A DNA stretch of 64,000 nt from an uncultured Erysipelotrichaceae bacterium. GTDB taxonomy: Bacteria; Bacillota_I; Bacilli_A; RF39; UBA660. The first letter of the stretch is position 1, and each line of letters begins with the position of its first letter. The notes below the pieces were generated by a model. That model saw only the letters and a program-made list of their open reading frames with translations, did no database searches and had not been told where the DNA came from. The position numbers and the translations under genes were made by a program. This document shows positions 1-64,000 of this stretch, in pieces. The stretch covers positions 8,413-72,412 of the forward strand of contig CACYLI010000002.1 of assembly GCA_902775285.1 (NCBI GenBank). The letters run 5' to 3'.

Positions 1-275
1 GCATATACATGTAAATCAGGTAAAACTTTAACTAAATCAGTAAGAGCACCCATGTTTTCATGATGTGGATGACTAATAAATAAACCAACTATATCATTTT
101 TATGACTAATTAAATATTCAAAATCAGGTATAACATAATCAACTCCATACATCTTATCAGGAGCATATTTCATACCACAATCAAAAATAAGTATTTTATT
201 ATCAACACTTACTGTGTATAAATTCTTACCATTTTCATTTAAGCCACCTAAACTCATTATGTCAATTTTACTCAT
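1..275 (-). CDS. rnj: Ribonuclease J, N-terminal part (runs off window start); J2-like degenerate metal motif
   Basis: Manual translation from ATG at 275: MSKIDIMSLGGLNENGKNLY...DCGMKY...YGVDYVIPDF...GLFISHPHHENMGAL; RBS GAAGGAG upstream. Confidence 0.9.
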   Translation of the reverse strand, partial: MSKIDIMSLGGLNENGKNLYTVSVDNKILIFDCGMKYAPDKMYGVDYVIPDFEYLISHKNDIVGLFISHPHHENMGALTDLVKVLPDLHVY

Positions 276-316
276 AATTTCATCTCCTTCTAATAAAAAG
301 TTCAAATGCTTTATAA

Positions 317-325
317 ATTATAACA
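317..325 (-). promoter_or_regulatory. Extended -10 sigmaA-type promoter element for rnj
   Basis: TGTTATAAT on minus strand ~40 nt upstream of rnj start. Confidence 0.55.
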
Positions 326-333
326 CAAATAAT

Positions 334-361
334 AAAAAAATACTAGTAATACTAGTATTTT
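334..361 (-). terminator. Intrinsic terminator after rpoZ
   Basis: Hairpin ATACTAGT-att-ACTAGTAT followed by T-run on minus strand. Confidence 0.7.
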
Positions 362-373
362 AATAACTACATG

Positions 374-574
374 TTAATTACTCTTTATAGTAATTAATCC
401 TTTTTCAACTTCTTCTAAAGCTCTCCCTATTTCTTTTTTAGATACATATTCATTTTCATTCATTTGGAAATGTTTATGTTCTTTCATAACTTTTGCTCTA
501 TCAGCAGCAATATGAACAAGCTTATATTTAGAATCAACTATATTTAATAGTTTGTCTATTGATGGATATATCAC
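374..574 (-). CDS. rpoZ: RNA polymerase omega subunit
   Basis: YPSIDKLL..VDSKYKLV..AA.RA...ALEE signature; likely GTG start at 574 after a GGGAG/GGTG RBS. Confidence 0.92.
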   Translation of the reverse strand: MIYPSIDKLLNIVDSKYKLVHIAADRAKVMKEHKHFQMNENEYVSKKEIGRALEEVEKGLITIKSN

Positions 575-676
575 TTTTTCACCACTCCCTATCTTTATAA
601 TACTAATATACATTAATAATATTTAGTTTACAATAGAACTAGACACAACTTTTACAATAAAATTAAATATATTATT

Positions 677-1186
677 TTAGCTCTCTTCAATAAATGTTTT
701 ACTTTTATGAGGTTCATCAAATAAAAGACCTGGATAATTTTGTTGTCTTAAAGCTTCATATACCATTATTGCTACTGTATTAGACACATTAAGTGCTCTT
801 ACATTATCTGTCATTGGCATTCTTATACATCTATCTATATATGGTTTTAATATTTTAGGTGGTATTCCTGTACTTTCTTTACCAAAGAAAAAATAATAAT
901 TCTTATCTTTATCACTATAATCAAAATCACTATGTGGTTTATGTCCATACCTTGTTAAAAAGAAATATTCTCCTTTATTTTTAGCAAAAAATTCATCAAT
1001 ATTTTCATATACTGTATAAATACATTTATCAATATAATTAACACCACATCTTTTAATATATTTATCTTCTAAACTAAATCCAAGTGGTTTAATTAAATGT
1101 AAATGAGAATTTGTTGCTACACAGGTTCTCATAATATTTCCAGTATTAGCAGGTATTTCTGGCTCATATAAAACTATATTTATCAC
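677..1186 (-). CDS. trmL: tRNA (cytidine(34)-2'-O)-methyltransferase, SPOUT family
   Basis: IVLYEPEIPANTGNI.RTC, FGKESTG, R.LN.SNTVAI..YE..RQ motifs. Confidence 0.95.
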   Translation of the reverse strand: MINIVLYEPEIPANTGNIMRTCVATNSHLHLIKPLGFSLEDKYIKRCGVNYIDKCIYTVYENIDEFFAKNKGEYFFLTRYGHKPHSDFDYSDKDKNYYFFFGKESTGIPPKILKPYIDRCIRMPMTDNVRALNVSNTVAIMVYEALRQQNYPGLLFDEPHKSKTFIEES

Positions 1187-1210
1187 TCTTCATCACCAAT
1201 AAAATTATAA

Positions 1211-1237
1211 CAAAAAAATACTTCTTTATGAAGTATT
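1211..1237 (-). terminator. Intrinsic terminator closing the T7SS toxin operon (after DUF4176)
   Basis: Hairpin AATACTTC...GAAGTATT plus T-run on minus strand. Confidence 0.65.
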
Positions 1238-1571
1238 ATTCTATTTCTATTATTGGTTCTTCTTTTATAGGAGCTTCAGGTACATCTGGGTTTACTGTTT
1301 GTATTATTTGTAGCATAGACGATAGATTAACTTTAAATTTCTTTTCTTCTTCATCAGAAACTCCCATATGAACAACCTCTAAAATATCACTATGATTAAA
1401 TAGATTAGCCTCTCTATTAGAAAGCATTCCTTCTGGATATAAGCATCCACAATAATCATACATTTTACTTCTTTCATGATTATCATACATACAGAAACCA
1501 GTAATCATTAGTTTTTTTGTGCCTTTTTTTAATTTAACAATTGTTCCTAAAGGTAAATACTTTTCCTCCAT
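1236..1571 (-). CDS. DUF4176 family protein (T7SSb-locus associated)
   Basis: LPLGTIVKLK..KKLMITG...YDY.GCLYPEG...FNHSDI..V...G matches the DUF4176 pattern. Confidence 0.88.
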   Translation of the reverse strand: MEEKYLPLGTIVKLKKGTKKLMITGFCMYDNHERSKMYDYCGCLYPEGMLSNREANLFNHSDILEVVHMGVSDEEEKKFKVNLSSMLQIIQTVNPDVPEAPIKEEPIIEIE

Positions 1572-1572
1572 A

Positions 1573-2076
1573 CTACATCTCCTTATTTAAAATACTTGTT
1601 ACATCTGAATGTGTATAACTTCTTTCATCATTTGTATTTTTTAAACTATCTAGAACCAAATTTACCCCATCTTTTGTTTTTAATATATCAAGTATGCTAC
1701 TTGTATCATCAGATTTATCACAAATAGCATCTCCTGAACCAAGTTTTAATCTATCAAGATTATCTTCTTCATTTTCAAGAATATCATCATTTATTATAAT
1801 ATTATTTTTATCTAGTTTATTATATAAATCATATATTCTACTATCCATCATTATCATAATAGATTTTATTTTTTCAAGTCTTGTATATAGTTCACTTATA
1901 TCATTAAACAATATACCATTTAAGTTTTCTATATCATGAGAATCAATATTATTAATAGATGCAGATGACTTTAAACTAATAACTGATTTTTCTATTTCAG
2001 GTAAAAAATCTATTATTTTTTTAATTTCTTTTAACCCATAATAGAATTCTTCAGGAGATAAATTCATACTATCCAT
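1573..2076 (-). CDS. Hypothetical protein; helical N-terminal half, possibly WXG100/Lap-like hairpin
   Basis: 167-aa ORF abutting both neighbours, with RBS AGGAGG; no recognised family. Confidence 0.6.
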   Translation of the reverse strand: MDSMNLSPEEFYYGLKEIKKIIDFLPEIEKSVISLKSSASINNIDSHDIENLNGILFNDISELYTRLEKIKSIMIMMDSRIYDLYNKLDKNNIIINDDILENEEDNLDRLKLGSGDAICDKSDDTSSILDILKTKDGVNLVLDSLKNTNDERSYTHSDVTSILNKEM

Positions 2077-2316
2077 TTAAATACCTCCTTTTATTCTATT
2101 AGTTATACTATTATTAATAACTCTTAAATCATCAATCATATTATTAACATTTGTTTTTGATTTAGAAAGTACTTCTTTATCAATACTTTGTCCACTTACA
2201 ATAATATCATTTAAATAATTATTAGCATTTTCAATATAATCATTTAATGTAATTAATTTAGTATTTAAATCATTTATACATTTTATTAATTCTTTAGATT
2301 TATTATCTTCATTCAT
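2077..2316 (-). CDS. Small helical protein, possible T7SS targeting factor; shares a motif with the 201-aa ORF
   Basis: 79-aa ORF with RBS GAGG; segment NNYLNDIIVSGQSIDKE resembles SEYLKRVIINSEPFDRG of 23661..24266. Confidence 0.6.
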   Translation of the reverse strand: MNEDNKSKELIKCINDLNTKLITLNDYIENANNYLNDIIVSGQSIDKEVLSKSKTNVNNMIDDLRVINNSITNRIKGGI

Positions 2317-2325
2317 GTAAAACCT

Positions 2326-3027
2326 CTATTTTAATACATTTTCACTTTCAATATCTAATTCTCTAATAGAACTATCACTATATTCAATAACACTAACTTC
2401 CATATTTAATTCATCATTTAATAAATCTTTAAGTTCTTCACATTTTTTTCTAAAAAATGCAAGTCTAGCAAAATATTCATCTCTATTTTCCTTATTATCT
2501 ACTTTAGAAAATCCTGGAACCATTCTTGCTCCAATTACAAGTGAATCATTTGATGAAAAGAAATTTCTTGATGTTGATGGACCATAATTAATATCTATAA
2601 TACTTTTATCTTTATTAACATCTTCAAATATAACTTTTTTAAATGTATTCTTTATAAATGATTCAATTTCATCATTATATTCACTGCCTATTTTACTATC
2701 TAAAAAATCTTTTTCTTCTTTTGATAAAGCTTCAATATATATATTATTTCGAATATAAAAGAATGTTAACTCTTCATTACACAAATATTGATATAAATCT
2801 TGGTATCCTTCACTTACACCAAGTATTTGATGTTTAAATTTTCTAGAATCACCTATTTCATTATCTATTTGTTTTAAAGAAGTATTTTTAATTAAATATT
2901 TAAGAAACATATTATTATAAAAAACATATTCTTTTAAATACTCTTCTTTATCACCTAATTCATTAAAATAATTATAATTTAATAATGGAAATCTTGTAAT
3001 ATACATTTCTTCAGTTATTTTTTTCAT
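2326..3027 (-). CDS. Hypothetical protein, paralog of 3848..4561; candidate immunity protein
   Basis: Shared blocks TRFP, YLIKNTS.K, YQYLC, Y.RNN.Y, NYGPS, LVIG.R, VIEYS.SSIR; start placed at MKKIT from RBS spacing. Confidence 0.75.
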   Translation of the reverse strand: MKKITEEMYITRFPLLNYNYFNELGDKEEYLKEYVFYNNMFLKYLIKNTSLKQIDNEIGDSRKFKHQILGVSEGYQDLYQYLCNEELTFFYIRNNIYIEALSKEEKDFLDSKIGSEYNDEIESFIKNTFKKVIFEDVNKDKSIIDINYGPSTSRNFFSSNDSLVIGARMVPGFSKVDNKENRDEYFARLAFFRKKCEELKDLLNDELNMEVSVIEYSDSSIRELDIESENVLK

Positions 3028-3049
3028 ACTTAACATCCTTTCAATTTAT

Positions 3050-3058
3050 ATTATAACA
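3050..3058 (-). promoter_or_regulatory. Internal extended -10 promoter inside the putative immunity array
   Basis: TGTTATAAT on minus strand in the short gap before the AAAGGA RBS of 2326..3027. Confidence 0.5.
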
Positions 3059-3069
3059 TATTTTTATTA

Positions 3070-3840
3070 TCATAAACTTCTAACATCTTCATTTAATAAA
3101 AAATCTGTAGCATATTCAATAAATTCATTCATCTTCTTTGGATCATGAAACATATGATCTGCTCCTAAAATATCAATAAATTCAATACCATTTTTATTAG
3201 CAAATTCTTTTACTTTTTCAAATGATACTAATTCATCATGAGTACCTTGAAAAATCATTATATCTTCTGAATAATTACTAAAATCATATGTAGTAATATC
3301 ATTATTCTTTAAGTCACTCACAAAATCTGGAGTTAATCTCATTTTTTTATCAAATCCAACTAATATACTTTTACCACTCTTAAGTGCTTTTAATGATTCA
3401 TCATTAAGTATATTATTATTTAAAACTTCATACATGTTTATAGCTGGACATCTAAGTACTATTTTTCTAAAAGGATTAGGATTTTCAGAAATATATTTTA
3501 GTCCTAAATAGCCACCAAAACTTGTAGCATTTAAATAAATATTTTCTGGATTAAATGTCCTATAAATATAACTTAACATATCACTATAGTAATTCATACA
3601 ATCACTTAAACTAAGTTTTTGTCTTACATCTTTTCCATGGCAAGGTAAATCAAATGATATTACACATATATCATCATAACTATCTAACACTTTTTTTGAT
3701 AATCTTCTAGTCGCGGCATTTTCTTTATTACCTGCAAATCCATGGCAAGATAATATAACATTTCTAATATTACTTAAATCATTATAATATATTTTACATT
3801 TAATATTATTATTTTCATTTACTTCAAAATATTTTTCCAT
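3070..3840 (-). CDS. Alpha/beta hydrolase (paralog of 24751..25503)
   Basis: HGFAG, FDLPCHG, nucleophile elbow ATSFGG, GTHDELV (Asp), GADHMF (His). Confidence 0.9.
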   Translation of the reverse strand: MEKYFEVNENNNIKCKIYYNDLSNIRNVILSCHGFAGNKENAATRRLSKKVLDSYDDICVISFDLPCHGKDVRQKLSLSDCMNYYSDMLSYIYRTFNPENIYLNATSFGGYLGLKYISENPNPFRKIVLRCPAINMYEVLNNNILNDESLKALKSGKSILVGFDKKMRLTPDFVSDLKNNDITTYDFSNYSEDIMIFQGTHDELVSFEKVKEFANKNGIEFIDILGADHMFHDPKKMNEFIEYATDFLLNEDVRSL

Positions 3841-3847
3841 AATGCCT

Positions 3848-4561
3848 CTACTTCAAAGTATTAGTTTTACTAATATCTATATTTCTAATAGAAGAAGATG
3901 AATATTCTATAACTTGAACATTTACATCTAATTCATCATTTATTGTTTCTTCAAACATTTCACATATTTGACTAATAACATTCTTTCTTTCTAAGTATTT
4001 TTCTACTAATGAATCATTACTTAAATCATTTACCATTTCATCATATCTAAATCCAATTACTAAAGTTCCATTTTTTACATAAAATGAACTTGAATCAGAT
4101 GGCCCGTAATTTAAAGATGAATCATCACTTGTTTTTTCTTTTATTACTTTATTGAATGTACTTTTAATAAAATTTTCACTTTCACTATCAAAAGAATAAT
4201 TATTACTTAACATTTTATTATCTAAAAATGATTTTTCTTCTTCTGTTAGTCTATCTAAATATAAATTATTTCTAACATAGAAATAGTTTAGCTTATTACT
4301 ACATAAATACTGATACATATCTTTTTCATTATCCATTATAAATGGAATATCATAATTAGAACTATTTTGTAATAATTCTTCTATTTTTTTAATACTTGTA
4401 TTCTTAATTAAATAATCTACTAATAATGTAGTGTATAAAGAATATTCTTTAAAGAAATATTCTTTATCACTATCATTCATACTTTCATAATCATATGTTT
4501 CTAATTTAGGAAATCTAGTATTAAAGATATCTTCATTTAAAACTATTAAACTATCTTTCAT
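3848..4561 (-). CDS. Hypothetical protein, paralog of 2326..3027; candidate immunity protein
   Basis: 237-aa ORF colinear with 2326..3027 over its full length; start overlaps upstream stop by 1 nt. Confidence 0.75.
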   Translation of the reverse strand: MKDSLIVLNEDIFNTRFPKLETYDYESMNDSDKEYFFKEYSLYTTLLVDYLIKNTSIKKIEELLQNSSNYDIPFIMDNEKDMYQYLCSNKLNYFYVRNNLYLDRLTEEEKSFLDNKMLSNNYSFDSESENFIKSTFNKVIKEKTSDDSSLNYGPSDSSSFYVKNGTLVIGFRYDEMVNDLSNDSLVEKYLERKNVISQICEMFEETINDELDVNVQVIEYSSSSIRNIDISKTNTLK

Positions 4562-5121
4562 TATCTATTCATTCCCTTCATTTGTTCATCTATATCTATA
4601 ATATCATATTTACTTTCGTCATTTCCATATGAATTATTACTTAAGTAAGAACCAGGATTTAACTCTTCCTGTTTCAAGAAATTATATTCTTCTTCAGTTA
4701 AATCCTTGATTCTTATGTCACATAAACCATACTTATCATCATAATATAATATTAATCTACCTAACTCATAATACGATTTAATTAATGACTTAGGTTTAAA
4801 ACAAATATGCATATCTTTTTGATTATAAATAATACTAAAACTACCTGCATTTTCTACATTAATTGGGCCTGATTCAGAAAAATAAGAAGCAATATATTTT
4901 TTTTCTAGATCATTTATATCGGGTAATTCATAATCTGACTCTTCTATTCTATTTGATAATGCACAAACACCAGAGCAAATTTCATTACCAAGAACATATA
5001 AATCTAATTCAAATATATTATTAGTATCACCAAATCTAATTGAAAATACATTTGAATAATTATTACCTAGATTAAAGTATAATACAGATTCACCACCAAT
5101 TTTAATTTTTTCTTTATTCAT
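4561..5121 (-). CDS. Hypothetical acidic protein immediately downstream of the giant gene; candidate immunity to its C-terminal domain
   Basis: Start (MNKEK, 5121) overlaps the giant ORF stop, indicating translational coupling. Confidence 0.7.
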   Translation of the reverse strand: MNKEKIKIGGESVLYFNLGNNYSNVFSIRFGDTNNIFELDLYVLGNEICSGVCALSNRIEESDYELPDINDLEKKYIASYFSESGPINVENAGSFSIIYNQKDMHICFKPKSLIKSYYELGRLILYYDDKYGLCDIRIKDLTEEEYNFLKQEELNPGSYLSNNSYGNDESKYDIIDIDEQMKGMNR

Positions 5122-8100
5122 ATGACCACCATCCAATTAAATCTTTCAATTCTTCTTCAGTACAAGTATTTATTTTACCATTTTTCAACATATTTTGGAA
5201 ATCTATATTTTTCATTAATTCATCAAAAGCTTTTTCAGCTAATTGACTATTCGGTAAATAACTTAAAATATAGTTTTTTATGTCTTCATCTGTTGAAAAT
5301 ACATTAAAAACTTTATCTTTAATGATTATTGTTATTATAGATTCATATACTTTAGAAATTAATGTTAGATTATTCTCATCTACTTTAGCATAAACACTAT
5401 CTTTCATTCTTTCTTGCATTTGCATTAAGTTTATTTTTAATTCTGGATTTTCATACATTTCATCTAAATATTTATTTAGGCCTAAATTCTTTCCTCCATC
5501 GAAGTTAAACAATTCCTCTATCATATTTGAAATAGTTATATGAAAGAAAGTACTAGTATAACCAGCATCAGTTGAATCTAAAATCATTGTATTTATTAAT
5601 TCCTGCTTTACAATCATTTTATATTCTTTAGAATTGCTTGGTTTTATCGCTTCATCATTTGAAATCCTTTTACTAATTTCTTTTATATACCATTCAATAG
5701 ATGAAATTATAGGTGCAAGAGCATTTGAGTTAACTCTTTCAGAAGTTGGATACATATGAAATATTTTTTTATCAATATGAAATGTTTTTTTACTAGTTGG
5801 TGAGATATCATTTCCTAATATTTCAATAATAAATCTATAATTTCCATTAGCATTAGCATTAGCATCTACAAGTATTTTAAGACCTCTACTATACTTACTA
5901 CTAGAATATTTGTACTTTTCACTATTATTTTGTTGATTAATACATTTATCTATTGCATTCATATACAAATGCATTGTTGCAAGTCTAGCAATATTTCTTA
6001 TTTTATTTAAATCGCTTGAATCAATTATTCCTTTATTTTTCTTTATTTTTTGTAATATATCAATAATTTCTGTTTCATTTTGATAATTTTGTGTTAAATT
6101 TCCATTTTCATCAATAATTCCAGCTGAAATAAGTAAGCTTTCTAATCTATATTTTCCAGTAAGAGTATCTTTATTAGCACAATAATTTGATTGGCCTATG
6201 CTTTCTGCTATACTACTATCTATTTTTGCAATAATACTTTTTGCTTTTTCATTATTCTCTAAGAAGTTTTTCAAATCTGTATAAAGCTGATTATTCGTTC
6301 CATATCCACCATTTACTTCTATTAAATAATCACCATTTGGGGCCAATTTAAAAGTACCTTTAAAATCTCTTTTTTGTTCTTTTGCAATATTTAATAATTC
6401 ATCCAAATCTGCTTTATTAATTGAAACCGAATAATTCATTAAAACACTTTCAACTATTTCATTAGCGTGTTTTAAACAACCTATAATTCTATCTCCTTCT
6501 TTATGTCCTGACATCTCAATTATTATTCCATTTGTTTCAACTATCATATTTTCTGGAAAACCATTAACAATTGTATCAGATGATTCTATTATTCTTGTTT
6601 TTAAATTACTACTTGCTTTTGAAAAATAATCTACTATAGATGATTTTTGTAATCCATCCAATTTACGAGGACTTGAATTAACCGCACCAACATCTTCACT
6701 ATCATCAATCTCTATTATTGCTGATTGATTATGTTCACTAGATGAATTATTAGCTTCAATAATGTCACTTTCTATATAATAATGTAGTACTTCATCATTT
6801 TTCTTAACACCAAGTAGTTTTTCCATTAATGATTGTTTTGAAGATATTTCTGTTTGTTCTTTAATATAAGATTTTTGTTTTTCAGTTAAATAAACTTCTA
6901 TAGACTTTATAAATGTATAATCATTATCACTAATTGATTCTAATTCTTCTTTTGTTAGACTTCTTATAATTAATTCTTTTAATTTAATTTCATTATAAGA
7001 ATTATAATATAGATTAATCTTTTGTTCTAATGACATACTGTTTATAAATTCATTTACTATTTCTGGATTATCTACTATAAGATTATAGTATTCTAAAAGT
7101 ATTTCTGGATCAGAAGTATATTTTAGTATACTATTAGGTTCCATATTATTAAGTAATTCTATTAATAGTTCTTTATTATCTGTCAATTCAAGAGTATCTA
7201 AATTAATAATATTACTTTCAAGACCTCTTATAACTTGTAAATAATCTTTTTTAGCTATTAATTCTTTAATCTTATTTCTTGTTACTTGAATATTTTCTTC
7301 ACTATTCATTTCTAGATTTAATGAGAATATTGCACTATTATCTGAATATAAATCAGAGTATCTAATTAAAGCTTTATGACCCCAAGTAATAACAATTAAT
7401 CCATCTTCATTAGCACCAATAATAGTAGTAATATGAGCTCCACCTTCATTCCAATTAAAAGTTGAACTATAATCATTAGTTTCATCTAAGTTGTATAATA
7501 CTAATTCATGAGCATCTTTTGATACTACTTTATTTCCTTTTTTATCAGTATCCATTTCAACTCTTTCAGTTAAACTTAATATTTCACCATTAGCAAGTCT
7601 TCTCTTAATATCATTTTTTAATAAATCAATGTCTACTGAACCATCTTCATTATAACTAAGAGTTAATTTAGAACCTTCTGTTTCTATTCCATAGTGTCTT
7701 AAGTAATCAAATGCTATTTGATAATATCCATCTATATTACAAGCATATACTTGCTCTTTAGAATTTGCTGTTCTAAATTTACCATCTTCATTTATTATAT
7801 TTAGTTTTCTCTTACCATCTGTATCAATAGTAAATATTCTTCCATTTGGATTTGTATCTGATGAGTTAAAGAATAAATACATATCAAATAGTAAAGCTCT
7901 AGTATTTAATACTCTTACTCCATTCTCATATTCATACATGTCAAACCCAAATCTACGTTTAAATCCTTCAGGATTGTTTCTAAATATCCATAATATTACA
8001 TTGCATAAATTTGCATAAGAACATGCTCCTTTTTGTGAATCTATAATGTTATTAATTGTTTCAACAATTAAACCTTCTGTCATATTATATTTACTTGAGA

Positions 8101-11100
8101 AATGATCAACAAATCTTCTAAATGAAGGAGTATTAATTTGAGAAGGACCAATTTGTCCATAATTATTTCTTCTAATAAATGAATATATTCTTTCAGATCT
8201 TTTTATTTTTTGATTTGTTCCTAAAGTAGATCTTTTATTTCCATGTCTATGTTTTTCAAAGAAAATTTCTTTTTCAATTAATCCAGTATTAATTCTTGAT
8301 TCTATTAAATCACTCATTTCTGAATCAAATTCATATCTTAAATCAGAAGTAATTCTTCCAACAAATGAAGTATCCTTAGTAATTAATTCTTCTTTAATTA
8401 AATCTATTACTTTTGCACCTTCACTTAAACATAAAGTAAATAACTCAGAATCAGTATATAATACTTTATTATTATATTTATATTCATATACTTTTCTTCC
8501 ATCTATTGTAAGTACACCTAAATAAGTTAATTCACTATCTCCTATTTTAATATTAAATCTATTAGCATGTAATAATCTAGGATTTTCTTTAATATAATCT
8601 AGGATTTTAGTATCATTAGTACTTAAATACAAATCTATTAAATTATTACCATCAATATATTTAATATAGTCATTATTAGTTTGATATAAATATAAGATAT
8701 TACTTGAAGTTAATGAATTAATATTATTAGACATAAATACTTTATTAAGTATTTGATTATTATACTCTCTAATTCCTGTTTTTATAATTAATGAAACAAA
8801 ATCTACATCTATATTTCTATATAATTCATTAAATTCATCAGTACTTAAACTATTTAGGAAATCTATTACATAATTAGATATGAAACCATTATTTAAATCT
8901 GTATTTACCTTATCAAGGAATCTTATCTTATATTCATTATTACTATAAGAATTAATTAATTTTTTTATGTTATCTATTGATTTAATATTATTAACAAAAT
9001 TTGGGAAAGCAGATATTGTATTAGCTAAAAAATCATCAATCTCCATATTACTTAGAATAGTATCACTATCTAAATTTTCTCTTGTTAAATCTATTAAATC
9101 ATATTTATGTTCATTAACAAATTCTTTATCTTTTATTAATTCATTAAATATTTCATCAGTTGTATAATCTAAAATGAAATATACTTTCTTATAATTACCA
9201 TCAGCATCCAATAGTGATCTAATTAGTTTAATATCTTTTATTTCACTAATTAAATCGATATATCCTTCATCAATAAATAATGAATAATTATCAATTTGTA
9301 ATACTCTAGATGCTACTTCATCAGCAGTTAAATCAAATTTAGAGTAACTTGGTGCTATTAATCCTAAATTGTTTTTAACAAATGTATTACTTTCAAATAA
9401 AGTTTTGAATACTTCTTTTGGTATTTTATTAATTAATTCATAATTAAAATGTATATTTGAAAGAATATCTGAATCTATAGATGTTATACATTTAGTAAAT
9501 AATTCTTTATCAAGACTATTTAATATTCTAACAATTGATTCTCCAGGTATTGTTGATAATCTTTCAATTGTATTGTCAAAATCAATACCACTATTTAGTT
9601 TATTTTGAATATCCAATTCAATTATTACATTTTGAATTATACTATTTAATCTTTCTTCAAACTCTAATTTATTAGAATCTGTATTATAACCTTGAATTAA
9701 TCTATTAAACTCTCTTGTTGTAAGTAATCTTTCTTTAACACTCTCATCTATTTCTCTTCCGTTAAGTATATTATCTATTATATTGTCTGATATATTAGTA
9801 GGTTTAGAATCAAGTTTTGAAATTAAATTGTTAATAGAATTAACTATTCTACTATAAATTTTAGAAATAGAATTTGTAATTGTTGATAACTTGTTATTAA
9901 TGCTATTTTTAAGATTAATTAAAGATTTAGTTAATCTTATTTTTTGAGAATCTAAAATTTGATTACTATCTACTTGTTTCTCTATATCAGTAACTATATT
10001 ACTAACTCTTGTTGCTATACTTTCAGTTGCACCAATTTCTACTAAATTTTGTGCTTCAATTATTTTTTGAGTATTCATATCAATATATTCTGATACATTT
10101 ACTCCAATATTTTCTAGAGTTAACAACTCACTAGGAGTTAAAGATTCTAATATTCGTGTTACTTCAGTTCTATCACTAGATTCTAATAACTTATTTATTT
10201 TAGTAGCAATTGTATTACTATAAATAACATATTGGTTATTTTCATCTACTCTAATTCCAAATGAAGTAACAAGTACAGATTTACCATTTGCATCTGTTTC
10301 ATAAATGTTAATATTTAATGCATTATTCTGTGTCTTATTGTTTAATCCAATAGTAATTGTTTTATTATTTCTTCCACCTGTTAATAAATCTTCTTGTGAA
10401 GCAACATCTCTCATATATTGTTGAAGAGTACCTATATTTCTATTTCTAACATTATCTATTCCAAATAATGTAGGTAATGCTTCTAATAAACCTGGAAGAC
10501 CTTTAATATCTTCTAGTTTTATATTTCCTAAAAGTGAAAGACTATCAAATAATTCTAAATCATTTTCTGTTCTGCTTTCAATTAATTCTTCTGTTAATTC
10601 TTTAATGAAATAATCACTTACAGATAATAATGGACTTATTCTTGAATCTACATTTAAAATAGCATCAGTATTACCTTCATTAATAATTTTAAATATAGCT
10701 TTTTGTTTTGCAAGTTTAGCTTTATCTATATTATATTTAATGTTTCCATCTGGATTAGGTAATACCCATCCATAGAAGTATGAACCAAATTCATCAATTA
10801 TATCTCTTACTTCTTCACTAATATTATCATTTACACCATCCATAAATTCTAATCTATAATTAAATGGTGAAATTCTAGATTCTTTTGTTACATTAGCAAA
10901 CTCTGAATCATGCCAATATTTAGATTTGATTTGTTCACTAGATAAATACATAAATCCTGTAGTTGGACGTCCTACTTTAATATTATAATAATCTGGATGT
11001 CCCAATGGAATTGTCATATCTGGAACAATCAAACTTCCATCTTCAAGTATTACATACATAGCAGCATGACTATTATAAACATAACTATTATCATCATACA

Positions 11101-14100
11101 TTAATCTTTGTACTACAATTGATTCTGGTTTAAATCCTGCAGCAATTAACATTTCACTATATATTTGAGCCCATGTAGCGCAAATGCATCCAGTCTTTTC
11201 AACTTCATCAATAGTTAGTTTTCTATTATATTCACTTTCATAATAAGCTGAACCTTCTTTACTTAGTGAATATCTATAAAGAGCACTATAATCTAACTTT
11301 TTACCTAATTCTAAGTATATTAATCTAGCCTTTTCAAACTCACTCATTTCTGGTTTAATTTTAGCTAAAACTGATTCTTTTAATGTAGATTTATTAACTT
11401 CAGAATATTCTCTAATCATAGAGCCTTCATCAATTACTTCACTTGAATTCAATATTATACTTTCATCGTTAATTTTATTTTCAATATTTTCTTCATTTAG
11501 CTCAAATGTTCTTTCAAGAGTAGCTTCTTCATCAAATAAACTATCTATTCCTTTTTGAATTATATTGTTTAATTTAGTTTTTCCATCTTCTGTTAATTTG
11601 CTTGCAATTCTTTCAATTTCATTAGAACTCTTACTCATTAAATATTCATATAAATCATTTTTTCCAATATCATTAAAGAATATGTCAGTAAGTAAACTAC
11701 TGTTTTCTGATTTATTTATTAAAGCATCTATATGTAATGATGTAGCTTTATAATAAATTACAGTATCTGTTAATTGATCAAAACTTAATTTATTTAAGAA
11801 TTGAGAATATTCTGTATTTGAATCATAATACTCATTAGCATAACTTAATAATTGGTCTACATTATCGTCAAAGTATTTAATAACACTTTCTGGACTCATA
11901 TGAGCATTTCTGACATATCCAATTTTTTCTCTTTCTCCTAAGATATCACTTTCTACTAATAATCTCATTTGAGATGTAGTTAAATTTTGCCTAAAATTAT
12001 TAAAATCTTCACTACTAAATGCATCATATAATTCAATCATTGCATATGCAAGTTCATTTCCAGTTGTAGCACTATTTACAACATCTAGTTTTAATTCATT
12101 ATTAATATCATCATTTCTTATTAATAATAGTTTTTGTTCTGTCGTTAAATTAGATAGTGTTTGTAAAAATTCTTCTTTACTTATTTGATTTCTTATTATT
12201 TCTAAAATAGTATTTACACTTCTTGCACTTCTTACTCTACTTAATACCTCATTAGCTCCCATTTCATCAATAAGACCACTAATAGTTTCATGTGATAAGT
12301 AATTCTTTAAAATATAATCTAAATCTATACTATCATCTGTTCTTATTTCAGTAGCAAGAGTTACTATATCCATATTAGCTAATTCTTGATATCTTACACT
12401 ATTTTCAGCTATAGTTCTAAGTAAAGGTGTATTTAAATTTGTTGTAGTAAATCTACAATTATATTGTGTTAAATCACTAAATTTAATTTCGTGTTTCATT
12501 CCCCAAGAAACAACTATTACACCATCTTCAGTTAAACCTACAATTGTTGTAACATGGCCAGCGCCTTCTTTCCAATTTAGTATTTCAGTATTTCTTTCTC
12601 CATCTAAATTATGGAAAATAAGATTCTTTTGTGATTGATCAACCACTCTAATAGTTTTTCCATTTTTATCTTTTGTATTAATTGTCTTAATTCTTTCTGT
12701 TAAAGATAAATGTTCTCCATTTAAGATTCTTCTTCTTAAATCCTGTTTTAATCTATCTATATCTAATGATCCATCTTTATCAAAATAATTTAAATTTGCA
12801 TTATTTTCTATTTCAATTCCATAATCATTTAAATACTTAATAGCTGCAGAAGTTAGTATTCCACCTCTACTTGCATAGACTTGTTCTTTATCAGTACAAT
12901 ATTCAATATTACCAAATCTATCAACTTTTATTTTTCCATTTTCATCAACTCTAGCATTTATGATTCTTTCATTAGTTACGGGATCTATACTGAATATTCT
13001 AGGATGATGTGCTCCATCATAAACACTTAAATCAGTAGAATTCATTCTTATATACATATCCATAAGTAGCATTCTATAATTAAGTGTTTTCTTACCATTC
13101 TCAAATTCATACATATCAAATCCAAATGTTTTCTTAAATGCAGAAACATTATTTTTAAATGTACTAAATATTACATTTGTTAAATCAGCATAACTACAAG
13201 CACCTGCTTCATTATCTATAACATTTAATAAAGTGTTAATAGTTTCTTGTTCACTTAAATTATATTTATTTTTAAAATGTTCTACTAATCTAGTGTAACT
13301 TCCAATATCAATTCCACTATCTACTCCATCTTCAGTTACAAAATTTCTAGTTCTATTAACTTCTCTAACTCTTTGATTTGTTCCAAATTGTTTTCTTGTA
13401 TTGCTATCTCTTAAATGTTCATAGAAATTTGTATCTTCATTAACATAAGTATCAACTATACTTAATACTTCTGATTTTTCATCCATATTAATAGTAAATT
13501 TACCATCTTTAACTTCAATTTTCCCTAAGAATCTATCACTTGCAAGAATAGAATCTAATCTACTTTCAGATAAGAATTCATCAGCGACTTCATTATATAA
13601 GAAGTCTCTTGAATTAGCAGTAATTGAAGCTATATTAGTTGTTGAATAATACATACTTCCATTTATATTATAAACATATATAGGTTTTCCATTATTATTG
13701 ATAATATTACTTAAACCAATTTTACATTTACTTCCATCTGCTCTATTAACTGTATAGTAAACACCTATTAGATTTCTAGGATTACTAACATGTTCAATAT
13801 AAGAATCATATTTTGAATTAATAATATATATTGCTTTTTGTAAATTAGTTAAATAATCAATAAATTCACTATTACCAATACTTTCTAACTCGACTAATTG
13901 CTGATATGTTAATCTAGAATATATTACATTTCCATAGAATTCTTTTATCTTTAATATGTTATTTGCATTTAATAAAGGTATTAAATTCTTTCTACCATAT
14001 TCAGTCAATCCAGTTCTAAAGAACAATTCATATTCTTTAACTTGTTCTACTGTTAAATCATTAAACAATTTATTAACATCTATATTAGATTTTTTATCTA

Positions 14101-17100
14101 TAATTCTAACAATTAAATCCTCAATATTTTCTTTAGATAATAAATTATTTGAAATAACTTCATCTAACATTTTTTCATTTAAATGATCAATAATATTTTC
14201 AGTATTTTTAAATCCACTAGAAAGAATATTTCTAACTACTTCTATATCACTTATTTTATTTACAAAATCAGCATATGTCTGCATATCATTTACAGAATAA
14301 ATTATTCTTTGTAGTGATTCTTTTGGCATACTACTAATTATTCTATTAACATTCAAATCTCTACTTATAACTTCATCAATAAATGATGTTTTAGAGAATA
14401 AATCTATAAATACTGGATTTTCTATTATTTCATAAATAGCTTCATCACTAAGAGTAGATGTATCTATTGACTCACTTTGATAGTATTCTAATACTCTATT
14501 CTTAACGCTTTCATTACTTAATTTATGAATATTTGTTAATAGTGTTATTCCACATCTATCTAATACTTCATCAGTTAATTCAATATTTTCAAGCATTCTA
14601 TTAACTACTAGTGAAATATCTGGTTTTAATACAGGTACTTCATCTTGAGAAGACTGTTCATCATGTATAACTTCATCGTTAAACTTAATATCACTTGCTG
14701 CACGATCATCCATAGTAGAACGATCACTTCTACCATCTATTACAGGAGCATTTGTATTTCCTGGTGCATTATTGTTTTCTGGTGTATTATCAACTACACC
14801 AAGCATTTGTCTTAAATTATTTGGAATTAATCCCATTAAAACAGTGTCACCACTTATAGCTCTTAATACTTGTGATGTTTGTGTATCACTTCCATTATTT
14901 ATTCCAATTATTTTACCATTTGTTAGTTTTTCTATTTCAGTATTATTTTTATCTATAGTTTCTTGAAGATTAGAAACTTGTTTTTCTAATTTTTCTATTT
15001 CAGTATCATTGCTTTGTATTTCTTTTTCAATATTACTTAATATAGTAAAATCATTTTCTTTCTTAAGTCTTTCTCTTAATTCAACATTCTTTTGTTCAAT
15101 ACTTTCTAACTGTGTTCTATAATCTTCTAGTATCGTATTTATTCTTGAATTATCTTCACTTAATAGTGTTGCAATTGTATCTCTTGAATCTAAAGTTGTT
15201 TCAAGTCTCTTACCAAGAACTTCAATTTCTCTATCTAATTTTTCTTTTAATACTTCTAAACTTTCAATATCTTTATTTAATTTATCAAACTCAGTATTAT
15301 TTTTTTCTTCTGGATTAATATCTTGTATTATTTGATTATTTTCATCTAGTTTTTCATTAACCTTTTGTAAAGTTAGTAAACGTTCTGCTAATAGTTTTTC
15401 ATTATATAAAAGTGTATCATTTATTTCTTGTTCAGTTGTAGATTTTAAAAGAATATCATCATTAATACTAGTTATGTTTTCAAATAACTCTAATTGATGT
15501 TTTAATTTTGATATAGTATCTGTATTTTCCCTTGTTGCTAGAGAACTATCGTTTTCAATACTACTTTCAAGATTTAAAAGCGTATCTCTAATTGAAAGAT
15601 AATTATCATAAACATAATCATTAGATTTATTTAATTCGCTTAATAATTCTGATATTTCAGCATGAAGATTTATTAATTTAGATTCAGCTGCAATGTTTAA
15701 AATACCTTCTTTATTATTATTAAGCAATTCTGATACTTGATCATTAGTTAGTCCTAAATCTCTTTGTAATTTTATATACTGTTCTCTTTTTTCTTTTAAA
15801 GAATCAAGTGTTTCTTGTCTTTCAGTTAAAATATTAGCAATTCTATCATCAGTAAGTGCTGCAATACTATCATGTCCATAATTTAAAGATTCATTTCTTG
15901 CATTAATAATTGCTTGCTCTAAATTTAAAGCTGCATATGCTTCTTCTAAAGCATAATCACTATATTTTATTTTTTCACTATTGATTTCTCCATTGGCAAC
16001 TAATTGATCATATTTGGCTTTTAGTTCTGGATTAACTTCTGCTACAGCAATTTTTTCTTTTAAATTATTTCTAATTTGATTCATGAAGCGTAAATCACTT
16101 CTTAATTCTTGAGATGTAAATAATTTTATAATATTAGATCCACGATATTTATTATTTAAATATTTTAATGCAGACGGACTATCCAAAACTGCATATGATG
16201 CTAAGTCTATTCCAACATTTACAATATTTAAACCTTGACTAGCAACTCCACCTGCTACAGACATTACTCCACTAGTTATTGCACCATAAAGTCCAGCTTT
16301 TAATACTGCATTTGGATCAACTACAACACTTTCTCCGGTAAATACACTAGATAAAAATGCATCATAAACTTCTTGAACACTTTCTTCAAAACCTTCACTA
16401 AGCATTTTTGTAAATACTCCAGCAAGTCCTTTGGCACCTTCAAAGCTTTCATTTAGCATACTTAATCCTGGTAATTTACCTAATACAGCTTCCATAGTTG
16501 TTTCAGACAAACCAGATAATAAACCATATATTGTTGCGGTTGCTTCATCCATTCCTTCAATCATAGCTTGTTGTTTTGTTCCACCAGCTGCACTTAATCC
16601 CATTGTTGCAAAAGATGCAAGAAATTGGAATGATTTTAGTGCTGTCTCAGGAAGTCCTAAACCACCTGTAGCTACAGATATTCCTAATGTTGCCACAATT
16701 GAAGGTAACATATTACCTATACTGCTACCAATTTCATATTCATTTATTAAATAAGATGCAAAATCATCATCAAGAGTTACATCATTTAGGAATTTTTCTA
16801 TTTTATAATCTTTAGCAGTTTTCCTACCATCAGCAGCAAATATATTAATAAAATTATCTGCCCAACCATTAACTCCATCATATAATGAGTAACCAGCCAT
16901 ATAAGCAAATTTTCCAGCATCACTCCAAAAACCAGAGGTATTTTCAAAAGCTTCCTTCATTTTAGCATATCGTTCTTGCCCTAATTCATAACCTATAATT
17001 TTGGCACCAGTATCATTAAATATACTAAATATTTCTGTTGCTTCATCGATTCCATATTTATTCATAAGATATGAATAACATTGAAGTGCTTGCTCTGTTG

Positions 17101-20100
17101 TATAGTTATAATTATTTTCTTTACTTCCAGCTACTAATGCATTTAGATTATCAGTATATTTCTTTATATTTCCAGATACATCTAATCCAGTTGCATCGAT
17201 TCCATTAGAAATACAATATAATGCTATTTGGTCTTTATTCTTTACTAATTTGCCATCTTTATCATAAAAATACATTTGAAATGTAGAAGTTTCTGGATCA
17301 GGAATTTTTACAAAATGATCAACGCCTATATCTCCTGAAAATAAAGATTTATCTTGTGCATTCAAAATACATTTTATTTGATCAGCTGCAGTTTGTTCAA
17401 TTTTTCGGTTTAAAATTGCATTTTCAAGACCATATTCAATTACAAGACCATACTTATTCTCAAATATTTCTCTTTGAGAATCAGTTAATCCATCCGCTCC
17501 CATTCTTTCTGGTTCAATATATTTATCTTTTAATATTAATTTACTTAATGCTTCTCCTGCAGGATCATGATATTGTGCATTAAATGCATTTCCTATAACA
17601 GATAAAATTTTAAACCAATTAGAATCTGAAGTTGCTTTATTTATCGCAGATAAATTTTCAGATTGTTGTTCTTTTGTTTTTTCTAAAATATAATTATCAA
17701 CATCAAATGAAAGTTGATTGTATTCAGCATTATTAGCAAGTAAATAATTATGAATATCATCAGATGAAATAAATCCATCAAGATTTCCTGAAGACATTTC
17801 ATTTATTCTAATCATATCCAATCTTGAAACATTTCTATTGTATTCAATATCTTTTAATTGTTCTTCCAAAGTTGCTACTTTATCGTCTATTTCTACTGCT
17901 TCAGGATGATTTTCAAAAAATTCAACTGTTTGTTTTCTTGTTGCATATACATTTAAAGTTGTTTCATCTCGTAAAGCTTGAATTTGTTTTGCCTCTTCTA
18001 ATTCCTTGCTAACACTTAAATACTCATTATTTAGTTCAATAGATCTCATATATGAGAATATAAGTTGTTCACTAGAACTTAAAAAGCATGCATTATCTAC
18101 TATTGTTTTAAGGTCTTTTTCTATACTAGCTAATTCACTTTTTTGTTCACTACTTAATTCTTGTTCACTAGCTTCAATTCCTTTTAATGTTTGGTATTTT
18201 TCAATCTTTGATTGTGCTTCTTGCGCTTCTTGTGCTTCTTTATATAAAGCAGAATTTGGATCTAATTCATCAAGATGTAAAATAGCATTTTGAACTTGTA
18301 AAGCATGTGAATTTTTATAATAGTTATCAATATATTCTTGATTTTCTTCAGAAATTACTGGTGTATATATAGTTATATCATCATTATTTGAAGATAAAAC
18401 TTGTGTTTCAAAATTAGTGCCACTAATAATTCTAAGTACAGTTTGCATTTCACGAGAAGAAGCCATATACATATTAGCATTTGAAATATTATAATATGCT
18501 AATTGATCAACAACAGAAAACTTATTTGCATTAGAATAAATTGAATCAATTTTTGATTCTAATTTTTCTAACTCTTTTGTTTCAGAGGTTGATAATGTTG
18601 TTTTATCTTTTAATTCTAAATATCTTTTGTATTGACCTTTTGCACTTATTATTTGTGTTGCTTGACTATATAATTCTTGTTCTTCTTTTGACAAAGTTCC
18701 ATTTGCATATTTTTCTTGCCATTCGCTATAATTATTAATAATTTCTTGAGTTTTGATTTTAGGTAATACTTTTTGAGCATATTCAGAAAAATATAATTTA
18801 CTTTCTTCTTCTGTTAATCCATCTTGTTTTATTTTATTATACTCTTCTAATTTCTTTACATCTTCTTCTGTAGCTTGACCTAATGCAATTCGAGACATAA
18901 TATCACTAATTTCTAAATTATTTTCAGACATAGTATATAGTTTATTTGTTAATAAAACTATTTGTATATCTTTATTACTTACTGCATAACCATATTTTGC
19001 TAAATTATTACCAAATTCAAAATATAATCTCGAATTTTCCATATTTGAAAATGCTATTTGTTCTACTTGGCTAAATGGATTAATATTAGATTCTATTATA
19101 TCCATATGACTATTAATTCTATTATATTCTTTTAATTCTTCAGGAGTTAATTCTCTTTGATTTTTAAAATCTTGAAGTTCTAAAAATCTATTATATTCTT
19201 TTCTAGAATCTATTATAACTTTAGCTCTTAAGAATTCTTTTGTTTCTGCATCTGTTAATTCATTATTATTATACTTTTCTTGCCATTCTTCATAATTATA
19301 AAGAATACTTTGTGTTTTAATAGCTGGTAATATTTTTGTATATTGTTCACTATATACATTATTTTGTTCTTCTGTTAATCTTGGTTTTTCAATTTTATAT
19401 AGTTCTGTTAATCTTCTTTCATAATTTGTTCTATCTCTATCTGATAAATGTGAATTTGCTAGTTTATCACTTATTTCTTTTATTTCTTCTTGAGCATTAT
19501 AATATGATATTGCTTGATTACATATACTATCTGTTAACAATACAACATCTAAATCTTTATTTTCTACTGCATAACCATATCTATTCAAGTTATTTCCAAA
19601 TTCCATAAACATTCTTGCGTTTTCCATATTTGAAAATGCAAGTTGTTCTACTTGACTAAATGGATATGCTTTTGTTGTTGCTGTATCAGTATCTATTTTA
19701 GATTCTAATCTAGATAATTCATTTTTTTCTTCAGTAGTTAATTTTTCTTTATCTTTTAGTTCTAAATATCTTCTTGCATCAACAATTTCAGTTGCTTGTA
19801 AATAGATTTCTTCTTCTGCTTTTGTTAATTTACCATTATTATATTTCTCTTGCCATTCTTCATAATTATAAACAGCAGTTTGAACTTTAACAGCAGGTAA
19901 GATTTCATTTGCATATCTTCCCATATATAAATTTGATTGTTCTTTTGTTAAAACAACTGGTTTTGCATCTTTAAGTCCTTCTAATTCAGTTTCATACTTT
20001 TGTCTTTCACTTGCAGTAAGACTAGTATTATTTTGAAGTTCTCTTTCTAAAAATACTTTTCTATAATAAGCAGTTGATTGAGAATTCATATCATCAACTA

Positions 20101-23100
20101 ATTTAATGATATCTAAATCTTTATTTTCAACTGCATATCCACTACTTAAATAATTTGTTCTTATTTCATCATATACTCTTGCAGTATCACTGTAGCCAAA
20201 AATAGCCAATTCAATATCACTAAATGGATTAGCATTACTTTTTATTGTACTCAATTGAGTTTTTAATGCATTATATTCTTCTTTTTCTTCTGCAGTTAAT
20301 TTTGTTCTTCTTCCATATAATTCATCATATCTTTCTAGTTGTGCCTTTGCATCTAATACTTTCTTTGCCTCTGCTACAAGTTTTGAATCATATTCACCTT
20401 TTAATTCATCAAAATTATTAATTAAATTCCATAATTTTATAGAATCACCATAGTTTTCTTCTAACCATTGTTTATCTTGTTCAGAAACTGCTGCAGTTGT
20501 ATGTAATTCATCTTTTTTTGCTTGATAATGTGCACTATTATCATTTGAACCCATCTCAATTTGACAAAGTTCTTGATTATTTTCAAACATCTGTTTTGCA
20601 ATATTGAATGCTCTTACATCATCTTGTGACTTAAAATATTCACCAATATTACTATAAAAATCCAAATTAAGTCTAGCACTTTCCATATGTTGAAATGCTA
20701 TTTGATCTGCAACAGAAAAATTATAAATCAATTCTCTTGCTTTATTAATTTCTTCTTCTAAATATGGAGGAATTGTTTCAAGATCGGCATATTTTTCTAA
20801 TGTACTTCTTGCTTTTAATATTTCTTGTGCTTGGTGAAAATATTCTAAATCTTTTCCTGATAATTCTCCTTTTCTATCTTTTATAGCCCACTCGCTAATA
20901 TTATTAACCATACTTTGTACTTTTATTTTTGGTAATACTTCATTAGCATATTTTGAAAAATATAATGCACTTTCTTCTTCAGTTAAACCAAATACTGTTC
21001 CATTTGTTGGATCATTATTTCTATAAATTGTTAGTACTCCATCTACTTCTTTTGTTAGTACTCCATAGTCTTTACCAATTTGTTCTAATCTTTTTTTATC
21101 TTCTTCTGTAGCTAAATTATCATTTATTTTTTTAACGAGAATTGCAGCTTCATTATTAGCTTGAGCCATATTATCAAGTTTTTGTGTTAATAATATTATT
21201 TGTAATTCATTATCTTCAACAGTAAATCCATGTTCTCTTAAGTTTTCTGCATACTCCATAAATACTCTTGTTGCATTTTGATAATAATATAATGCACTAG
21301 CAACACCAGAATATTGACCAGTTATTTTTTCAAGTTCTTTCTTTTCTTTTTCTTGTTTTTCAGTCAAATGTTCTAAGCCATTAAGTTCTGCTAATCTTGC
21401 TTGAGAGTTTTTAAATTCAGTTGCTTTATCAACCACTGATTTAGTTTTTTCATCTAAATCTGAATAGTTTGCAAGTAATTTATCATAATCATCCAAAATA
21501 GCTAACACTTCAATAGAGCTAGCATTTTCATTCATTACTTCATTATAATATTTTTCATATAAAGCTCTTTCTTCATTAGTGCTTCCAAGAACTCTTATTG
21601 CATCGAAATGATCATCATATTTTTTCATTTCACTTTCTATTTCTAGTTTTGCAGAAAGATATTCTTTTTTTGTTATTTTTCTTTCAGCAAGTAATCTATC
21701 TAATTCTTTTATTTCTTCTTCTAGTGATAATAGTTTTTGAGAGTTTTCATATTCTTTAGCTAGATTTTCAATAACGGCACTTTGCGCATGATAATCTTTC
21801 AATCTAATATTATTTTCTTCAAGGTTTTTATAATATGATGATTGGCTTTCTAAAAATTTCTTTCTATATTCTTTGTATTTTTTACTATCTTTATTATATG
21901 CTTGTTTATTCTTTTCTTTATAACTTGCTAATCCTTTTTTATATTTACTACTTTTTCTATCACTCTTTGAAGGATATTCATTTCCATGTTCTTCAGCCCA
22001 CTTTGCAGCATATTCCTGTTCTAGCATAGCGTCTATAATATTTTTATAATTAGAATCAAATGTTTTTCTATTTGTTTTATCTAATTCTTTATAAAAATCA
22101 TCTTTTCTTTTTTGAGCACTTGTATTAAATGTATCCATCCAATTAGCTATTACAGCTTCACTTTGTCCAAGCATAGCTCCATATCCTGCTGCATATTCAC
22201 TAGCTGTTAAATCAAATGCATAGTTCATTAAAGTTTTTTCTGAATCTGAAAAAATTTCTTTTCCATCTTTATCTTTATTTGAATCATCCATTTTTTCTTT
22301 TAGATTAACTAATTGTTTATGTAAATTAGCTAGAAAACTATTATATCCACTTCCGCTTCCTTTTACACCAATTTTACTTATACTACTACACATACTGCTA
22401 AATGATGATGCATATTTTGTTCCTGAGATTGAAAAATTATATGTAGCACCATGTTGTGAAGTTTTATTTTCACCTGTTTGAAATTTTTCAAACACTTTAT
22501 TTAAATCAGAAGCTTTATTTTGAAGATAATTCCATCCAGTTTTTCCTTTATTTTTAGCATTATCTTGGCCAGTTATACTTGGTCCTCCAAGAATAGCAAT
22601 AGCGCTTCCTAAAGCAGCATAATCTATACTTATTACCCCTCCTGCATAACCTCCTCCTGCATTTTCATCTTCTAAGTCATTTTTTTCTTCATCTTCAGAA
22701 TTCTCTTCAATAACTTTTAATACATCAATCAATTCTGGATGAGCAACTACTAATTCTTCTAAACTATTGTAAATATTACCTTCTTTATCTTTATATGTTC
22801 TATTTCCATCTTTTTCTATTATTTCAATATCTTCCAAATTAAGAACATTTTCTGATAGTTTAAAGTCTATTTTTATACCATATTCTTCTAAATTTTCATT
22901 AATTATTCTTGTAAATTCTTCTTCGATTTTACTTCTATCAAGTACGACTAAATCTCCATTATCTTGGTTACTATTATCACCAGATAAAAACTGAGCAATT
23001 AGTTTGTTAAGTTCTTCATCAGTTAAATCTCCCTCAACTTCAATTTCTCCACTATCAATTAATTCTTTTATATAATCTCTAATAGAATCATAAACATTTT

Positions 23101-23638
23101 GAGTAACTTCCTGTTTTTGTTCTATAGTTAAACTATCTAAATCAAATTTTTCTATTTCTTTATTTATATTTTCGTTTAAAAAATCATTAACTATTCTATA
23201 ATTATCATCATTACTTGTATTATATGTAGCATCATAAGTACTACTATTATCAGGAGAAGACTGATATATAGGTGCTGATGCACTAAAAGAAAAAGGATCA
23301 TTTAAATTTGATGAAGAAGTAGTTGTAGATAAATCTGATGATGAATTAACTGAAGAATTGTTTGTATTAGAATTATTTACACTTTCTTTATTTGCTGCAT
23401 TTTCTTTATTTACTACTACATTTCCTTCAAATGATTTTATTTGATTTTCTTCTATTTCTGCTTTTGTTTTACTAGCAAACATTGTTCCTGCAATAGCAGC
23501 CGTTTCAGCTCCAAAAACACCTTTTGCTATTTTTTCTTCTTTAGTTATATCTTTTTTTTCTTCATGTAAAAGAGCACCACAAAACGGGCATTTATTTAAT
23601 TTTTTATTTATTTGTTTTCCACATTTTATACATTTCAT
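5114..23638 (-). CDS. Giant (~6,170 aa) multidomain putative T7SS effector: zinc ribbon, ~190-aa repeats, hydrophobic region, coiled coil, two papain-like domains, one transglutaminase-like domain, unknown C-terminal domain
   Basis: 18.5-kb uninterrupted ORF; CxxC..CxxC at N-terminus; GACSYA...H.TTI.G...[ST]WG twice; GCICATWA...SHAAMY...PDM once; located in the essC/WXG100/DUF4176 locus; start moved to MKCIKC from AAGGA RBS spacing. Confidence 0.85.
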   Translation of the reverse strand: MKCIKCGKQINKKLNKCPFCGALLHEEKKDITKEEKIAKGVFGAETAAIAGTMFASKTKAEIEENQIKSFEGNVVVNKENAANKESVNNSNTNNSSVNSSSDLSTTTSSSNLNDPFSFSASAPIYQSSPDNSSTYDATYNTSNDDNYRIVNDFLNENINKEIEKFDLDSLTIEQKQEVTQNVYDSIRDYIKELIDSGEIEVEGDLTDEELNKLIAQFLSGDNSNQDNGDLVVLDRSKIEEEFTRIINENLEEYGIKIDFKLSENVLNLEDIEIIEKDGNRTYKDKEGNIYNSLEELVVAHPELIDVLKVIEENSEDEEKNDLEDENAGGGYAGGVISIDYAALGSAIAILGGPSITGQDNAKNKGKTGWNYLQNKASDLNKVFEKFQTGENKTSQHGATYNFSISGTKYASSFSSMCSSISKIGVKGSGSGYNSFLANLHKQLVNLKEKMDDSNKDKDGKEIFSDSEKTLMNYAFDLTASEYAAGYGAMLGQSEAVIANWMDTFNTSAQKRKDDFYKELDKTNRKTFDSNYKNIIDAMLEQEYAAKWAEEHGNEYPSKSDRKSSKYKKGLASYKEKNKQAYNKDSKKYKEYRKKFLESQSSYYKNLEENNIRLKDYHAQSAVIENLAKEYENSQKLLSLEEEIKELDRLLAERKITKKEYLSAKLEIESEMKKYDDHFDAIRVLGSTNEERALYEKYYNEVMNENASSIEVLAILDDYDKLLANYSDLDEKTKSVVDKATEFKNSQARLAELNGLEHLTEKQEKEKKELEKITGQYSGVASALYYYQNATRVFMEYAENLREHGFTVEDNELQIILLTQKLDNMAQANNEAAILVKKINDNLATEEDKKRLEQIGKDYGVLTKEVDGVLTIYRNNDPTNGTVFGLTEEESALYFSKYANEVLPKIKVQSMVNNISEWAIKDRKGELSGKDLEYFHQAQEILKARSTLEKYADLETIPPYLEEEINKARELIYNFSVADQIAFQHMESARLNLDFYSNIGEYFKSQDDVRAFNIAKQMFENNQELCQIEMGSNDNSAHYQAKKDELHTTAAVSEQDKQWLEENYGDSIKLWNLINNFDELKGEYDSKLVAEAKKVLDAKAQLERYDELYGRRTKLTAEEKEEYNALKTQLSTIKSNANPFSDIELAIFGYSDTARVYDEIRTNYLSSGYAVENKDLDIIKLVDDMNSQSTAYYRKVFLERELQNNTSLTASERQKYETELEGLKDAKPVVLTKEQSNLYMGRYANEILPAVKVQTAVYNYEEWQEKYNNGKLTKAEEEIYLQATEIVDARRYLELKDKEKLTTEEKNELSRLESKIDTDTATTKAYPFSQVEQLAFSNMENARMFMEFGNNLNRYGYAVENKDLDVVLLTDSICNQAISYYNAQEEIKEISDKLANSHLSDRDRTNYERRLTELYKIEKPRLTEEQNNVYSEQYTKILPAIKTQSILYNYEEWQEKYNNNELTDAETKEFLRAKVIIDSRKEYNRFLELQDFKNQRELTPEELKEYNRINSHMDIIESNINPFSQVEQIAFSNMENSRLYFEFGNNLAKYGYAVSNKDIQIVLLTNKLYTMSENNLEISDIMSRIALGQATEEDVKKLEEYNKIKQDGLTEEESKLYFSEYAQKVLPKIKTQEIINNYSEWQEKYANGTLSKEEQELYSQATQIISAKGQYKRYLELKDKTTLSTSETKELEKLESKIDSIYSNANKFSVVDQLAYYNISNANMYMASSREMQTVLRIISGTNFETQVLSSNNDDITIYTPVISEENQEYIDNYYKNSHALQVQNAILHLDELDPNSALYKEAQEAQEAQSKIEKYQTLKGIEASEQELSSEQKSELASIEKDLKTIVDNACFLSSSEQLIFSYMRSIELNNEYLSVSKELEEAKQIQALRDETTLNVYATRKQTVEFFENHPEAVEIDDKVATLEEQLKDIEYNRNVSRLDMIRINEMSSGNLDGFISSDDIHNYLLANNAEYNQLSFDVDNYILEKTKEQQSENLSAINKATSDSNWFKILSVIGNAFNAQYHDPAGEALSKLILKDKYIEPERMGADGLTDSQREIFENKYGLVIEYGLENAILNRKIEQTAADQIKCILNAQDKSLFSGDIGVDHFVKIPDPETSTFQMYFYDKDGKLVKNKDQIALYCISNGIDATGLDVSGNIKKYTDNLNALVAGSKENNYNYTTEQALQCYSYLMNKYGIDEATEIFSIFNDTGAKIIGYELGQERYAKMKEAFENTSGFWSDAGKFAYMAGYSLYDGVNGWADNFINIFAADGRKTAKDYKIEKFLNDVTLDDDFASYLINEYEIGSSIGNMLPSIVATLGISVATGGLGLPETALKSFQFLASFATMGLSAAGGTKQQAMIEGMDEATATIYGLLSGLSETTMEAVLGKLPGLSMLNESFEGAKGLAGVFTKMLSEGFEESVQEVYDAFLSSVFTGESVVVDPNAVLKAGLYGAITSGVMSVAGGVASQGLNIVNVGIDLASYAVLDSPSALKYLNNKYRGSNIIKLFTSQELRSDLRFMNQIRNNLKEKIAVAEVNPELKAKYDQLVANGEINSEKIKYSDYALEEAYAALNLEQAIINARNESLNYGHDSIAALTDDRIANILTERQETLDSLKEKREQYIKLQRDLGLTNDQVSELLNNNKEGILNIAAESKLINLHAEISELLSELNKSNDYVYDNYLSIRDTLLNLESSIENDSSLATRENTDTISKLKHQLELFENITSINDDILLKSTTEQEINDTLLYNEKLLAERLLTLQKVNEKLDENNQIIQDINPEEKNNTEFDKLNKDIESLEVLKEKLDREIEVLGKRLETTLDSRDTIATLLSEDNSRINTILEDYRTQLESIEQKNVELRERLKKENDFTILSNIEKEIQSNDTEIEKLEKQVSNLQETIDKNNTEIEKLTNGKIIGINNGSDTQTSQVLRAISGDTVLMGLIPNNLRQMLGVVDNTPENNNAPGNTNAPVIDGRSDRSTMDDRAASDIKFNDEVIHDEQSSQDEVPVLKPDISLVVNRMLENIELTDEVLDRCGITLLTNIHKLSNESVKNRVLEYYQSESIDTSTLSDEAIYEIIENPVFIDLFSKTSFIDEVISRDLNVNRIISSMPKESLQRIIYSVNDMQTYADFVNKISDIEVVRNILSSGFKNTENIIDHLNEKMLDEVISNNLLSKENIEDLIVRIIDKKSNIDVNKLFNDLTVEQVKEYELFFRTGLTEYGRKNLIPLLNANNILKIKEFYGNVIYSRLTYQQLVELESIGNSEFIDYLTNLQKAIYIINSKYDSYIEHVSNPRNLIGVYYTVNRADGSKCKIGLSNIINNNGKPIYVYNINGSMYYSTTNIASITANSRDFLYNEVADEFLSESRLDSILASDRFLGKIEVKDGKFTINMDEKSEVLSIVDTYVNEDTNFYEHLRDSNTRKQFGTNQRVREVNRTRNFVTEDGVDSGIDIGSYTRLVEHFKNKYNLSEQETINTLLNVIDNEAGACSYADLTNVIFSTFKNNVSAFKKTFGFDMYEFENGKKTLNYRMLLMDMYIRMNSTDLSVYDGAHHPRIFSIDPVTNERIINARVDENGKIKVDRFGNIEYCTDKEQVYASRGGILTSAAIKYLNDYGIEIENNANLNYFDKDGSLDIDRLKQDLRRRILNGEHLSLTERIKTINTKDKNGKTIRVVDQSQKNLIFHNLDGERNTEILNWKEGAGHVTTIVGLTEDGVIVVSWGMKHEIKFSDLTQYNCRFTTTNLNTPLLRTIAENSVRYQELANMDIVTLATEIRTDDSIDLDYILKNYLSHETISGLIDEMGANEVLSRVRSARSVNTILEIIRNQISKEEFLQTLSNLTTEQKLLLIRNDDINNELKLDVVNSATTGNELAYAMIELYDAFSSEDFNNFRQNLTTSQMRLLVESDILGEREKIGYVRNAHMSPESVIKYFDDNVDQLLSYANEYYDSNTEYSQFLNKLSFDQLTDTVIYYKATSLHIDALINKSENSSLLTDIFFNDIGKNDLYEYLMSKSSNEIERIASKLTEDGKTKLNNIIQKGIDSLFDEEATLERTFELNEENIENKINDESIILNSSEVIDEGSMIREYSEVNKSTLKESVLAKIKPEMSEFEKARLIYLELGKKLDYSALYRYSLSKEGSAYYESEYNRKLTIDEVEKTGCICATWAQIYSEMLIAAGFKPESIVVQRLMYDDNSYVYNSHAAMYVILEDGSLIVPDMTIPLGHPDYYNIKVGRPTTGFMYLSSEQIKSKYWHDSEFANVTKESRISPFNYRLEFMDGVNDNISEEVRDIIDEFGSYFYGWVLPNPDGNIKYNIDKAKLAKQKAIFKIINEGNTDAILNVDSRISPLLSVSDYFIKELTEELIESRTENDLELFDSLSLLGNIKLEDIKGLPGLLEALPTLFGIDNVRNRNIGTLQQYMRDVASQEDLLTGGRNNKTITIGLNNKTQNNALNINIYETDANGKSVLVTSFGIRVDENNQYVIYSNTIATKINKLLESSDRTEVTRILESLTPSELLTLENIGVNVSEYIDMNTQKIIEAQNLVEIGATESIATRVSNIVTDIEKQVDSNQILDSQKIRLTKSLINLKNSINNKLSTITNSISKIYSRIVNSINNLISKLDSKPTNISDNIIDNILNGREIDESVKERLLTTREFNRLIQGYNTDSNKLEFEERLNSIIQNVIIELDIQNKLNSGIDFDNTIERLSTIPGESIVRILNSLDKELFTKCITSIDSDILSNIHFNYELINKIPKEVFKTLFESNTFVKNNLGLIAPSYSKFDLTADEVASRVLQIDNYSLFIDEGYIDLISEIKDIKLIRSLLDADGNYKKVYFILDYTTDEIFNELIKDKEFVNEHKYDLIDLTRENLDSDTILSNMEIDDFLANTISAFPNFVNNIKSIDNIKKLINSYSNNEYKIRFLDKVNTDLNNGFISNYVIDFLNSLSTDEFNELYRNIDVDFVSLIIKTGIREYNNQILNKVFMSNNINSLTSSNILYLYQTNNDYIKYIDGNNLIDLYLSTNDTKILDYIKENPRLLHANRFNIKIGDSELTYLGVLTIDGRKVYEYKYNNKVLYTDSELFTLCLSEGAKVIDLIKEELITKDTSFVGRITSDLRYEFDSEMSDLIESRINTGLIEKEIFFEKHRHGNKRSTLGTNQKIKRSERIYSFIRRNNYGQIGPSQINTPSFRRFVDHFSSKYNMTEGLIVETINNIIDSQKGACSYANLCNVILWIFRNNPEGFKRRFGFDMYEYENGVRVLNTRALLFDMYLFFNSSDTNPNGRIFTIDTDGKRKLNIINEDGKFRTANSKEQVYACNIDGYYQIAFDYLRHYGIETEGSKLTLSYNEDGSVDIDLLKNDIKRRLANGEILSLTERVEMDTDKKGNKVVSKDAHELVLYNLDETNDYSSTFNWNEGGAHITTIIGANEDGLIVITWGHKALIRYSDLYSDNSAIFSLNLEMNSEENIQVTRNKIKELIAKKDYLQVIRGLESNIINLDTLELTDNKELLIELLNNMEPNSILKYTSDPEILLEYYNLIVDNPEIVNEFINSMSLEQKINLYYNSYNEIKLKELIIRSLTKEELESISDNDYTFIKSIEVYLTEKQKSYIKEQTEISSKQSLMEKLLGVKKNDEVLHYYIESDIIEANNSSSEHNQSAIIEIDDSEDVGAVNSSPRKLDGLQKSSIVDYFSKASSNLKTRIIESSDTIVNGFPENMIVETNGIIIEMSGHKEGDRIIGCLKHANEIVESVLMNYSVSINKADLDELLNIAKEQKRDFKGTFKLAPNGDYLIEVNGGYGTNNQLYTDLKNFLENNEKAKSIIAKIDSSIAESIGQSNYCANKDTLTGKYRLESLLISAGIIDENGNLTQNYQNETEIIDILQKIKKNKGIIDSSDLNKIRNIARLATMHLYMNAIDKCINQQNNSEKYKYSSSKYSRGLKILVDANANANGNYRFIIEILGNDISPTSKKTFHIDKKIFHMYPTSERVNSNALAPIISSIEWYIKEISKRISNDEAIKPSNSKEYKMIVKQELINTMILDSTDAGYTSTFFHITISNMIEELFNFDGGKNLGLNKYLDEMYENPELKINLMQMQERMKDSVYAKVDENNLTLISKVYESIITIIIKDKVFNVFSTDEDIKNYILSYLPNSQLAEKAFDELMKNIDFQNMLKNGKINTCTEEELKDLIGWWSYE
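18000..21700 (-). repeat. Tandem ~185-200-aa helical repeats (about 6-7 degenerate copies) in the giant protein
   Basis: Recurrent GY/FxVE/SNKD/E (near 21229, 20140, 19576, 18991), LTEE..LY..YA..LP..K.Q, NY.EWQEKY.NG.L, FS.VEQ.AF..ME.AR. Confidence 0.85.
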
Positions 23639-23660
23639 ACTCTTATTCCTTATTATCATC

Positions 23661-24266
23661 TCACATTGTCATACCATGAGTAGGACATGCTGGCATTCTT
23701 GCATAATTATTATAAGCATTATCTGCTTTTATTCTTAATGCATTTATTTCATCTGATAAAGCTTGTATATCTGCATTTAATTTATCTATCTCATCATTTA
23801 ATTTTTTATTCAGTTTTAGACATTTTTCTAACATTTTAACTAAATTATCTTTATATTTTTTTAGTGAACTTGATAATTCTTGACATTTTCCTCTATCGAA
23901 TGGTTCAGAATTTATTATTACGCGCTTTAAATATTCACTAATTGCATCTAAAGCTGATGAATAATCTCCAAGTATATCAATAAACTCAGAAAGTAATGGT
24001 AAAAATTCTTCATAATTAGCTCGTGTTTCTTCATCTGTTGCTAATTGTTCTTGTTTTGTTTCTTGTTCTGTTATTTTTTCTTCTTTTTGAGTTTCTAAAC
24101 TCTTATATAAAGAATATGCAGCATTTCTAGCTCCACAAGTACAAATAGGAGTATAAACAGGAGTATTCCCCCCTTTTTTTCCACTACCTTTTCCTCCACT
24201 TTTTGCTGGAGCATTAGTGCCATCTACTACCATTCGAAATTTTATATTATTATGAATACGTCTCAT
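23661..24266 (-). CDS. Coiled-coil protein with Gly/Lys-rich N-terminus and terminal Cys/His motifs; likely T7SS effector partner
   Basis: 201 aa, RBS AGGTGAGG, directly upstream of the giant gene; CTCG near N-terminus and CPTHG at C-terminus flank long heptad helices. Confidence 0.7.
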   Translation of the reverse strand: MRRIHNNIKFRMVVDGTNAPAKSGGKGSGKKGGNTPVYTPICTCGARNAAYSLYKSLETQKEEKITEQETKQEQLATDEETRANYEEFLPLLSEFIDILGDYSSALDAISEYLKRVIINSEPFDRGKCQELSSSLKKYKDNLVKMLEKCLKLNKKLNDEIDKLNADIQALSDEINALRIKADNAYNNYARMPACPTHGMTM

Positions 24267-24332
24267 ATCCTCACCTATTATTCTACTATAATAAGTTTAC
24301 TATAATATAGGGTTTTTTTCAATAAAATAGCA

Positions 24333-24368
24333 TAAAAAAAAAGAAACTTTTTAGTTTCATTTTTTTAC
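24333..24368 (-). terminator. Probable intrinsic terminator after 24378..24695
   Basis: GAAAC...GTTTC hairpin flanked by A and T runs. Confidence 0.5.
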
Positions 24369-24377
24369 TTTAGAAAA

Positions 24378-24695
24378 CTATCTTTTTTCTATTTGATTTT
24401 CTTCTATTAAAGTATATTCTCTATTAGCTTCTTCTATTAATTTTGAATACATTTGATTATATAATGTAATATTATTTTTATCACTAAAATAGCCTAAAAA
24501 TCTAAATATAGCAAATATTGTACTTTTAGGAGTACGATTAATGCTTTCTTCTACTGATAAAAGAGTAAAGATATCTTCAGCTATTTTTTCATCTTTTTTA
24601 TTTCCAGAAGATGCATTTTTTTCTTTTAAAGAAGTAGCTCTTTTTCTCATATCACTAATTAAACTATTCAAATTTAAAATATCTTCATCTTTCAT
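24378..24695 (-). CDS. Hypothetical helical protein
   Basis: ORF with GGAGAG RBS before MKDED; no recognised family. Confidence 0.6.
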   Translation of the reverse strand: MKDEDILNLNSLISDMRKRATSLKEKNASSGNKKDEKIAEDIFTLLSVEESINRTPKSTIFAIFRFLGYFSDKNNITLYNQMYSKLIEEANREYTLIEENQIEKR

Positions 24696-24750
24696 ATTTT
24701 CTCTCCATATCAATTAGATTCTATCATAATAAATCTTTTTTTTCAATTAT

Positions 24751-25503
24751 TTAGTTAAATAAGAATTCTACAGCTAGTAAAACAAATTCATGCATTTTAG
24801 CTGGATTTTGAAATCTATGATCAGCACCTTCTACACCTATAAAATCTATACTATTATTATGTGCAAATTCTTTTACTTTATCAAATGGTACTAATTCATC
24901 ATCTGTTCCATGAAATATTAATAATTTATCTTTAAAACTACTATAGTCATATTTTGTAATATCATTTTCTTTTAAAGAATCAACAAACTCTTTAGTTATT
25001 CTAAATTGTCTATCATATCCAAATAAGAAACTTTTACCATGACTTAATAGTTTTTTATTATCTTCTGTTAATATATTTTCATTTAATACTTGATACATTA
25101 TAACAGCAGGACATCTAAGAACCATTTTTTTAAATGGGCATCCATATTCATGAATATATTTGAGACTTAAGTATCCTCCAAAACTAGTGGCATTTAAATA
25201 TACATCAGCATTAAATCTTTTTTTAGCATAATTTATTACATGATTAAAATAATTAGAACAATCATCCAAGGTAAGTTTTTGTCTAACATCTTTACCATGA
25301 CAAGGCCAGTCAAATGTCAAAATACATACATCTTTATGCCTATCTAAAATGTATTCTGATAACTTCTTAGATGCATTATTTTCTTTGCTTCCACCAAAGC
25401 CATGACAAGATACTAATACTTTATTAATAGTACTCAAATCTTTATAATACATTTTACATTTAATACTTATATTATCTTCACTTATTTCAAAATACTTTTC
25501 CAT
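24751..25503 (-). CDS. Alpha/beta hydrolase (paralog of 3070..3840)
   Basis: HGFGG, FDWPCHG, ATSFGG, GTDDELV, GADHRF. Confidence 0.9.
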   Translation of the reverse strand: MEKYFEISEDNISIKCKMYYKDLSTINKVLVSCHGFGGSKENNASKKLSEYILDRHKDVCILTFDWPCHGKDVRQKLTLDDCSNYFNHVINYAKKRFNADVYLNATSFGGYLSLKYIHEYGCPFKKMVLRCPAVIMYQVLNENILTEDNKKLLSHGKSFLFGYDRQFRITKEFVDSLKENDITKYDYSSFKDKLLIFHGTDDELVPFDKVKEFAHNNSIDFIGVEGADHRFQNPAKMHEFVLLAVEFLFN

Positions 25504-25560
25504 TTTACTTAACTCTCTCTAGACTAATTTTACTATAATGATTATTTTTTTTCAACAAAT

Positions 25561-25590
25561 AAAAAAGATAAGAATAATTTCTTATCTTTG
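25561..25590 (-). terminator. Intrinsic terminator after the double-WXG100 gene
   Basis: AAAGATAAGAA...TTCTTATCTTT hairpin with T-run on minus strand. Confidence 0.75.
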
Positions 25591-25606
25591 ATATCAATAT
25601 TTTATA

Positions 25607-26224
25607 TTAAAAATTGTAATTTGAAACAGCAGTACTAATACTTGTAGAAACAGCATTTAATGTCTCTTTATAAATTTTACTCTTAGACATAAATGTATTA
25701 AATGCATTTTGAGCTTTATCTCTACCAGTTCCAGCAGTCCAGTTTTGCATTATTTTTTCATAATACATTCTTACATTTGAAATAAATCCATCCATTGCAC
25801 TATTAGCAGCATCAACTTTTGCTTTTCCTTCATTAGCTTGTGCAGTAATGTTGATTGTATCTCTAGTATCGCTGTATTCTGGTAATTTAGATTTTTCTTC
25901 AGCTACAAGTGGTGTTAGAGTTTCTAAAACAGCGCCATTAGATTTTTGAATATCTCTATAATTAGCAGCTATTTTTGTTGAATCAGAAGCTAAGCTTACT
26001 AGTGCATTTCTTATTTCAATCATACCATTAAATACTGTAACGATATTATTGATTTGAACACCAGCATCTTTTCCTTCCCAACATCCTTTAAGTACATTGA
26101 TAGCAGTACCTAAATTATTAATAATAGTATCTGCACTTGAATCCTCTGTACCCATTACTCCATTTTTGAATAATGCAACTGCATCTTCATACAAATTTTG
26201 TACACTTTGAACTTTATGATTCAT
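25607..26224 (-). CDS. Tandem (double) WXG100-like protein
   Basis: Two ~100-aa helix-turn-helix halves with central WEG and WTAG motifs, each ending in an A..NY-like segment; directly downstream of essC; strong AGGAGG RBS. Confidence 0.8.
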   Translation of the reverse strand: MNHKVQSVQNLYEDAVALFKNGVMGTEDSSADTIINNLGTAINVLKGCWEGKDAGVQINNIVTVFNGMIEIRNALVSLASDSTKIAANYRDIQKSNGAVLETLTPLVAEEKSKLPEYSDTRDTINITAQANEGKAKVDAANSAMDGFISNVRMYYEKIMQNWTAGTGRDKAQNAFNTFMSKSKIYKETLNAVSTSISTAVSNYNF

Positions 26225-26295
26225 CTTATCTACCTCCTATTTTAATAATACATCTTTTATTTTTTTATTTCAACTTATTTTACATAGTTTATACA

Positions 26296-29200
26296 TTATT
26301 TTTCTTGATTAACAAGTTTTACAACAACAGGTATTCCATTGTTAATAACTGCAGCATATTCTTTTGTTATATTGTTATAACTTGATAATTGTATTTGTGA
26401 TTTAAGTAAGAATTGTTGAGTTACTCCAGGTCCTATCCAAATACCATCATTTGTATTAACACTTTCTTTAAACCAAGCATCATACTCATACTTTTTAAAG
26501 TTAGATGGTAAATCAAATAATGCAAAACATATTTCATTATATTCTTTACTATCAAGTAAAATTTGATTAAATATTTCTTTACTCTCATCAGATAGCTTAC
26601 TATAGAACTTATCAAATCCAAATATAACACATAATAAATCTGGTTTTTTCTTTAAAACTCTAACATTCATATTATTTTCATTTAATACTGCTTTTACTTT
26701 ATCATTATGATTTTTTAATGCTGTTACAGCTTTATCAAATTCACTATTAGAATAAGCTATTTCATAATTGAATTCTTCAAAGAAATTAGTAGCATCTATT
26801 ACTACCTTAGTAAATGTCTCTTTATTTTCTATTAATCTAATAAAATTTTTAGCATATAAATTCATAGCATTCATTTCATTAGCGGAAATAATATTAACTC
26901 CATTCTTCTTAAAGTTAAATACAGTAGAAACCAATGTATCTTTTGATATACCTACAGGAATATTTTCTAAATCTACATATTTCTTATTAAATACATCATA
27001 TGTAATTTCATCAGGCATAGTAGGTATTCTTTTTGCTTTTAACATTCCACTATCACTTAATTGTTTTACAGAAGATTTAATTTTTTGAATAATATCATCT
27101 TGTTTATCAATAAATGCAGTTTGAAATTCTAAAACTTTATCTAATTTTACAAGTCCACGTCCTAAATAATTTGTTGGTACAAGACCATCTGTTTTTCCTA
27201 ATATGTCTCTATAAGACATTTCATTATTAAGTTGTAATGTATATATTTGTTTACAACTTTGAGTAACTTTAAGTCTTATACTACTTTGATTTTCAGTTGT
27301 AATTATGAAGTAAATACCATATTTACTTCCTTCTCTAATAAGAGGTACAAAATTATCTCCCATATCCATATATAGTTCATTCATTACTTCAAAATAATTA
27401 ATTACTACTACTATATTTGGAAGTTCTTTACCACTAAGTTTAATATAATCTTTATAATTACCATTATAACTAGTAAATAATTTTTTTCTTTCATTCATTT
27501 CCTTAGTAAGTAGTTTTATTAAATTATTAAGTTTTTCTTCATCATCACTAAGTACAATATCACCTACTTGAGGTGCACCATCAAAATTAATTAATGTCTC
27601 AGGTCCAAAATCGGCAATATAAATATTTAGTTCACGAGAATCATGATTAGCAATTAATGAATAGATTACTGTTTGTAACATTTCATCTTTTCCACTATCA
27701 CTCATACCATATATTATAGTATTTCCACCATCTGTTATTGGCATTGTTAATAATCCTTGATTTTGATTAGTTGGATTATCATACTCTCCTATTATAGGGT
27801 TTAAGACAAAACGTTTTTCTTTATAATTATATTTTTTTACTAAATTAGAAAGAATTATATTACTTGGTAATTTATCTAGCCATAATTGATTAATATTCAA
27901 ATTCATTTCACTACCAGTATCAATTAAATATTTAACAATTGATGTTAATTCTTCTCCTTCTGATTTTAATGATCTTCTAGCTATTGAATTATTAATTGAT
28001 CTACTTACATTACCAACATTATCAATAAAATATAAATTTTTATCTATTTGTTTTTTAAATTCCTTACTAGGATAATATTGAGCTCCTGCCCAAGCTGCTT
28101 GACCTAATGCAAATAATTCATTATATCCTACTTGTAAATAGAATCTACCAACATTTTTAAGTTCAGCTGCAAAATCATTTTTAATCATTTCCATACTATC
28201 AGATTTATCTTGAACTTTTAAACAAATTTTAAATTTAGAGTTAGACCATATTTGAGCATCTACTACTCCACTAGGTTTTTGTGTTGCTAAAATCAAGTGA
28301 ACACCTAAAGAACGTCCAATACGAGCTGTACTAATCAAATCATCCATAAAATCTGGTTGTTGATCTTTTAATTCTGCAAATTCATCACATACTATTATTA
28401 AATGTGGAATTGGTTCTTTAATAACTCCATCTCTATATAATTTTTGATATTTATATATATCTATTGTACTCTCTCCAAGTTGATCTCTTACTTCATTAAA
28501 TTTTTCTTGTCTACGTCTTAATTCACTTTGAATACTTGAAAGTGCTCTATTTATTTCTGTTTTATCTAAGTTTGTAATTGTTCCTACAACATGAGGAAGT
28601 TTTTGACCAGTATCACTATTTACAAATGCTCCAGCAAGGCCTCCACCTTTATAGTCTATTAAAACAAATGCAACTTCTTCTGGACTATAATTAATGGCCA
28701 TTGATAAAACATATGTAATGATTAATTCAGATTTACCAGAACCAGTCATACCTGCAACAAGTCCATGTGGACCATGAAATTTTTCATGTATGTCTAATAT
28801 AAATGCATCTCCATTTTCATTAACACCTATTTCAGTTTTTAAAGATTTTGTTGGATTATTAGTTTTCCATCTATTAAGTACATTTAATTGTTCAATTTGT
28901 CCAACACTAAATAATTCTAAGAATGTAATAGTACTAGGTAATTGTTTAATATCATAATCCATATATAATGGCAAATTAGATAAAGATTTTGTTACAATAT
29001 TCATATCATAATTATTATCTATTTCATCTGAAAATCTTATTTGGCTATTATCTTCACCATTAATAACAACAGAAGCTGAGTCTCCAATAGTTATAAATTT
29101 AGAAACTTGACTAGGTACTTTAGATAATTTTTCTTCTACAATTACTAAACTAAATCCTAAATTAATACGTTCTTCTAATACTTTTTCCACTATTTTTATT

Positions 29201-30864
29201 TTTCTTGCTGTATCTATATCATCAACAAGTAATAAATAATAAGTGTTAAACGCTGTATATGAGTTTACTCTTTCATTAGAATTACCATTTTGAAATAGTA
29301 CTTTTCTATTCTTCATTATTTGTTCTAAATAATCAGATACTTCTTGCATCTCTTCAGTATTTGTAGCAAAAAATCTTATATATTTATCATTTGAAAAAGC
29401 ATAAGGTGATTCTTTTAAATAATCCCATCTTTTTTTGTTTTTATTATTTGTAAAAACTACAATTTTTAAATTATCATAACTATGATATGCCATCATTTGA
29501 AGAAAAACATTATTTATGAAACTTAAATATTTTGGATGTATTCCATTAATATTAGTTAAGGGATTTTCAGCAAATGAATATGATATTGGAGCATCATTAA
29601 TAATATCAAATTGTTTGATTGTAGAATCAAGCATTTGTTTTAAATCATCATCATCCATTGTGAAATCTTCTTTAGAATAACTAATTCTAGCATCAAAAGG
29701 AACTTGTCCTTTACCAATTCTAACACTTAAAAAATCATCTTGATCTATTTTTCTTTCCCATAGTGTTCTTCTTTTATTAACAATAATATCATAACAAACA
29801 TTATTAGCAAGATAACTTTCTTCTAAATACTTTTTTTGATCATCAAATTCTTTTACAATATCTTTTTTCTTTAATTCTATATAACTTCTATATTTTTCTT
29901 GACGATTTTTTTCTCTTTTCTTTTTTTGACTTTTTTCATATGCTCTTGTAATAAAAGGCCATATAAACATACTTAGTATCATAGTAACAGTAATAACTAA
30001 AGCAGGAATAGATTGAGACCATGTTCTTTCACCAGCTGTAACAGCTTGAATTGTATTTGTAAGTGTCACTAAAGAACTTGCTCCCATTGTAAGCATTGGT
30101 CCTAATGTCATTATTAATGGTGTTTCTTGCATATTCTCTTTTCCAGGAGGAGAATCTACATGCATTTCTAATGTTTCCATTTTTTTTCTCATTCTAGGAC
30201 TTTTTAAAAAATAATCATTATCTTGATACAACTTATCATTTTGTATTTCTTCATCACTTATCATATCACTAACTGTAATGAATTTTTCTGTTAAATTATT
30301 TATTTTAATTATATTATTAAAAGGAGCATTAACAAAAATCATATTTTTAACTAAAATAATTTTATATCCATAACAATTTATAATGTCTCCATTTTTAGCA
30401 TATACTACATCACTTTTAACTTTTTCATCATTCAAATATACATCAGCATTCTCATTTTTTTGAATTCTCCATCTTCCATTCTCAATAAATAATGTATAAT
30501 GAACATCATTAAAATATGGAATATTAATACATATTTCATTATCTGGTTTCATTCCAACTTTTACTATTTTATCATCTGGAAATTCAAACTCCCTAAAAGT
30601 ATAATCAATATTATCAGATGAAAACAACACATATCTTTTATTATTTTTTTCTACAACATAATATGTATTTGGTTTTAAAATATTACCTTCTTCTGAAGAA
30701 ATAATTTTTGTATTTTCACTACTAGTAATTATCCAATTATTATTTTCCCCACTTATATTAACAATATTTTTCCCTTCATTATCAGTCATCCAAAAATCAC
30801 CAATTTTTTTAATTGGTAAAATGAATCTAACAATATCATTTTCATCGAATAAATACAAATTCAT
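26296..30864 (-). CDS. essC: Type VII secretion FtsK/SpoIIIE ATPase EssC/YukB
   Basis: N-terminal FHA-like region, two TM helices, [46 protein letters not shown]; second ATPase domain GMSDSGKD. Confidence 0.95.
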   Translation of the reverse strand: [1522 protein letters not shown]

Positions 30865-30886
30865 ATTCTTTTTTCCCCTTTTTAAA

Positions 30887-31132
30887 CTACAAAAGTATTA
30901 ACTTCGTTCCATTTCTAATATCTGTATTTTTAATTAAATCATTATTATTATAAACATCACCTGTATCTGTATTTAATAACATATAATTTCTTTCGCTATC
31001 TATAGAGTCAAATAAAGTTGTATTTAATAATTTAGAAATATTGCCTATTTTTTCATTAACAGGTATAAATACTTCATGTGTTTCATCTAAAGATAAAATA
31101 TATATATTTACTAAAACTTTATTATCTAGCAT
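30887..31132 (-). CDS. YukD/EsaB-like ubiquitin-fold T7SS protein
   Basis: 81 aa directly upstream of essC; EVFIPVNEKIG... and C-terminal IRNGTKLILL typical of EsaB/YukD. Confidence 0.75.
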   Translation of the reverse strand: MLDNKVLVNIYILSLDETHEVFIPVNEKIGNISKLLNTTLFDSIDSERNYMLLNTDTGDVYNNNDLIKNTDIRNGTKLILL

Positions 31133-31212
31133 ACAACACCTACTCTCCTACTATAAGATAGTATATCATATTTATAATGAAAATAATAGTTAAAAAAAAT
31201 AAAAACTTCATT

Positions 31213-31635
31213 TTAAATGAAGTTTCTTTTTTCCTTTAAATAAAACAATAATTCTAATAAAATAATACCTAAACTATCTATAAAAACATCTATTGTTTTA
31301 CCACTTCTACCTATTACAAATAATTGATGTATTTCATCACTAATCGCATATAATAAACATATTAAAAATGTAAATAATAAAATATGTTTTAAGTCTATAT
31401 TATATTCTTTTAATAATAAACTAACTAATAAAGCCAAAACAAAATATACTCCCATATGAGCAACTTTTCTTATAATCGGATCAATTATATCTATGACTGA
31501 TTCATCTTCTGTAGTAAGTCTACTTACAAATCCTCTGCTTTGATTCTCTGATTCATTTCCATTTAATGAAGAAAAGTAAAAAATTAGTCCCATCCATAAT
31601 ATAATAAATACTATTAATATTATTTTTTTAGTCAT
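31213..31635 (-). CDS. VanZ family membrane protein
   Basis: W..LIFYFSS, RKVAH...Y..L, YAISDEIHQLFV.GR....DV.IDS.G. Confidence 0.9.
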   Translation of the reverse strand: MTKKIILIVFIILWMGLIFYFSSLNGNESENQSRGFVSRLTTEDESVIDIIDPIIRKVAHMGVYFVLALLVSLLLKEYNIDLKHILLFTFLICLLYAISDEIHQLFVIGRSGKTIDVFIDSLGIILLELLFYLKEKRNFI

Positions 31636-32041
31636 TTAAATACTTTTTAACCTCATTTCTAATCTCATTCCATACTTTCTTAAGTGAAGGATAAGATAAA
31701 ACACTTTCTACTTTATCATAATTTGTCCATATTAATTCATGAGTATCAGTAGATGTATTATCACTAACTCCATCATCTAAACCTAAAAAATAATGACACT
31801 CACACTTTTCATTACTTGGAGTAACATAATGTTCTATATATATTTCTTTTTCACTTATAAGTTTAACTTTTCTTTTAATTTCCTCTTCTGTTTCACGAAT
31901 AGCACACTCTATAATAGTTTCATTTTTTTCTAAATGTCCTTTTGGAAAACTATAATCTTTTTGTTTATCTCTATAAATTAATGCTATTTGATTATCTTTA
32001 ATTAAAATAATTCCAGCTTTTAATGTCATCTTATTCACCAT
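31628..32041 (-). CDS. NUDIX hydrolase
   Basis: FPKGHLEKNET..ECAIRETEEE Nudix box. Confidence 0.9.
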   Translation of the reverse strand: MVNKMTLKAGIILIKDNQIALIYRDKQKDYSFPKGHLEKNETIIECAIRETEEEIKRKVKLISEKEIYIEHYVTPSNEKCECHYFLGLDDGVSDNTSTDTHELIWTNYDKVESVLSYPSLKKVWNEIRNEVKKYLND

Positions 32042-32103
32042 AATAATTATATTACTTTAAAAGTCTTAATTCAATTAAAAAGACATTTAAATGTCTTTTT
32101 TAA

Positions 32104-32421
32104 TTACATAAATCTTGGTCCACAAACATTTACATTACATACTTCATTTTCTTCAGTACATGTATAACTTGGACTATAAGTATGTCTATAAATATGATGA
32201 TTTATTATTCTTGTATTAATTGGTTGAATATGAGGAACTTCATGTATTATTTCTTTATGTATACATCTTTCTTGAGGACACTCTATAATTGGTGAACACA
32301 TCACTGGTGTACTAGGACAAGAATTCATCATATTATCTTTCATAGTATTATCAGGTGTTACTTTTAATTCAGCACTTCCTTCAACACTGTATCCTTGATA
32401 CATACCCATATTATCTTTCAT
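32104..32421 (-). CDS. CotD-like spore coat protein
   Basis: Cys/His/Pro-rich; HEVPHIQPINT..INHH.Y.H.Y.P pattern; upstream CATAGAAT sigmaE/K-like -10 and AAGGAG RBS. Confidence 0.7.
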   Translation of the reverse strand: MKDNMGMYQGYSVEGSAELKVTPDNTMKDNMMNSCPSTPVMCSPIIECPQERCIHKEIIHEVPHIQPINTRIINHHIYRHTYSPSYTCTEENEVCNVNVCGPRFM

Positions 32422-32507
32422 AATTAACAACTCCTTTTCATGAGTATTCTATGTATTATTATAAAAAATGAATAGGTATATAAAACAAAAAGTAGATTAC
32501 TCTACTT

Positions 32508-33629
32508 TTATTGTTTTAAATAATCAACTACTTTTTCATAGTATTCAATATTAAGACCTGGAGTTACTTTTTTAATCTCACTTGGAATACCTTTGATATT
32601 TATTTTTGTAACATCATAATTTCCACCTGTTACACCTACTCTAAATCCATATTTAGACCATGCAATTTGACTTACTTCTTTATCTTGTAAACCTTGTATT
32701 AATTTTTTACCATTATCACTGAGTGCTGCTATGCAGTGAGAATTCCAAATAGTTGGAGTTGGATAAAGTATAACAATTTTGTCTTTTACTTGATTCCATC
32801 CATCAGGATTAGAATTAGCAAAATCTATAACACTTTTTTCATAATCAACTATCATTGGTTTAGCACCCATACCAGTTTTTAAAAACATTGAGAATAAATC
32901 AGCAGGTGTATTATTCATATATCCAGATTTTTTATAAAATGTTTTTAATTTAGGAAGCACTTCATTTAAAGTTGTTTCATTAAGTTCTTTATCTCCAAGC
33001 ATAATAGAAAGTAATAAACCATAATAAGTTGCTCCTGGAGAAGATGTAACTGGGTCTACTGAACCAATATTAATTGAACCATATATTGAATCTAATCCAA
33101 TTTCACTCCATTTTTTTCCTTGTAAAATATAATCTATTAGTTTATTCATATCAGTAATATAATGAACACCATTTTCTACTGTGACAATATTTTCTTTTTT
33201 TAGTGCATCTACTACTTCAGTCCAACTATAAATAACAATTGGAGTATTTAATATAATGTCACCTGCTACTACAGTTTTTCTTGGAGCTTCTTCTCCTTCT
33301 GCTGGAGTTTTATATTCATCGTAATACCTTTGATCTGAAAAGAATATTAAATCATAATCACTACCATCATCTCTAACTACTGGTACTTTTACAGTTTTAC
33401 CATTACTCCATGAATCTTGAACTAAATTGAATCCATATTTCTTAGCAAATATTTCATTGATTTCAGTATCAGCAAGTAAATCTTCTTTTCCTCCACCAAC
33501 AGCTCCATAGATAGGTTCACCTTCTGTATTAAAACTATCTTTATTCTTAAGTACAATTACAACAATTATAATTATTAATAATATTACAACTCCTATTATT
33601 TTTGATACTAAACCTTCTTTTTTAAGCAT
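32508..33629 (-). CDS. Membrane-anchored substrate-binding-protein-like protein of a vWA/XpaC operon
   Basis: N-terminal TM anchor; GGGKE, NTPIVIYSW, DPVTSSPG, YEK, YPTPT, YGFR motifs. Confidence 0.7.
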   Translation of the reverse strand: MLKKEGLVSKIIGVVILLIIIIVVIVLKNKDSFNTEGEPIYGAVGGGKEDLLADTEINEIFAKKYGFNLVQDSWSNGKTVKVPVVRDDGSDYDLIFFSDQRYYDEYKTPAEGEEAPRKTVVAGDIILNTPIVIYSWTEVVDALKKENIVTVENGVHYITDMNKLIDYILQGKKWSEIGLDSIYGSINIGSVDPVTSSPGATYYGLLLSIMLGDKELNETTLNEVLPKLKTFYKKSGYMNNTPADLFSMFLKTGMGAKPMIVDYEKSVIDFANSNPDGWNQVKDKIVILYPTPTIWNSHCIAALSDNGKKLIQGLQDKEVSQIAWSKYGFRVGVTGGNYDVTKINIKGIPSEIKKVTPGLNIEYYEKVVDYLKQ

Positions 33630-34230
33630 CTTTATCACTTCCTTTATTATCTTCTTCATCGTCTTCAAAAACAGACTTCATTTCAAATATTTTCATTTCA
33701 TAATCAAATGCTTTATCTTTTGATTTAATAATTTCAGCAAGTAATTTATTTGTTTCTTGTTCTACTTCTCTTATATAAACTGTCATTTTTAAAATTAACT
33801 TATTTTCAGCAAATGTTTTTTCTTCTTTTTTTTCAGCACTTATATATTTAGTAACTATAGTATCTGTAAAAGGTAAATAATAATCTAAAAAGTTATATAT
33901 TTTTGTAGCATTTCTAGGTTGTGTTTGTAAATGTTCACATATCTTTTGGGTATGATTTACAATTTTACCAATTTTTTCTTTTATATTTTTATCTTTTATT
34001 CTCTCCTTATAATCATTAAGTTTAGACATTTCAAAATTATATTTAGCTAAAGCTTTTTGATCATATGTCCTTATATCTTTCTCTTTAAATATAAATATTC
34101 CTGCTACATATACTAAAACAGATATTAATAGTGATATCCATAATGGAAAATCTAATATAGCATAGACAACTATAAAGAAGGCACCAGTCAGAAAACTAGA
34201 ATAAATAAATCTCTTTTCAAGCCTTTCCAT
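33622..34230 (-). CDS. XpaC-like (5-bromo-4-chloroindolyl phosphate hydrolysis family) membrane protein
   Basis: Two N-terminal TM helices; FLDYYLP.T..IV.KY motif. Confidence 0.8.
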   Translation of the reverse strand: MERLEKRFIYSSFLTGAFFIVVYAILDFPLWISLLISVLVYVAGIFIFKEKDIRTYDQKALAKYNFEMSKLNDYKERIKDKNIKEKIGKIVNHTQKICEHLQTQPRNATKIYNFLDYYLPFTDTIVTKYISAEKKEEKTFAENKLILKMTVYIREVEQETNKLLAEIIKSKDKAFDYEMKIFEMKSVFEDDEEDNKGSDKDA

Positions 34231-34231
34231 A

Positions 34232-35821
34232 TTAATTAAAACTCCTTACTTCTTTAAATGCCCCTATTAAATTACTTCTTCCATCAAATACTTTAGCATT
34301 ACTTAATTCAGCTATTTCATCTAACTGACTTTCTCTTGCATTTCCAAACATAATACTATAAATTGGAATTTTTTCATCTATTCTTGAAGAAATGTTATAA
34401 TAATCACTTTCTAAATTATAAAATGAACCTACATTAGCTTCTCCATCAGTCATAAGAATAACTGTTTTTGTATATTCATCATTATAACTTGATAAAGTTT
34501 GTATTGCATTTTGAGCACATCCATAAAGGTTTGTTCCTCCTCTTGGGTTAGAACTATATATACCATTTATTAATTCTTGAGTTTTTCTTCCATTATCTGC
34601 AAATAACTCTTTATTTACTCTATCACTAAATGTTAATACATGAATTTTATCTCTTTGAGAAAATTGAATTCTTTCATCTTTTGCTCTTTCATAATCTAAT
34701 ATATATGCCATAGCACTTTCTAATTGACTTTCTCCATCACCATACATACTTCCAGAATAATCTAAACAAAATACTGTAGCTGATGGTTTTCTAAATACAT
34801 CTATATATAAATCCAATGCATCATCAATAACACTCTTTGATGGATATTTCAAAGGCATTAAATACTTAGATGTATCTATTCCCCAAGACTTTTTAAATAC
34901 ATCTTTATTTGCATTTAAATTAATTCCTCCATACCATGTTCTTTTTCCTAAATCTTCTAGATTTTTTTGTGAAGTTTTATTCAATAAGAATTGTTGTATT
35001 AAATTAAATTCTTCTAATTTATCTTGTTTATTATCAATATATGCAAAAGGTGAATCATTTATAGCAACTCCATCTAATGGATATAATAAATATAATGGTT
35101 CTTTTCCACTACTTTCAAGTTGTTTATTTATATTTATTAACGCAGATTCAGTTGCAATAACTGCTTCATATTCATCAGAGTTTAAAAACATTTGTTGTAA
35201 GAAATTATCATCACCACTTACTCTTTTAACTCCAGAGAATAAACTAATTAAATTATCTCTTAAAGTATTATCTTTTAGCATCTCACTCGTAAGTAATTCA
35301 GGAGAACCAGCTAATGCATTTAAAAATCCTAAATATGCAATTAATCCAGTATTAGTTTTTGTAACTGAACTCATTACATAACTTAGTTTTCCATCCCTAA
35401 TTGCATTAACAATATCTTTATTATATACATTTTTATTTACAAATCCTAGACTTTCAGCTTTACTTTTCTTTATTCCAAATACAACTGGATTAATATTAAT
35501 AGATTTTGAATTTAAAGTACTAACTCCATTTAACATATAAATCCAAGTAGAATTAGATAACCAAACAGCATCATACTCTTTAGAATTAGTTTTAAGCATA
35601 TCTATTGCTTCTAAATCATCTGCTACTTCATATGTTACATTTATATTATTTTCTTTTCCAAATTCAACAATTTCTTTAGCATAAGTAACATTATCTGGAT
35701 TAGTAAGTATAACAAAATCTCTATTTCCTAAAATTGTACTTATATTTTTTCCTACACATCCGACCATTACAAGTACAACTATAATAATTAATACTACAAT
35801 AATAAAAGACCATTTTTTCAT
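34232..35821 (-). CDS. Substrate-binding domain plus von Willebrand factor A domain protein
   Basis: MIDAS DYSGSM, GGTNLY, ILMTDG, IMFG, AFKEVR; N-terminal anchor and SBP-like domain. Confidence 0.88.
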   Translation of the reverse strand: MKKWSFIIVVLIIIVVLVMVGCVGKNISTILGNRDFVILTNPDNVTYAKEIVEFGKENNINVTYEVADDLEAIDMLKTNSKEYDAVWLSNSTWIYMLNGVSTLNSKSININPVVFGIKKSKAESLGFVNKNVYNKDIVNAIRDGKLSYVMSSVTKTNTGLIAYLGFLNALAGSPELLTSEMLKDNTLRDNLISLFSGVKRVSGDDNFLQQMFLNSDEYEAVIATESALININKQLESSGKEPLYLLYPLDGVAINDSPFAYIDNKQDKLEEFNLIQQFLLNKTSQKNLEDLGKRTWYGGINLNANKDVFKKSWGIDTSKYLMPLKYPSKSVIDDALDLYIDVFRKPSATVFCLDYSGSMYGDGESQLESAMAYILDYERAKDERIQFSQRDKIHVLTFSDRVNKELFADNGRKTQELINGIYSSNPRGGTNLYGCAQNAIQTLSSYNDEYTKTVILMTDGEANVGSFYNLESDYYNISSRIDEKIPIYSIMFGNARESQLDEIAELSNAKVFDGRSNLIGAFKEVRSFN

Positions 35822-35902
35822 ATCAACACCCTACTTTACTATTACAAGTATATCATAATAAAAAATCATTGTAAATTAAAAAAATTGTTCTATTAGAACA
35901 AT

Positions 35903-37198
35903 TTAAAATTTAAAATTTTTCATTTGTTTCATCATACTCTTCATTTGATCAAATTGTTTTAACAAACGATTTACATCTTCAACTTTTTGTCCACATCCAG
36001 CAGCTATTCTTTGTTTTCTACTAGCTTTTATAATATCTGGATTACGTCTTTCTTCAGGAGTCATAGATAAAACAATTGCTTCAGTTCTTGCCATCACTTT
36101 AGGATCAATTTCTACATTATTTAGCCCCATTTTTGATGCACCTGGAATTAATTTAATTAGATTTTCTAAAGGTCCTAGTTTTTTAATTTGTTTAGTTGTT
36201 TTTAAAAAATCTTCTAAATCAAATTTACCCTTTTGCATTTTTTTAGATACACTCATCATTTCATCTTGATCAAGTTCTGCCTCAGTCTTTTCAATTATTG
36301 AAAGCAAATCCCCCATTCCAAGAATTCTATTAGCTATTCTTTCAGGATAGAATTCAGATATACCATCTAATTTTTCAGAATCTCCTATTAGTTTAATAGG
36401 AATATTTGTTAAATGTCTTAGAGAAAGAGCAACTCCACCTTTAGTATCTCCATCCATTTTAGTAAGAATACATCCAGTTAACTTTAATTTATCATTAAAT
36501 CCAGTTATTACATTAATTGCATCTTGTCCCATCATAGCATCTATTACAAGTAATTCTTCATGAGGTTTAACACTTGATTCAATATCAACAAGTTCATTCA
36601 TTAAATCTTCATCTATTTGTAAACGTCCTGCTGTATCTATTAAAATATAATCATATCCTTTTTCAACAGCATATTTAATACCATTATTAGCTATTTCTAC
36701 AGGATTACCTTTTCCTTCATCATATACTTCTATTCCAAGTTGTTTTCCAATACTTTTTAATTGATCAATCGCTGCTGGTCTATAAACATCACAAGCTATA
36801 AATATTGGTTTTTTATGATGACGTTTTCTTACCATATTACCAAGTTTACCAATAGTTGTAGTTTTTCCACCACCCTGTAAACCTACAATCATAACAATTG
36901 TTGGTTTTTTATTTACTTCTAATGGACAAGCATCTCCACCTAGTAAAGTAACTAATTCATCTTTTAAAATTTTAACAAACATATCTCCTGGCTTAATACT
37001 TTTTCTAACCTCTTCACCAAGAGCTTTTTCTTTTACTTTATCAATAAATTCTTTAACTATTTTAACATTAACATCAGCTTCTAATAAACAAAGTCTAATT
37101 TCTCTACTTATTTCACTAATATTATCTTCATTTATTACACCCTTAGATTTAATATTACTTACTACTTTTTGTAATCTTTCACTTAATGATTCAAACAT
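35903..37198 (-). CDS. ffh: Signal recognition particle protein
   Basis: MFESLSERL, GLQGGGKTT, DTAGR, TKMDG, RILGMGD, M domain. Confidence 0.97.
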   Translation of the reverse strand: MFESLSERLQKVVSNIKSKGVINEDNISEISREIRLCLLEADVNVKIVKEFIDKVKEKALGEEVRKSIKPGDMFVKILKDELVTLLGGDACPLEVNKKPTIVMIVGLQGGGKTTTIGKLGNMVRKRHHKKPIFIACDVYRPAAIDQLKSIGKQLGIEVYDEGKGNPVEIANNGIKYAVEKGYDYILIDTAGRLQIDEDLMNELVDIESSVKPHEELLVIDAMMGQDAINVITGFNDKLKLTGCILTKMDGDTKGGVALSLRHLTNIPIKLIGDSEKLDGISEFYPERIANRILGMGDLLSIIEKTEAELDQDEMMSVSKKMQKGKFDLEDFLKTTKQIKKLGPLENLIKLIPGASKMGLNNVEIDPKVMARTEAIVLSMTPEERRNPDIIKASRKQRIAAGCGQKVEDVNRLLKQFDQMKSMMKQMKNFKF

Positions 37199-37280
37199 AA
37201 ATATCACCTTTATTAATTATATCAAATTATTAATATTTAATAAACTTCATTCTTTTAAAAATAAACAAAAAGCCTAACTA

Positions 37281-37463
37281 TTAGTTAGGCATAATAATAT
37301 TATTTCTGTTTAGCGTATCATAAATATCATCTATTTTTTTACTCATTTTTATATTTGACACTACTAAAAATATAACAGATGCAATTATAAAAATTAAAAA
37401 AAGGCTTACACTAACAACTACTATATTCTTAATATTTTTTATTTTCTTAAACATACTATTCAC
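37281..37463 (-). CDS. Small single-pass membrane protein
   Basis: 60 aa, GTG start, one hydrophobic helix, own terminator-like hairpin. Confidence 0.45.
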   Translation of the reverse strand: MNSMFKKIKNIKNIVVVSVSLFLIFIIASVIFLVVSNIKMSKKIDDIYDTLNRNNIIMPN

Positions 37464-37493
37464 CTATAATTAGTATACATTATTTTATAAATT

Positions 37494-37522
37494 AAAAAAA
37501 GAGTTATTTCTAACTCTTTTTA
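37494..37522 (-). terminator. rpoBC terminator
   Basis: AAAAAGAGTTA...TAACTCTTTTT hairpin. Confidence 0.8.
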
Positions 37523-40500
37523 TTATTCAGTTAAAGCTCCTTCTACTGTTTCTTCAGTTGCATCATCTGTTAAGAATTTTTCTTCTAAAACTTCAGCTGC
37601 ATCATCATCAAGTAGTTCATTTTTAAGCATTACTTCTATATTATTATATTGTTTTGCTCCAGTACCTGCTGGTATTAATTTACCAAGAATAACATTTTCT
37701 TTTAGTCCATTTAACATATCTACTTTTCCACGTGTAGCAGCATCTGTTAAGATTCTTGTTGTTTCTTGGAATGAAGCAGCAGATAAGAATGAATCAGTTT
37801 CTAAAGATGCTTTTGTAATACCAAGCATTACAGGTTTTCCAGTAGCTGGTACTCCACCAGATAAGATAACTGGTTTATTAATATCAGCAAATTCTCTTAG
37901 AGGAACACTAAGTCCTTCAATTAAATTAGTATCTCCTGGATCTACTACTCTAATCTTAGTAATCATTCTTCTAATAACTGTTTCAATATGTTTATCTGAA
38001 ACATCAACACCTTGTGATTTATAAACTTTTTGAACTTCTTTTAATATATATGCTTGAACTGTAGTTGGATCTGTTACAGCAAGTAATTCTTTTGGAGAAA
38101 TACTACCTTCTGTTAATGCTTCACCTGCAACTACTGTATCTCCTTTTTCTACTTTTAATTTAGCATTATATTGAGTTACATGTTCACGAGTTTCAACATC
38201 ATTTGTAATATATATTTTAAATCTACCATTTTTATCATCAGTAAGTTTAGTAATTTTACCACCAATTTCAGCAATAGTAGCTTTTGCTTTTGGTATTCTA
38301 GCTTCAAATAATTCTTCGACTCTTGGAAGACCTTGAGTAATATCAGCAGCAGATGCAACACCACCAGTGTGGAATGTACGCATTGTTAACTGAGTACCTG
38401 GTTCACCAATTGATTGAGCAGCCATAATACCAGTAGCTTCACCAACTTCAACAACATTTCCAGTTGCAAGGTTAAGTCCATAACATTTTTGACAAATACC
38501 ATTTGTACTTCTACAAGTAAGTACACTTCTAATTTCCATCTTAGTAATACCAGCAGCAACAATCTTATCTGCTATTCTTTCAGTAATTAGAGCACCTTTG
38601 TCAATTAATACTTCACGAGTTTCAGGATGTAATAATTTTTGATTTGAATATCTTCCAACTATTCTATCTCTGAATGATTCAATTACAGCACCACTCTTTT
38701 CATCAGTGAATGCTTCTACTTCTATACCTTGGATAGTTCCACAATCTTCTTCTCTTACAATAATATCTTGTACTACATCAACTAAACGTCTTGTTAAGTA
38801 TCCAGCATCAGCTGTCTTTAAGGCAGTATCTGCTGTACCTTTTCTAGAACCGTGTGTTGATAAGAAGAATTCTTGCACATCTAATCCTTCACGGAATGAT
38901 GCTAAGATTGGAATTTCTACTTGACCACCATCTGGTTTTGCCATTATACCACGCATACCAGCAAGTTGTCCTAATTGGTTAGCGCTACCTCTGGCTCCAG
39001 AATTAATAATCATTGAAAGTGGATTTTCTACATCTTCTTTTAAGATATCTCCTAATTTTCCTTGAACATTAGTAGTTGCATCAGTCCATAATTTAATAAC
39101 TTTATTATGTCTTTCTTCATCAGTTATAAGACCACGCTTAAATTGTTTATTAATCTTTTCAATTGTAGCATTTGTTTCTTCAATAATAGTATCTTTTTCA
39201 TGGTTAATTGGAATATCTGAAAGTGATATTGTAATACCAGATTTAGTACTATATTTGAAACCTAAATCTTTTAACTTATCTAAGAATATTGAAGTTTCTG
39301 TAGTCTTATATCTCTTAAATATTTGAGCAATTATTTTTCCTAAATCTTTTTTAACTAAAGCAGGAACTACTGGTAAAGCAGCAACTTCTTCAGGTAAGTT
39401 TTTACCTTTTTCTATAAAGAACTTGTCTGGTGTCATAAATTCAATATTCTCTTTACTTCCTTCATTAATATAAGGATAAGTATCTGGGAATATTTCATTA
39501 AATATAATTTTACCAGCTGTAGTAACTAAATATTTATCTTTTTGTTCATCAGTCCATACTTTATGTTTAAAAGCTTTTGCTGGAATACAAACTCTAGTAT
39601 GAAGAGTTATATCTCTTCTTTCATAAGCCATTAATACTTCATTTGCATCCTTATAAGCTTTACCTTCATTAACTTCACCTGGAAGTTCAAGAGTTAAGTA
39701 ATAATTACCTAATACCATATCTTGAGATGGAGTAACAATTGGTTTTCCATCTTTAGGGTCTAAAATATTATTAGCACCTAACATTAATAATCTTGCTTCA
39801 GCTTGAGCTTCTTCACTAATTGGAATGTGAATAGCCATTTGGTCACCATCAAAGTCAGCATTGAATCCACCACAAACAAGTGGGTGAAGTCTTAAAGCTT
39901 TACCACTAACTAAAACTGGTTCGAAAGCTTGAATAGAAAGTCTATGTAATGTAGGGGCACGGTTTAATAGTACTGGATGTTCACGAATTACGTCTTCTAC
40001 TACATCCCATACTCTTTCATCTTGTACATCTATAATCTTCTTAGCAGCTTTAATATTATGTGCTATTCCCTTTTCAACTAATTGTTGCATAACATATGGT
40101 TTAAATAATTCTAAAGCCATATCTTTTGGTACACCACATTGATACATTTTTAAACTTGGTCCAACTACGATAACACTACGTCCACTATAGTCAACTCTTT
40201 TACCAAGAAGATTTTGTCTAAATCTACCTTGTTTTCCTTTTAACATAGATGAAAGTGATTTTAAAGGTCTATTTCCTACACCTTGAACACTTCTTCCACG
40301 TCTACCATTATCTATTAATGCATCAACTGCTTCTTGAAGCATACGTTTTTCATTTTGAACAATAATTGTTGGTGCTTCAAGTTCTAATAATTTTTTAAGA
40401 CGATTATTTCTATTAATAATTCTTCTATATAAATCATTTAAATCACTTGTAGCAAATCTTCCACCTGGAAGTTGAATCATTGGTCTTAAATCTGGTGGAA

Positions 40501-41200
40501 TAACTGGTAATACATCTAAAATCATCCATTCAGGTCTATTACCACTTTCTAAGAATGCATTTAAGCAATCTAATCTTTTAATTAATCTTAATTTCTTTTG
40601 ACCTTGAGCTTTTTCAACTTCTTCTTTTAATTCATTTACTTCTTTTTCAAGATCAACTTCACTAAGTAATTGTTTAATAGCTTCAGCACCCATACCAACT
40701 TTGAATCCATCACCATATTTTTCATAATATGCTCTGTATTCTTTATCTGATAATGTTTGCTTTTTAGCTAATGGTGCAATACCTGGATCTAATACAATAT
40801 AACTTACGAAATATAATACTTCTTCTAATTCACGAGGAGAAATATCAAGTACTAGACCCATTTTTGGAGGTACACCTTTAGCATACCAAATATGGCTAAC
40901 AGGACTAGCAAGTTCAATATGTCCCATTCTTTCTCTACGTACTTTAGCACGAGTAACTTCTACTCCACATCTATCACAAACTACATTTTTATATCTAAGT
41001 CTTTTATACTTTTTACAAGTACATTCAAAGTCTTTAGTTGGACCAAATATCTTTTCACAGAAAAGTCCATCTCTTTCAGGGTTTAAAGTTCTATAATTGA
41101 TAGTTTCTGGTTTCTTAACTTCACCATAAGACCATTCACGAATCTTTTCAGGAGAAGCTATACCAATACGAATTCCTTCAAAATCATTAACTTCCATCAT
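37523..41200 (-). CDS. rpoC: RNA polymerase beta' subunit
   Basis: [48 protein letters not shown]. Confidence 0.99.
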
Positions 41201-44200
41201 TATTCTTCACCCCTTTCATAAGCATCTTCAAAATTATCATCAAGTCCATACTCTTCAGTATATTCTAAATCTTCATCAGTTGGTTCTTCATCAAAATCTT
41301 CATCAAACTCATCATCTTCTTGATTTTCTTCATAATCATCATTTTCATCTAATTCTGGTTCTGGAAGAGGTTCTTTTTCTTTACCAACTTCTTCTATTGA
41401 AACTGGAACATCTTCTTTATCTTCTTCGTCTTCTAAAGTCTTAATATCTTTAAGTGTTCCATCTTTATTAATAATTTGAATATCAAGTCCTAAAGCTTGG
41501 AATTCTTTAATTAATACTCTAAAGCTTTCTGGAACTCCTGGAGCAGGAATTGGTTTACCTTTAACTAATGCTTCATATACTCTAACTCTTCCTACTACAT
41601 CATCTGATTTAACTGTGATAACTTCTTGTAAGATATGAGCAGCACCATAAGCATATAATGCCCAAACTTCCATTTCTCCAAATCTTTGACCACCAAATTG
41701 AGCTTTTCCTCCAAGTGGTTGTTGTGTAACTAAACTATATGGTCCAGTAGCACGAGCATGTATCTTATCATCTACCATGTGTACAAGTCTAATCATGTAC
41801 ATAACTCCAACAGATACTCTCTTATCAAATTTTTCACCAGTTCTACCATCATATAACCATGTTTTATAATCTGGATCTAAACCAGCTTCTTTAGTTTCTT
41901 CTTGAATATCTTCTTCAGTTGCACTATTGAATATTGGAGTAGCATAATGAACTCCTAATTTCTTACCAGCCATTCCTAAGTGTAATTCTAAAATTTGTCC
42001 TAAATTCATACGAGAAGGAACTCCTAATGGATTTAGAATTACATCTACTGGAGTACCATCTGGTAAGTATGGCATATCTTCTTCAGGTAAGATAAGTGAG
42101 CAAACACCTTTGTTACCATGACGTCCAGCCATTTTATCTCCAACTTGAATTTTTCTCTTCTTAACAATATAAACTCTAACTACTTTTGATACACCAGCTG
42201 GAAGTTCATCAGAATTTTCTTTAGTAAATATTTGTACATCATGTACAATACCAGAACATCCATGTGATACTCTTAAAGAAGTATCTCTAACTTCTCTAGT
42301 CTTTTCTCCAAATATTGCATGTAATAATTTTTCTTCACTAGAAAGTTCTTGCATTCCTTTTGGAGTAACTTTTCCAACTAAAATATCATTTTCTTTAACT
42401 TCAGTACCTATTCTTACAATACCATTTTCATCTAAATTCTTACGAGCTTCTTCACTTATATTAGGAATATCTCTTGTGAATTCTTCTGGTCCTAGTTTTG
42501 TATCTCTACATTCAATTTCCTTCATTTCGATGTGAATTGAAGTATATACATCATCCTTAACTATTCTTTCATTTAGGATAACAGCATCTTCATAGTTATA
42601 ACCATTGTAAGTCATAAAAGCTACAACTACATTTTTACCTAAAGCTATTTCTCCTTTATCAGTTGAAGGTCCATCAGCAATAATTTCACCTTTATGAACT
42701 TCTTCACCTTTCTTAACAATTGGTCTTTGATTATAACAAGTTTCATTGTTACTTCTTTGATAACTTATAAGTTCATAAGTTCTCTTTTCTTCAAGACCTT
42801 TTACAATAATCTTCTTAGCATCTACATATTCAACAACACCATCAATATCACTAACTACAGAGCATCCTGAATCTCTAGCTATAGCTGCTTCTACTCCAGT
42901 ACCTACAATTGGAGCTTCAGTTATCATTAGAGGAACTGCTTGTCTTTGCATGTTAGCACCCATTAATGTTCTATTAGCATCGTCATGTTCCATAAATGGA
43001 ATCATACTTGTTGTAACAGAAACTATTTGAGATGGTGAAACATCTATATAATCTACTTTATCTTTAGATACAATCATATTATCTTTATTGTATCTTACTG
43101 GTACCATTTCATCTAAAATATTACCATCTTTATCTGCTTCAATAGTAGCTTGACTAATATAATAATCTTCTTCTTCATCAGCAGTCATATATACTATTTC
43201 ATCAGTAATACGAGAATTAACTACTTTTCTATATGGAGTCATTATAAATCCATATTCATTAATTCTAGCATAACTTGCAAGTGATGTAATAAGTCCGATA
43301 TTTTGACCTTCTGGAGTTTCGATTGGACAAATTCTACCATAGTGTGATGGGTTAACGTCACGAACTTCCATACCAGCTCTATCTCTTGAAAGTCCTCCTG
43401 GTCCTAATGCACTAAGTCTACGTTTATCATTTAATTCTGATAATGGATTAATTTGATCCATGAATTTAGATAATTGAGAAGAACCAAAGAATTCTTTTAA
43501 TGTAGCTGTTACAGGTCTAATATTAATTAATGATTTTGGAGTAACTGTATCAATTTCTTGAGTAGACATCTTATCTCTAATTTGTCTTTCCATACGAGCT
43601 ACACCAATTCTAAATTGATTTTGAATTAATTCTCCTACTTGTCTTACACGTCTATTTCCTAAATGATCTATTTCATCATATTTACCAATACCATATAATA
43701 AGCAAATATAATATGATAATGAAGCATATACATCAGATATAGTAAGTCTCTTAGTATCAATTGTTTGATCATTACCTATAACTTTAATAATTTTACCTGA
43801 TTCATCATTAGCATATACTAAAACTTCTTGAATTTTATTATATGTATCAAGTTCTTCATTTATAGTTACTTCTCTAACTCCATATCCATCATTAAAATAT
43901 GGTCTAATAGTTTCAAGTATTTCTTTAGTAATAACAGTACCTTTCTTTACTAGTACTTCATTACCAACTTTAATATCTTGTGCTATTTTATTATTAATTA
44001 ATCTATCTAATACATTTAATTTCTTATTAAATTTATATCTACCAACTTTACCTAAATCATATCTAAATTTATCAAAGAATCTAACGATTAATTGGTTTTT
44101 AGCTGAATCTAAAGTAGCTGGTTCACCTGGTCTTAACTTTTCATATATTTCAATTAAAGCTTCATCAGTATTCTTAGTAGAATCTTTTTCTAAAGTATTA

Positions 44201-44853
44201 ATTAAATATTCATCTTGACCAAATAATTCTAATATTTCTTCATTTGATGAAAGCCCTAATGCACGTAATAATGTAGTAACTGTAACTTTACGAGTTCTAT
44301 CTATTCTTACATACAAAATACCCCTGGCATCAAGTTCATATTCTAGCCAAGTTCCTTTATTAGGACGTACTTCACTTGAAATAATATTTCTACCATTCTT
44401 ATCTATTTCACTTTTATAATAACAAGATGGTCCCATAACAAGTTGAGAGTTAATAACTCTTTCAGCACCATTTATAATAAAAGATGCTGTATCTGTCATA
44501 AGAGGCATATCACCTAAAAATATTTCTTGTTCTTTTACTTCTCCTGTTTCATTAATGAAAAGTCTAGCTTTTACCTTTAATGGTGCTGAGTAAGTAACTT
44601 TTCTTTCTTTACTTTCCTTAACAGTATATTTAGGCTCATCAAAATAATAATCACCAAATTCTAGTGATAATGAACCTGAAAAACTTTCAACAGGAAAAAT
44701 ATCATCAAATACTTCCTTTATTCCTTCCTTTAAAAATAAGTCAAACGAATCTTTTTGAACTTCTAATAAATTAGATAATTCTAGCGTACTACGCTTTGTT
44801 GAGAAACTTCTTCTTTCTCTATGGTCACCAAATTTAACTGTTTTGTATGCCAC
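41200..44853 (-). CDS. rpoB: RNA polymerase beta subunit with acidic C-terminal tail
   Basis: [44 protein letters not shown]; GTG start. Confidence 0.99.
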
Positions 44854-44924
44854 TATTTCACCCCAATCCTAAATTTTTAAAGAACACAAATTTTATAAAT
44901 AAAACAAATGTACTGCAATATAAA

Positions 44925-44954
44925 ATTTTATCATATACATTTTCAATAAGTCAA
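44925..44954 (-). promoter_or_regulatory. sigmaA-type promoter for rpoBC
   Basis: TTGACT-18 nt-TAAAAT with TG extension on minus strand. Confidence 0.6.
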
Positions 44955-44970
44955 TGTTTTTTTGTAATAT

Positions 44971-45564
44971 TTATAAATTTTTAGCTCTTAAAACGAAATA
45001 TCCTTTGTCTTTATTTATAATTTCTACTTTTCTTGTACTCTCTAATATTTTTTTAATTGATAACGCTCCTTGATCTTTACGAATAACAAAATATAAAACT
45101 CCATTTTCATTCATATGATCAAAAGCTTGCTCTAGTATTTCTAATACTTTTACTTTTCCCACTCTTATAGGAGGATTAGTAATAATAACATCATATTTAT
45201 CATGAATATTCTCATAAGCATCACTTAAGAAAACAGAACCTTTAAAACTATCATATTTTTTAATGTTCCTTTTTGTTAAATGAACCGCTCTTTTATTCAC
45301 ATCTATCATATCAACATAAGAATTATTTATTATGCTAATTACTATGCCAATAAAACCATATCCACATCCTACATCTAATACTTTTAAGTTTCTTTTTTCA
45401 TCACTCAAATACGTTTCTAATAACAATCTACTTCCATAATCAATACTCTTTTTACTAAAAACTCCATTATCAGAATAGAATGTAAAAAAAGAAGAATTAT
45501 ATTTGTAACTTAACTCTTTAATTTCACTTTTTAAGTTTAAATCATTTTCAAAATAATGACTCAT
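44971..45564 (-). CDS. Class I SAM-dependent methyltransferase (YbxB/RsmC-like)
   Basis: GVFSK..IDYGS.LL, LDVGCGYG, TNPPIR.GK; conserved position between rplL and rpoB. Confidence 0.92.
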   Translation of the reverse strand: MSHYFENDLNLKSEIKELSYKYNSSFFTFYSDNGVFSKKSIDYGSRLLLETYLSDEKRNLKVLDVGCGYGFIGIVISIINNSYVDMIDVNKRAVHLTKRNIKKYDSFKGSVFLSDAYENIHDKYDVIITNPPIRVGKVKVLEILEQAFDHMNENGVLYFVIRKDQGALSIKKILESTRKVEIINKDKGYFVLRAKNL

Positions 45565-45620
45565 ATAATTCTCCTTCTCTAATACGCAAAAAAGCCTAAT
45601 TAATATAGGCTTATTAATAA

Positions 45621-45995
45621 TTATGCTAATTCAACAGTAGCGCCAGCTTCTTCTAATTTAGCTTTTAATTCATCAGCTTCACTAGCAGGAATTCCTTCTT
45701 TAACATTTCCACCAGCATCAGCAATATCTTTAGCTTCTTTAAGTCCTAATCCAGTAGCTTCTCTAATTACTTTAATTACTTGTAATTTTTGAGCACCAGC
45801 ATTTTTAAGAACTACAGTTTTAACACTACTTCCTGTGTCTTCAGCTTCTTGAGCTTGAGCAGGAGCAGCAGCAACAGCTACAGCACTTGGATCTACTCCA
45901 AATTCTTCTTTCATCATATCAACTAATTCTTTAACTTCAAGAATAGTTTTTTCTTTTAAAGCTTCGATAATATCTTTGTTTTCAATTTTAGCCAT
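45621..45995 (-). CDS. rplL: 50S ribosomal protein L7/L12
   Basis: EEFGV, VIKVIRE.TGLGLKEAK, KLEEAGATVEL. Confidence 0.98.
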   Translation of the reverse strand: MAKIENKDIIEALKEKTILEVKELVDMMKEEFGVDPSAVAVAAAPAQAQEAEDTGSSVKTVVLKNAGAQKLQVIKVIREATGLGLKEAKDIADAGGNVKEGIPASEADELKAKLEEAGATVELA

Positions 45996-46498
45996 TAGTT
46001 ATTTCCTCCTTCTTCTAACTTTTCAGCATATAAATTTAATCCGATACTTAAATTTCTAACATGTTCAATTAAACCACCAGCAAACATTGTAAGTAATCCT
46101 TCCATACTTGGTATTGTTGCATATTCACTAATTACTTTAGCATCAGCTATTTCATTATCAATATAACCAACTCTTATTTCAAGTGCAGGATGTTCTTTAG
46201 CAAACTTACTTACTACTTTAATTGGTTCAATAATTGAATCAGAGAAAAGATAAGCATTTGGTCCACTCATATAATCATTTAATTCAATATTCTTATTCTT
46301 TAATGCTAAATTCATAAGAGTATTTTTATAAACTTTTATATCAGAGTTTACTTCTCTTAAACTATTTCTTAGTTCAGCTATTTCACTAACTGTAAGTCCT
46401 TGATAATTTAATAACAAGAATGTTTTTGAAGAATCAAGCTTATCAGTTATTTCTTTAACAGTTGCTTCTTTTTGTTTAAGAATTTCTTTACTTGCCAT
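45995..46498 (-). CDS. rplJ: 50S ribosomal protein L10
   Basis: YQGLTV....LR, KVYKNTL, upstream of rplL. Confidence 0.97.
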   Translation of the reverse strand: MASKEILKQKEATVKEITDKLDSSKTFLLLNYQGLTVSEIAELRNSLREVNSDIKVYKNTLMNLALKNKNIELNDYMSGPNAYLFSDSIIEPIKVVSKFAKEHPALEIRVGYIDNEIADAKVISEYATIPSMEGLLTMFAGGLIEHVRNLSIGLNLYAEKLEEGGNN

Positions 46499-46519
46499 AT
46501 AAGTCTCCTTTCATATAAT

Positions 46520-46616
46520 TAAAAAGTTTCCTCATGACAAGGAAACCGATTATAATCGTCATTATAAATTGTTTCCTCGGTAAGATTTATTTTTGCACTT
46601 ACTGTCTTTGGTCACT
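46520..46616 (-). promoter_or_regulatory. L10 ribosomal protein leader (attenuator)
   Basis: ACCAAAGACAGTAAG...CTTACCGAGG pattern upstream of rplJ, followed by GTTTCCT/AGGAAAC hairpin with T-run. Confidence 0.8.
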
Positions 46617-46723
46617 TCACGCATTTGATTATATAACACATTTTTACATTTGTAAAGTGTTTTTTTATTAAAATATATGATTTTTTACCAAAAAAAGAAC
46701 TTATATTTCTATAAGTTCATTTA

Positions 46724-48115
46724 TTATCTTTTAGATATTACTACCTCTATTACAGTAGTTCTAGATGTATATGATAGTTTTTCATCTGACCCTGTTACCA
46801 TAACTGGAACTTTATGAGTACCTTCTCCTAAATTAGATAAATCTACATATGCAGTAATTGCAGATGATTCAAGTTTATTAATTACAGATGAAACTCCTTT
46901 TACTGTTACATCAACTTTAGTAGAAGCTTCGCTACTAGCAAGAGCTTTATATTTAGATGTATCCAAATTTTCAAATGTAATTGGAATATTCTTAAATTCT
47001 TTACTAGTTTCTTTATCCATTGTTACTTTAATTGTAACATTTGTATCAGACATTGATCTTACACCTGTAGGTTTAACAATTGTTTCTTGGAATGTTTTAT
47101 CATTATTAAGTCCTGTAACGTCTATTTCAACATTTAATTCTTTTATTGAATCAAGAACACTTTCTTCACCATATAATGTAACACTCTTAACATTTGGAGT
47201 AATTGTCTTAATAGCACTACCACTTGCTACTTCACCAGTTGGAACTACTCTAATTGGTACAATTTTACTTGGTGATGATATTGTAACAGTTGCTGTTACA
47301 TTTGCAGGAACTATTTCTATATCACTAATTTCAGTACCTTTTTCATCATATGCAACCAATTTTACATTTTCAAGCGTGTATGTTCCAGCACTAGTAGCAT
47401 TTAATGCATTTACATCAACAATAGCTTTTACACTCGCAACAGTTGCTAGTTTTTCTTTATAAGATTTAACTATTACTTCATCTCTATCTAACTCAACTCC
47501 ACTAATTACCAAAGTACTATTAAGTTTATCTTGATTTAGTATATCAGTTGTAATTGTTCTAGTTTCACTAACTTTTGGATAAATAACAATTGTTACTCTT
47601 GATGGATCCAATTTATAATCTAAACTATTTATTGGGCTATTATATTTAATGTTAACTTTTTGAGTTCCTTCAGATAAACCAGTTAAATCAAGAGTTAATT
47701 TATGATAATCACTTAATTGTTCAGCTAAGTATAAATTATCTTTAGTTCCCATAAGAACTATATCTGCTGTTTCTGGTATTCCTTCTACTACATAAGCCTC
47801 TTCATTATATTCAGCTTTAATTGGTTGATTTGACAAAACTACAGATTCAGTTTCTGTTAAATTAATTACTTTTCTATCTATAGCAAGAAATACTCCAATC
47901 GCACATATTAACGATATATAAATAAGTGTATTTGGATTATTTATGAATTTATCAAAGCTTCCACCTTTACTTGTAAAGAAATCATTTATTCTATATGCTA
48001 TTTTAGACAAAGGTGTTATTAATAAAACATCAAGTATTTTATGAATTATTTTAAATATTTTACCAAAAAATTTGAGTATATTACTTAGAGTTTTCTTCAT
48101 CTTCATCACTCTCAC
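46724..48115 (-). CDS. cdaR: CdaR/YbbR regulator of diadenylate cyclase
   Basis: TM anchor plus repeated beta-rich YbbR domains, directly downstream of cdaA; true start may be a few codons later. Confidence 0.85.
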   Translation of the reverse strand: MRVMKMKKTLSNILKFFGKIFKIIHKILDVLLITPLSKIAYRINDFFTSKGGSFDKFINNPNTLIYISLICAIGVFLAIDRKVINLTETESVVLSNQPIKAEYNEEAYVVEGIPETADIVLMGTKDNLYLAEQLSDYHKLTLDLTGLSEGTQKVNIKYNSPINSLDYKLDPSRVTIVIYPKVSETRTITTDILNQDKLNSTLVISGVELDRDEVIVKSYKEKLATVASVKAIVDVNALNATSAGTYTLENVKLVAYDEKGTEISDIEIVPANVTATVTISSPSKIVPIRVVPTGEVASGSAIKTITPNVKSVTLYGEESVLDSIKELNVEIDVTGLNNDKTFQETIVKPTGVRSMSDTNVTIKVTMDKETSKEFKNIPITFENLDTSKYKALASSEASTKVDVTVKGVSSVINKLESSAITAYVDLSNLGEGTHKVPVMVTGSDEKLSYTSRTTVIEVVISKR

Positions 48116-48908
48116 TTTCTTGATCTACTTCATAGAATGTTTCTTTCTTTGGTTGTAACTCTTCTAATAATAATAGTTTAGCATCATCTAAACTCAAATT
48201 ATAATTAAGTTCACTTTGAATAGCAATTGAAATTCTACCAGTTTCTTCACTAACTACAAGTGCAATAGCATCACTTGTTTCACTAATTCCTAAAGCCGCT
48301 CTATGACGAGTACCAAGTCTTTTAGAAATGGAAGGATTCATACTAGTAGGAAATACACTTCCTGCACAAGTTATCTTATCTCCTTGAATAATAACTCCAC
48401 CATCATGAAGTGGATTATTTGGGAAGAATATAGAAATTAATAATTCACTACTAATATCAGCATATATTTTATTTGCTGGTTCAATATATTGAGCTAAACT
48501 ATAATCTCTTTCTATTACAATTAATGCTCCTATTCTATTTTTCTTTAAATATTCAACTGCATTTATAATTTCATAAACCATTTTTTCTCTTTCATCTACA
48601 GTTAATGTTTTATGACGTCCTAATAATTGTGTTCTACCAATGCTTTCTAACACATTTCTAATTTCAGGTTGAAAAATAATAATTAAAGCAAGTGGTCCCC
48701 AAGCAATAATATATTCAATTAGCATTCCAACTGTATATAAATTTAAAAGATTACTTAACCATTTAAGTAAAACAATAATAATTACACCTTTAAAAATCAA
48801 TGTTAGCTTAAAATTACTTCTAGAATATTTTAACAATTGATATAAAATAAACCATACTATAGCAATATCTAATATCTTAGTCGCAGTATTTAATATTGTT
48901 GATAACAT
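48081..48908 (-). CDS. cdaA: Diadenylate cyclase CdaA
   Basis: Three TM helices, FQPEIR, PLHDGGVII, LGTRHRAALG, VSEETG. Confidence 0.95.
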   Translation of the reverse strand: MLSTILNTATKILDIAIVWFILYQLLKYSRSNFKLTLIFKGVIIIVLLKWLSNLLNLYTVGMLIEYIIAWGPLALIIIFQPEIRNVLESIGRTQLLGRHKTLTVDEREKMVYEIINAVEYLKKNRIGALIVIERDYSLAQYIEPANKIYADISSELLISIFFPNNPLHDGGVIIQGDKITCAGSVFPTSMNPSISKRLGTRHRAALGISETSDAIALVVSEETGRISIAIQSELNYNLSLDDAKLLLLEELQPKKETFYEVDQESESDEDEENSK

Positions 48909-49000
48909 TTATTTCACCTCTATCTACAAAGTATATTATACACTATTTATATTTCTTTTTCTATATTTTTATTCTTCTTTACAATTATAAAGGCACTATT

Positions 49001-50437
49001 CTATATTAGTGCCTTTCCTTTATTACTAGGTAATAATGTATTATTATCTATAACAGCATATTCAAAATCATAACTTTCCGTTTCTCTTTCAATATTAGAT
49101 CCACTTAAATTAACTCCCTTAAATGATTTAAAAATAATATTATGATCAGCTAAAATACTATTACTTAAATCTTTATTATATATTTCTTGAGGATCAAAAG
49201 TTAAATTTGTTTCACTTAAATCAAGATTAGATAATTTTAAATTTTTAGCATTAACAAATGATAAATCAATATATTTTAATAATGGAATAAATTCAGGATT
49301 AAATTCATAATGATCTTCTACCCTAGTTAATAATAAATCATCTGGTACACTAATAGAAGAATATAATCTTTTAAGCATACTTATAGATACACCCTTCTCG
49401 CTTTCTAATGAAAGAATTGAAATTCTTAATCGATCTATATTTTGTAAAACTTCTTTGTATTTTTCTTTTACTTTATCAGATTGTTCTACCTTTTTAGATT
49501 CAATTTGTTTAAACTTATAATTTGGGCTTTTCTTTTCTTCATTTAATTGTTTTTCAGGAACTACTGTATATTTAACTTTAACATGATATCCTAAATAACT
49601 TCTTATTGTATCTTTTTCACGACCATCTAAGTAAGGCCCTTCAAAATTTATTTCAACTAAATCTTGAAATGATTCATAGTTTCTATGTTCTTTAATATCT
49701 TTAATTAATTCATCAAAACTATGATATTTAATTACTTTTTGTAAATTAATATTTTGTATTATATCTTTTAAAACATATTTATTTAAATATTTATCTGTTT
49801 TATCTTTAGAAAATCTTGTACAAACAATATTAAATAGGCTATCAGCCCACATACTAGCATCATACAAATATTGTTCTAATAATCCATTAACAAAACTCTT
49901 AGTAGATACTAATCTATTATTTTCTTTATCTACTTTCCATTTTAATGGTTCAACTTTCATCCAATTATTTTTATCTACACGAATATATTTTTCTCCACCA
50001 TATTCATATACTTTATATTTCTTTTTAATTGTTTGGCAATAGTCATGATTATATTCAGTATTAGTTAATATTGGCACTCTTCTTATTATATTAAGCATTA
50101 TTGTATAATTTTCTTCCATTGGATATATTTTTTCCGGAGATACACTCGTTAGTTTCTCATAAATAGATTCAAGTTTAGAATTAATTTCATCACTTGCTTG
50201 TGCTTGAGGATAAGAACCAAATTCTATAATAGGTTCACTATTATTACCTAAAATTAATGATAAAACTTCAGGATCAAATTCTAAACTAATCTCATTTAAA
50301 AAAGTATTTGTATCATTAAAACTATCACTTTTATACATATATTCTGCTAAAAAAGAAGCATTTTCTTCACTAAGTGATATATGTTTATTGTTATCATAAA
50401 GAATATTAATACCTTTCATACTAACACATCCTATCAT
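49001..50437 (-). CDS. Hypothetical protein with IEFGSYPQ / KVEPLKW domain and C-terminal pentapeptide-like repeats
   Basis: 478-aa ORF; tail NLKLSNLDLSETNL..KDLSNSIL..KGVNLSGSNI resembles pentapeptide repeats. Confidence 0.6.
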   Translation of the reverse strand: MIGCVSMKGINILYDNNKHISLSEENASFLAEYMYKSDSFNDTNTFLNEISLEFDPEVLSLILGNNSEPIIEFGSYPQAQASDEINSKLESIYEKLTSVSPEKIYPMEENYTIMLNIIRRVPILTNTEYNHDYCQTIKKKYKVYEYGGEKYIRVDKNNWMKVEPLKWKVDKENNRLVSTKSFVNGLLEQYLYDASMWADSLFNIVCTRFSKDKTDKYLNKYVLKDIIQNINLQKVIKYHSFDELIKDIKEHRNYESFQDLVEINFEGPYLDGREKDTIRSYLGYHVKVKYTVVPEKQLNEEKKSPNYKFKQIESKKVEQSDKVKEKYKEVLQNIDRLRISILSLESEKGVSISMLKRLYSSISVPDDLLLTRVEDHYEFNPEFIPLLKYIDLSFVNAKNLKLSNLDLSETNLTFDPQEIYNKDLSNSILADHNIIFKSFKGVNLSGSNIERETESYDFEYAVIDNNTLLPSNKGKALI

Positions 50438-50482
50438 ATAAATTGTAGCATATTTTTACAAAACAAAAAAGCCCTCACGGGC

Positions 50483-50755
50483 TTATTTACTCTCAACTAA
50501 TAATTTAATTGCTGTTTTTTCTTTACCATCAATTATCACATCATAAAAAGCTGGAGTGCAAATTAAATTCATTCCAAGCGGTGCCACAAATCCTCTAGCT
50601 ATAGATATTGCTTTAATAGCTTGATTGACAGCACCTGCTCCTACAGTTTGAATTTCAATTTGTTTACTTCCTTCTCTAAAAGAATTAGCAATACTTCCTG
50701 CTACCTTTTGAGAAATACTTTTACTTGATACTTTTATTATATCCATGTCTTTCAC
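50483..50755 (-). CDS. spoVS: Stage V sporulation protein S
   Basis: IKVSSKS...VAG.IA, GAGAVNQAIKAI.IARGFVAP.G, TAIKL.VE. Confidence 0.95.
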   Translation of the reverse strand: MKDMDIIKVSSKSISQKVAGSIANSFREGSKQIEIQTVGAGAVNQAIKAISIARGFVAPLGMNLICTPAFYDVIIDGKEKTAIKLLVESK

Positions 50756-50790
50756 CTCATTAATTTATATGAAAGTAAAAATAAAAAAGA

Positions 50791-51480
50791 CTATTTTTTA
50801 GTCTTTTTAGTTTTCTTTGTTTGTTTAGTTTTTATTTTCTCTGTTTTAACTTCCTTAATTTTAATTTTTTCATTTTTAATAGTATTTTCATATGAAAGTA
50901 AATCTAATACTTTTTCTTCTACTTTTACATTTTTAGACAATATACTCATTAAAGGTTCTAATAAACTAAGAAGTCCAAATATTATAAAATAATAACCAAG
51001 TATTAAACTACCAACTTCTATTTTAGTATAAAGTGATGATACCACAAATACTCCTAATAATAATAGTAATATTGTTACAGATACTTTTGGAAAGAAATTA
51101 ATATCTTTTTTCTTTAAAAGTTCTTTACATGAATATCCTTTATTAATAACATTTGCTATTGAATAAACTAATACTGCATCAGCTAATATAAATCCTGTAT
51201 CTGGAAAACTCATATATATAAGTATAAATGAACCAATACATATATTAATAAATCCAAATATTAATAATTCGTAATCTCTTTCTTTTCTATTTAAAAAATA
51301 AACTAATAATGAAAAGAAACCAAACATATAAAACAAAGGAGATGCATATTTAATAGGATTTAATAATTCAAAACCAGAAAAGTTTAATAATATAAATCCT
51401 GTCACTATAAATATAGTATATAACATTACATCCAACACAATTAAATTTTTATCAATTTCTTTTATCACAATATCTTTCAC
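50791..51480 (-). CDS. Multi-pass membrane protein with Lys-rich tail
   Basis: About six hydrophobic helices; RBS GGAGG. Confidence 0.7.
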   Translation of the reverse strand: MKDIVIKEIDKNLIVLDVMLYTIFIVTGFILLNFSGFELLNPIKYASPLFYMFGFFSLLVYFLNRKERDYELLIFGFINICIGSFILIYMSFPDTGFILADAVLVYSIANVINKGYSCKELLKKKDINFFPKVSVTILLLLLGVFVVSSLYTKIEVGSLILGYYFIIFGLLSLLEPLMSILSKNVKVEEKVLDLLSYENTIKNEKIKIKEVKTEKIKTKQTKKTKKTKK

Positions 51481-51493
51481 TTCATACCTCCAA

Positions 51494-52639
51494 TTATTCT
51501 TTTTTATCTATGAAACCGAAAAAATCAAATTTTTCGTCAAAGAATACATATATTATTTTTAATACAGCTACAACAGGTGTTGCTATTACCATACCAATTA
51601 TACCAAATAAATATTCAAATATTAATAATGAAATAATTATTGTAATTGGACTTAAATTCATCTTTTTGCTCATTATAAGTGGATTCAATACTTCTCCATC
51701 TATTGTTTGAACAATTATAATGAATACAAGTGTTAAAACTCCTACTAACGGACTTTCTGCAAATCCTATAGCTGCTGCAACTGCAGCACCCATATAAGGA
51801 CCAATATATGGTATTAAATTTGTTATAACACATATAAATGATATTAACACCGGAGCATTTAGTCCTATTATTGAAAAACCTATAACTGATACAATAAATA
51901 ATAATAATGATAACCATAGTGTTCCACTAATAAAACCATATAATGTATCATTTAGTTTATCTAATAAATAAACAACTTCTTCTCTTGTTTTTTTAGGAAA
52001 CAAATTTATAAATCCATTTGAAACTTTATCAAAATCATATAATATATAGAAACCTAATACTAAGCTAATTGCTATTTTACCAACTCCACTAACTAAAGAA
52101 CTTAAAATATTATATGCAGTTTCTGGTAAATTAGTTTGAATGTTACTTCCAAAGTTCTCAATTTTAGATAGGAATGATACTTTTACCGCATCTAAGTTTT
52201 CTAAACTTAAATTAGAAAGTTTAACAAATATATTATCTATCCATCCTTTTATATCACTCGTTATCTTAGGAATAGCTGAAACTATATCACTTACTTGTTC
52301 TCCTAATGAAGGAAGTGTAAATGCTATTATTCCTCCAACTATTAATAAAAGAATTAAATATGCAATAATAACAGCAAGACCTCTTTTAACATTCTTTTCA
52401 ACTAATTTCTTTACTATTGGATTTAATAGCCAAGCTACAAACCAACCAATAAATAATGGAGAAATTACGGCAAAAATTTTACCTAAAAAAGTTAAAACTT
52501 TCCATTCTCTAAATATAAGAGTTAAAACATAGATTAGTAAAATGATAAATAAAATATATAGAATATTTCCTATTTTATTGCCTAAATTTACTAATTGATT
52601 CAGTTTTCTAGTATTTAATTTTCTATTTTCCTCTTTCAT
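51494..52639 (-). CDS. AI-2E family transporter
   Basis: A.LLNP.V, NLIPYIGP, Q.IDG..L.P.IM, G..GM..ATP. Confidence 0.9.
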   Translation of the reverse strand: MKEENRKLNTRKLNQLVNLGNKIGNILYILFIILLIYVLTLIFREWKVLTFLGKIFAVISPLFIGWFVAWLLNPIVKKLVEKNVKRGLAVIIAYLILLLIVGGIIAFTLPSLGEQVSDIVSAIPKITSDIKGWIDNIFVKLSNLSLENLDAVKVSFLSKIENFGSNIQTNLPETAYNILSSLVSGVGKIAISLVLGFYILYDFDKVSNGFINLFPKKTREEVVYLLDKLNDTLYGFISGTLWLSLLLFIVSVIGFSIIGLNAPVLISFICVITNLIPYIGPYMGAAVAAAIGFAESPLVGVLTLVFIIIVQTIDGEVLNPLIMSKKMNLSPITIIISLLIFEYLFGIIGMVIATPVVAVLKIIYVFFDEKFDFFGFIDKKE

Positions 52640-52706
52640 TACTTACTCTCCTTATTTTAATAATATCATAATTTTATGAAAAAAAATAGTTCAATTTAGA
52701 ACTATT

Positions 52707-52829
52707 TTAATCTGTCATTTTTTTTGATACCTTTTTCATATATTTACTTATTTCTTTTTCATACTTTTTATAAAGTAGTCCCATTCCCATACCACCTGCA
52801 AAAGCCATCATTTTTTCTAAAGTTTTAAT
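52707..52829 (-). CDS. Unannotated 40-aa YrzQ/DUF3918-like small protein with probable ATT start
   Basis: Manual translation (I/M)KTLEKMMAFAGGMGMGLLYKKYEKEISKYMKKVSKKMTD; GGAGGAG RBS 5 nt upstream; terminator downstream; between recD2 and an AI-2E gene as yrzQ is in Bacillus. Confidence 0.6.
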   Translation of the reverse strand: MKTLEKMMAFAGGMGMGLLYKKYEKEISKYMKKVSKKMTD

Positions 52830-52852
52830 AATATCTCCTCCTTTATTACTAT

Positions 52853-52881
52853 TATTTTGAGAAAATATTTATTTTTTATAC
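52853..52881 (-). promoter_or_regulatory. sigmaG-like forespore promoter
   Basis: GTATA-17 nt-CAAAATA on minus strand upstream of the small ORF. Confidence 0.5.
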
Positions 52882-55032
52882 ATGTTTTAAATATGTATTT
52901 CTATTATCTGCATATAATGTTTGAATAGAGGTATTAAACGAATCTATAGAGCCAATTATTATTAATGACTCTTTAGCTCTTGTAACACCAGTATATATTA
53001 ATTTATTATAAAACATTCTTTTAAAGCTTTTAGCAAGTACTATTACAACATTATCATATTCACTTCCCTGAGATTTATGAATACTTATTGCATAAGCTAA
53101 AGTAAATTTATCAAATTCTCCACTTTTATACTTAACTTTATGTCCCATAAAAGAAATAGTAATTTCCATTTTCTTATCAACAAATTCTATATCTTTTATA
53201 TATCCAATATCTCCATTAAATACATTATTTTCAACATCATTTACAAGTTGTATTACTTTATCTCCTATTTTATAATACTTATCTCCTATTTGAAACTTTT
53301 CTTCATTTGGATTTAATAAATCTGACATTAATTTATTAATATTATCTATTCCATTTACTCCTTTATACATTGGTGCTAATACTTGAAAATTATCTATACT
53401 AATATTCTTTTCTTTTACTTTAGATACTATTTCATTTAAATAAATCATTATATTTTCATCACTACTATTTATAAATCTAAAATCATCATATTTATCATCA
53501 AAAGAAATAAATTCTTTTTTATTTTTTATATCATTAGCTAAATAAGTAATATAACTACCTTCTTTTACTCTATATATTATATTTAAACTTTTACTCTTAA
53601 TGTTAGCTAGATTTAACAAATCATGAAGTAAATCTCCAGGACCTATCGAAGGCAATTGATTTTCATCTCCAATTAATAATAATTTTACATTAAGTCTAAG
53701 TCCTTTAAGTAAACTTGAAAATAAAAATACATCTATCATACTTGCTTCATCTACTATAATAACTTTTTCATTTGCTCTATTATATTCATCTATGCCAAAA
53801 GTTTCAGTTTCTTTATTCCATTTTAAAAACTTATGAATTGTATATGCTGGAGCTCCTACACTTTCACTCATTCTTTTAGCACTTTTACCAGTCGGAGCAA
53901 GAAGAGCTATATCATTTTTATTTAAATGTCTAATATTTTCTAATATTTCAACAATTGCTTTAATAATAGTAGTTTTACCAGTACCAGGTCCTCCAGTAAT
54001 AATATAAAAATTGTTTTTTAAAGACCCTTTAATCGCATCTTTTTGATCTTTATTAAACTTAATCTTGTTCCTTTTTTCAAAAGATAAAATATATTCATCT
54101 ATTTTCTTTGTATCAATGACTTCTTTTACATTATTAATTCTATTTATTTCTTTTAATATATTTACTTCAGAATCATAGAAATCAAATAAAGTTACCATAT
54201 CATCCACTTCTACAATTTCATTTTCATCTAACAATTCATTTAAATGAGATAAAAATTTATCTGTATTAAATACACCATTAAAATACTTTTTCATCTTAAT
54301 GAATAATTCTTCTTTATATATTAAAGTATCTCCACTTTCAAAACATAAATTTTTTATACAATGTTTAATTAATGCTTTTATCCTATTAGAATTAAATTCA
54401 TCATTATTTTTTAAAAATATTAAATCAAGCTTATCAAAAGAAACATAATCTATAAGTTCATAGATATTATCTTCTATAATATTTATAAGTTCAAAACCAT
54501 ATATGCTTGTTAAATCTATTGCTTCTTTAGTAGTAAAACCATATGAATTTAACTTAATAATTAAATCTTGATTCATCTCATTATCAACAATTTTTTCATG
54601 AATCATTCTAGCTTTTTTTATATTCATACCACTAACATCAGCAAGTAATTCATAATTATTTTTTATTACATCTACAGTTTCACTTCCAAATTTTTCAACA
54701 ATCTTTTTTGCTGTTTTATTTCCAATACCTTTAAAAATACCACTACTTAAATACATTATCAAACTATCATTATCACTAGGAATACATATTTCATAAGATT
54801 CGGAATTAAATTGTATACCATACTTAGGATGATTATACATATTTCCATATAATTTATAATCTACATCTTCATTTATTTCATTAAAATTACCAGTAAAACC
54901 AATTATTTTATTAATATATATTTCTGCTTCTTCATCATTAGTTTCTTTAACTTTAAAAAGTCCAACTTTATATGGACCACTATTACTTTCAAAAATTATT
55001 TTTTTAATACTTCCTAAAATATAATTTCTCAT
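52876..55032 (-). CDS. recD2: ATP-dependent RecD-like DNA helicase
   Basis: HPKYG.QF, GIG.KTA, ITGGPGTGKTT, APTGK.A.R, DEASM, LAYA.SIHKSQGSE, YT..TRAK. Confidence 0.95.
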   Translation of the reverse strand: MRNYILGSIKKIIFESNSGPYKVGLFKVKETNDEEAEIYINKIIGFTGNFNEINEDVDYKLYGNMYNHPKYGIQFNSESYEICIPSDNDSLIMYLSSGIFKGIGNKTAKKIVEKFGSETVDVIKNNYELLADVSGMNIKKARMIHEKIVDNEMNQDLIIKLNSYGFTTKEAIDLTSIYGFELINIIEDNIYELIDYVSFDKLDLIFLKNNDEFNSNRIKALIKHCIKNLCFESGDTLIYKEELFIKMKKYFNGVFNTDKFLSHLNELLDENEIVEVDDMVTLFDFYDSEVNILKEINRINNVKEVIDTKKIDEYILSFEKRNKIKFNKDQKDAIKGSLKNNFYIITGGPGTGKTTIIKAIVEILENIRHLNKNDIALLAPTGKSAKRMSESVGAPAYTIHKFLKWNKETETFGIDEYNRANEKVIIVDEASMIDVFLFSSLLKGLRLNVKLLLIGDENQLPSIGPGDLLHDLLNLANIKSKSLNIIYRVKEGSYITYLANDIKNKKEFISFDDKYDDFRFINSSDENIMIYLNEIVSKVKEKNISIDNFQVLAPMYKGVNGIDNINKLMSDLLNPNEEKFQIGDKYYKIGDKVIQLVNDVENNVFNGDIGYIKDIEFVDKKMEITISFMGHKVKYKSGEFDKFTLAYAISIHKSQGSEYDNVVIVLAKSFKRMFYNKLIYTGVTRAKESLIIIGSIDSFNTSIQTLYADNRNTYLKHV

Positions 55033-55081
55033 ACAATCTATATTAACATAAATAAAAAGAAATTAGTATAACTAACTTCTA

Positions 55082-55510
55082 TTATAATTTTTTAGAATCA
55101 TTTAATAACAAATCATAATATGATGGGTTTTTATCTCTATAAGAATTAACTACATTCTTAATAAAGCAATTAATAGTTCTATTATTACCATCATCAAATA
55201 TTTGCATATTTATTAGTTCTGTAATCATATTATTTATATATTCTATATCTTCATATTCATATTCAATTAAAGAAACTAATTCCTTTATCTTCTTATCTAA
55301 TAATTCACTATCATCCTTAAATCTATCAGATATATTATCATTATCATACAAATCTCCAAATAAAAAATTATGTAATTTTATCAAATATGATAAATTAAAC
55401 TCACTTTCATTAAAAGTAACTCTATAATCAATTAGTGATGATTTAAAGTTAAATAATTGTTCTTCAAATACTTCTAAATCTTGTTCATTTAAACCAAGTT
55501 TATTATTCAT
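55082..55510 (-). CDS. Small Fic/Doc-like protein with degenerate motif
   Basis: LH.FLFGDLY and QIFDDGNNRT versus canonical HPFxxGNGR. Confidence 0.65.
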   Translation of the reverse strand: MNNKLGLNEQDLEVFEEQLFNFKSSLIDYRVTFNESEFNLSYLIKLHNFLFGDLYDNDNISDRFKDDSELLDKKIKELVSLIEYEYEDIEYINNMITELINMQIFDDGNNRTINCFIKNVVNSYRDKNPSYYDLLLNDSKKL

Positions 55511-55547
55511 ATATTTTCTCCTAATTAGATTATTATTTTCTATATTA

Positions 55548-55624
55548 TGGCGTCCCCGATTGGAATCGAACCAACGACCTGTCGCTTAGGAGGCGACCGC
55601 TCTATCCTACTGAGCTACGAGGAC
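55548..55624 (-). tRNA. tRNA-Arg(CCT)
   Basis: Cloverleaf GTCCTCG...GTCGC-CT CCT AA-GCGAC...GTTCGATTC...CGGGGAC G CCA; A20 and G73 Arg identity elements present. Confidence 0.96.
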
Positions 55625-55632
55625 ATTTGTTA

Positions 55633-56133
55633 TTAGCCAATCATTCTAATAAAAATAATTGAACTAATATATACAGAAGCTTTAAATTGATATTTAAAAA
55701 ATTCATAAAAACTTACTATCTTATCTGAAAAACAAACAACCTTAGATTCTTTATAATTTGGTTTGCCTTTTACTACTGGATACATATGTGTAAGTATAAT
55801 ATCTTTTTCTATTTCATTTAAATCAAAATATTTTTCTGAATTATCTAAGGCTATCTTAGGATGAATACTCAAAAAATCTTTATATTTTACTCCTTCTCTT
55901 TTTAAATCATCTGATGTGAAAAAATCATGCATCATAGCTCCTCTAGTACAAGATACATAATCTAATTTCATAAATTTTGATAAGTAAAAACTCATCTTAG
56001 CCACTCTGTTAATATGATCTAATCTATTACTACCATGATGTACCATTGCCTTTAATTCTCTATATTTGTTTACATCATAAAACTCACTATATATATCATA
56101 ATAAATCTTCTTATTTTTCATAACTAAATCCAT
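55633..56133 (-). CDS. HD-domain phosphohydrolase
   Basis: HHG.NR..H..RVA, HDFF, HP..AL.N, EKDII..HM.P, DK. Confidence 0.85.
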   Translation of the reverse strand: MDLVMKNKKIYYDIYSEFYDVNKYRELKAMVHHGSNRLDHINRVAKMSFYLSKFMKLDYVSCTRGAMMHDFFTSDDLKREGVKYKDFLSIHPKIALDNSEKYFDLNEIEKDIILTHMYPVVKGKPNYKESKVVCFSDKIVSFYEFFKYQFKASVYISSIIFIRMIG

Positions 56134-56495
56134 CTAGGAATATATATATTTCTAGTAAATCCTTCCATATATTTGTTGTATTCTTTTATAATCTCCCCTG
56201 CGATAAATGCTATTACATTTGTTTCTTTTTTAGAAACTTTTAAAGATGATAAAAAATTATTTAATATAGTTTTAAAATCTCTATCATCAAAATATCTTGC
56301 AACAGCAGTATTTAAATCTACTGCTTTTTTTAGTTCATTTTTATTTCTACTATTAATTGAAAATATAAATGATTGATAAACTTTAATAACTTTATCACTC
56401 ATATAATCTAATTCACTAAATTCTTCATTTATAATTCTATAATAGTCTTTACAATACTTTATAACAATTTTATTTTCTAAAAATCTGTTTTCCAT
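56124..56495 (-). CDS. Hypothetical protein
   Basis: 123-aa ORF tightly coupled between rseP and the HD gene. Confidence 0.65.
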   Translation of the reverse strand: MENRFLENKIVIKYCKDYYRIINEEFSELDYMSDKVIKVYQSFIFSINSRNKNELKKAVDLNTAVARYFDDRDFKTILNNFLSSLKVSKKETNVIAFIAGEIIKEYNKYMEGFTRNIYIPRWI

Positions 56496-56497
56496 TT

Positions 56498-57556
56498 TTA
56501 CCCCGTAATCAATCTAACAATATCATTAAATGTTACTACTATCATTAATAATATCATTAATCCAAAACCAATGAAATTCAATGCTGTTTCTAATTTTTCT
56601 CCAGTTTTACGTTTAATAATTTTCTCTATTATTAAAATAAATATACGTCCTCCATCAAAAACAGGAATAGGTATTAAATTAACAATTCCAACATTTATAC
56701 TTAAATATGCTGTTAAATATAATAATGTTTGTAAACCTTGTGTTTTAACTGTATCTACTACAGAATATATACCAACTGGCCCACTTAAATTCTTAACAGA
56801 AACTTCACCTTTAAATAAAGATACTAGTATTCTAATTATTGTTTTAGAATTTTCATATGTTCCGCTAAATGCATAACTAATAGCATTTTTAAATCCTTTT
56901 TTATATTTAACTCCATCAAAAACTATTCCAAATACTCTTGTTTCTTCATTATTTTCTTTTTTTATTTCTGGAGACAATACATATGAAACAATTCTTTTAT
57001 CTGGCTTTATTACTTCAAATGTATAACTATCTTTTAATTTTTTAGCAGATGCTTCTAAAACAAAATCATCAAGTGTTTCAATACTTTTGCCATTTACCTT
57101 AATTATTTTGTCTCCTGCTTCTATTCCAGCATTAAATGCAGCTCCATTTTCAACCACTTGGATAATAGTAGCATCACTATATGGTTTACCATAGAATAAA
57201 CCACTAATAAAGAATAATACAATTGCTAAAATAAAGTTAAAAACAATTCCATTTATTAAAACCCATAATACACTAAAGAATCCTTTATTTTCAAGAACTC
57301 TATCTTTTTTTATTTTAGATTTTTTATCCTCTTTTTCGGCCATTGAAACATAACCACCAATAGGTAATAATCTTAACGAATAAGTTGTTTCACTATTTTT
57401 AGGTTTATGTTTAAAAATTAGTGGCCCCATACCTAATGAAAATTCATCAACATATACTCCACTCTTTTTAGCAGCTATAAAATGACCAAATTCATGTATT
57501 GAAATTATAATGCCAAGCATTATAAAAAGTATAAGTATCGTTACAATAAAGTTCAT
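56498..57556 (-). CDS. rseP: RIP metalloprotease RseP/RasP
   Basis: HEFGH, LPIGGYV, PDZ domain, NLIPIPVFDGG. Confidence 0.95.
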   Translation of the reverse strand: MNFIVTILILFIMLGIIISIHEFGHFIAAKKSGVYVDEFSLGMGPLIFKHKPKNSETTYSLRLLPIGGYVSMAEKEDKKSKIKKDRVLENKGFFSVLWVLINGIVFNFILAIVLFFISGLFYGKPYSDATIIQVVENGAAFNAGIEAGDKIIKVNGKSIETLDDFVLEASAKKLKDSYTFEVIKPDKRIVSYVLSPEIKKENNEETRVFGIVFDGVKYKKGFKNAISYAFSGTYENSKTIIRILVSLFKGEVSVKNLSGPVGIYSVVDTVKTQGLQTLLYLTAYLSINVGIVNLIPIPVFDGGRIFILIIEKIIKRKTGEKLETALNFIGFGLMILLMIVVTFNDIVRLITG

Positions 57557-57565
57557 ATTAACCTC

Positions 57566-58360
57566 CTAGAAAAATGATACTAGATATGAAAATGCAAGTA
57601 TTGCAAATATTATACTATCAAGTCTATCTAAAACTCCTCCATGACCAGGCATAATATTACCATAGTCTTTAACATTATACCTTCTTTTTATTGATGAAAA
57701 TACTAAATCACCAAATTCTGATACTAAAGATAATGCAAGTGAAATAATAATTATTACTAATATATTTGTACTACTACTTACAAAAGTTGAAAAAAACATT
57801 GAGCCAATAAATGTTCCAAAAACTACTCCACCAATCATTCCTTCAACTGTTTTATTTGGAGATATGTTTGGACATAATTTATTTCTTCCTATTTGAGATC
57901 CTACAAATAAAGCCATAGTATCAGATGTTATTGTTATTAATAAAACATAAACTAGATATAAAACATTAATATTTCTAATAGTTATTAAAAATTTAAATGA
58001 TAAACCTAAAAATAGAGTAATAGCTAATAATACAAGACTATCTTCAGCATCATAATCTTTTTTATTAAAAATAATTAATGGTAATAAGCATACAAATATA
58101 TCCATAAGTATTAATCTATAATCTATATTAAAATCTTTACCACTTAAAATACCTGATAAAACTATTATTAAAAAACTTAATAATGCAAACATTTTCATAT
58201 ATTTATTAATTTTCTTTTCTTTTTCACGTACTTTTATTATCTCATAAAAACCTATTACACTAATTATTGTAACACCCAAATAATATGGATAACCTCCAAG
58301 TATTATTAATGGCACAATTATTAAAATTGCAATTAATGCACTTATTATTCTTTGTTTCAT
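57566..58360 (-). CDS. cdsA: Phosphatidate cytidylyltransferase
   Basis: [17 protein letters not shown]...[19 protein letters not shown]. Confidence 0.96.
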
Positions 58361-58436
58361 ATAATTCACCTTTAACAATTATATCACTTAACATTTTTTT
58401 AGACAAGAAAAAGAGTACTTTACATAAGCGCTCTCA

Positions 58437-59123
58437 TTATTCTTTGCATAAATTTTCTATTTTATCTTCGTATACTAATGTAGATGTTTCATATAATGAA
58501 CACCATTTAGTATCCATTTTTATTTTTTCAAACTTTTTACATTCATTATCATATTCACTTAAATAATAAAAATCATTATCTTTTTTTAAGCAATACTCTT
58601 TATCTTCATTATATACCCATTTATAATTATCATCTTCTAGAATAAATTCTGGTAATATTACTAGTTTATATCCATCACTACTCTTTTTATTTATATCTTT
58701 ATACTTTTTTAATCCATAATTATATGCAACATGTACAGCATCACTTACCTGATTATCATCTTTCATGTTTTCTATCATTTCACTAGTATACACTCCATCA
58801 TTAGTAAGCAATTGTAAATCTCTTTTCGAAATCTTTACACCTAAGTCATTTGTATAAAAACCATCAACATATGAATAACTTTTAGGACATATAGCATCTT
58901 TATCACTATAACTTCCTATAAAATATGTTTTATTAGATTTACAATACCATACTTTATAAAATAATGATTTATAAACAACTGTATTTTCATCTAAATTCTC
59001 TTTAATAGAAATTTTAGGTGCTACATTATTAGTCTTAGTATAAAAATAATCTAAATATGTAAGACAACCAATTATGATTGCTACTGATAATATATATAAT
59101 AAAAATTTAATTACTTTTCTCAT
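58437..59123 (-). CDS. Hypothetical membrane-anchored, Cys-containing extracellular protein
   Basis: N-terminal TM helix, several Cys residues, RBS AGAGG. Confidence 0.65.
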   Translation of the reverse strand: MRKVIKFLLYILSVAIIIGCLTYLDYFYTKTNNVAPKISIKENLDENTVVYKSLFYKVWYCKSNKTYFIGSYSDKDAICPKSYSYVDGFYTNDLGVKISKRDLQLLTNDGVYTSEMIENMKDDNQVSDAVHVAYNYGLKKYKDINKKSSDGYKLVILPEFILEDDNYKWVYNEDKEYCLKKDNDFYYLSEYDNECKKFEKIKMDTKWCSLYETSTLVYEDKIENLCKE

Positions 59124-59230
59124 TTTAACCTCTTTATAAATTAATTATATTCTTTATCACATTAAAAGTAAACAATTTTAATATTTGAAATATATAGTTT
59201 TTGTTTTATAATATTAGCTGGGTGAAAAAA

Positions 59231-59848
59231 ATGAAAAAAATAATTTTAGTATTAATATTAATAATTACTTGTATTAAAGTTAATGCATATGAAAACAAAT
59301 ATTTTAATATATCAATTCCAGATAATTATAAGTTAACAGAAAATGAAGAATACATTTATAAATGGGAAAAAGATAAAAAATATATTGCAATAACTATAAA
59401 TAGTAATCTAAATTTAAAATACAATATAGAAACGTTTGATGAAGAAGAACTAAATAAACAAAAAGAATATTTAGAAAATGGAATTAATGAAGTACTTAAA
59501 AAATATAATTTAAAAGCAGAAGTTTCTAATATAAATAAATTAAGCAAAGAAAATACTTATTATTTAGAATATGATATTTATTATCCTAGTAAAGAATTAA
59601 CTGGGTACGATATGTATCAAAAAGGAAGAATGTATACTACAAAAAACTATATTACTACTATTATTTATAGTAGCGAAGAAAAAATAGATGAAGACAAGAA
59701 TTGTAAAGAAGTATTTGATAGTTTTAAAATACTTGATACTAATCTAATTATTAAAAATAATTTAAAAATATATATATATATTATTTTAATAGTAGGAAGT
59801 ATTCTTGGTGTGATTGGTGGTATTGTTTCATATAAAAAGCGTAAATAA
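59231..59848 (+). CDS. Hypothetical exported protein with signal peptide and C-terminal TM anchor
   Basis: MKKIILVLILIITCIKVNA signal; C-terminal hydrophobic helix plus KKRK; only convincing plus-strand gene. Confidence 0.7.
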   Translation: MKKIILVLILIITCIKVNAYENKYFNISIPDNYKLTENEEYIYKWEKDKKYIAITINSNLNLKYNIETFDEEELNKQKEYLENGINEVLKKYNLKAEVSNINKLSKENTYYLEYDIYYPSKELTGYDMYQKGRMYTTKNYITTIIYSSEEKIDEDKNCKEVFDSFKILDTNLIIKNNLKIYIYIILIVGSILGVIGGIVSYKKRK

Positions 59849-59860
59849 AATTACGCTTTT
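59835..59860. terminator. Bidirectional terminator between convergent genes
   Basis: AAAAGCGTAA...TTACGCTTTT hairpin. Confidence 0.75.
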
Positions 59861-60498
59861 TATATTGCTATATTATCTTTAATTTGCTTTAAAATTAATT
59901 TTTCTTCTCTAGATACTTTTGATTGTGACAAACCCATAATTTGTGCTGTTTCCATTTGTGAATATCCTTTATAATATCTATAATCTATAATTGACTTACT
60001 AACTTCATCTAATGCATCTATTTCATTTTTAATCATTATTTTCATATCAACATCTTCATTAGAATTTAAGCAATCAAATATTCTTTCATCTTCATTTATA
60101 CTTTTTATAACTCCAATACTTTCAATTATTCTTAATAAATACTTTGAATCAATTTCCATATATGAACAAATATCATCAAATGATGGCTCTTTCTCATATT
60201 TTTTATATAATAGTTCTCTTATTTTTAAGTATTTTTTATATAGATCATATGCTTCTTCACTTATAACAATATTTTTATCTTTTCTTATAAAATCAATTAT
60301 TTCACCTAATATATATTTATATGCATATGTAGAAAATTTAGTGTCATGAGATTCATTAAATTTTTTATCAGCTTTTATTAATCCCATACACCCTGCTTGA
60401 TATAAATCATCTACATCATAATAACTGCTATATTTGCTTGCTATTTTATATATTAGTTTTTCATTTTCTAATAATCTTTCATTAATATACACACTCAT
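59860..60498 (-). CDS. sigF: Divergent sporulation sigma factor, SigF-like
   Basis: DDLYQ.GC.GL.K...F......FSTYA...I.GEI..FIR.D; RYY....Q.E.A...G.SQ..VSR.EK.ILKQIK; coupled to spoIIAA via ATGA overlap. Confidence 0.75.
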   Translation of the reverse strand: MSVYINERLLENEKLIYKIASKYSSYYDVDDLYQAGCMGLIKADKKFNESHDTKFSTYAYKYILGEIIDFIRKDKNIVISEEAYDLYKKYLKIRELLYKKYEKEPSFDDICSYMEIDSKYLLRIIESIGVIKSINEDERIFDCLNSNEDVDMKIMIKNEIDALDEVSKSIIDYRYYKGYSQMETAQIMGLSQSKVSREEKLILKQIKDNIAI

Positions 60499-60836
60499 AA
60501 TCTAGGCATCTTCTTTCTAATTAGTATTTTAAATTCACTATAACAATAATCATATACATTATTGTCTTTTAAATATTTATTTATTTTTTCATTAGTATTA
60601 TATAGAGTTACTTTTCCATTATTCTTTCTAACTAAATCAGATATTTTAATTATTGAATCAATACCACTTTTATCTATAGATATCACCTCACTAAAATCAA
60701 TAAAAACATTATCAATATCAAATAAAAGAAGTATCGGTATTATATCTAATTCAAATTCATTGATATTCTTTTTAATTAATTGTTCTTTTAATTTTAAATG
60801 TAATTCATTATTTTTATAATTTATTTGTGTTGTCAT
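60495..60836 (-). CDS. spoIIAA: STAS-domain anti-sigma factor antagonist, SpoIIAA-like (divergent)
   Basis: IDFSEV.SIDKSGI, V..N.GKV; upstream of sigF-like gene and near dacF. Confidence 0.7.
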   Translation of the reverse strand: MTTQINYKNNELHLKLKEQLIKKNINEFELDIIPILLLFDIDNVFIDFSEVISIDKSGIDSIIKISDLVRKNNGKVTLYNTNEKINKYLKDNNVYDYCYSEFKILIRKKMPRL

Positions 60837-60856
60837 AAATAGATAATACTATATGT

Positions 60857-61999
60857 TTAATGCTTTTTAAACCGATTCGACAAAACTAGATATATTTTTT
60901 TCTTATATATAAAAACTATTGAAATAATACTAAAGAATAATAAAGAAAAGTATATATATACATTGTCAAGTGTTGTTGGATTAATCATTTCTTCTTTTGG
61001 TTCTTCTACTTCTTTTTCTTCTACTGGTTCTTCTACTTCTTTTACCGGTTCTTCAGGTTCTTCATCTTCTTTTACAACATATACAACTCTACAAAAATAT
61101 TTTCTACAATGAGCATAATCATCAACTATTATTCCATAAGAACTAACTAATATATAATCACTAGTTATATATCTGTAATATGTCTTCTTTGAACTTTCTA
61201 TTTTTTCATATCCTTCTAATTCATAATAATAGTCTTCAGTAACTTCTTCTTTTATATTATAAGTTTTATACAATTTATCAACATATGAATATTCAATTAA
61301 ATTATAATTAAAACTTGCATTTAATTCTTCTTTTTTTATGTCAAATTCTCTTCCATTTGTTCTATAATCTTTTCCTAATAATTCAAAACCATCTTTATTC
61401 AAATAACTAAAATGAATTAAATTATTTTCATTATCACTTTTATAATAGATTTTTAATAAAACATTATTAATATTTGGCTTGTTTTTAAAACTAATCCTTA
61501 TACGTTCAAAATCTTTATAATCACTATAATTATTATTAAACAAATATTCTAAATCTTCACTTATATCTATTTCTATTTTTTCTAATGTGTCTTTTTCTAA
61601 TAGTTCTATTTGAGATATTAGAATATTATCACTTTTGTTTTTCTTAATAATTTCAAATTCAGATATATCATCTTCATTAAATCTCTTTGTAACTTCTTTC
61701 TCTTCAATTATACGTCCTTCAATCTCTTCTGGTTTAATTTTTAAACCATCAATTTTCTCACTATAAATATAATCATCGTAATCTATTATTTTGTCTCCCG
61801 CTTCATCTTTTCGTAAGTATTCCTCATTGTATCTAGTTTCTTTTTTCCATAAATATCTATCTTGTTTTTGAATAAAAAAATCATCATATTCTTTAGGATA
61901 TTCTAAACTTCAATCACTATATGTTACTTCATAAGCATATACTTCATAATAAAAGCAAAAAAGAATTAAAGATAATATAAATTTGATTATTTTTTTCAT
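60857..61999 (-). pseudogene. 380-codon cell-surface protein gene (signal peptide, NPTTLD plus TM anchor) with a single in-frame TGA at 61910-61912
   Basis: Manual translation from ATG 61999 (GGAGGA RBS): MKKIIKFILSLILFCFYYEVYAYEVTYSD*SLEYPKEY..., then open through to the listed 60857..61543 ORF. Confidence 0.7.
60876..60884 (-). promoter_or_regulatory. Spo0A box upstream of spoIIAA
   Basis: TTTGTCGAA on minus strand 40 nt upstream of the spoIIAA start. Confidence 0.55.
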
Positions 62000-62083
62000 A
62001 TTTTTCCTCCCTATTAATATAATCTATCAAAAAAATATGAAACACTTCTTTTTTTGTAAAAAAAAATTACTTTTTAATAGTAA

Positions 62084-62737
62084 TTAATTTTTATAATTTA
62101 AATTATAGAAAAATGCTATTATAATTGAACCTATTGAATTACCAAGTACCATAATTAGTAAATATAATAAAGTTTTCCATGACCAAACACTAGCAACTGT
62201 AAAATAATACATATTGGCTACACAGTGCTCAAATCCACAGAGAATAAATACCATTACACACATAAATATTCCTACGTATTTTCCTATTTCATTATTAGCT
62301 TTTTTATAATTATTTACTGCTATATACATAAGCATTCCACAAAATATAGATAAAACTAATATACTAACTAAATTATCATTAAGTTTAAGATTAGATATTT
62401 CAAGTGCTCTAACTTGAATATTTGAAAATCTTGTTAGAAGAATTAATCTTCCAACTATAAATGTTCCTATAAAATTACCAATTAAACTAAGTAATAATTC
62501 AATAGTATAATTAATTTTATTTATTAAAATATATCCTACTTTTCCAGTATATAAATTCATACCATACATGCATATCATTAAAAGACCAATTGAGAACAAA
62601 AATGATCCAGTAACACTATCTTTTACACTTAAATAAACTGTCCCTCCAATACCAATCATTAATCCAGCATAAATTCCTTTAATTAAATAATCACAATACT
62701 TTTTTAGATACTTTTTATCTACTATTTTTCTTTTCAT
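62084..62737 (-). CDS. Formate/nitrite transporter family protein
   Basis: AG.MIGIG, FS.GL, LYTG, GNFIG, FILCGFEHCVANM, GN.IG. Confidence 0.92.
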   Translation of the reverse strand: MKRKIVDKKYLKKYCDYLIKGIYAGLMIGIGGTVYLSVKDSVTGSFLFSIGLLMICMYGMNLYTGKVGYILINKINYTIELLLSLIGNFIGTFIVGRLILLTRFSNIQVRALEISNLKLNDNLVSILVLSIFCGMLMYIAVNNYKKANNEIGKYVGIFMCVMVFILCGFEHCVANMYYFTVASVWSWKTLLYLLIMVLGNSIGSIIIAFFYNLNYKN

Positions 62738-62787
62738 TTTTACTTCCCTTCTAATACTTTAATTATACAAAAAATAATTTATTAATA

Positions 62788-63580
62788 CTACATTATTTTA
62801 ACACCACTTATAATATCACTTAAAATATTATTGAATAATTTCATATAAGTTGTTTTTTTGATATCTTCTTTTACTATTAAATCATAATTATATGTTTTGC
62901 CATCATATTTTAATTTTAATACCCCAACTTTATCATTTTTCTTTATAGGTGCTTTCATTTTATATAATGTTTTTGATATATCATACTTTACATTTTTTAT
63001 ATTTTTACTTGCAATTATATTTACATCATCTTTTAAATAATATTTAACTTCTCTATTATATGCATTATCAACAATCATAGTTTCTTCAAATTTATTCTTA
63101 TTTAAAATATTTTCACTACCATAATTTGCAAAACCATACTCCATCATTGAAATTGTATCATTATTTCTATTATCTTTTGAATCTTCTCCCATAACAATTG
63201 AAAGAAGTCTCATATTATTTTTTTCCATAGTAGCAGTTAAACAATATAATGCATTATCTGTATACCCTGTTTTAAGACCATCAATTCCATTGTAAAATTT
63301 AATTAGTTTATTAGTATTTACTAACCAATGATTTTCTCCAGACACTTGTATATAATCTTCATAAGTACTAGTTATTCTTAAAATACTAGGATATCTTAAT
63401 AATTCACGTGCTATTAAAGATAAATCATATGCTGTTGTATAATGATCTTTAGTATCAAGTCCATGAGGATTTTTAAATGATGTATTTTTACATCCTAATT
63501 CTTTTGCTTTATCATTCATCATTTTTACAAAATTTTCTTCAGTTCCACCAATAAACTCTGCTATTGCTACTGCAGCATCT
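62788..63580 (-). pseudogene. dacF: 3' portion of D-alanyl-D-alanine carboxypeptidase dacF, split at the SxN motif by an insertion
   Basis: DAAVAIAEFIGGTEENFVKMMN, FKNPHGL, WLVNTNKLIKFY.G.DGLKTGYT; signal peptide, SxxK and SxN absent; homology stops at ~63580. Confidence 0.85.
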
Positions 63581-64000
63581 GTCGTTGCTACTAAAAAGCA
63601 GTAAAAAATCATTTAAATTTAAGATACTATTATTAAAACTAATTACATTTAATTTAAAATGTAGCATTACTTTATGAGTATCTTTTTCTTTTAATTCAAG
63701 TTTTTCTACCAATATTGTATCTAATATAGAACCTATTATTCTATACAATACTTCATCATCATTTGAAATTATATTTTTAATTTTTTTATAAAAGCTATTT
63801 ATATTATCTTTATAATTATTTTCATTTGAAATAGATATATATTCTTTCTTTTTCTTTTCTAATAAACATAAATCAAAATTATATTTTTTTCTTTGAGCAT
63901 TATATTCTTGCATATTTATTTCTTTTCTAGCACGCATGTTAATTAATTCACTACTAGCTCTATTAATTTTTTCTATTTCTTTTTCTATATCACTTATCTG
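63539..64000 (-). CDS. C-terminal part of a large serine recombinase (runs off window end)
   Basis: Frame open from 64000: QISDIEKEIEKINRASSELINMRARKEINMQEYNAQRKKY...RIIGSILDTILVE...VMLHFK, typical LSR coiled-coil/C-terminal pattern; last codons read across the junction into dacF sequence. Confidence 0.7.
   Translation of the reverse strand, partial: QISDIEKEIEKINRASSELINMRARKEINMQEYNAQRKKYNFDLCLLEKKKKEYISISNENNYKDNINSFYKKIKNIISNDDEVLYRIIGSILDTILVEKLELKEKDTHKVMLHFKLNVISFNNSILNLNDFLLLFSSNDRCCSSNSRVYWWN
63580..64000 (-). mobile_element. End of an integrated element (prophage/ICE/skin-like) inserted in dacF
   Basis: Recombinase C-terminus abuts truncated dacF; junction near 63560-63610 has short imperfect inverted repeats (TACTGC/GCAGTA, AGCA/TGCT). 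Confidence 0.65.

Follow-up and report, generated by a model that had tools for sequence, protein, structure and literature searches.

A probably distinct, reduced type VII secretion locus with a giant open reading frame in uncultured bacteria

Gene content and organization of the locus

The analysed stretch of 64,000 nt (hereafter the window) harbors, according to its ORF list, a YukD/EsaB-type gene, essC, a double WXG100 gene, two hydrolase genes, a giant ORF, and a DUF4176 gene in the interval from vanZ to trmL. All genes are located on the minus strand, which confirms the co-orientation proposed in an earlier sequence-only reading. The following features were assigned:

31213-31635, minus: vanZ (PF04892, E 4.5e-19)
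30887..31132, minus: YukD/EsaB-like ubiquitin-fold protein, 81 aa, without C-terminal Gly-Gly (AF2, Foldseek, position beside EssC)
26296..30864, minus: EssC-type FtsK/SpoIIIE ATPase, 1,522 aa (TIGR03928, 984.9 bits; cut-off 778.4)
25607..26224, minus: fused tandem WXG100 protein, 205 aa (PF06013, E 3.5e-7; two WxG motifs)
24751..25503, minus: alpha/beta-hydrolase, first copy, 250 aa (Abhydrolase_1, Hydrolase_4, about E 7e-10)
24378..24713, minus: 111-aa hydrolase-paired protein
23661..24266, minus: 201-aa helical-hairpin partner, Lap-like, with Cys/His pairs at both ends
5114..23659, minus: giant ORF, 6,181 aa (open frame, no stop codon)
4561..5136, minus: 191-aa ORF across the stop codon of the giant, candidate immunity gene (by position only)
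2326..4561, minus: 237-aa and 236-aa paralogues (41% identity, sequence comparison) on either side of the second hydrolase
3070-3840, minus: alpha/beta-hydrolase, second copy, 256 aa (57% identical to the first)
1236..2316, minus: terminal trio of a 79-aa helical hairpin, a 167-aa protein, and DUF4176 (HMMs, recurrence)
1236-1571, minus: DUF4176, 111 aa (E 2e-25)
677-1186, minus: trmL-type SpoU methylase (PF00588, E 7.4e-29)

The 81-aa YukD-like protein had no Pfam match at E 0.01, and PF08817 (YukD) matched weakly in 6/70 clade members at E <= 0.1. A ubiquitin-like beta-grasp was predicted by AF2 (pLDDT 89), and Foldseek aligned this model to ubiquitins with TM values of 0.7-0.8, the ubiquitin-like domain of EccD5 (7np7_D2) being found at rank 8. 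The gene lies upstream of essC in the window's subclade and downstream in most loci of the clade described below. EssC displayed an N-terminal FHA region (weak Pfam match, E 1.3e-4), transmembrane segment(s), and repeated P-loop domains (PF01580, FtsK_SpoIIIE, E 3.2e-41). In the tandem WXG100 protein, W49xG51 and W162..G165 were invariant across 15 orthologues, and its profile matched the solved chains of EsxA (2vrz, E 2.4e-5, residues 126-201) and EsxB (4j42, E 1e-3, residues 24-92). The claim that no canonical single-domain EsxA or LXG protein is present stood for the window, but not genome-wide, since a canonical WXG100 pair was located on another contig (G000:C6:125-454 and 469-780).

Search for membrane partners and conservation of the neighborhood

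To our knowledge, every type VII secretion system (T7SS) studied requires membrane partners besides the ATPase. In the host genome, no credible match was obtained for EssB (PF10140, TIGR03926), the EsaA N-terminus (TIGR03929), or EssA (TIGR03927; best match E 0.02, 14.5 bits vs. a cut-off of 32.45), and local HMMs trained on canonical loci from within the class did not detect them in this genome either. The lack of recognizable EssA, EssB/YukC, and EsaA/YueB noted before extends to the whole 83%-complete assembly, and YukC/EssB was found in 0/25 genomes of the genus, the own genome counted. A canonical esxA-esaA-essA-esaB-essB-essC row was seen in the positive control, a genome from another family of the class.

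It is possible, though doubtful, that the system is not minimal and that its membrane partners are encoded away from the locus, have diverged beyond the reach of HMMs, or are absent from the bins. The genome is 83% complete and split into 28 contigs, EssC retains two FHA-like modules, and proteins of the EssA type show little conservation over their short length, with matches to the EssA model at chance level; HMMs perform poorly on small membrane proteins with a single pass, such as those of the EssA, TseH, or TseK type. However, in a 250-genome sample of the class with both models at their cut-offs, EssB was detected in none of the 11 EssC-positive genomes of the family (ten listed at >=95% completeness; 17 family genomes were EssC-negative), but by the same model in 13/13 EssC-positive genomes of other families. 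Furthermore, the islands occupy differing chromosomal sites with the identical three core genes in each, and beyond this core no non-housekeeping family occurred within 8 kb in more than 22/87 loci.

ORF calling and hydropathy screening were crude in this analysis. In that survey, the 87 loci contained EssC (87), the YukD-like gene (85, beside EssC), WXG clusters (40/16/15/14/13), and DUF4176 (22), followed by an ABC ATPase (19/87); the clusters checked were housekeeping genes or had no Pfam match. The neighborhood comparison called for by the sequence-only reading yielded only EssC, YukD-like, and WXG100-type genes as recurrent, and these are probably the only recurrent machine genes of the subtype. 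While this core is conserved, the cargo varies among the compared loci. DUF6382 was over its cut-off in 0/41 relatives, and the sole kinase/PP2C pair of the genome is located on another contig (C11), not linked to the locus. The organism has a cell wall, as indicated by five PBP genes and MraY, which exported proteins would also have to pass.

Phylogeny and origin of EssC

Trees were calculated without references for T7SSa, c, f, g, h, and i, and the 80 related loci had been picked by likeness to the query. In the FastTree (123 rows), EssC of the window fell into an 87-row clade (support 100) comprising every EssC of the genus and family plus those of other metagenome bins, all 87 loci deriving from such bins. 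A 17-row kinase-context clade (support 95), whose subtype label is based on gene content alone, was its sister, joined at 97. EssCs with EssB/EsaA context formed their own clade (support 100) both here and in IQ-TREE (51 rows), which agreed with FastTree (supports 100, 90, and 100). Forcing the window's clade together with the EssB/EsaA-context EssCs changed the likelihood by -84.3 lnL (p-AU 0.017), the constrained group having been named only after inspection of the tree. The nearest relatives in the trees were from loci of Neobacillus, Bacillus, and Clostridium cibarium (37-38% identity). Full-length EssC was present in 17/24 other genomes of the genus, with up to four loci per genome (0.9-1.7 Mb).

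With the EssB/EsaA-context clade separate at 100 and the AU value given above, EssC of the window does not nest among EssB/EsaA-context EssCs, and a stripped-down T7SSb was rejected. Of the two observations that the earlier reading had named as refuting it, partner genes elsewhere in the genome and nesting among ordinary T7SSb, neither was made. Instead, the window's clade is placed beside or within kinase/phosphatase-associated (T7SSd/e/j-like) systems. In the FHA domain of the window EssC, the phosphothreonine site carries Met instead of Arg and Asn instead of Ser; the binding Arg was found in 0/87 rows of the window's clade vs. 18/23 kinase-associated rows, and the site Asn in 7/87 vs. 23/23. 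Judged from these residues, the clade appears to have lost phosphothreonine binding, and the FHA domains still present hint at another binding partner.

The locus is best regarded as an offshoot, reduced in gene content, of kinase/phosphatase-associated systems (T7SSd/e/j of Garrett et al. 2024, PMC11217815), and represents a previously undescribed branch with members from uncultured relatives only. It may have descended from kinase/phosphatase-regulated T7SSd/e/j-like systems in which the genes for the kinase, the phosphatase, DUF6382-FHA, and the large Ig-like protein disappeared, and phosphothreonine binding by the EssC FHA domain would have been lost as well. The idea of a stripped-down or divergent T7SS subtype was thereby supported and sharpened, EssB, EsaA, and EssA not being found and EssC lying outside the EssB/EsaA-context clade.

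The giant ORF and its partner genes

An independent-study contig (24.9 kb) was collinear with window positions 4800-18515, i.e., 13.7 kb of the giant, so that the ORF is not an assembly artefact, and contigs of at least three other runs showed a 1-base deletion at window position 13240 relative to the window, a difference that bears on the reading frame in those strains. A database cluster representative beginning with the residues after Met8 suggests Met8 as the start. Apart from a weak zinc ribbon (Zn_Ribbon_1, E 0.0086, below cut-off), no Pfam or PDB sequence match was found for the giant, which was divided as follows:

23474..23659, minus: residues 1-62, CxxC...CxxC zinc ribbon and Gly/Ala-rich hydrophobic segment (7/7 subclade giants)
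21980..22657, minus: residues 335-560, conserved helical N-domain, preceded by a linker of low complexity (alignment of six giants)
17960..21772, minus: residues ~630-1900, about six helical repeats of ~190 aa (self-BLAST, 25-45% identity)
16220..16852, minus: residues ~2270-2480, Gly/Ala/Ser-rich hydrophobic region (hydropathy peaks at 2314 and 2451)
12365..13342, minus: residues 3440-3765, papain-like cysteine-peptidase domain, copy 1 (profile search, AF2)
7250..8167, minus: residues 5165-5470, papain-like domain, copy 2 (43% identical to copy 1)

Similar mid-protein hydropathy peaks occurred in L032 and L033. Both papain-like copies lie in a duplicated module of ~1,050 aa (residues 2850-3900 match 4510-5600 in self-BLAST). 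Copy 1 (AF2 pLDDT 88) had 418 library representatives at E <= 1e-3, and VIA-align yielded Z values of 7.0-7.5 to IdeS, UfSP, SpeB, staphopain, and others. In the family alignment (A5), which includes copy 2, Cys49 was invariant and His263 near-invariant. Elsewhere, this domain is usually C-terminal in proteins of 700-1,500 aa, of which 42/44 scanned had no Pfam match; those inspected by eye had no obvious signal peptide and a helical-looking start. Proteins at the orthologous position comprised 2,224-3,721 aa (some cut by contig ends) and shared the N-terminal module, while their bodies differed. Characterized LXG toxins are several-fold smaller than the 6,181 aa of the giant. We judge the giant likely to be a variable, polymorphic-toxin-like cargo.

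Alternatively, but improbably, the giant could be no T7SS cargo but a surface protein that Sec/YidC inserts into the membrane via its zinc ribbon and hydrophobic segment, which anchor it there, and its gene would only happen to neighbor those of the T7SS. Such an N-terminus, followed by a long Asn/Ser/Asp-rich linker (~270 aa), was present in 7/7 giants and differs from known T7SS cargo, the giant has no LXG or WXG100 family match, and 4/7 segments passed a Kyte-Doolittle threshold of 1.6. The segment of the window giant, however, did not pass, contains Glu, and stays below 1.3. Moreover, the order yukD-essC-WXG-hairpin-giant was kept with differing flanks in all subclade loci with a giant (7/12), five of these giants following the tandem WXG100, that of L027 following a different 132-aa ORF, and that of L035 being represented on its contig by the first 205 residues. 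The N-domain HMM also weakly matched proteins of about 100 aa in T7SS loci (E 2e-4 to 6e-4), and complex prediction gave weak support for pairing of the N-domain with the 201-aa hairpin partner (score 0.56 vs. 0.00 for the best of three controls). The mark applied was reached by 58/80 solved complexes and 2/110 mismatched pairs, scores at or below 0.60 accounting for only 7 of the 80 solved complexes and for both mismatches; at least 75% of contacts agreed between runs, with a partner pLDDT of at least 85. The cargo and surface-protein readings are compatible, as T7SS export could be followed by tethering.

The hairpin partner gene was located upstream of the giant in 7/7 orthologous loci, and its products have the pattern CxH...NGxPFDxGE...CxxC in common. 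The protein weakly matched LXG (E 0.008), and HMM members of its family occurred among the WXG genes of other T7SS loci; the 79-aa hairpin of the terminal trio matched the same HMM with E 1.6e-18. Trios of this type also adjoin trmL in L026 and L030. Likewise, the pair of hydrolase and small downstream protein recurred in L026 (35% identity for the 111-aa protein) and L031, while a family model search with the 111-aa protein gave no match. The ORFs of the previously proposed immunity array were present, namely the 191-aa ORF, for which neither a family match nor a homologue in the set of 2,562 locus proteins was obtained, and the 237/236-aa paralogues, with homologues in L103 and L063.

Proposed mechanism

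The locus presumably functions in export and, in our assessment, more probably than otherwise represents a distinct, reduced T7SS subtype in working order. It is highly improbable that a once fuller T7SS is in decay here and has ceased to secrete. Accessory genes and the FHA phosphothreonine site are lost, and in one genus genome (G006) EssC matches are broken by many stop codons. However, the locus tables examined show intact genes for EssC, the YukD-like protein, and WXG100, and the order of the core is found repeatedly in the clade. Moreover, 2-4 paralogous loci are maintained in genomes of about 1.2 Mb, no stop codon interrupts the 18.5-kb frame at a G+C content of 25%, and ATPase motifs are invariant in 11 diverse EssCs.

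For the reduced subtype, EssC multimers would provide both the motor and the channel through the membrane, and the ubiquitin-like protein may bind EssC and stabilize the assembly, comparable to YukD on YukB in Bacillus subtilis, a binding reported in 10.1101/2025.01.24.634720. The tandem WXG100 protein might serve as a co-secreted activating substrate in place of an EsxA/EsxB-type pair, and the variable downstream genes would encode cargo. Recognition of the giant could depend jointly on its helical N-domain and on the small hairpin partner with its Cys/His clamps, and DUF4176 might be a chaperone; stabilization of an LXG toxin by DUF4176 is reported in PMC12482557. The giant would carry its two papain-like cysteine-peptidase domains outside the cell, against neighboring bacteria, with the small downstream ORFs as candidate immunity genes.

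Comparison with known systems

In PMC11217815, the A, B, and C components are described as (almost) universal in T7SS. T7SSe, T7SSj, and actinobacterial T7SSd of that study have in common with the window locus that FHA domains lie at the N-terminus of EssC, that essC has a YukD-like gene as its neighbor, and that two WXG100 units are present. In contrast, the window locus has no linked gene for a Ser/Thr kinase, a PP2C phosphatase, a DUF6382-FHA protein, or a large Ig-like protein, its clade has lost the phosphothreonine-binding FHA residues, and in its subclade a single fused protein carries both WXG100 units. The same source presents T7SSg of Acetivibrio/Paenibacillus as a "relatively simple" subtype with similarly few core parts, namely two WXG100, a single ubiquitin-like protein, and the ATPase. 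As described there, T7SSg has a TsgC without FHA, a DUF5050 beta-propeller TsgL as core component, and adjacent Tad pilus genes, whereas the window EssC carries FHA domains; EssC of T7SSg is absent from our trees.

Canonical T7SSb (Staphylococcus Ess, Bacillus Yuk) shares with the window locus an EssC over the TIGR03928 cut-off, an FHA without phosphothreonine-site residues, a ubiquitin-like EsaB/YukD, and cargo accompanied by DUF4176 and small helical partner genes. Unlike T7SSb, the window system has no EssB/YukC, EsaA/YueB, or EssA/YueC, its EssC falls outside the EssB/EsaA-context clade, and its WXG100 is a tandem instead of a single EsxA. LXG toxins with Lap partners resemble the giant in variable C-terminal enzymatic domains, a nearby DUF4176, a small helical partner gene directly upstream, and small ORFs downstream. 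The giant differs from them in having no Pfam LXG match and in the zinc ribbon, hydrophobic segment, and ~270-aa linker that precede its helical N-domain.

Gene content of the type VII secretion locus

The genome (1.44 Mb, 28 contigs, 83% complete) harbors at positions 1236-31132 of the window, which has a G+C content of ~25%, a set of 14-15 ORFs, all on the minus strand, located between vanZ and a gene for a SpoU/TrmL methylase.

Genes of the type VII secretion locus and its flanks in transcription order
31213-31635, vanZ, flank of the locus
minus strand, ORF 1, 81-aa ubiquitin-like (YukD/EsaB-like) protein
minus strand, ORF 2, EssC, 1,522 aa (TIGR03928, 984.9 bits, cut-off 778.4)
minus strand, ORF 3, tandem WXG100 protein, 205 aa, directly downstream of essC
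minus strand, ORF 4, alpha/beta hydrolase, first copy
minus strand, ORF 5, 111-aa protein
minus strand, ORF 6, 201-aa helical protein (hairpin partner)
5114-23659, minus strand, ORF 7, giant protein, 6,181 aa
minus strand, ORF 8, 191-aa ORF overlapping the stop codon of the giant
minus strand, ORF 9, 237-aa protein
minus strand, ORF 10, second hydrolase, 57% identity to the first
minus strand, ORF 11, 236-aa paralogue of the 237-aa protein, 41% identity
minus strand, ORF 12, 79-aa protein
minus strand, ORF 13, 167-aa protein
minus strand, ORF 14, DUF4176 protein (E 2e-25)
677-1186, SpoU/TrmL methylase, flank of the locus

EssC gave a full-length match to TIGR03928 (residues 217-1511), and its Walker-type motifs were invariant in an alignment of 11 EssCs; from its sequence, it is predicted to be a membrane-bound FtsK/SpoIIIE-family ATPase with repeated P-loop domains. 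The 81-aa protein, modeled from an alignment of 70 sequences, revealed a ubiquitin-like beta-grasp (pLDDT 89), and a structure search led to PDB matches including the ubiquitin-like domain of EccD5, with no Pfam match at E 0.01 and the sequence model PF08817 not reached, so that the model assigns it at the fold level to ubiquitin-like EsaB/YukD (TsxB). Both WxG motifs of the tandem WXG100 protein were invariant, and each half matched solved EsxA/EsxB chains. With its EccC/EssC ATPase and WXG100 protein, the locus belongs to type VII secretion in the broad sense, and its gene content leads us to propose that it may act in secretion.

A second T7SS locus of this genome was identified outside the window (L037, G000:C12:23266-32042), encoding 134-aa, 952-aa, and 195-aa ORFs, an EssC of 1,521 aa (41% identity to that of the window), and an 86-aa ubiquitin-like protein, with valS as the next gene. 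The 195-aa ORF revealed weak WXG-like matches, and the contig ends 143 bases upstream of the locus.

Search for membrane components

Using six-frame HMM searches, neither PF10140 nor TIGR03926 (EssB/YukC) matched at E ≤ 10 in the whole genome (83% complete), and the same search result was obtained with TIGR03929 for the EsaA N-terminus (E ≤ 10, whole genome). EssB/YukC was found in 0/25 genomes of the genus, including this one. Of 250 genomes drawn evenly from the class, 24 encoded an EssC above the cut-off, and EssB was present in none of the 11 from the family of the window, in contrast to all 13 from other families. The EsaA model gave one chance-level match (E 0.00135, 17.9 bits) in the 24 other genus genomes. 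For EssA, which belongs to a short, weakly conserved family, the best TIGR03927 match (E 0.02, 14.5 bits, cut-off 32.45) was not close to either essC gene. Local HMMs derived from canonical loci of the same class detected EssB, EsaA, and EssA neither in this genome nor in the related loci, and the EsaA HMM found nothing in the 87 loci of the EssC clade described below. Among 41 relatives, YukC was detected only in genome G026 from another family, and in none of the 24 other genus genomes; the ORFs of G026 revealed the canonical row esxA-esaA-essA-esaB-essB-essC, so the search method works within this class. Thus, the observation from the sequence-only reading that EssB and EsaA membrane partners are not recognizable holds for the whole genome and for the other genus genomes searched. 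That reading had also noted the lack of a canonical single-domain EsxA and of an LXG protein. Both applied to the window, while a canonical single-domain WXG100 gene pair (109 and 103 aa, one member at 33 bits, above the PF06013 cut-off) was identified outside the window (G000:C6:125-780). This pair adjoins rbfA/infB at the contig start and displays no linkage to either essC on the available contigs.

Some candidates were discarded. A YukC match in G214, a genome of the family (23.4 bits), was held to be due to chance, since it concerns a 280-aa N-terminally anchored protein encoded next to mnmA, away from any essC. An 831-aa five-helix protein upstream of yukD in locus L030 was rejected as EsaA, its sequence resembling by eye an FtsX/MacB-type ABC permease. 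Absence of a cell wall was likewise rejected as the cause of EsaA loss, as the genome encodes five transpeptidase-domain proteins and MraY; the cell is thus walled, and cargo would have to cross the wall without an EsaA-like part.

EssC phylogeny

While a single EssC query retrieved no related locus, an alignment of 11 EssC sequences retrieved 80 loci from public genomes, with Neobacillus (3), Bacillus sp. (2), Clostridium cibarium, and Enorma phocaeensis as the only named isolates. FastTree analysis of 123 EssCs, each 1,400 aa or longer and including 10 added EssB-context loci, resulted in a clade with EssB/EsaA context (11 rows, support 100), a clade with kinase context (17 rows, support 95), and a third clade, here termed bare (87 rows, support 100). 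Every EssC from the genus and the family lies in the bare clade, together with the other bare rows from metagenome bins, and this clade is sister to the kinase clade (support 97). IQ-TREE with 51 rows supported the bare clade (100), the sister relation (90), and the T7SSb-context clade (100). Forcing bare and T7SSb-context rows together cost 84.3 log-likelihood units in an AU test (p-AU 0.017), for a grouping picked after the tree was known. According to both trees, which contain T7SSb-context rows and were built without T7SSa, c, f, g, h, and i references, and to the AU test, the window EssC does not group with EssCs from EssB/EsaA-containing loci. The locus therefore differs from canonical T7SSb in its separate EssC clade and in lacking EssB/YukC and EsaA/YueB.

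Bare-labelled rows outside the 87-row clade were L116 and L085, which fall inside the kinase clade and come from contigs too short to show their gene context, and L122 and L126, which have full flanks and stand beside the T7SSb-context clade. The EssCs of L122 and L126, from Oscillospiraceae and Clostridiaceae bins, are near-identical, and no EssB or EsaA was found in their 10-kb flanks, with an 1,811-aa neighbor in L126; they may represent another reduced form. Five loci originate from bins titled Muribaculaceae or Bacteroides. L062, L070, L078, and L086 nest among EssCs of uncultured Bacilli, and L085 is located in the kinase-context clade. Mis-binned contigs seem more likely than a T7SS in Bacteroidota.

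Conservation of the core and its neighborhood

Full-length EssC was encoded by 17 of the 24 other genus genomes, with fragments or stop-containing copies in 3/24 and at most four loci per genome. The order yukD-like gene, essC, tandem WXG100 gene is kept in 10 orthologous loci where the contig is long enough, apart from L027 and L030, in which an unrelated 132-aa ORF and a 183-aa ORF, respectively, take the WXG100 position. The genes downstream of this core vary between orthologous loci. The flanks vary as well (rpoC, ABC permease, trmL/rpoZ, vanZ), which places vanZ outside the system: although it adjoins yukD in the window and L027, trmL and rpoZ intervene in L033 and L034 and other loci have rpoC, an ABC permease, or others as flanks, so that VanZ was rejected as a machine part.

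When the ORFs lying up to 8 kb from EssC were clustered across the 87 loci, only EssC (87/87), the ubiquitin-like gene (85/87), WXG100-type clusters (40, 16, 15, 14, and 13 loci), and DUF4176 (22 loci) proved recurrent. The next clusters, found in 7-19 loci, comprised ABC ATPase, HtrA, Abi, SpoIID, zinc-dependent phospholipase C, L13/S9 ribosomal proteins, TruA, and some families without a Pfam match. Those with Pfam matches were rejected as T7SS parts and ascribed to chromosomal synteny, and the Pfam-less families include two in 10 and 7 loci. Hidden partners of EssC are conceivable but appear rather unlikely to us. No small membrane protein family recurred in the 87 loci (cf. TseH and TseK, small single-pass membrane proteins of T7SSe/T7SSj). 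With EssB and EsaA not found, a distinct 87-row EssC clade, and three recurrent core gene types plus DUF4176 (22/87), the idea of a reduced, divergent T7SS subtype in uncultured Bacilli, raised in the sequence-only reading, is supported.

All 87 clade loci originate from metagenome bins, for which the record titles mostly point to animal and human guts, and for this reason the clade is unlisted in the T7SS subtype survey of Garrett et al. 2024, which was built on RefSeq (PMC11217815). This suggests that T7SS diversity is under-sampled in uncultured Bacillota. Full-text literature searches led to no paper describing a T7SS limited to these parts in gut Bacilli with reduced genomes.

Indications of a coupled loss of kinase, phosphatase, and FHA-protein genes

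The survey (PMC11217815) describes for T7SSd/e/j an EssC, a YukD-like protein, WXG100 proteins, a DUF6382-FHA protein, a Ser/Thr kinase, a PP2C phosphatase, and an Ig-like protein. Five loci were Pfam-scanned (one Neobacillus, one Bacillus, G026, Clostridium cibarium, and Enorma), all but G026 being from isolates, and the remaining three isolate loci were labelled by local HMMs only. EssC, a YukD-like gene, WXG100 genes, a DUF6382-FHA protein, and a Ser/Thr kinase were present in 4/4 scanned isolate loci, and a PP2C phosphatase by Pfam in 3/4 (not in Enorma); the Neobacillus locus additionally revealed an Ig-like protein. Compared by description, this gene content matches T7SSd/e/j as presented there.

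In the window locus, neither a membrane Ser/Thr kinase (TsxD) nor a PP2C phosphatase (TsxF) was found, and the sole kinase/PP2C pair of the genome is located on contig C11, unlinked to either essC. Within the clade, 85/87 loci had neither gene in the DNA examined, while L026 and L163 revealed one kinase-or-phosphatase match each, whose membership in the T7SS gene set is uncertain. The DUF6382-FHA protein (TsxJ, PF19909) was above the cut-off in 0/41 relatives, with no match at E ≤ 0.1 in the own genome, and the giant gave no Ig-like Pfam match (cf. TsxI, a large Ig-like envelope protein). Differences were also detected in the FHA region of EssC itself: the Arg of the phosphothreonine site is present in 0/87 bare-clade EssCs compared with 18/23 kinase-associated rows, the Ser of SxxH in 27/87 compared with 23/23, and the Asn of SxNG in 7/87 compared with 23/23, the window EssC displaying Met (for Arg), Asn (for Ser), and Ala at these sites. 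Unlike T7SSe and T7SSj as portrayed in PMC11217815, the window locus thus has no kinase/PP2C pair, no DUF6382-FHA protein, and no TsxC phosphothreonine-binding FHA motif. Altogether, the clade shows a coupled loss: kinase, phosphatase, and FHA-protein genes are gone, and the FHA domain of EssC carries replacements at the residues that bind phosphothreonine. This lends support to phosphorylation as a means of regulating the related subtypes.

Organization of the giant protein

Apart from a weak N-terminal zinc ribbon, the giant revealed no Pfam match and no PDB sequence match; in sequence searches of both halves against PDB chains, nothing relevant was found at E ≤ 1.

Layout of the giant protein (residues)
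1-62, zinc ribbon and Gly/Ala-rich hydrophobic segment
up to ~335, low-complexity linker
335-560, conserved helical domain (N-domain)
630-1900, ~6 helical repeats of ~190 aa each
~2270-2480, Gly/Ala/Ser-rich hydrophobic region
after ~2480, resembling a coiled coil by eye
2850-3900 and 4510-5600, duplicated module of ~1,050 aa
C-terminal ~580 residues, up to 6181, no feature assigned

A transglutaminase-like Cys/His/Asp motif read by eye near residues 4150-4260 was rejected, as no Pfam match was obtained at E ≤ 1. Window positions 4800-18515 have a collinear counterpart in a 24.9-kb contig of another study (~2-3% difference, indels mostly in-frame), and three more runs from two other studies cover the rest piecewise. 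At position 13240, inside the first papain-like domain described below, the contigs X2, X3, and X4 from three other sequencing runs are missing one base of the window, which may shift the frame in those strains unless a change close by compensates. No RNA run was among the sequencing runs listed as matching the window.

Six orthologous loci harbor a small hairpin gene followed by a gene for a protein of 2,224-3,721 aa (some cut by contig ends), and in a seventh the contig stops after the hairpin gene and 205 N-terminal residues of the following ORF. The hairpin proteins share the pattern CxH...NGxPFDxGE...CxxC across seven loci, where the giant starts with a zinc-ribbon module. The closest relative, G012 (EssC 74% identity), has no giant.

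The N-terminus of the giant looks like a cytoplasmic zinc ribbon plus membrane anchor, and the hydropathy threshold was passed by 4/7 giant N-terminal segments, but not by that of the window giant itself. An LXG domain (PF04740), with which LXG polymorphic toxins begin, was not found at E ≤ 1 in the giant as a whole or in 16 segments; the best match in the genome had E 0.17, and the hairpin partner reached only E 0.008, under the cut-off. The anchor-like N-terminus and the lack of an LXG match in the giant speak against T7SS cargo. However, the position of the giant behind the small helical-hairpin gene is conserved, members of the hairpin family also turn up among the WXG genes of other T7SS loci, and the N-domain HMM weakly matches ~100-aa proteins in T7SS loci, all of which argue for T7SS cargo. 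Complex prediction for the N-domain and the hairpin partner gave weak support in the same direction (0.56, best control 0.00), with runs agreeing in at least 75% of contacts and a partner pLDDT of at least 85; the mark applied is reached by 58/80 solved complexes and 2/110 mismatches, of which 7/80 solved complexes and both mismatches lie at 0.60 or less. Being T7SS cargo and being membrane-anchored can coexist.

A putative papain-like domain

Each duplicated module of the giant ends in a Cys/His domain. A search of 1.84 billion proteins yielded 418 representatives of this domain at E ≤ 1e-3, usually located C-terminally in proteins of 700-1,500 aa. Among the carriers scanned, 42/44 were without a Pfam match at E ≤ 1e-5, the two others harboring a dockerin and a DUF6287 plus Peptidase_S41_N stretch, respectively; many start helical-looking by eye, without an obvious signal peptide. 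The Cys of GxCSY was invariant and the His of GGGH near-invariant in 32 sequences. The model of the domain (pLDDT 88) had as its best structural neighbors the clan-CA cysteine peptidases IdeS, UfSP, ZUFSP, SpeB, and staphopain (VIA-align Z 7.0-7.5), and the best 50 rows were mostly clan-CA peptidases (Z 5.2-7.5). Foldseek revealed no match at E ≤ 0.001 (E ≥ 5.9e-3), no Pfam family covers the domain, and ESM Atlas scores were all 0.88-0.89, under the 0.9 level, so that its cysteine-peptidase clusters (C39, IdeS, staphopain) are only a lead. Based on the model, the domain appears to have a papain-like (clan CA) fold and is a putative peptidase, the middling Z values allowing a fold-level assignment only. 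The giant and this family of 418 representatives probably form a large unannotated pool of putative antibacterial effectors.

Proposed mechanism

In the mechanism we propose, EssC and the ubiquitin-like protein would be a sufficient membrane machine, the tandem WXG100 protein an obligate co-substrate, and the downstream genes exchangeable sets of cargo, partner, and immunity proteins. To our knowledge, all studied T7SS subtypes possess further membrane components in addition to the ATPase. For the question of which components type VII secretion cannot do without, a natural clade with only ATPase, ubiquitin-like protein, and WXG100 would offer a ready-made minimal system for reconstitution. The reduced T7SS is kept at 2-4 copies in genomes of ~1.2 Mb. 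Carried to its full extent, the proposal would be that in walled, genome-reduced gut Bacilli EssC plus its ubiquitin-like helper alone form the complete translocon, 2-4 per genome, and that one lineage of these translocons exports membrane-tethered proteins of 2,224-6,181 aa (zinc ribbon and anchor in the cell, a shaft of helical repeats, a hydrophobic region for insertion, and several peptidase domains as warheads) as contact-dependent weapons, a possibility that we put forward tentatively and consider doubtful. As such a weapon, the giant would be a Gram-positive counterpart of CdiA in logic. The role of the ubiquitin-like protein is modeled on the B. subtilis YukD-YukB structure (10.1101/2025.01.24.634720), and that of DUF4176 would follow PMC12482557.

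Additional observations in the window and related genomes

An alpha/beta hydrolase gene (~250 aa) followed by a gene for an 87-111-aa protein was found as a recurring module at window positions 24378-25503 (cf. 3070-3840) and in the T7SS loci L026 and L031 of this subclade, and could be a separate effector/immunity pair. In G006, a genus genome with a single 1.5-Mb contig and 45% completeness, EssC matches (G006:C1:581939-586074 and 72010-75512) are broken by dozens of TGA, TAG, and TAA codons, reflecting either a frameshift-rich assembly or pseudogenes. Upstream of the T7SS locus (32508-35821), three co-oriented genes encode a 386-aa N-terminally anchored, a 202-aa membrane, and a 529-aa N-terminally anchored protein, an arrangement not kept near essC in other loci. 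A 108-aa Cys/His/Pro-rich protein is encoded beside the nudix-vanZ genes (32104-32430) and revealed 80% identity in L027 and 67% in L046.

Follow-up and report, generated by a model that had tools for sequence, protein, structure and literature searches.

A giant multi-module toxin candidate beside a type VII secretion cluster in an uncultured Bacilli lineage, with putative protective genes that partly mirror its domains

In the usual view, a polymorphic toxin diversifies when its single C-terminal tip is swapped. The locus described here, part of a 64,000-nucleotide stretch of DNA from an uncultured Erysipelotrichaceae bacterium (the window), raises the question of whether such a toxin can instead keep its older domains and grow. 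The earlier note on this DNA had read the genes downstream of a giant open reading frame as the reverse of the domain series within it, with successive toxin-immunity cassettes inserted in frame at the toxin/immunity junction. Open reading frames, hidden Markov models (HMMs), and comparison of the protein with itself show that both series are real (Table 1), and we find the interpretation placed on them to be partly supported. The reading that we favor, with a probability of roughly 0.55, is that the giant is a multi-module type VII secretion system (T7SS) toxin extended at its junction, with internal duplication and relocated protective genes in addition. Several enzyme modules would be kept in one polypeptide instead of being exchanged at a single tip. 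A new unit of toxin domain and protective gene would be fused in frame to the toxin at its stop codon, the older warhead would stay upstream in the protein without being displaced, papain modules would duplicate inside the gene, and protective genes would relocate. Joining at the stop codon would leave the newest protective gene closest to the stop, where classical loci also have it, and the intragenic papain duplication together with relocation of protective genes would leave the mirror imperfect.

Table 1. Features of the toxin locus and its flanks (positions in the window; aa, residues of the encoded protein; TG, transglutaminase; CTD, C-terminal domain)
Feature	Position	Strand	Remarks
EssC-like FtsK/SpoIIIE ATPase with FHA domain, 1522 aa, T7SS motor	26296..30864	-	Pfam FtsK_SpoIIIE E 3e-41, FHA E 1e-4
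205-aa protein, WXG100 domain C-terminal	25607..26224	-	Pfam WXG100 E 3.5e-7, above cut-off
u3, upstream alpha/beta hydrolase copy, 250 aa	24751..25503	-	57% identical to downstream copy d3
u2_111, small protein of TG-accompanying family, upstream of giant gene	24378..24713	-	HMM searches
201-aa helical protein directly upstream of giant gene	23661..24266	-	Pfam LXG E 0.008, below cut-off
Giant toxin open reading frame, 6181 aa	5114..23659	-	unbroken 18.5-kb frame, DNA ~24% GC
Gly-rich hydrophobic domain, aa 2300-2500	16160..16762	-	common to many shorter toxins of the family
Pre-papain linker and papain-like module 1, aa 3179-3745, Cys3488, His3702	12425..14125	-	
TG-like module, aa 4078-4330, Cys4160, His4198, Asp4214	10670..11428	-	
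Pre-papain linker and papain-like module 2, aa 4927-5450, Cys5213, His5409	7310..8881	-	
CTD, aa 5451-6181	5117..7309	-	at the junction where the L001 toxin stops
d1, ORFan, 191 aa (TTG) or 186 aa (ATG at 5121, overlaps the giant's stop)	4561..5136	-	
Paralog A, 237 aa, immunity-type partner of papain module	3848..4561	-	
d3, downstream alpha/beta hydrolase, 256 aa	3070..3840	-	Abhydrolase_1 E 3e-13
Paralog A', 236 aa	2326..3036	-	41% identical to A
Three more co-oriented genes after A': 79 aa, 167 aa, DUF4176 (111 aa)	1236..2316	-	
SpoU methylase, housekeeping anchor	677..1186	-	common to window, L001, L002

All genes of the toxin locus are called on the minus strand, and the giant adjoins a T7SS cluster, with the EssC-like ATPase and the WXG100 protein encoded directly upstream on the same strand. 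The WXG100 protein has an ortholog in another locus, L118 (71% identical). The helical 201-aa protein is, we infer, possibly a targeting partner of the giant, in which Pfam matched no LXG domain at E ≤ 0.1. The DUF4176 gene (Pfam E 2e-25) belongs to a T7SS-associated family, described as a stabilizer of LXG toxins in the title of PMC12482557. The 167-aa protein encoded near it is similar to the N-terminal part of an L001 protein of 439 aa. The three genes after A' and the second hydrolase copy, u3, were absent from the earlier note. A scan of the DNA for repeats found the paralogy of A and A' as the sole repeat. A variable C-terminal region with a linked immunity-type gene also characterizes the locus: the tip is different in each of L001, L002, and the window, while the frame of papain module, A, and SpoU is common to all three. 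Both papain module and A are absent from the two genomes of the same genus. We regard the giant as a T7SS-associated polymorphic toxin that would be secreted, with modules that are presumably toxic and bound by protective partners.

From the N- to the C-terminus, the giant comprises papain-like module 1, the TG module, papain-like module 2, and the CTD. Its Gly-rich domain is matched in L004, L008, L010, L012, L016, L018, L022, L024, and L025. Self-comparison of the giant reveals a single long internal duplication (residues 3179-3742 against 4927-5449, 22-43% identity), and a clean papain-module HMM, built from other loci only, finds exactly two significant copies, at 3454-3734 (E 1.7e-57) and 5176-5443 (E 1.7e-62). 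Two extra papain fragments returned by an iterated HMM (2193-2265 and 4002-4167) score below zero bits with the clean HMM and were rejected as profile drift. Across 32 sequences, the papain Cys and His each reach a conservation of 90% or more, and neither is lost from the two copies in the window. In an AlphaFold model of papain copy 2 (pLDDT 91), helix 46-59 begins with the Cys motif and strand 242-250 contains the His. Structure comparison ranks IdeS first for this model, with Z 8.1 and rmsd 3.8 for 165 aligned residues, followed by UfSP, staphopain, streptopain, and C39, and papain-fold peptidases, judged by title, make up the great majority of the 50 structural matches listed. Because the Z score is middling and the top Foldseek match reaches only E 1.8e-3, the assignment is fold-level evidence only, and at that level the modules appear to be papain-fold (clan CA-like) cysteine peptidases. 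Pfam gave no family match for the papain modules, d1, or A, and no above-cut-off match for any module of the giant; PDB sequence searches with papain-1, the TG module, and the CTD returned nothing meaningful. The two papain modules are sisters in the tree (SH-aLRT 94), which indicates that they duplicated in place, in contrast to the separate acquisition as cassettes that had been supposed.

The papain modules have a regular neighbor. Among 31 A loci, 28 contain a papain module, and in 22 of the 31 this module is the last domain of the toxin with A next. Across 390 genomes of the order, 24 carry papain module and A, 7 the papain module only, 2 A only, and 357 neither. In Listeria portnoyi (L031), a true LXG domain (E 7e-12) is fused to a papain module, and an A gene follows. 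Gene neighborhood thus strongly supports papain module and A family as a toxin/immunity-type pair. This pairing, proposed for the window in the earlier note, holds at the level of families; at the level of copies, papain number does not track A number, with papain:A ratios of 5:1 in G148, 2:1 in L001 and in G177, and 1:2 in L018. The five papain modules of G148 are 39-66% identical and all have the Cys motif, in a genome that is 93% complete and has one A, so A need not be present once per module, and one A may cover several. L001 and L002 similarly have two to three papain modules with one A seen, the L002 contig ending ~1.1 kb after A. In the best tree, A' groups with an A gene of Solobacterium (91/91) and not with A; a single clade of A and A' is not rejected (AU p 0.14, in a test on 13 of the 36 rows of the A alignment). 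The Solobacterium gene adjoins a hydrolase and is flanked by LRR proteins on a 5.5-kb contig without a toxin. A confident model of A has no clear analogue in the PDB (Foldseek best E 0.28, VIA best Z 4.1). Complex prediction for papain-2 and A, both entered as alignments, scored 0.02, a value that does not bear on binding either way.

Papain modules in internal positions may have a role other than that of a toxin. They could instead be self-processing peptidases that free effectors from the giant precursor and are silenced by A in the producer, as is proposed for internal Tox-PL1 domains in the relevant passages of Zhang et al. 2012 (PMC3482391). The cysteine protease domain of MARTX toxins has a function of this kind. 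The arrangement in G148, where the five papain modules are interspersed among TG and ADP-ribosyltransferase domains and a single A is present, fits this idea, as does the conserved linker that precedes each papain module. In 22 loci, however, a papain module is the sole recognizable C-terminal domain and a dedicated A gene adjoins, which is the signature of a toxin. The two roles are not exclusive; as the explanation for these modules, we consider self-processing unlikely.

Extension at the junction is supported by a comparison of loci with the same flank. SpoU lies downstream in L001, L002, and the window, so the three have the same downstream flank; over SpoU, L001 and L002 are 93.5% identical in DNA, and their papain copies are 80-84% identical. 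The L001 toxin ends with EKTSNISST and a stop codon, whereas the L002 frame runs through the homologous EKTSNVGSSQ and adds 962 residues beyond it. In L002, the DNA that separates the conserved papain module from A is ~3.6 kb longer and contains an additional gene, X230. The SpoU-anchored junction therefore occurs in three states: empty in L001, with papain-3, Transglut_core, and X230 in L002, and with the CTD and d1 in the window. These observations support the addition of toxin/immunity cassettes in frame at the toxin's stop codon, the central proposal of the earlier note; the direction of the L001/L002 difference, gain or loss, we infer. X230, X358 of G148, and others have no similarity to the window's genes. 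The CTD found no relative in 1.84 billion representative proteins and no match in the ESM Atlas. For d1, there was no match in 5.8 billion proteins at near lengths, and a search of 400 genomes gave weak, implausible matches only. The protein had been called unique and 187 aa long, of which the first is borne out and the second comes close. By its position, d1 is a candidate immunity gene for the CTD.

The TG module has a conserved companion of its own. Its Cys-His-Asp (C101, H139, D155) is invariant in 15 of 15 aligned relatives. The match of the window domain to the "transglutaminase-like" family DUF553 has E 1.3e-3 and 18.7 bits, short of the 20.5-bit cut-off. Transglut_core recognizes 3 of these 15 relatives, the best at E 3.7e-6. 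Of 400 other genomes of the order, 30 contain the module. A u2-family gene is present in 9 of 12 TG loci from genome searches, in 8 directly after the toxin, and in L137 as well; it lies immediately 3' of TG-terminal toxins in L052, L053, L055, L056, L057, L058, L060, L063, and L137. In the window it lies upstream of the giant gene, and L054, with the layout TG, papain, then A, likewise has it upstream. The only copy of its family in the genome is u2_111, for which a search of the Atlas returned nothing usable. We propose that u2_111 is the TG immunity protein ("TGi").

The earlier note had assigned the TG module to the downstream hydrolase instead. This hydrolase, d3, scores 50.4 bits against Abhydrolase_1 (cut-off 25.8), and Ser107, Asp202, and His229 are invariant in a three-sequence alignment. 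Together with u3 and the hydrolases of L118, L137, and L119, it forms a clade of five (support 96/95), of which four members come from loci that encode a TG-bearing toxin and the other comes from a T7SS cluster cut by the contig end. The hydrolase adjoins a u2-family gene at four of the five clade sites, the exception being d3. None of the 12 more distant TG loci has the hydrolase, and the partner that is conserved widely across TG loci is the u2 family. A metagenome scan with a single hydrolase sequence found no match; an alignment query did find matches. The view that the hydrolase is unrelated to the TG module (0 of 12 loci, no co-location in genomes) was dropped after the five-member clade had been found in TG loci. 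The hydrolase, catalytically intact as judged from its sequence, is probably a lineage-specific companion of the TG module and possibly an enzymatic form of immunity.

As to the order of the genes, TG, papain, and CT are followed in L119 by genes for proteins of 81 aa and 79 aa, an A-like gene, the TG-partner, and the hydrolase, which is a mirror order. G148 also has a mirror order, its toxin ending with papain and ADP-ribosyltransferase (E 2e-16) domains and being followed by an ADP-ribosylglycohydrolase (E 2e-67) and then A. The layout of a terminal domain, its own gene, and A recurs in the window, L002, and G148; in L011 and L018, the terminal domain is an ADP-ribosyltransferase, no glycohydrolase is present, and A follows directly. 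The multiset {c, a, h, a} allows 12 gene orders, of which 1 is the mirror; by itself this is suggestive and falls short of significance. The order common to L119 and the window may go back to a common ancestor, so the two do not count as independent cases, and many contigs of the compared loci are cut at the toxin's 5' end. Strict nesting through four junction insertions, with CTD/d1, papain-2/A, TG/d3, and papain-1/A' as cognate pairs, would account for the window order, for L119, where the A-like gene and then the TG-partner and hydrolase mirror TG then papain, and for the link of the hydrolase clade to TG toxins, and it draws on the L001/L002 insertion. It is nevertheless quite unlikely: the conserved TG partner is upstream in the window, beside the second hydrolase copy, and also in L054, the papain modules are sisters, and a single A is seen with two to five papain modules in L001, L002, and G148. 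The mirror thus appears in L119 and G148, and as a rule it fails in places.

Least probable is a coincidental order in a mixed island of immunity and accessory genes assembled through duplication and horizontal transfer, for although 1 in 12 is not small, A' groups in the best tree with a gene that lies beside a hydrolase on a contig without a toxin, polyimmunity loci are known (in the passages on them in PMC3482391), and 77 of 80 hydrolase loci are without toxin context, the divergence of L002 from L001 exactly at the stop codon, the recurrent terminal layout, and the order in L119 speak against it. Junction extension with internal duplication and relocation is the reading that we retain. In the window, the likely partner of the papain modules is the A family, that of the TG module is the upstream u2_111, and that of the CTD, by position only, is d1.

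[quoted passage not shown] The giant resembles them in adjoining EssC, WXG100, and DUF4176 genes, and the papain module is C-terminal, with A after it, in the true LXG protein of L. portnoyi. Unlike these toxins, the giant has no detected LXG domain, has 6181 aa and four enzyme modules in place of one tip, and has protective genes on both sides. MARTX toxins are also giants with a variable array of effector-type modules and a cysteine protease involved in release, but they use type I secretion, act on eukaryotic target cells, and are not known to have immunity genes. In CdiA and Rhs systems, recombination at the 3' tip leaves strings of immunity genes, newest first, or orphan cassettes, according to the pertinent part of Zhang et al. 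2012 (PMC3482391). The newest immunity gene nearest the stop and a tip that is the most variable part, with three junction states, are common to both; what sets the giant apart from CdiA and Rhs is that its older toxin domain stays upstream in the same frame and is not exchanged or turned into an orphan. Giant actinobacterial multi-toxins, such as a 13,652-aa Streptomyces protein that combines several peptidase and ADP-ribosyltransferase domains (PMC3482391), similarly place several, including repeated, toxin-type enzyme domains in a very long secreted protein; their phylum and domain families differ, and the passages of that paper on them are silent on immunity order. The WHIX "double-blade" effectors have two toxic domains that each need their own immunity protein, encoded upstream for the N-terminal and downstream for the C-terminal domain (Fridman et al. 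2025, PMC12135965, in the sections on this arrangement). They too have more than one toxin-type domain per effector, but belong to the T6SS and, in those sections, have a secretion domain between their two toxic domains and no stacking. In the main texts of openly accessible papers, we found no description of a mirror order in nested or multi-domain T7SS toxins. The earlier note knew of no T7SS effector that accumulates warheads in this way; multi-domain polymorphic toxins, like strings of immunity genes with the newest first, are already published (PMC3482391, in the part cited above).

Loci with the same flanks show a tip that is extended in frame instead of swapped, which builds proteins of 6000-6800 residues or longer with up to seven recognizable enzyme domains. 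Three families become testable: the papain-fold module with A, the TG-like module with its partner of ~90-110 aa, and the toxin-linked hydrolase clade. A more general stack rule for small-genome, low-GC gut Bacilli, in which units are spliced at the stop codon, older warheads stay active, and immunity order reads the domains backwards, is a tentative idea that we hold to be somewhat doubtful. If it were true, gene order could assign cognate pairs, among them the pairs of A, of the small protein that goes with TG, and of the catalytic hydrolase as enzymatic immunity, all three being protective families that are undescribed. Should all the retained modules be active, several activities would be delivered by a single secretion event, so that resistance in the target cell would be harder to evolve, and the locus would in addition preserve a record of its acquisitions.

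All relevant genes of the window, which comes from an assembly of 1.44 Mb in 28 contigs with a GC content of ~24%, lie on the minus strand. In 5' to 3' order, with flanking-gene families named by Pfam, they encode an 81-aa protein, an EssC-like FtsK/FHA ATPase, a 205-aa WXG100 protein, an alpha/beta hydrolase (u3), the 111-aa protein u2_111, a 201-aa protein with a weak LXG-like match, the giant protein, d1, A, a second hydrolase (d3), A', a 79-aa protein, a 167-aa protein, DUF4176, and SpoU. [quoted passage not shown] Because Pfam recognized no EssA, EssB, or EsaA homolog among ten ORFs beside EssC, the T7SS here may represent a reduced variant. A gene of 81-97 aa without a Pfam match adjoins EssC in most related loci (~15), before it in the window and after it in the others, and probably counts among the core components of this T7SS variant. 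The papain module and A are absent from both same-genus genomes (G212 and G309, each ~93% complete), which makes the toxin locus accessory in this genus. Elsewhere in the window's own genome, we found no further copy of the papain module, A, the transglutaminase-like (TG) module, the C-terminal domain (CTD), d1, or u2_111.

Coordinates of features in the window and in related loci
Feature	Position	Strand	Extent
Giant ORF	window 5114-23659	minus	6181 aa
Zinc-ribbon-like motif of the giant protein	window 23572-23635		aa 9-29
Helical repeats of the giant protein	window 18031-21769		aa 630-1876
Glycine-rich hydrophobic domain	window 16160-16762		~200 aa
Gene adjoining EssC	window 30887-31132		
VanZ to Ffh genes	window 31213-37207		
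Hydrolase and A-family gene, L003	L003 659-5519		
Tandem toxin array, L114	G075:C3:56000-75999		
Toxin locus of G148 (L110+L111)	G148:C32:1-22402		ORF of at least 6816 aa

The domain and gene arrangement described in the earlier note holds. Self-comparison of the giant protein reveals one long internal duplication (residues 3179-3742 versus 4927-5449), a hidden Markov model (HMM) trained solely on other loci detects precisely two papain-type modules, both retaining the conserved Cys and His, and the paralogs A and A' are 41% identical. In structural alignment, the predicted model of papain module 2 (pLDDT 91) most closely matches papain-fold peptidases, with IdeS ranking first (Z 8.1, rmsd 3.8, 165 residues); judged by title, papain folds make up the great majority of 50 rows among the matches listed, and the best Foldseek match reaches just E 1.8e-3. 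The TG module has weak transglutaminase-family matches and a Cys-His-Asp triad invariant in 15/15 sequences. Neither the CTD nor d1 has relatives in any collection searched. At its extreme N terminus the giant protein carries a zinc-ribbon-like Cys-x2-Cys...Cys-x2-Cys motif (Pfam Zn_Ribbon_1 at only E 0.09), unusual for a T7SS substrate. The N-terminal third is occupied by 6-7 helical repeats of ~190 aa (25-52% mutual identity), which may form a stalk or spacer. The glycine-rich domain, without a Pfam match, recurs in L004, L008, L010, L012, L016, L018, L022, L024, and L025, in toxins of this family spanning 887 to >6000 aa, and may serve in membrane insertion or translocation.

The pairing of papain module and A is upheld at the family level. 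Scanning species-representative genomes with the A alignment yielded 31 loci, 28 of which (all except L003, L026, and L027) contain a papain module; in 22, A comes directly after the gene for a protein that has this module as its last domain and whose length varies widely (276 to >2400 aa). The Listeria portnoyi toxin with this module carries a true LXG domain, which ties the module to T7SS export. Among 390 other genomes of the order, which are kin and hence not independent, 24 have both, 7 the papain module only, 2 A only, and 357 neither; one of the "papain only" genomes, G357, holds an A-like ORF by our own HMM. The confident model of A (pLDDT 92) has no clear analog among PDB structures. 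Gene neighborhood marks the papain module and its partner A as a toxin/immunity-type pair, in which the module would be the putative toxin. Zhang et al. 2012 (PMC3482391) propose, in passages on other papain-like domains, a releasing role, and by analogy the internal modules may also act as releasing peptidases. On the 5.5-kb Solobacterium MAG contig L003, a hydrolase gene precedes an A-family ORF with an 87-aa zinc-ribbon-like N-terminal extension; BspA-type LRR proteins flank this possible orphan immunity pair, and the contig has no toxin.

The TG module has a different general partner from the hydrolase proposed in the earlier note, namely the u2 family of small proteins. A second-round HMM from 7 seeds brought in additional members with E-values from 4e-17 to 2e-7, and, seeds included, a u2-family gene directly follows a toxin with TG as last recognizable domain in nine loci (L052, L053, L055, L056, L057, L058, L060, L063, and L137; L053 and L055 are close kin). 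In L054 and the window, the u2-family gene is located upstream, within the T7SS cluster, and the HMM found none in L059, L061, or L062. The hydrolase occurs in 0/12 distant TG loci. Nor is it a singleton, the upstream copy u3 (57% identical to d3) having been missed in the earlier note. Among 80 metagenome loci with a hydrolase relative, only the three nearest relatives show a link to a toxin or a T7SS cluster; these three group with u3 and d3 in one clade (support 96/95), and at 4/5 clade sites, d3 being the exception, the hydrolase adjoins a u2-family gene. It is a lineage-specific companion. The L003 hydrolase falls outside this clade.

In-frame addition at the toxin/immunity junction is borne out by two loci sharing the papain module, A, and downstream SpoU gene with the window. 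The DNA of L001 and L002 matches at 81-94% across these three elements, and between papain module and A, L002 is ~3.6 kb longer. The L001 toxin ends in '...EKTSNISST*'; at exactly that point L002 runs on in frame ('...EKTSNVGSSQIFD...') for 962 further residues. This extension contains an additional papain module together with a Transglut_core domain; between the extended toxin and A stands an extra gene, X230. Alignment of the L001 toxin to the giant protein covers residues 4639-5446 of the latter and breaks off there, at the junction that the CTD and d1 fill in the window. A single site is thus seen in three states, one in each of L001, L002, and the window, whether these arose by gain or by loss.

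The mirror order claimed for the window, with CTD/d1, papain-2/A, TG/hydrolase, and papain-1/A' pairing outward from the stop codon through nested cassette insertion, stands only in part. Two other loci fit a "last in, nearest" order. Papain modules number at least five in the G148 frame, which is larger than the giant and cut off at its 5' end; a Transglut_core domain separates the fourth from the fifth, and an ADP-ribosyltransferase domain lies close to the C terminus. Downstream come, in this order, an ADP-ribosylglycohydrolase, A, and a 358-aa gene. Reversal of an ADP-ribosyltransferase toxin by an ADP-ribosylglycohydrolase follows known logic. The L119 toxin comprises TG, a divergent papain module (HMM E 1.4e-6, filters off), and ~520 aa of C-terminal sequence, followed by genes of 81 aa and 79 aa, an A-like gene, a u2-family gene, and a hydrolase; this order may be common to the window by descent. 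Against the mirror order stand the upstream u2 genes of the window and L054 and the L011 and L018 loci, where a terminal ADP-ribosyltransferase is followed directly after the stop by two A genes and then housekeeping genes, with no ADP-ribosylglycohydrolase in either locus. Copy numbers track among separate-gene toxins (papain:A 6:6 in G075, 2:2 in G252) but not in G148, where five modules (39-66% identical, all with the Cys motif) face one A in the genome (5:1), nor in L001 (2:1), G177 (2:1), or L018 (1:2). The L114 array of four ~700-aa papain-module toxin genes with three interleaved A genes is a separate-genes counterpart of the fused architecture. Also against the mirror order, papain-1 and papain-2 are sisters (SH-aLRT 94) within a clade including the L001 and L002 modules, a grouping that indicates duplication in place. 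The best tree places A' with Solobacterium A (91/91); A and A' as one clade are not rejected (AU p 0.14; 13 of 36 rows).

Zhang et al. 2012 describe 3'-tip recombination, strings of immunity genes with the newest placed first, and multidomain toxins, and T6SS effectors with two blades and an immunity for each are likewise known (PMC12135965). Among open-access main texts, we found no T7SS toxin retaining older warheads in frame with reverse-order immunity genes. These data are best explained by a family of T7SS polymorphic toxins whose 3'-tip recombination, classically a replacement of the tip, would sometimes lengthen the reading frame and keep the older tip. Intragenic module duplication and relocated protective genes would blur the resulting stack.

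Follow-up and report, generated by a model that had tools for sequence, protein, structure and literature searches.

The window analysed here, a 64-kb stretch of DNA from an uncultured bacterium of the ruminant gut, holds an operon whose genes all lie on the minus strand, spaced by anything from an overlap to a gap of 111 nt, in the order essC, a fused double WXG100 gene, helical partner genes, a giant open reading frame (hereafter the giant), candidate immunity genes and a DUF4176 gene, with rpoZ, SpoU, rpoB/C and ffh in the flanks. The essC gene (26296..30864) encodes 1522 aa with FHA and FtsK/SpoIIIE ATPase domains, and its product scores 984.9 bits against TIGR03928, over the curated cut-off of 778.4. 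It is followed by the double WXG100 gene (25607..26224; 205 aa), whose product matches TIGR03930 at aa 25-94, ESAT6_2 at aa 123-204 and PF06013 at aa 134-203 (30.8 bits), and copies of which, 52-68% identical, occur in seven loci of the genus. Then come abh250 (24751..25503), a 250-aa alpha/beta hydrolase and paralogue of the hydrolase at 3070-3840; the small protein p111 (24378..24713), which lies between this hydrolase and p201 and has no family match in Pfam or NCBIfam; and, directly upstream of the giant, p201 (23661..24266), a helical-hairpin protein whose homologues are likewise placed in loci of the genus. The operon ends (1236..2316) with two small helical proteins, p79 and p167, and the DUF4176 protein (PF13780, 89.1 bits); a pair of a p167-like and a DUF4176 gene is seen again in genome G019 (locus L014). 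DUF4176 proteins are described as chaperones of T7SSb LXG toxins in a 2025 study of them (PMC12478183).

No match over cut-off was obtained for EssB/YukC, EsaA/YueB or EsaB/YukD (TIGR03926, TIGR03929, PF08817) in five genomes of the genus, including that of the giant; completeness of these genomes is 83-90%, and such a search could miss divergent forms. The failure to find EssB, EsaA and YukD in them places the EssC system in question as a working exporter.

Integrity of the giant reading frame

The giant (5114..23659, minus strand) runs from a first ATG at 23659 to a stop at 5114-5116 with no internal stops and encodes 6181 aa. The preliminary description, which had reported an intact frame of about 6,170 aa at 5114..23638, had the gene right, its start corresponding to Met8 (6174 aa). 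A database protein of 6174 aa (P0008), which may be the window's own record, is 100% identical to aa 8-6181, and a comparison of N-termini places the start of the homologues likewise at the zinc-ribbon Met. The giant is the longest ORF of its 1.44-Mb assembly, a metagenome-assembled draft of 28 contigs and 83% completeness, in which the runner-up has 3040 aa.

The draft nature of the source lends some support to the alternative that the frame is an assembly chimera, as the preliminary description had allowed, or a decaying pseudogene that reads through fortuitously; misassembly is a risk of internal repeats, and in two genomes (G057 and G059) contig ends cut the homologues, which may exceed 5000-6700 aa in full. 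Coverage by independent contigs is partial, no single one spanning the entire gene. However, a 24,858-b contig from another study (run X2) is colinear with window positions 4600-18515 (about 13.9 kb), a span that includes the hydrophobic module and each of the four C-terminal domains of the giant, while shorter contigs of runs X3 and X7 cover portions of 17820-23612. Most of the indels listed relative to the independent contig come in multiples of three or in pairs that compensate each other. The many short 'joints' with sides of 20-24 letters were taken as cross-matches (other organisms or repeats), and the stretch from about 18500 to 23659, which has no long independent contig, was not counted against the assembly. 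An open frame of 18.5 kb cannot arise by chance in DNA of 25% GC, the GC content within the ORF (0.21-0.30) resembles that of its flanks, and the catalytic residues of the enzyme domains are conserved. Also significant is the age of the repeats, whose units are 27-52% identical rather than near-identical (about 40% for the large modules), which argues against an artefact of assembly. A chimera or a chance read-through is hardly credible on this evidence, and the giant is confirmed as a real gene.

The N-terminal half and the Gly/Ala-rich module

The N-terminal architecture given in the preliminary description, a zinc ribbon, a Ser/Asn linker and helical repeats, is borne out. A CxxC...CxxC motif of zinc-ribbon type (aa 9-29; 23573..23635), which is present in 6 of the 11 N-termini viewed and matches Pfam Zn_Ribbon_1 below the cut-off (E=0.087), stands before a linker rich in Ser, Asn and Asp. 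A helical N-domain (aa 334-560; 21980..22660; alignment A5) has an LXG-like position and pattern and is a candidate T7SS targeting domain. Its beginning about 340 aa into the protein, behind the zinc ribbon and linker, counts against reading the giant as a T7SS toxin, the targeting domains of known T7SSb substrates being located N-terminally. The Pfam LXG model (PF04740) gives no match in the giant at E<=0.1 and none across the whole genome at E<=1e-5 (10 candidates scored), and it is matched in only 1 of 151 genomes of the class.

LXG domains are known to pair with Lap proteins, and p201, which reaches E=0.008 with the Pfam LXG model (16.5 bits, below the cut-off of 26.5), is a candidate Lap-like targeting partner. 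The predicted complex of the N-domain with p201 has a median score of 0.56, compared with 0.00 for the best control, a partner pLDDT of at least 80 and agreement between runs in at least 61% of contacts; the score is a weak one, values of 0.60 or below being found in 7 of 80 solved complexes and in both of the two mismatched pairs (of 110) that passed. Profiles of the N-domain and of p201 gave only chance or coiled-coil matches against PDB sequences.

Beyond the N-domain, self-BLAST resolves about six helical repeats of some 190 aa each (aa 700-1890; 17990..21562), with 27-52% identity between units. An RHS or RTX toxin was considered and rejected, no repeats of either kind being found. Inspection of the sequence revealed neither an N-terminal hydrophobic signal nor a C-terminal LPXTG, in agreement with the preliminary description, and a Sec-exported or sortase-anchored surface protein was rejected on these grounds.

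The centre of the giant is occupied by a Gly/Ala-rich hydrophobic module of about 400 aa (aa 2111-2520; 16100..17329; alignments A1/A2), in which the hydrophobic insertion region of the preliminary description is recognisable from composition as a Gly/Ala-rich stretch at aa 2300-2500. The Kyte-Doolittle peaks of this region are modest (<=1.6), so that membrane insertion by the module is something that we infer. It is succeeded by a charged helical region (aa 2521-2900; 14960..16099) that appears coiled-coil-like from its composition. This region is shared with the closer homologues, BLAST matches in three of which (P0002, P0003 and P0004) extend to aa 2968. With at least 3226 cluster representatives, the family defined by the module is a large one, for which Pfam and NCBIfam offer no model; the module profile, too, finds only chance or coiled-coil matches among PDB sequences. 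Ten family members that were looked up bear no protein names, and a search restricted to longer proteins found four homologues of the giant, all unnamed. A four-row alignment, run against genome contigs, returned three loci, all in uncultured Bacilli MAGs, and a phylum-level search yielded no genome beyond those of the class-level search.

The module also occurs in phage proteins of 2000-3600 aa that carry MuF_C or LPD38; LPD23 is likewise found among the phage proteins with the module, which are encoded beside terminase, portal and head genes. Prophage proteins match it with HMM E-values of 1e-10 to 1e-15 and proteins of viral contigs with values of 1e-34 to 4e-40, in both cases with the same motifs, and the nearest Atlas clusters (score 0.95-0.96) are viral, with LPD22 in 12-29% of their members; tblastn with the module as query gave no match in 50,697 phage records. 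That the giant and the phage MuF/polyvalent proteins hold the module in common by direct homology was established from these sequence comparisons, and the likeness to polyvalent proteins, put forward in the preliminary description as conceptual, is thereby a matter of real kinship in the central module. Head-associated MuF/polyvalent proteins of phages are believed to pass into the host along with the DNA. The phage proteins that share the module carry domains which Iyer et al. (2017; PMC5512222) ascribe to polyvalent proteins, a group brought into the host during invasion. A tape-measure protein was rejected as an identity: the phage relatives adjoin terminase and portal genes, matches to a P22-like portal and an SU10 adaptor occur on the contigs, and no tape-measure family was matched.

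This kinship, together with the viral Atlas neighbours and the lack of an LXG domain, lends some support to a reading of the giant as a domesticated or remnant phage polyvalent protein that acts independently of a T7SS, for instance by being set free on cell lysis or packaged by a prophage at another place in the genome. The families detected among the ORFs of the window include none from phages, however, and neither a MuF nor an LPD domain was detected in the giant, in which the module lies 2100 aa from the N-terminus, as against about 100-600 aa in the phage proteins. The genomic setting differs as well. T7SS-type genes (essC, WXG100, p201-like and DUF4176) are kept around the close homologues and are absent around the phage ones. 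Of the genus loci in which the 5' part of a large ORF with the module is present, all eight have essC next to the large gene, and in six the genes run essC, double WXG100, p201-like, large gene. Outside the genus, essC is adjacent in G344 and G449; it lies elsewhere in the genome in G379, which has a p237-like gene downstream of the large gene, and in G358, which has a DUF4176 gene directly upstream and a weak p237-like match downstream. In contrast, none of the five genomes of module-bearing prophages and none of ten viral contigs with the module contain essC. The question put by the preliminary description, whether homologues always co-occur with essC, with homologues typically found without T7SS genes telling against a T7SS cargo, is therefore answered differently at the two distances: the close homologues are T7SS-linked and the distant ones are not. 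A phage remnant is, in our judgement, very unlikely, yet the occurrence of module relatives in prophages and viral contigs apart from any T7SS does count against the T7SS-toxin reading.

C-terminal domains and the genes downstream

The C-terminal part of the giant, for which four enzyme-like domains had been proposed, contains two papain-like domains and one transglutaminase-like domain, whereas for the fourth, the C-terminal region, neither a homologue nor a fold was found. Papain-like domain 1 (aa 3293-3747; 12419..13783) and domain 2 (aa 5027-5454; 7298..8581), which are about 40% identical, share the pattern GxCxYA...H...DG...WG, and its Cys and His (Cys3488 and His3702 in domain 1) are invariant in all eight copies aligned (alignment A3). 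Compared by VIA, the AF2 model of domain 1 (pLDDT 74.8) has clan-CA peptidases in nearly all of its top rows (best Z 8.2, rmsd 3.9, 178 aligned). The Foldseek E-values are 0.016 or higher, Pfam gave nothing below E=0.01 for any of the eight copies, and against PDB sequences the domain profile found only chance or coiled-coil matches. With the Cys at a helix N-terminus and the His on a beta-strand, both domains are predicted to have the papain-like fold of clan CA.

The transglutaminase-like domain (aa 4040-4560; 9980..11542) carries Cys4160, His4198 and Asp4214, and C, W, H and D are invariant in the eight rows of alignment A7, two of which are identical to each other. Its AF2 model (pLDDT 65.6) is closest to LapG (Z 7.1, rmsd 5.1, 145 aligned), and TglA, transglutaminases, PNGase and NAT rank beneath it; Foldseek gives LapG a probability of 0.91-0.96 but an E-value of about 0.1. 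The model points to a transglutaminase core fold with a Cys-His-Asp triad. The fold matches of the cargo domains are thus middling (Z 7-8, Foldseek E above 0.01). For the C-terminal region (aa 5460-6181; 5117..7282), Pfam offers only DUF7944 (E=0.063), BLAST found no match among the fetched proteins, and the best Atlas score for these 722 aa was 0.79, the kinase and effector leads being too weak to be of use. For the giant overall, Pfam, NCBIfam, PHROG and PDB sequences hold no explanatory match.

Among the homologues, the N-terminal parts and the module are common and the C-terminal domains differ in kind and number. Of the best 149 family representatives, 41 contain the papain-like domain, at the extreme C-terminus in 36 of these 41, and 13 the transglutaminase-like domain; EndoU and TNT are each the terminal domain of one among 46 that were scanned.

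Four genes directly downstream, p191, p237, abh256 and p236, encode proteins with no hydrophobic N-terminus on inspection. The p191 gene (4561..5136) overlaps the stop of the giant and is, by position only, a candidate immunity gene for the C-terminal region; it has no family match in Pfam or NCBIfam. Its neighbour p237 (3848..4561) is a candidate immunity gene for the papain-like domain, as judged from co-occurrence: genes of its family stand downstream of papain-bearing large genes in all five assessable loci, and in the 25 stretches searched a p237 match without a papain match was seen only once, and weakly (L029, E 7e-9). A p237 paralogue, p236 (2326..3036), is a second candidate for the same role, so that two papain domains and two p237 paralogues are present in the window. 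Between them lies abh256 (3070..3840), a 256-aa alpha/beta hydrolase that might, speculatively, confer immunity to the transglutaminase-like domain or act as its antidote; its sole further copy, in L015, stands behind a large gene whose last domain is likewise transglutaminase-like. The immunity-like genes downstream indicate that the targets of the giant are probably bacteria, and the peptidase domains appear to be cargo with immunity proteins of their own rather than a processing device. C-terminal domain variation coupled to a downstream p237 gene is, as far as sequence can tell, a feature of polymorphic toxins.

The constant adjacency of the large gene and essC in the genus can also be read in another way, as the mark of a fixed machine part or surface fibre that is anchored N-terminally, in place of an EsaA/YueB-like protein, and is no secreted toxin. 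Something else may complete the apparatus where EssB, EsaA and YukD were not found, the giant has long helical repeats and hydrophobic segments, and several homologues carry, after the zinc ribbon, a hydrophobic Gly/Ala-rich segment that might serve to anchor them in the membrane. However, the model of the EsaA N-terminus (TIGR03929) gives no match, and most essC-bearing genomes of the genus lack the giant: essC is over the cut-off in 18 of 24 genomes sampled, compared with a module match in at least 7 of 49 other genomes, a floor that stems from a stricter first look. The homologues differ widely in length and C-terminal domains, keep the catalytic residues unchanged and are accompanied by corresponding downstream genes, which is the behaviour of a polymorphic toxin and not that of a core part. 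A structural role is accordingly considered unlikely.

Proposed working and comparison with known systems

Taken together, these observations lead us to favour, with moderate confidence, the reading of the giant as a polymorphic multi-toxin of the adjacent EssC/WXG100 T7SS, most likely exported by that system. The preliminary proposal of a T7SS cargo is partly supported: well by its context, namely an essC over the cut-off, WXG100 and DUF4176 in the operon and the adjacency of essC in 8/8 loci, but not by a Pfam LXG match, and export is something that we infer. A mass of about 700 kDa, far above that of known T7SSb substrates, counts against it.

In the proposed working of this multi-toxin, the N-domain (aa 334-560) and p201, perhaps with p111 or the double WXG100 protein, would form the export signal, and the DUF4176 protein may chaperone an amphipathic stretch. 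The roughly 1200 aa of helical repeats would serve as a spacer or stalk. The module (aa 2111-2520), whose homology is firmer than its suggested function, would take the C-terminal cargo across the membrane of the target cell. This cargo would consist of two papain-like peptidases, a transglutaminase-like enzyme and one further domain, with helical spacers between them, their presumed activities resting on fold and residues. The producer would be protected by p191, p237, abh256 and p236, whose gene order mirrors that of the toxin domains, a correspondence that draws on co-occurrence for the p237 family and on position for the rest.

The module offers a concrete candidate answer to a standing question, namely how T7SSb toxins whose targets are cytoplasmic gain access to the cells they attack. 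In the 2025 study of DUF4176 (PMC12478183), the downstream function of the amphipathic middle domain is given as yet to be determined. A tentative and rather doubtful extension is that T7SS-delivered toxins of these gut Bacilli took over a membrane-crossing module by which phages drive giant MuF/polyvalent proteins into Gram-positive cells, or that phages took it from toxins. If the proposal is true, a module that recurs across thousands of protein clusters from metagenomes would serve generally as a device for protein translocation and would provide the missing step in the entry of T7SSb toxins with cytoplasmic targets, and one act of export could bring in three or four toxins in a row. The locus also broadens what is known of T7SS-associated proteins, to about 700 kDa and several predicted toxins in series, and to a secretion locus without detectable EssB, EsaA and YukD; annotation of many gut metagenomes would gain from names for the module, the N-domain and the papain-like toxin with its p237-type immunity partner.

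A close comparison is with the T7SSb LXG toxins (TelA, TelB and TelC of Streptococcus intermedius, YxiD of Bacillus subtilis), which, like the giant, are encoded beside essC and WXG100, with small helical partners upstream, a DUF4176 gene, variable C-termini and immunity-like genes after them, a layout described in PMC12478183 and PMC11217815. The giant differs from them in having no Pfam LXG domain and in the internal location of its helical domain (aa 334-560), behind a zinc ribbon and linker. It carries, moreover, three or four cargo domains rather than one, as well as a hydrophobic module of about 400 aa with phage kinship, and is about ten times longer.

The phage polyvalent and MuF-linked proteins share with the giant the homologous module and the joining of many enzymatic domains in one giant polypeptide; MuF-linked polymorphic toxins are reportedly the subject of Jamet et al. 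2017 (PMC5576092). Unlike these phage proteins, the giant lies outside any phage or conjugative element, is flanked by T7SS and immunity-like genes and has its module far from the N-terminus, and Pfam finds no MuF, LPD or metallopeptidase signature domain in it.

MARTX and the large clostridial toxins are giant polypeptides in which repeats and a cysteine peptidase are joined to a hydrophobic region for translocation and to serial effectors; the giant has a comparable make-up, its own translocation region and effectors being putative. The peptidase domains of the giant, in contrast to those of MARTX, appear to be cargo, and bacteria are its probable targets. Of the two likenesses drawn in the preliminary description, that to polyvalent proteins is sustained by homology of the module, whereas that to MARTX lacks its markers: RTX repeats, a C80 peptidase and type I secretion genes were found by Pfam and NCBIfam neither in the giant nor in its neighbours. 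Although CdiA differs in its secretion route, and the giant comes from a Gram-positive bacterium, lacks FHA-1/FHA-2 repeats and joins several toxins in one protein, the layout of CdiA, in which a long stalk and a membrane-entry region precede a variable C-terminal toxin with its immunity gene downstream, is common to the giant locus.

Integrity of the giant reading frame and its operon

Within the window (G+C ~25%, with almost every gene on the minus strand), the giant's frame runs on that strand from an ATG at 23659 to the stop codon at 5114-5116, a total of 6181 codons with zero internal stops. No other ORF of the assembly (1.44 Mb, 28 contigs, 83% complete) comes near it in length, the runner-up encoding 3040 aa. 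The preliminary description had begun the protein at 23638, i.e. at Met8, which opens a CxxC motif; the equivalent Met starts the homologues. The first in-frame ATG is that at 23659. A 6174-aa database protein, possibly the window's own record, is identical to aa 8-6181.

The description of an intact ORF was borne out when assembly chimerism was checked, and the alternative that the giant is an artefact fails because an independent contig contradicts it. At least part of the stretch is present in public runs from 11 studies (labelled as cattle, goat, sheep or plain gut metagenome, two being unlabelled and one coded). Metagenome run X2, which belongs to a different study from the probable source of the window, has a 24,858-b contig that is colinear with positions 4600-18515 and takes in the hydrophobic module, all four domains of the C-terminal part and the genes downstream; most indels listed for it have lengths divisible by three or form +1/-1 pairs that compensate each other. 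Independent coverage of the 5' third comes from shorter contigs of runs X3 and X7 only, and no independent contig among the runs examined holds the whole giant. G+C is even throughout the ORF. Furthermore, the ~six helical units of ~190 aa each at aa 700-1890 are 27-52% identical in pairs and the two large modules at aa 3064-3742 and 4727-5449 are ~40% identical, and neither set resembles collapsed or duplicated assembly; these internal duplications are old.

The giant gene (5114-23659) is part of an operon lying wholly on the minus strand. Upstream of it are essC (26296-30864; TIGR03928 at 984.9 bits, cut-off 778.4, with FHA and FtsK/SpoIIIE domains), a fused double WXG100 protein of 205 aa (25607-26224; a tandem of two WXG100-like halves), an alpha/beta hydrolase of 250 aa (24751-25503), p111 (24378-24713; no family found) and the helical p201 (23661-24266). 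Downstream follow p191 (4561-5136), which overlaps the giant's stop, p237 (3848-4561), a 256-aa alpha/beta hydrolase (3070-3840), the p237 paralogue p236 (2326-3036), the small helical proteins p79 (2077-2316) and p167 (1573-2076), and a DUF4176 protein (1236-1571; PF13780, 89.1 bits). Intergenic gaps range from overlap up to 111 nt, and housekeeping genes (rpoZ, SpoU methylase, NUDIX, VanZ, ffh, rpoB/C) flank the operon. DUF4176 proteins are described in PMC12478183 as specific chaperones of T7SSb LXG toxins. At the operon end (1236-2316), the p79, p167 and DUF4176 genes have no toxin gene beyond them and form a targeting/chaperone cassette that either is an orphan or serves the giant; in the related genome G019 (locus L014, 1246-3667), the large gene has downstream of it a p167-like gene, a DUF4176 gene and another copy of the double WXG100. 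Elsewhere in the window, a 142-aa ORF (55082-55510) with a weak, below-cut-off Fic/DOC match (E=0.0022) adjoins a RecD2-like helicase.

Relatives in the genus and the secretion apparatus

Searching 50 genus genomes with the two halves of the giant, a first search that sets a floor, returned large ORFs of 2400-3700 aa, which have the giant's zinc ribbon, its aa 267-549 region, its hydrophobic-plus-helical stretch at aa 2130-2900 and, in varying numbers, its C-terminal modules. The proposed co-occurrence of homologues with essC holds within the genus: essC adjoins the large ORF in 8/8 loci that have its 5' part on the contig, and six of these run from essC through the double WXG100 and a helical protein of 141-207 aa to the large gene. 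Three of the upstream helical proteins match p201 directly (BLAST, E 1e-5 to 1e-7), and the remainder are placed with it by position and pattern in an alignment (A6) in which the central motif is 'Y/F-L..V..NG..F/Y-D.G'. Cys-containing motifs, which may form a metal site, are found near both ends of p201 (23661-24266) and its homologues in loci L013 and L015, around a central helical hairpin. Seven genus loci retain the double WXG100 protein, with 52-68% identity.

Three further contigs carry large-ORF fragments ending at contig ends. The fragments of G057 (L018, L019, L020; 1324, 3548 and 1823 aa) and G059 (L016, L017; 2558 and 2434 aa) may derive from further giants of ~5000-6700 aa, broken at repeated papain-like modules.

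The large gene does not belong to the core of the secretion system: of 24 genus genomes sampled, 18 have essC over cut-off, often with 2-4 copies each, and the module was matched in only 7/49 other genus genomes, a floor set by the stricter first search. The reading of the giant as a structural component fails, contradicted by this distribution and by the polymorphism of the large proteins. A second essC locus of the window's genome (contig C12, 23530-32051) has a different layout: essC is preceded by genes for proteins of 137, 953 and 197 aa, none of which resembles the giant or the genes around it.

EssC and WXG100 are present in the genus T7SS loci (1-4 essC copies per genome), and models of EssB, EsaA and YukD gave nothing over cut-off in five genus genomes (G000, the window's own, G019, G015, G051 and G053). 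These loci may represent a reduced form of T7SS that has yet to be catalogued. Garrett et al. 2024 (PMC11217815) describe variants c to j, which differ in their accessory parts; the window's locus was matched to none of these. The presence of penicillin-binding proteins indicates that the organism is walled. Pfam LXG was found neither in the giant nor anywhere in its genome, and in just 1/151 class genomes sampled. The aa 334-560 region of the giant opens with '(I/V)-D-(I/V)-x-(Y/F)..L..A' and also includes another conserved helix; homologues outside the genus have a similar pattern right at their start, and p201 itself gives a sub-threshold LXG match (E=0.008). A predicted complex of aa 334-560 with p201 is weakly supported, at a median score of 0.56 versus 0.00 for the best control, a value that by calibration is more often wrong than right barring a likely prior guess; the partner pLDDT is at least 80 and runs agree in at least 61% of contacts. 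The region is taken as a putative divergent LXG-like targeting domain.

The hydrophobic module and its phage kinship

The family-defining module (aa 2111-2520), aligned from nine genus sequences, conserves the motifs ADGR..A.DY, YEI..SIGNM.PS, MG.SAAG, GMS...A..YG.LSG.SE, SEG.EE..QE.LDP and KAGLYGAITAG. Searched against 1.84 billion proteins, its profile matched 3226 cluster representatives with E<=1e-3, of which 2058 reach E<=1e-10 and 660 reach E<=1e-30. The 149 best of these, the window's own protein excluded, are 391-7277 aa long (median 1187), with 11 of at least 3000 aa and one of at least 5000 aa, and their module is usually at about aa 250-650. Pfam families were absent from 43 of the 46 scanned, the other three carrying a C-terminal EndoU, a C-terminal TNT and a dockerin, respectively; 45/46 had no NCBIfam match, and a name was found for 0/10 members looked up in any source. 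This is thus a large, unnamed family with polymorphic-toxin architecture. The sole other protein above 5000 aa among the 149, P0123 (7277 aa), has the module at aa 1280-1681 and papain-like and transglutaminase-like BLAST matches. P0078 (769 aa) has a type I dockerin close to its N-terminus and a C-terminal region resembling that of XopAD/skwp effectors, a make-up suggesting that some members may use other routes or anchors.

Across 401 class genomes the profile matched 12, the window's included; the 11 others comprise four with T7SS-type and seven with prophage-like context. In the former, essC is present in 4/4 genomes: the large gene adjoins it in G344 and G449, is immediately preceded by DUF4176 and followed by a weak p237-like match in G358, and is followed by a p237-like gene in G379. 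In the latter, a protein of 2000-2200 aa carries the module close to its N-terminus (the G442 protein ends at 706 aa with its contig). Upstream of the large gene, G295 has a terminase, P22-like portal, major head protein and SU10-type adaptor, and G442 a P22-like portal gene; in four others the large protein matches PHROG families, and G114 was included solely for similar gene order. The G295 protein contains LPD38 and LPD23, the former listed as confined to phage-type polyvalent proteins in Iyer et al. 2017 (PMC5512222). Ten IMG/VR viral contigs also carry the module (HMM E 1e-34 to 4e-40), nine in ORFs of 2909-3584 aa and the tenth in an ORF ending at 1489 aa with its locus; in the one scanned, MuF_C occupies aa 1132-1239 of the large ORF and a terminase gene lies upstream. 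These contigs (L045 9104-18481 and nine further loci) span ~15-45 kb, with the module at about aa 300-650. The motifs of the module can be aligned between its T7SS-type, prophage and viral copies, and the nearest Atlas clusters (score 0.95-0.96) are viral, with LPD22 in 12-29% of members.

For the distant homologues in prophage-like and viral contexts, the link to a T7SS does not hold: essC is found in 0/5 prophage-group genomes (95-99% complete), and neither it nor other T7SS-type genes occur in the ten viral contigs (0/10). Despite this kinship, the reading of the giant as a purely phage protein fails, contradicted by its genomic context; none of the phage families sought throughout the 64-kb window was found.

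Cargo domains and candidate immunity genes

Of the four enzyme-like domains originally described, two papain-like and one transglutaminase-like are supported by models and invariant residues, but the last 722 aa have no detected relative or family. Two giant copies and six from genus homologues of the papain-like domain share an invariant G-x-C-x-Y-A...H..T..G...DG.....WG, with no match to Pfam or PDB sequences. Its AF2 model (pLDDT 74.8) has weak Foldseek matches to PeiR, prostaphopain and Mac-1/IdeS (E 0.016-0.05), and in an all-against-representatives structural search the rows shown are nearly all clan-CA cysteine peptidases, including xylellain, IdeS, staphopain, PeiR, ZUFSP, UfSP, streptopain, calpain and C39 domains. 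The best match is middling (Z 8.2, rmsd 3.9, 178 aligned), and gains weight from the consistency of these rows and the invariant Cys and His. At aa 4040-4560, Cys4160, Trp4163, His4198 and Asp4214 are invariant in 8/8 rows, two of which are mutually identical. The model of this transglutaminase-like region (pLDDT 65.6) best matches LapG (Z 7.1; Foldseek prob 0.91-0.96, E about 0.1), TglA, other transglutaminases, PNGase, arylamine N-acetyltransferases and factor XIII. Among the 149 best representatives, 41 have the papain-like domain, within 40 aa of the C-terminus in 36/41, and 13 the transglutaminase-like one.

A p237/p236-family HMM, run locally over 25 stretches, gave matches immediately 3' of large genes that encode papain-like domains, two of them in the window and the rest in G019, G059, G057 and G379, i.e. 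in 5/5 such loci with the 3' flank available; the sole match in a stretch without a papain match is weak (G358, E 7e-9). Two p237 paralogues in the window stand against two papain-like domains, and the downstream order p191, p237, hydrolase, p236 mirrors the cargo order unknown, papain 2, transglutaminase-like, papain 1. Speculatively, the 256-aa hydrolase would pair with the transglutaminase-like domain, for which one other case (L015) provides a basis, and p191, by position alone, with the last cargo domain. Paralogous alpha/beta hydrolases of ~250 aa lie on both sides of the giant (24751-25503 and 3070-3840), and the sole further copy found follows the large gene of L015, which ends in a transglutaminase-like domain; such a hydrolase could be an enzymatic antidote. 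No hydrophobic N-terminus was seen on inspection of the small downstream proteins, which suggests that the putative toxins act in the cytoplasm and hence that the target membrane must be crossed.

Taken together, the most economical reading is that the giant is a T7SS-associated polymorphic toxin, putatively exported, which would have been enlarged by duplicated stalk repeats and the stacking of several toxin modules, and whose delivery would be aided by a hydrophobic module of phage kinship. What is new here is a variant of the known polymorphic T7SS toxins; the part that could be of wider importance is the module common to T7SS-type and phage proteins.
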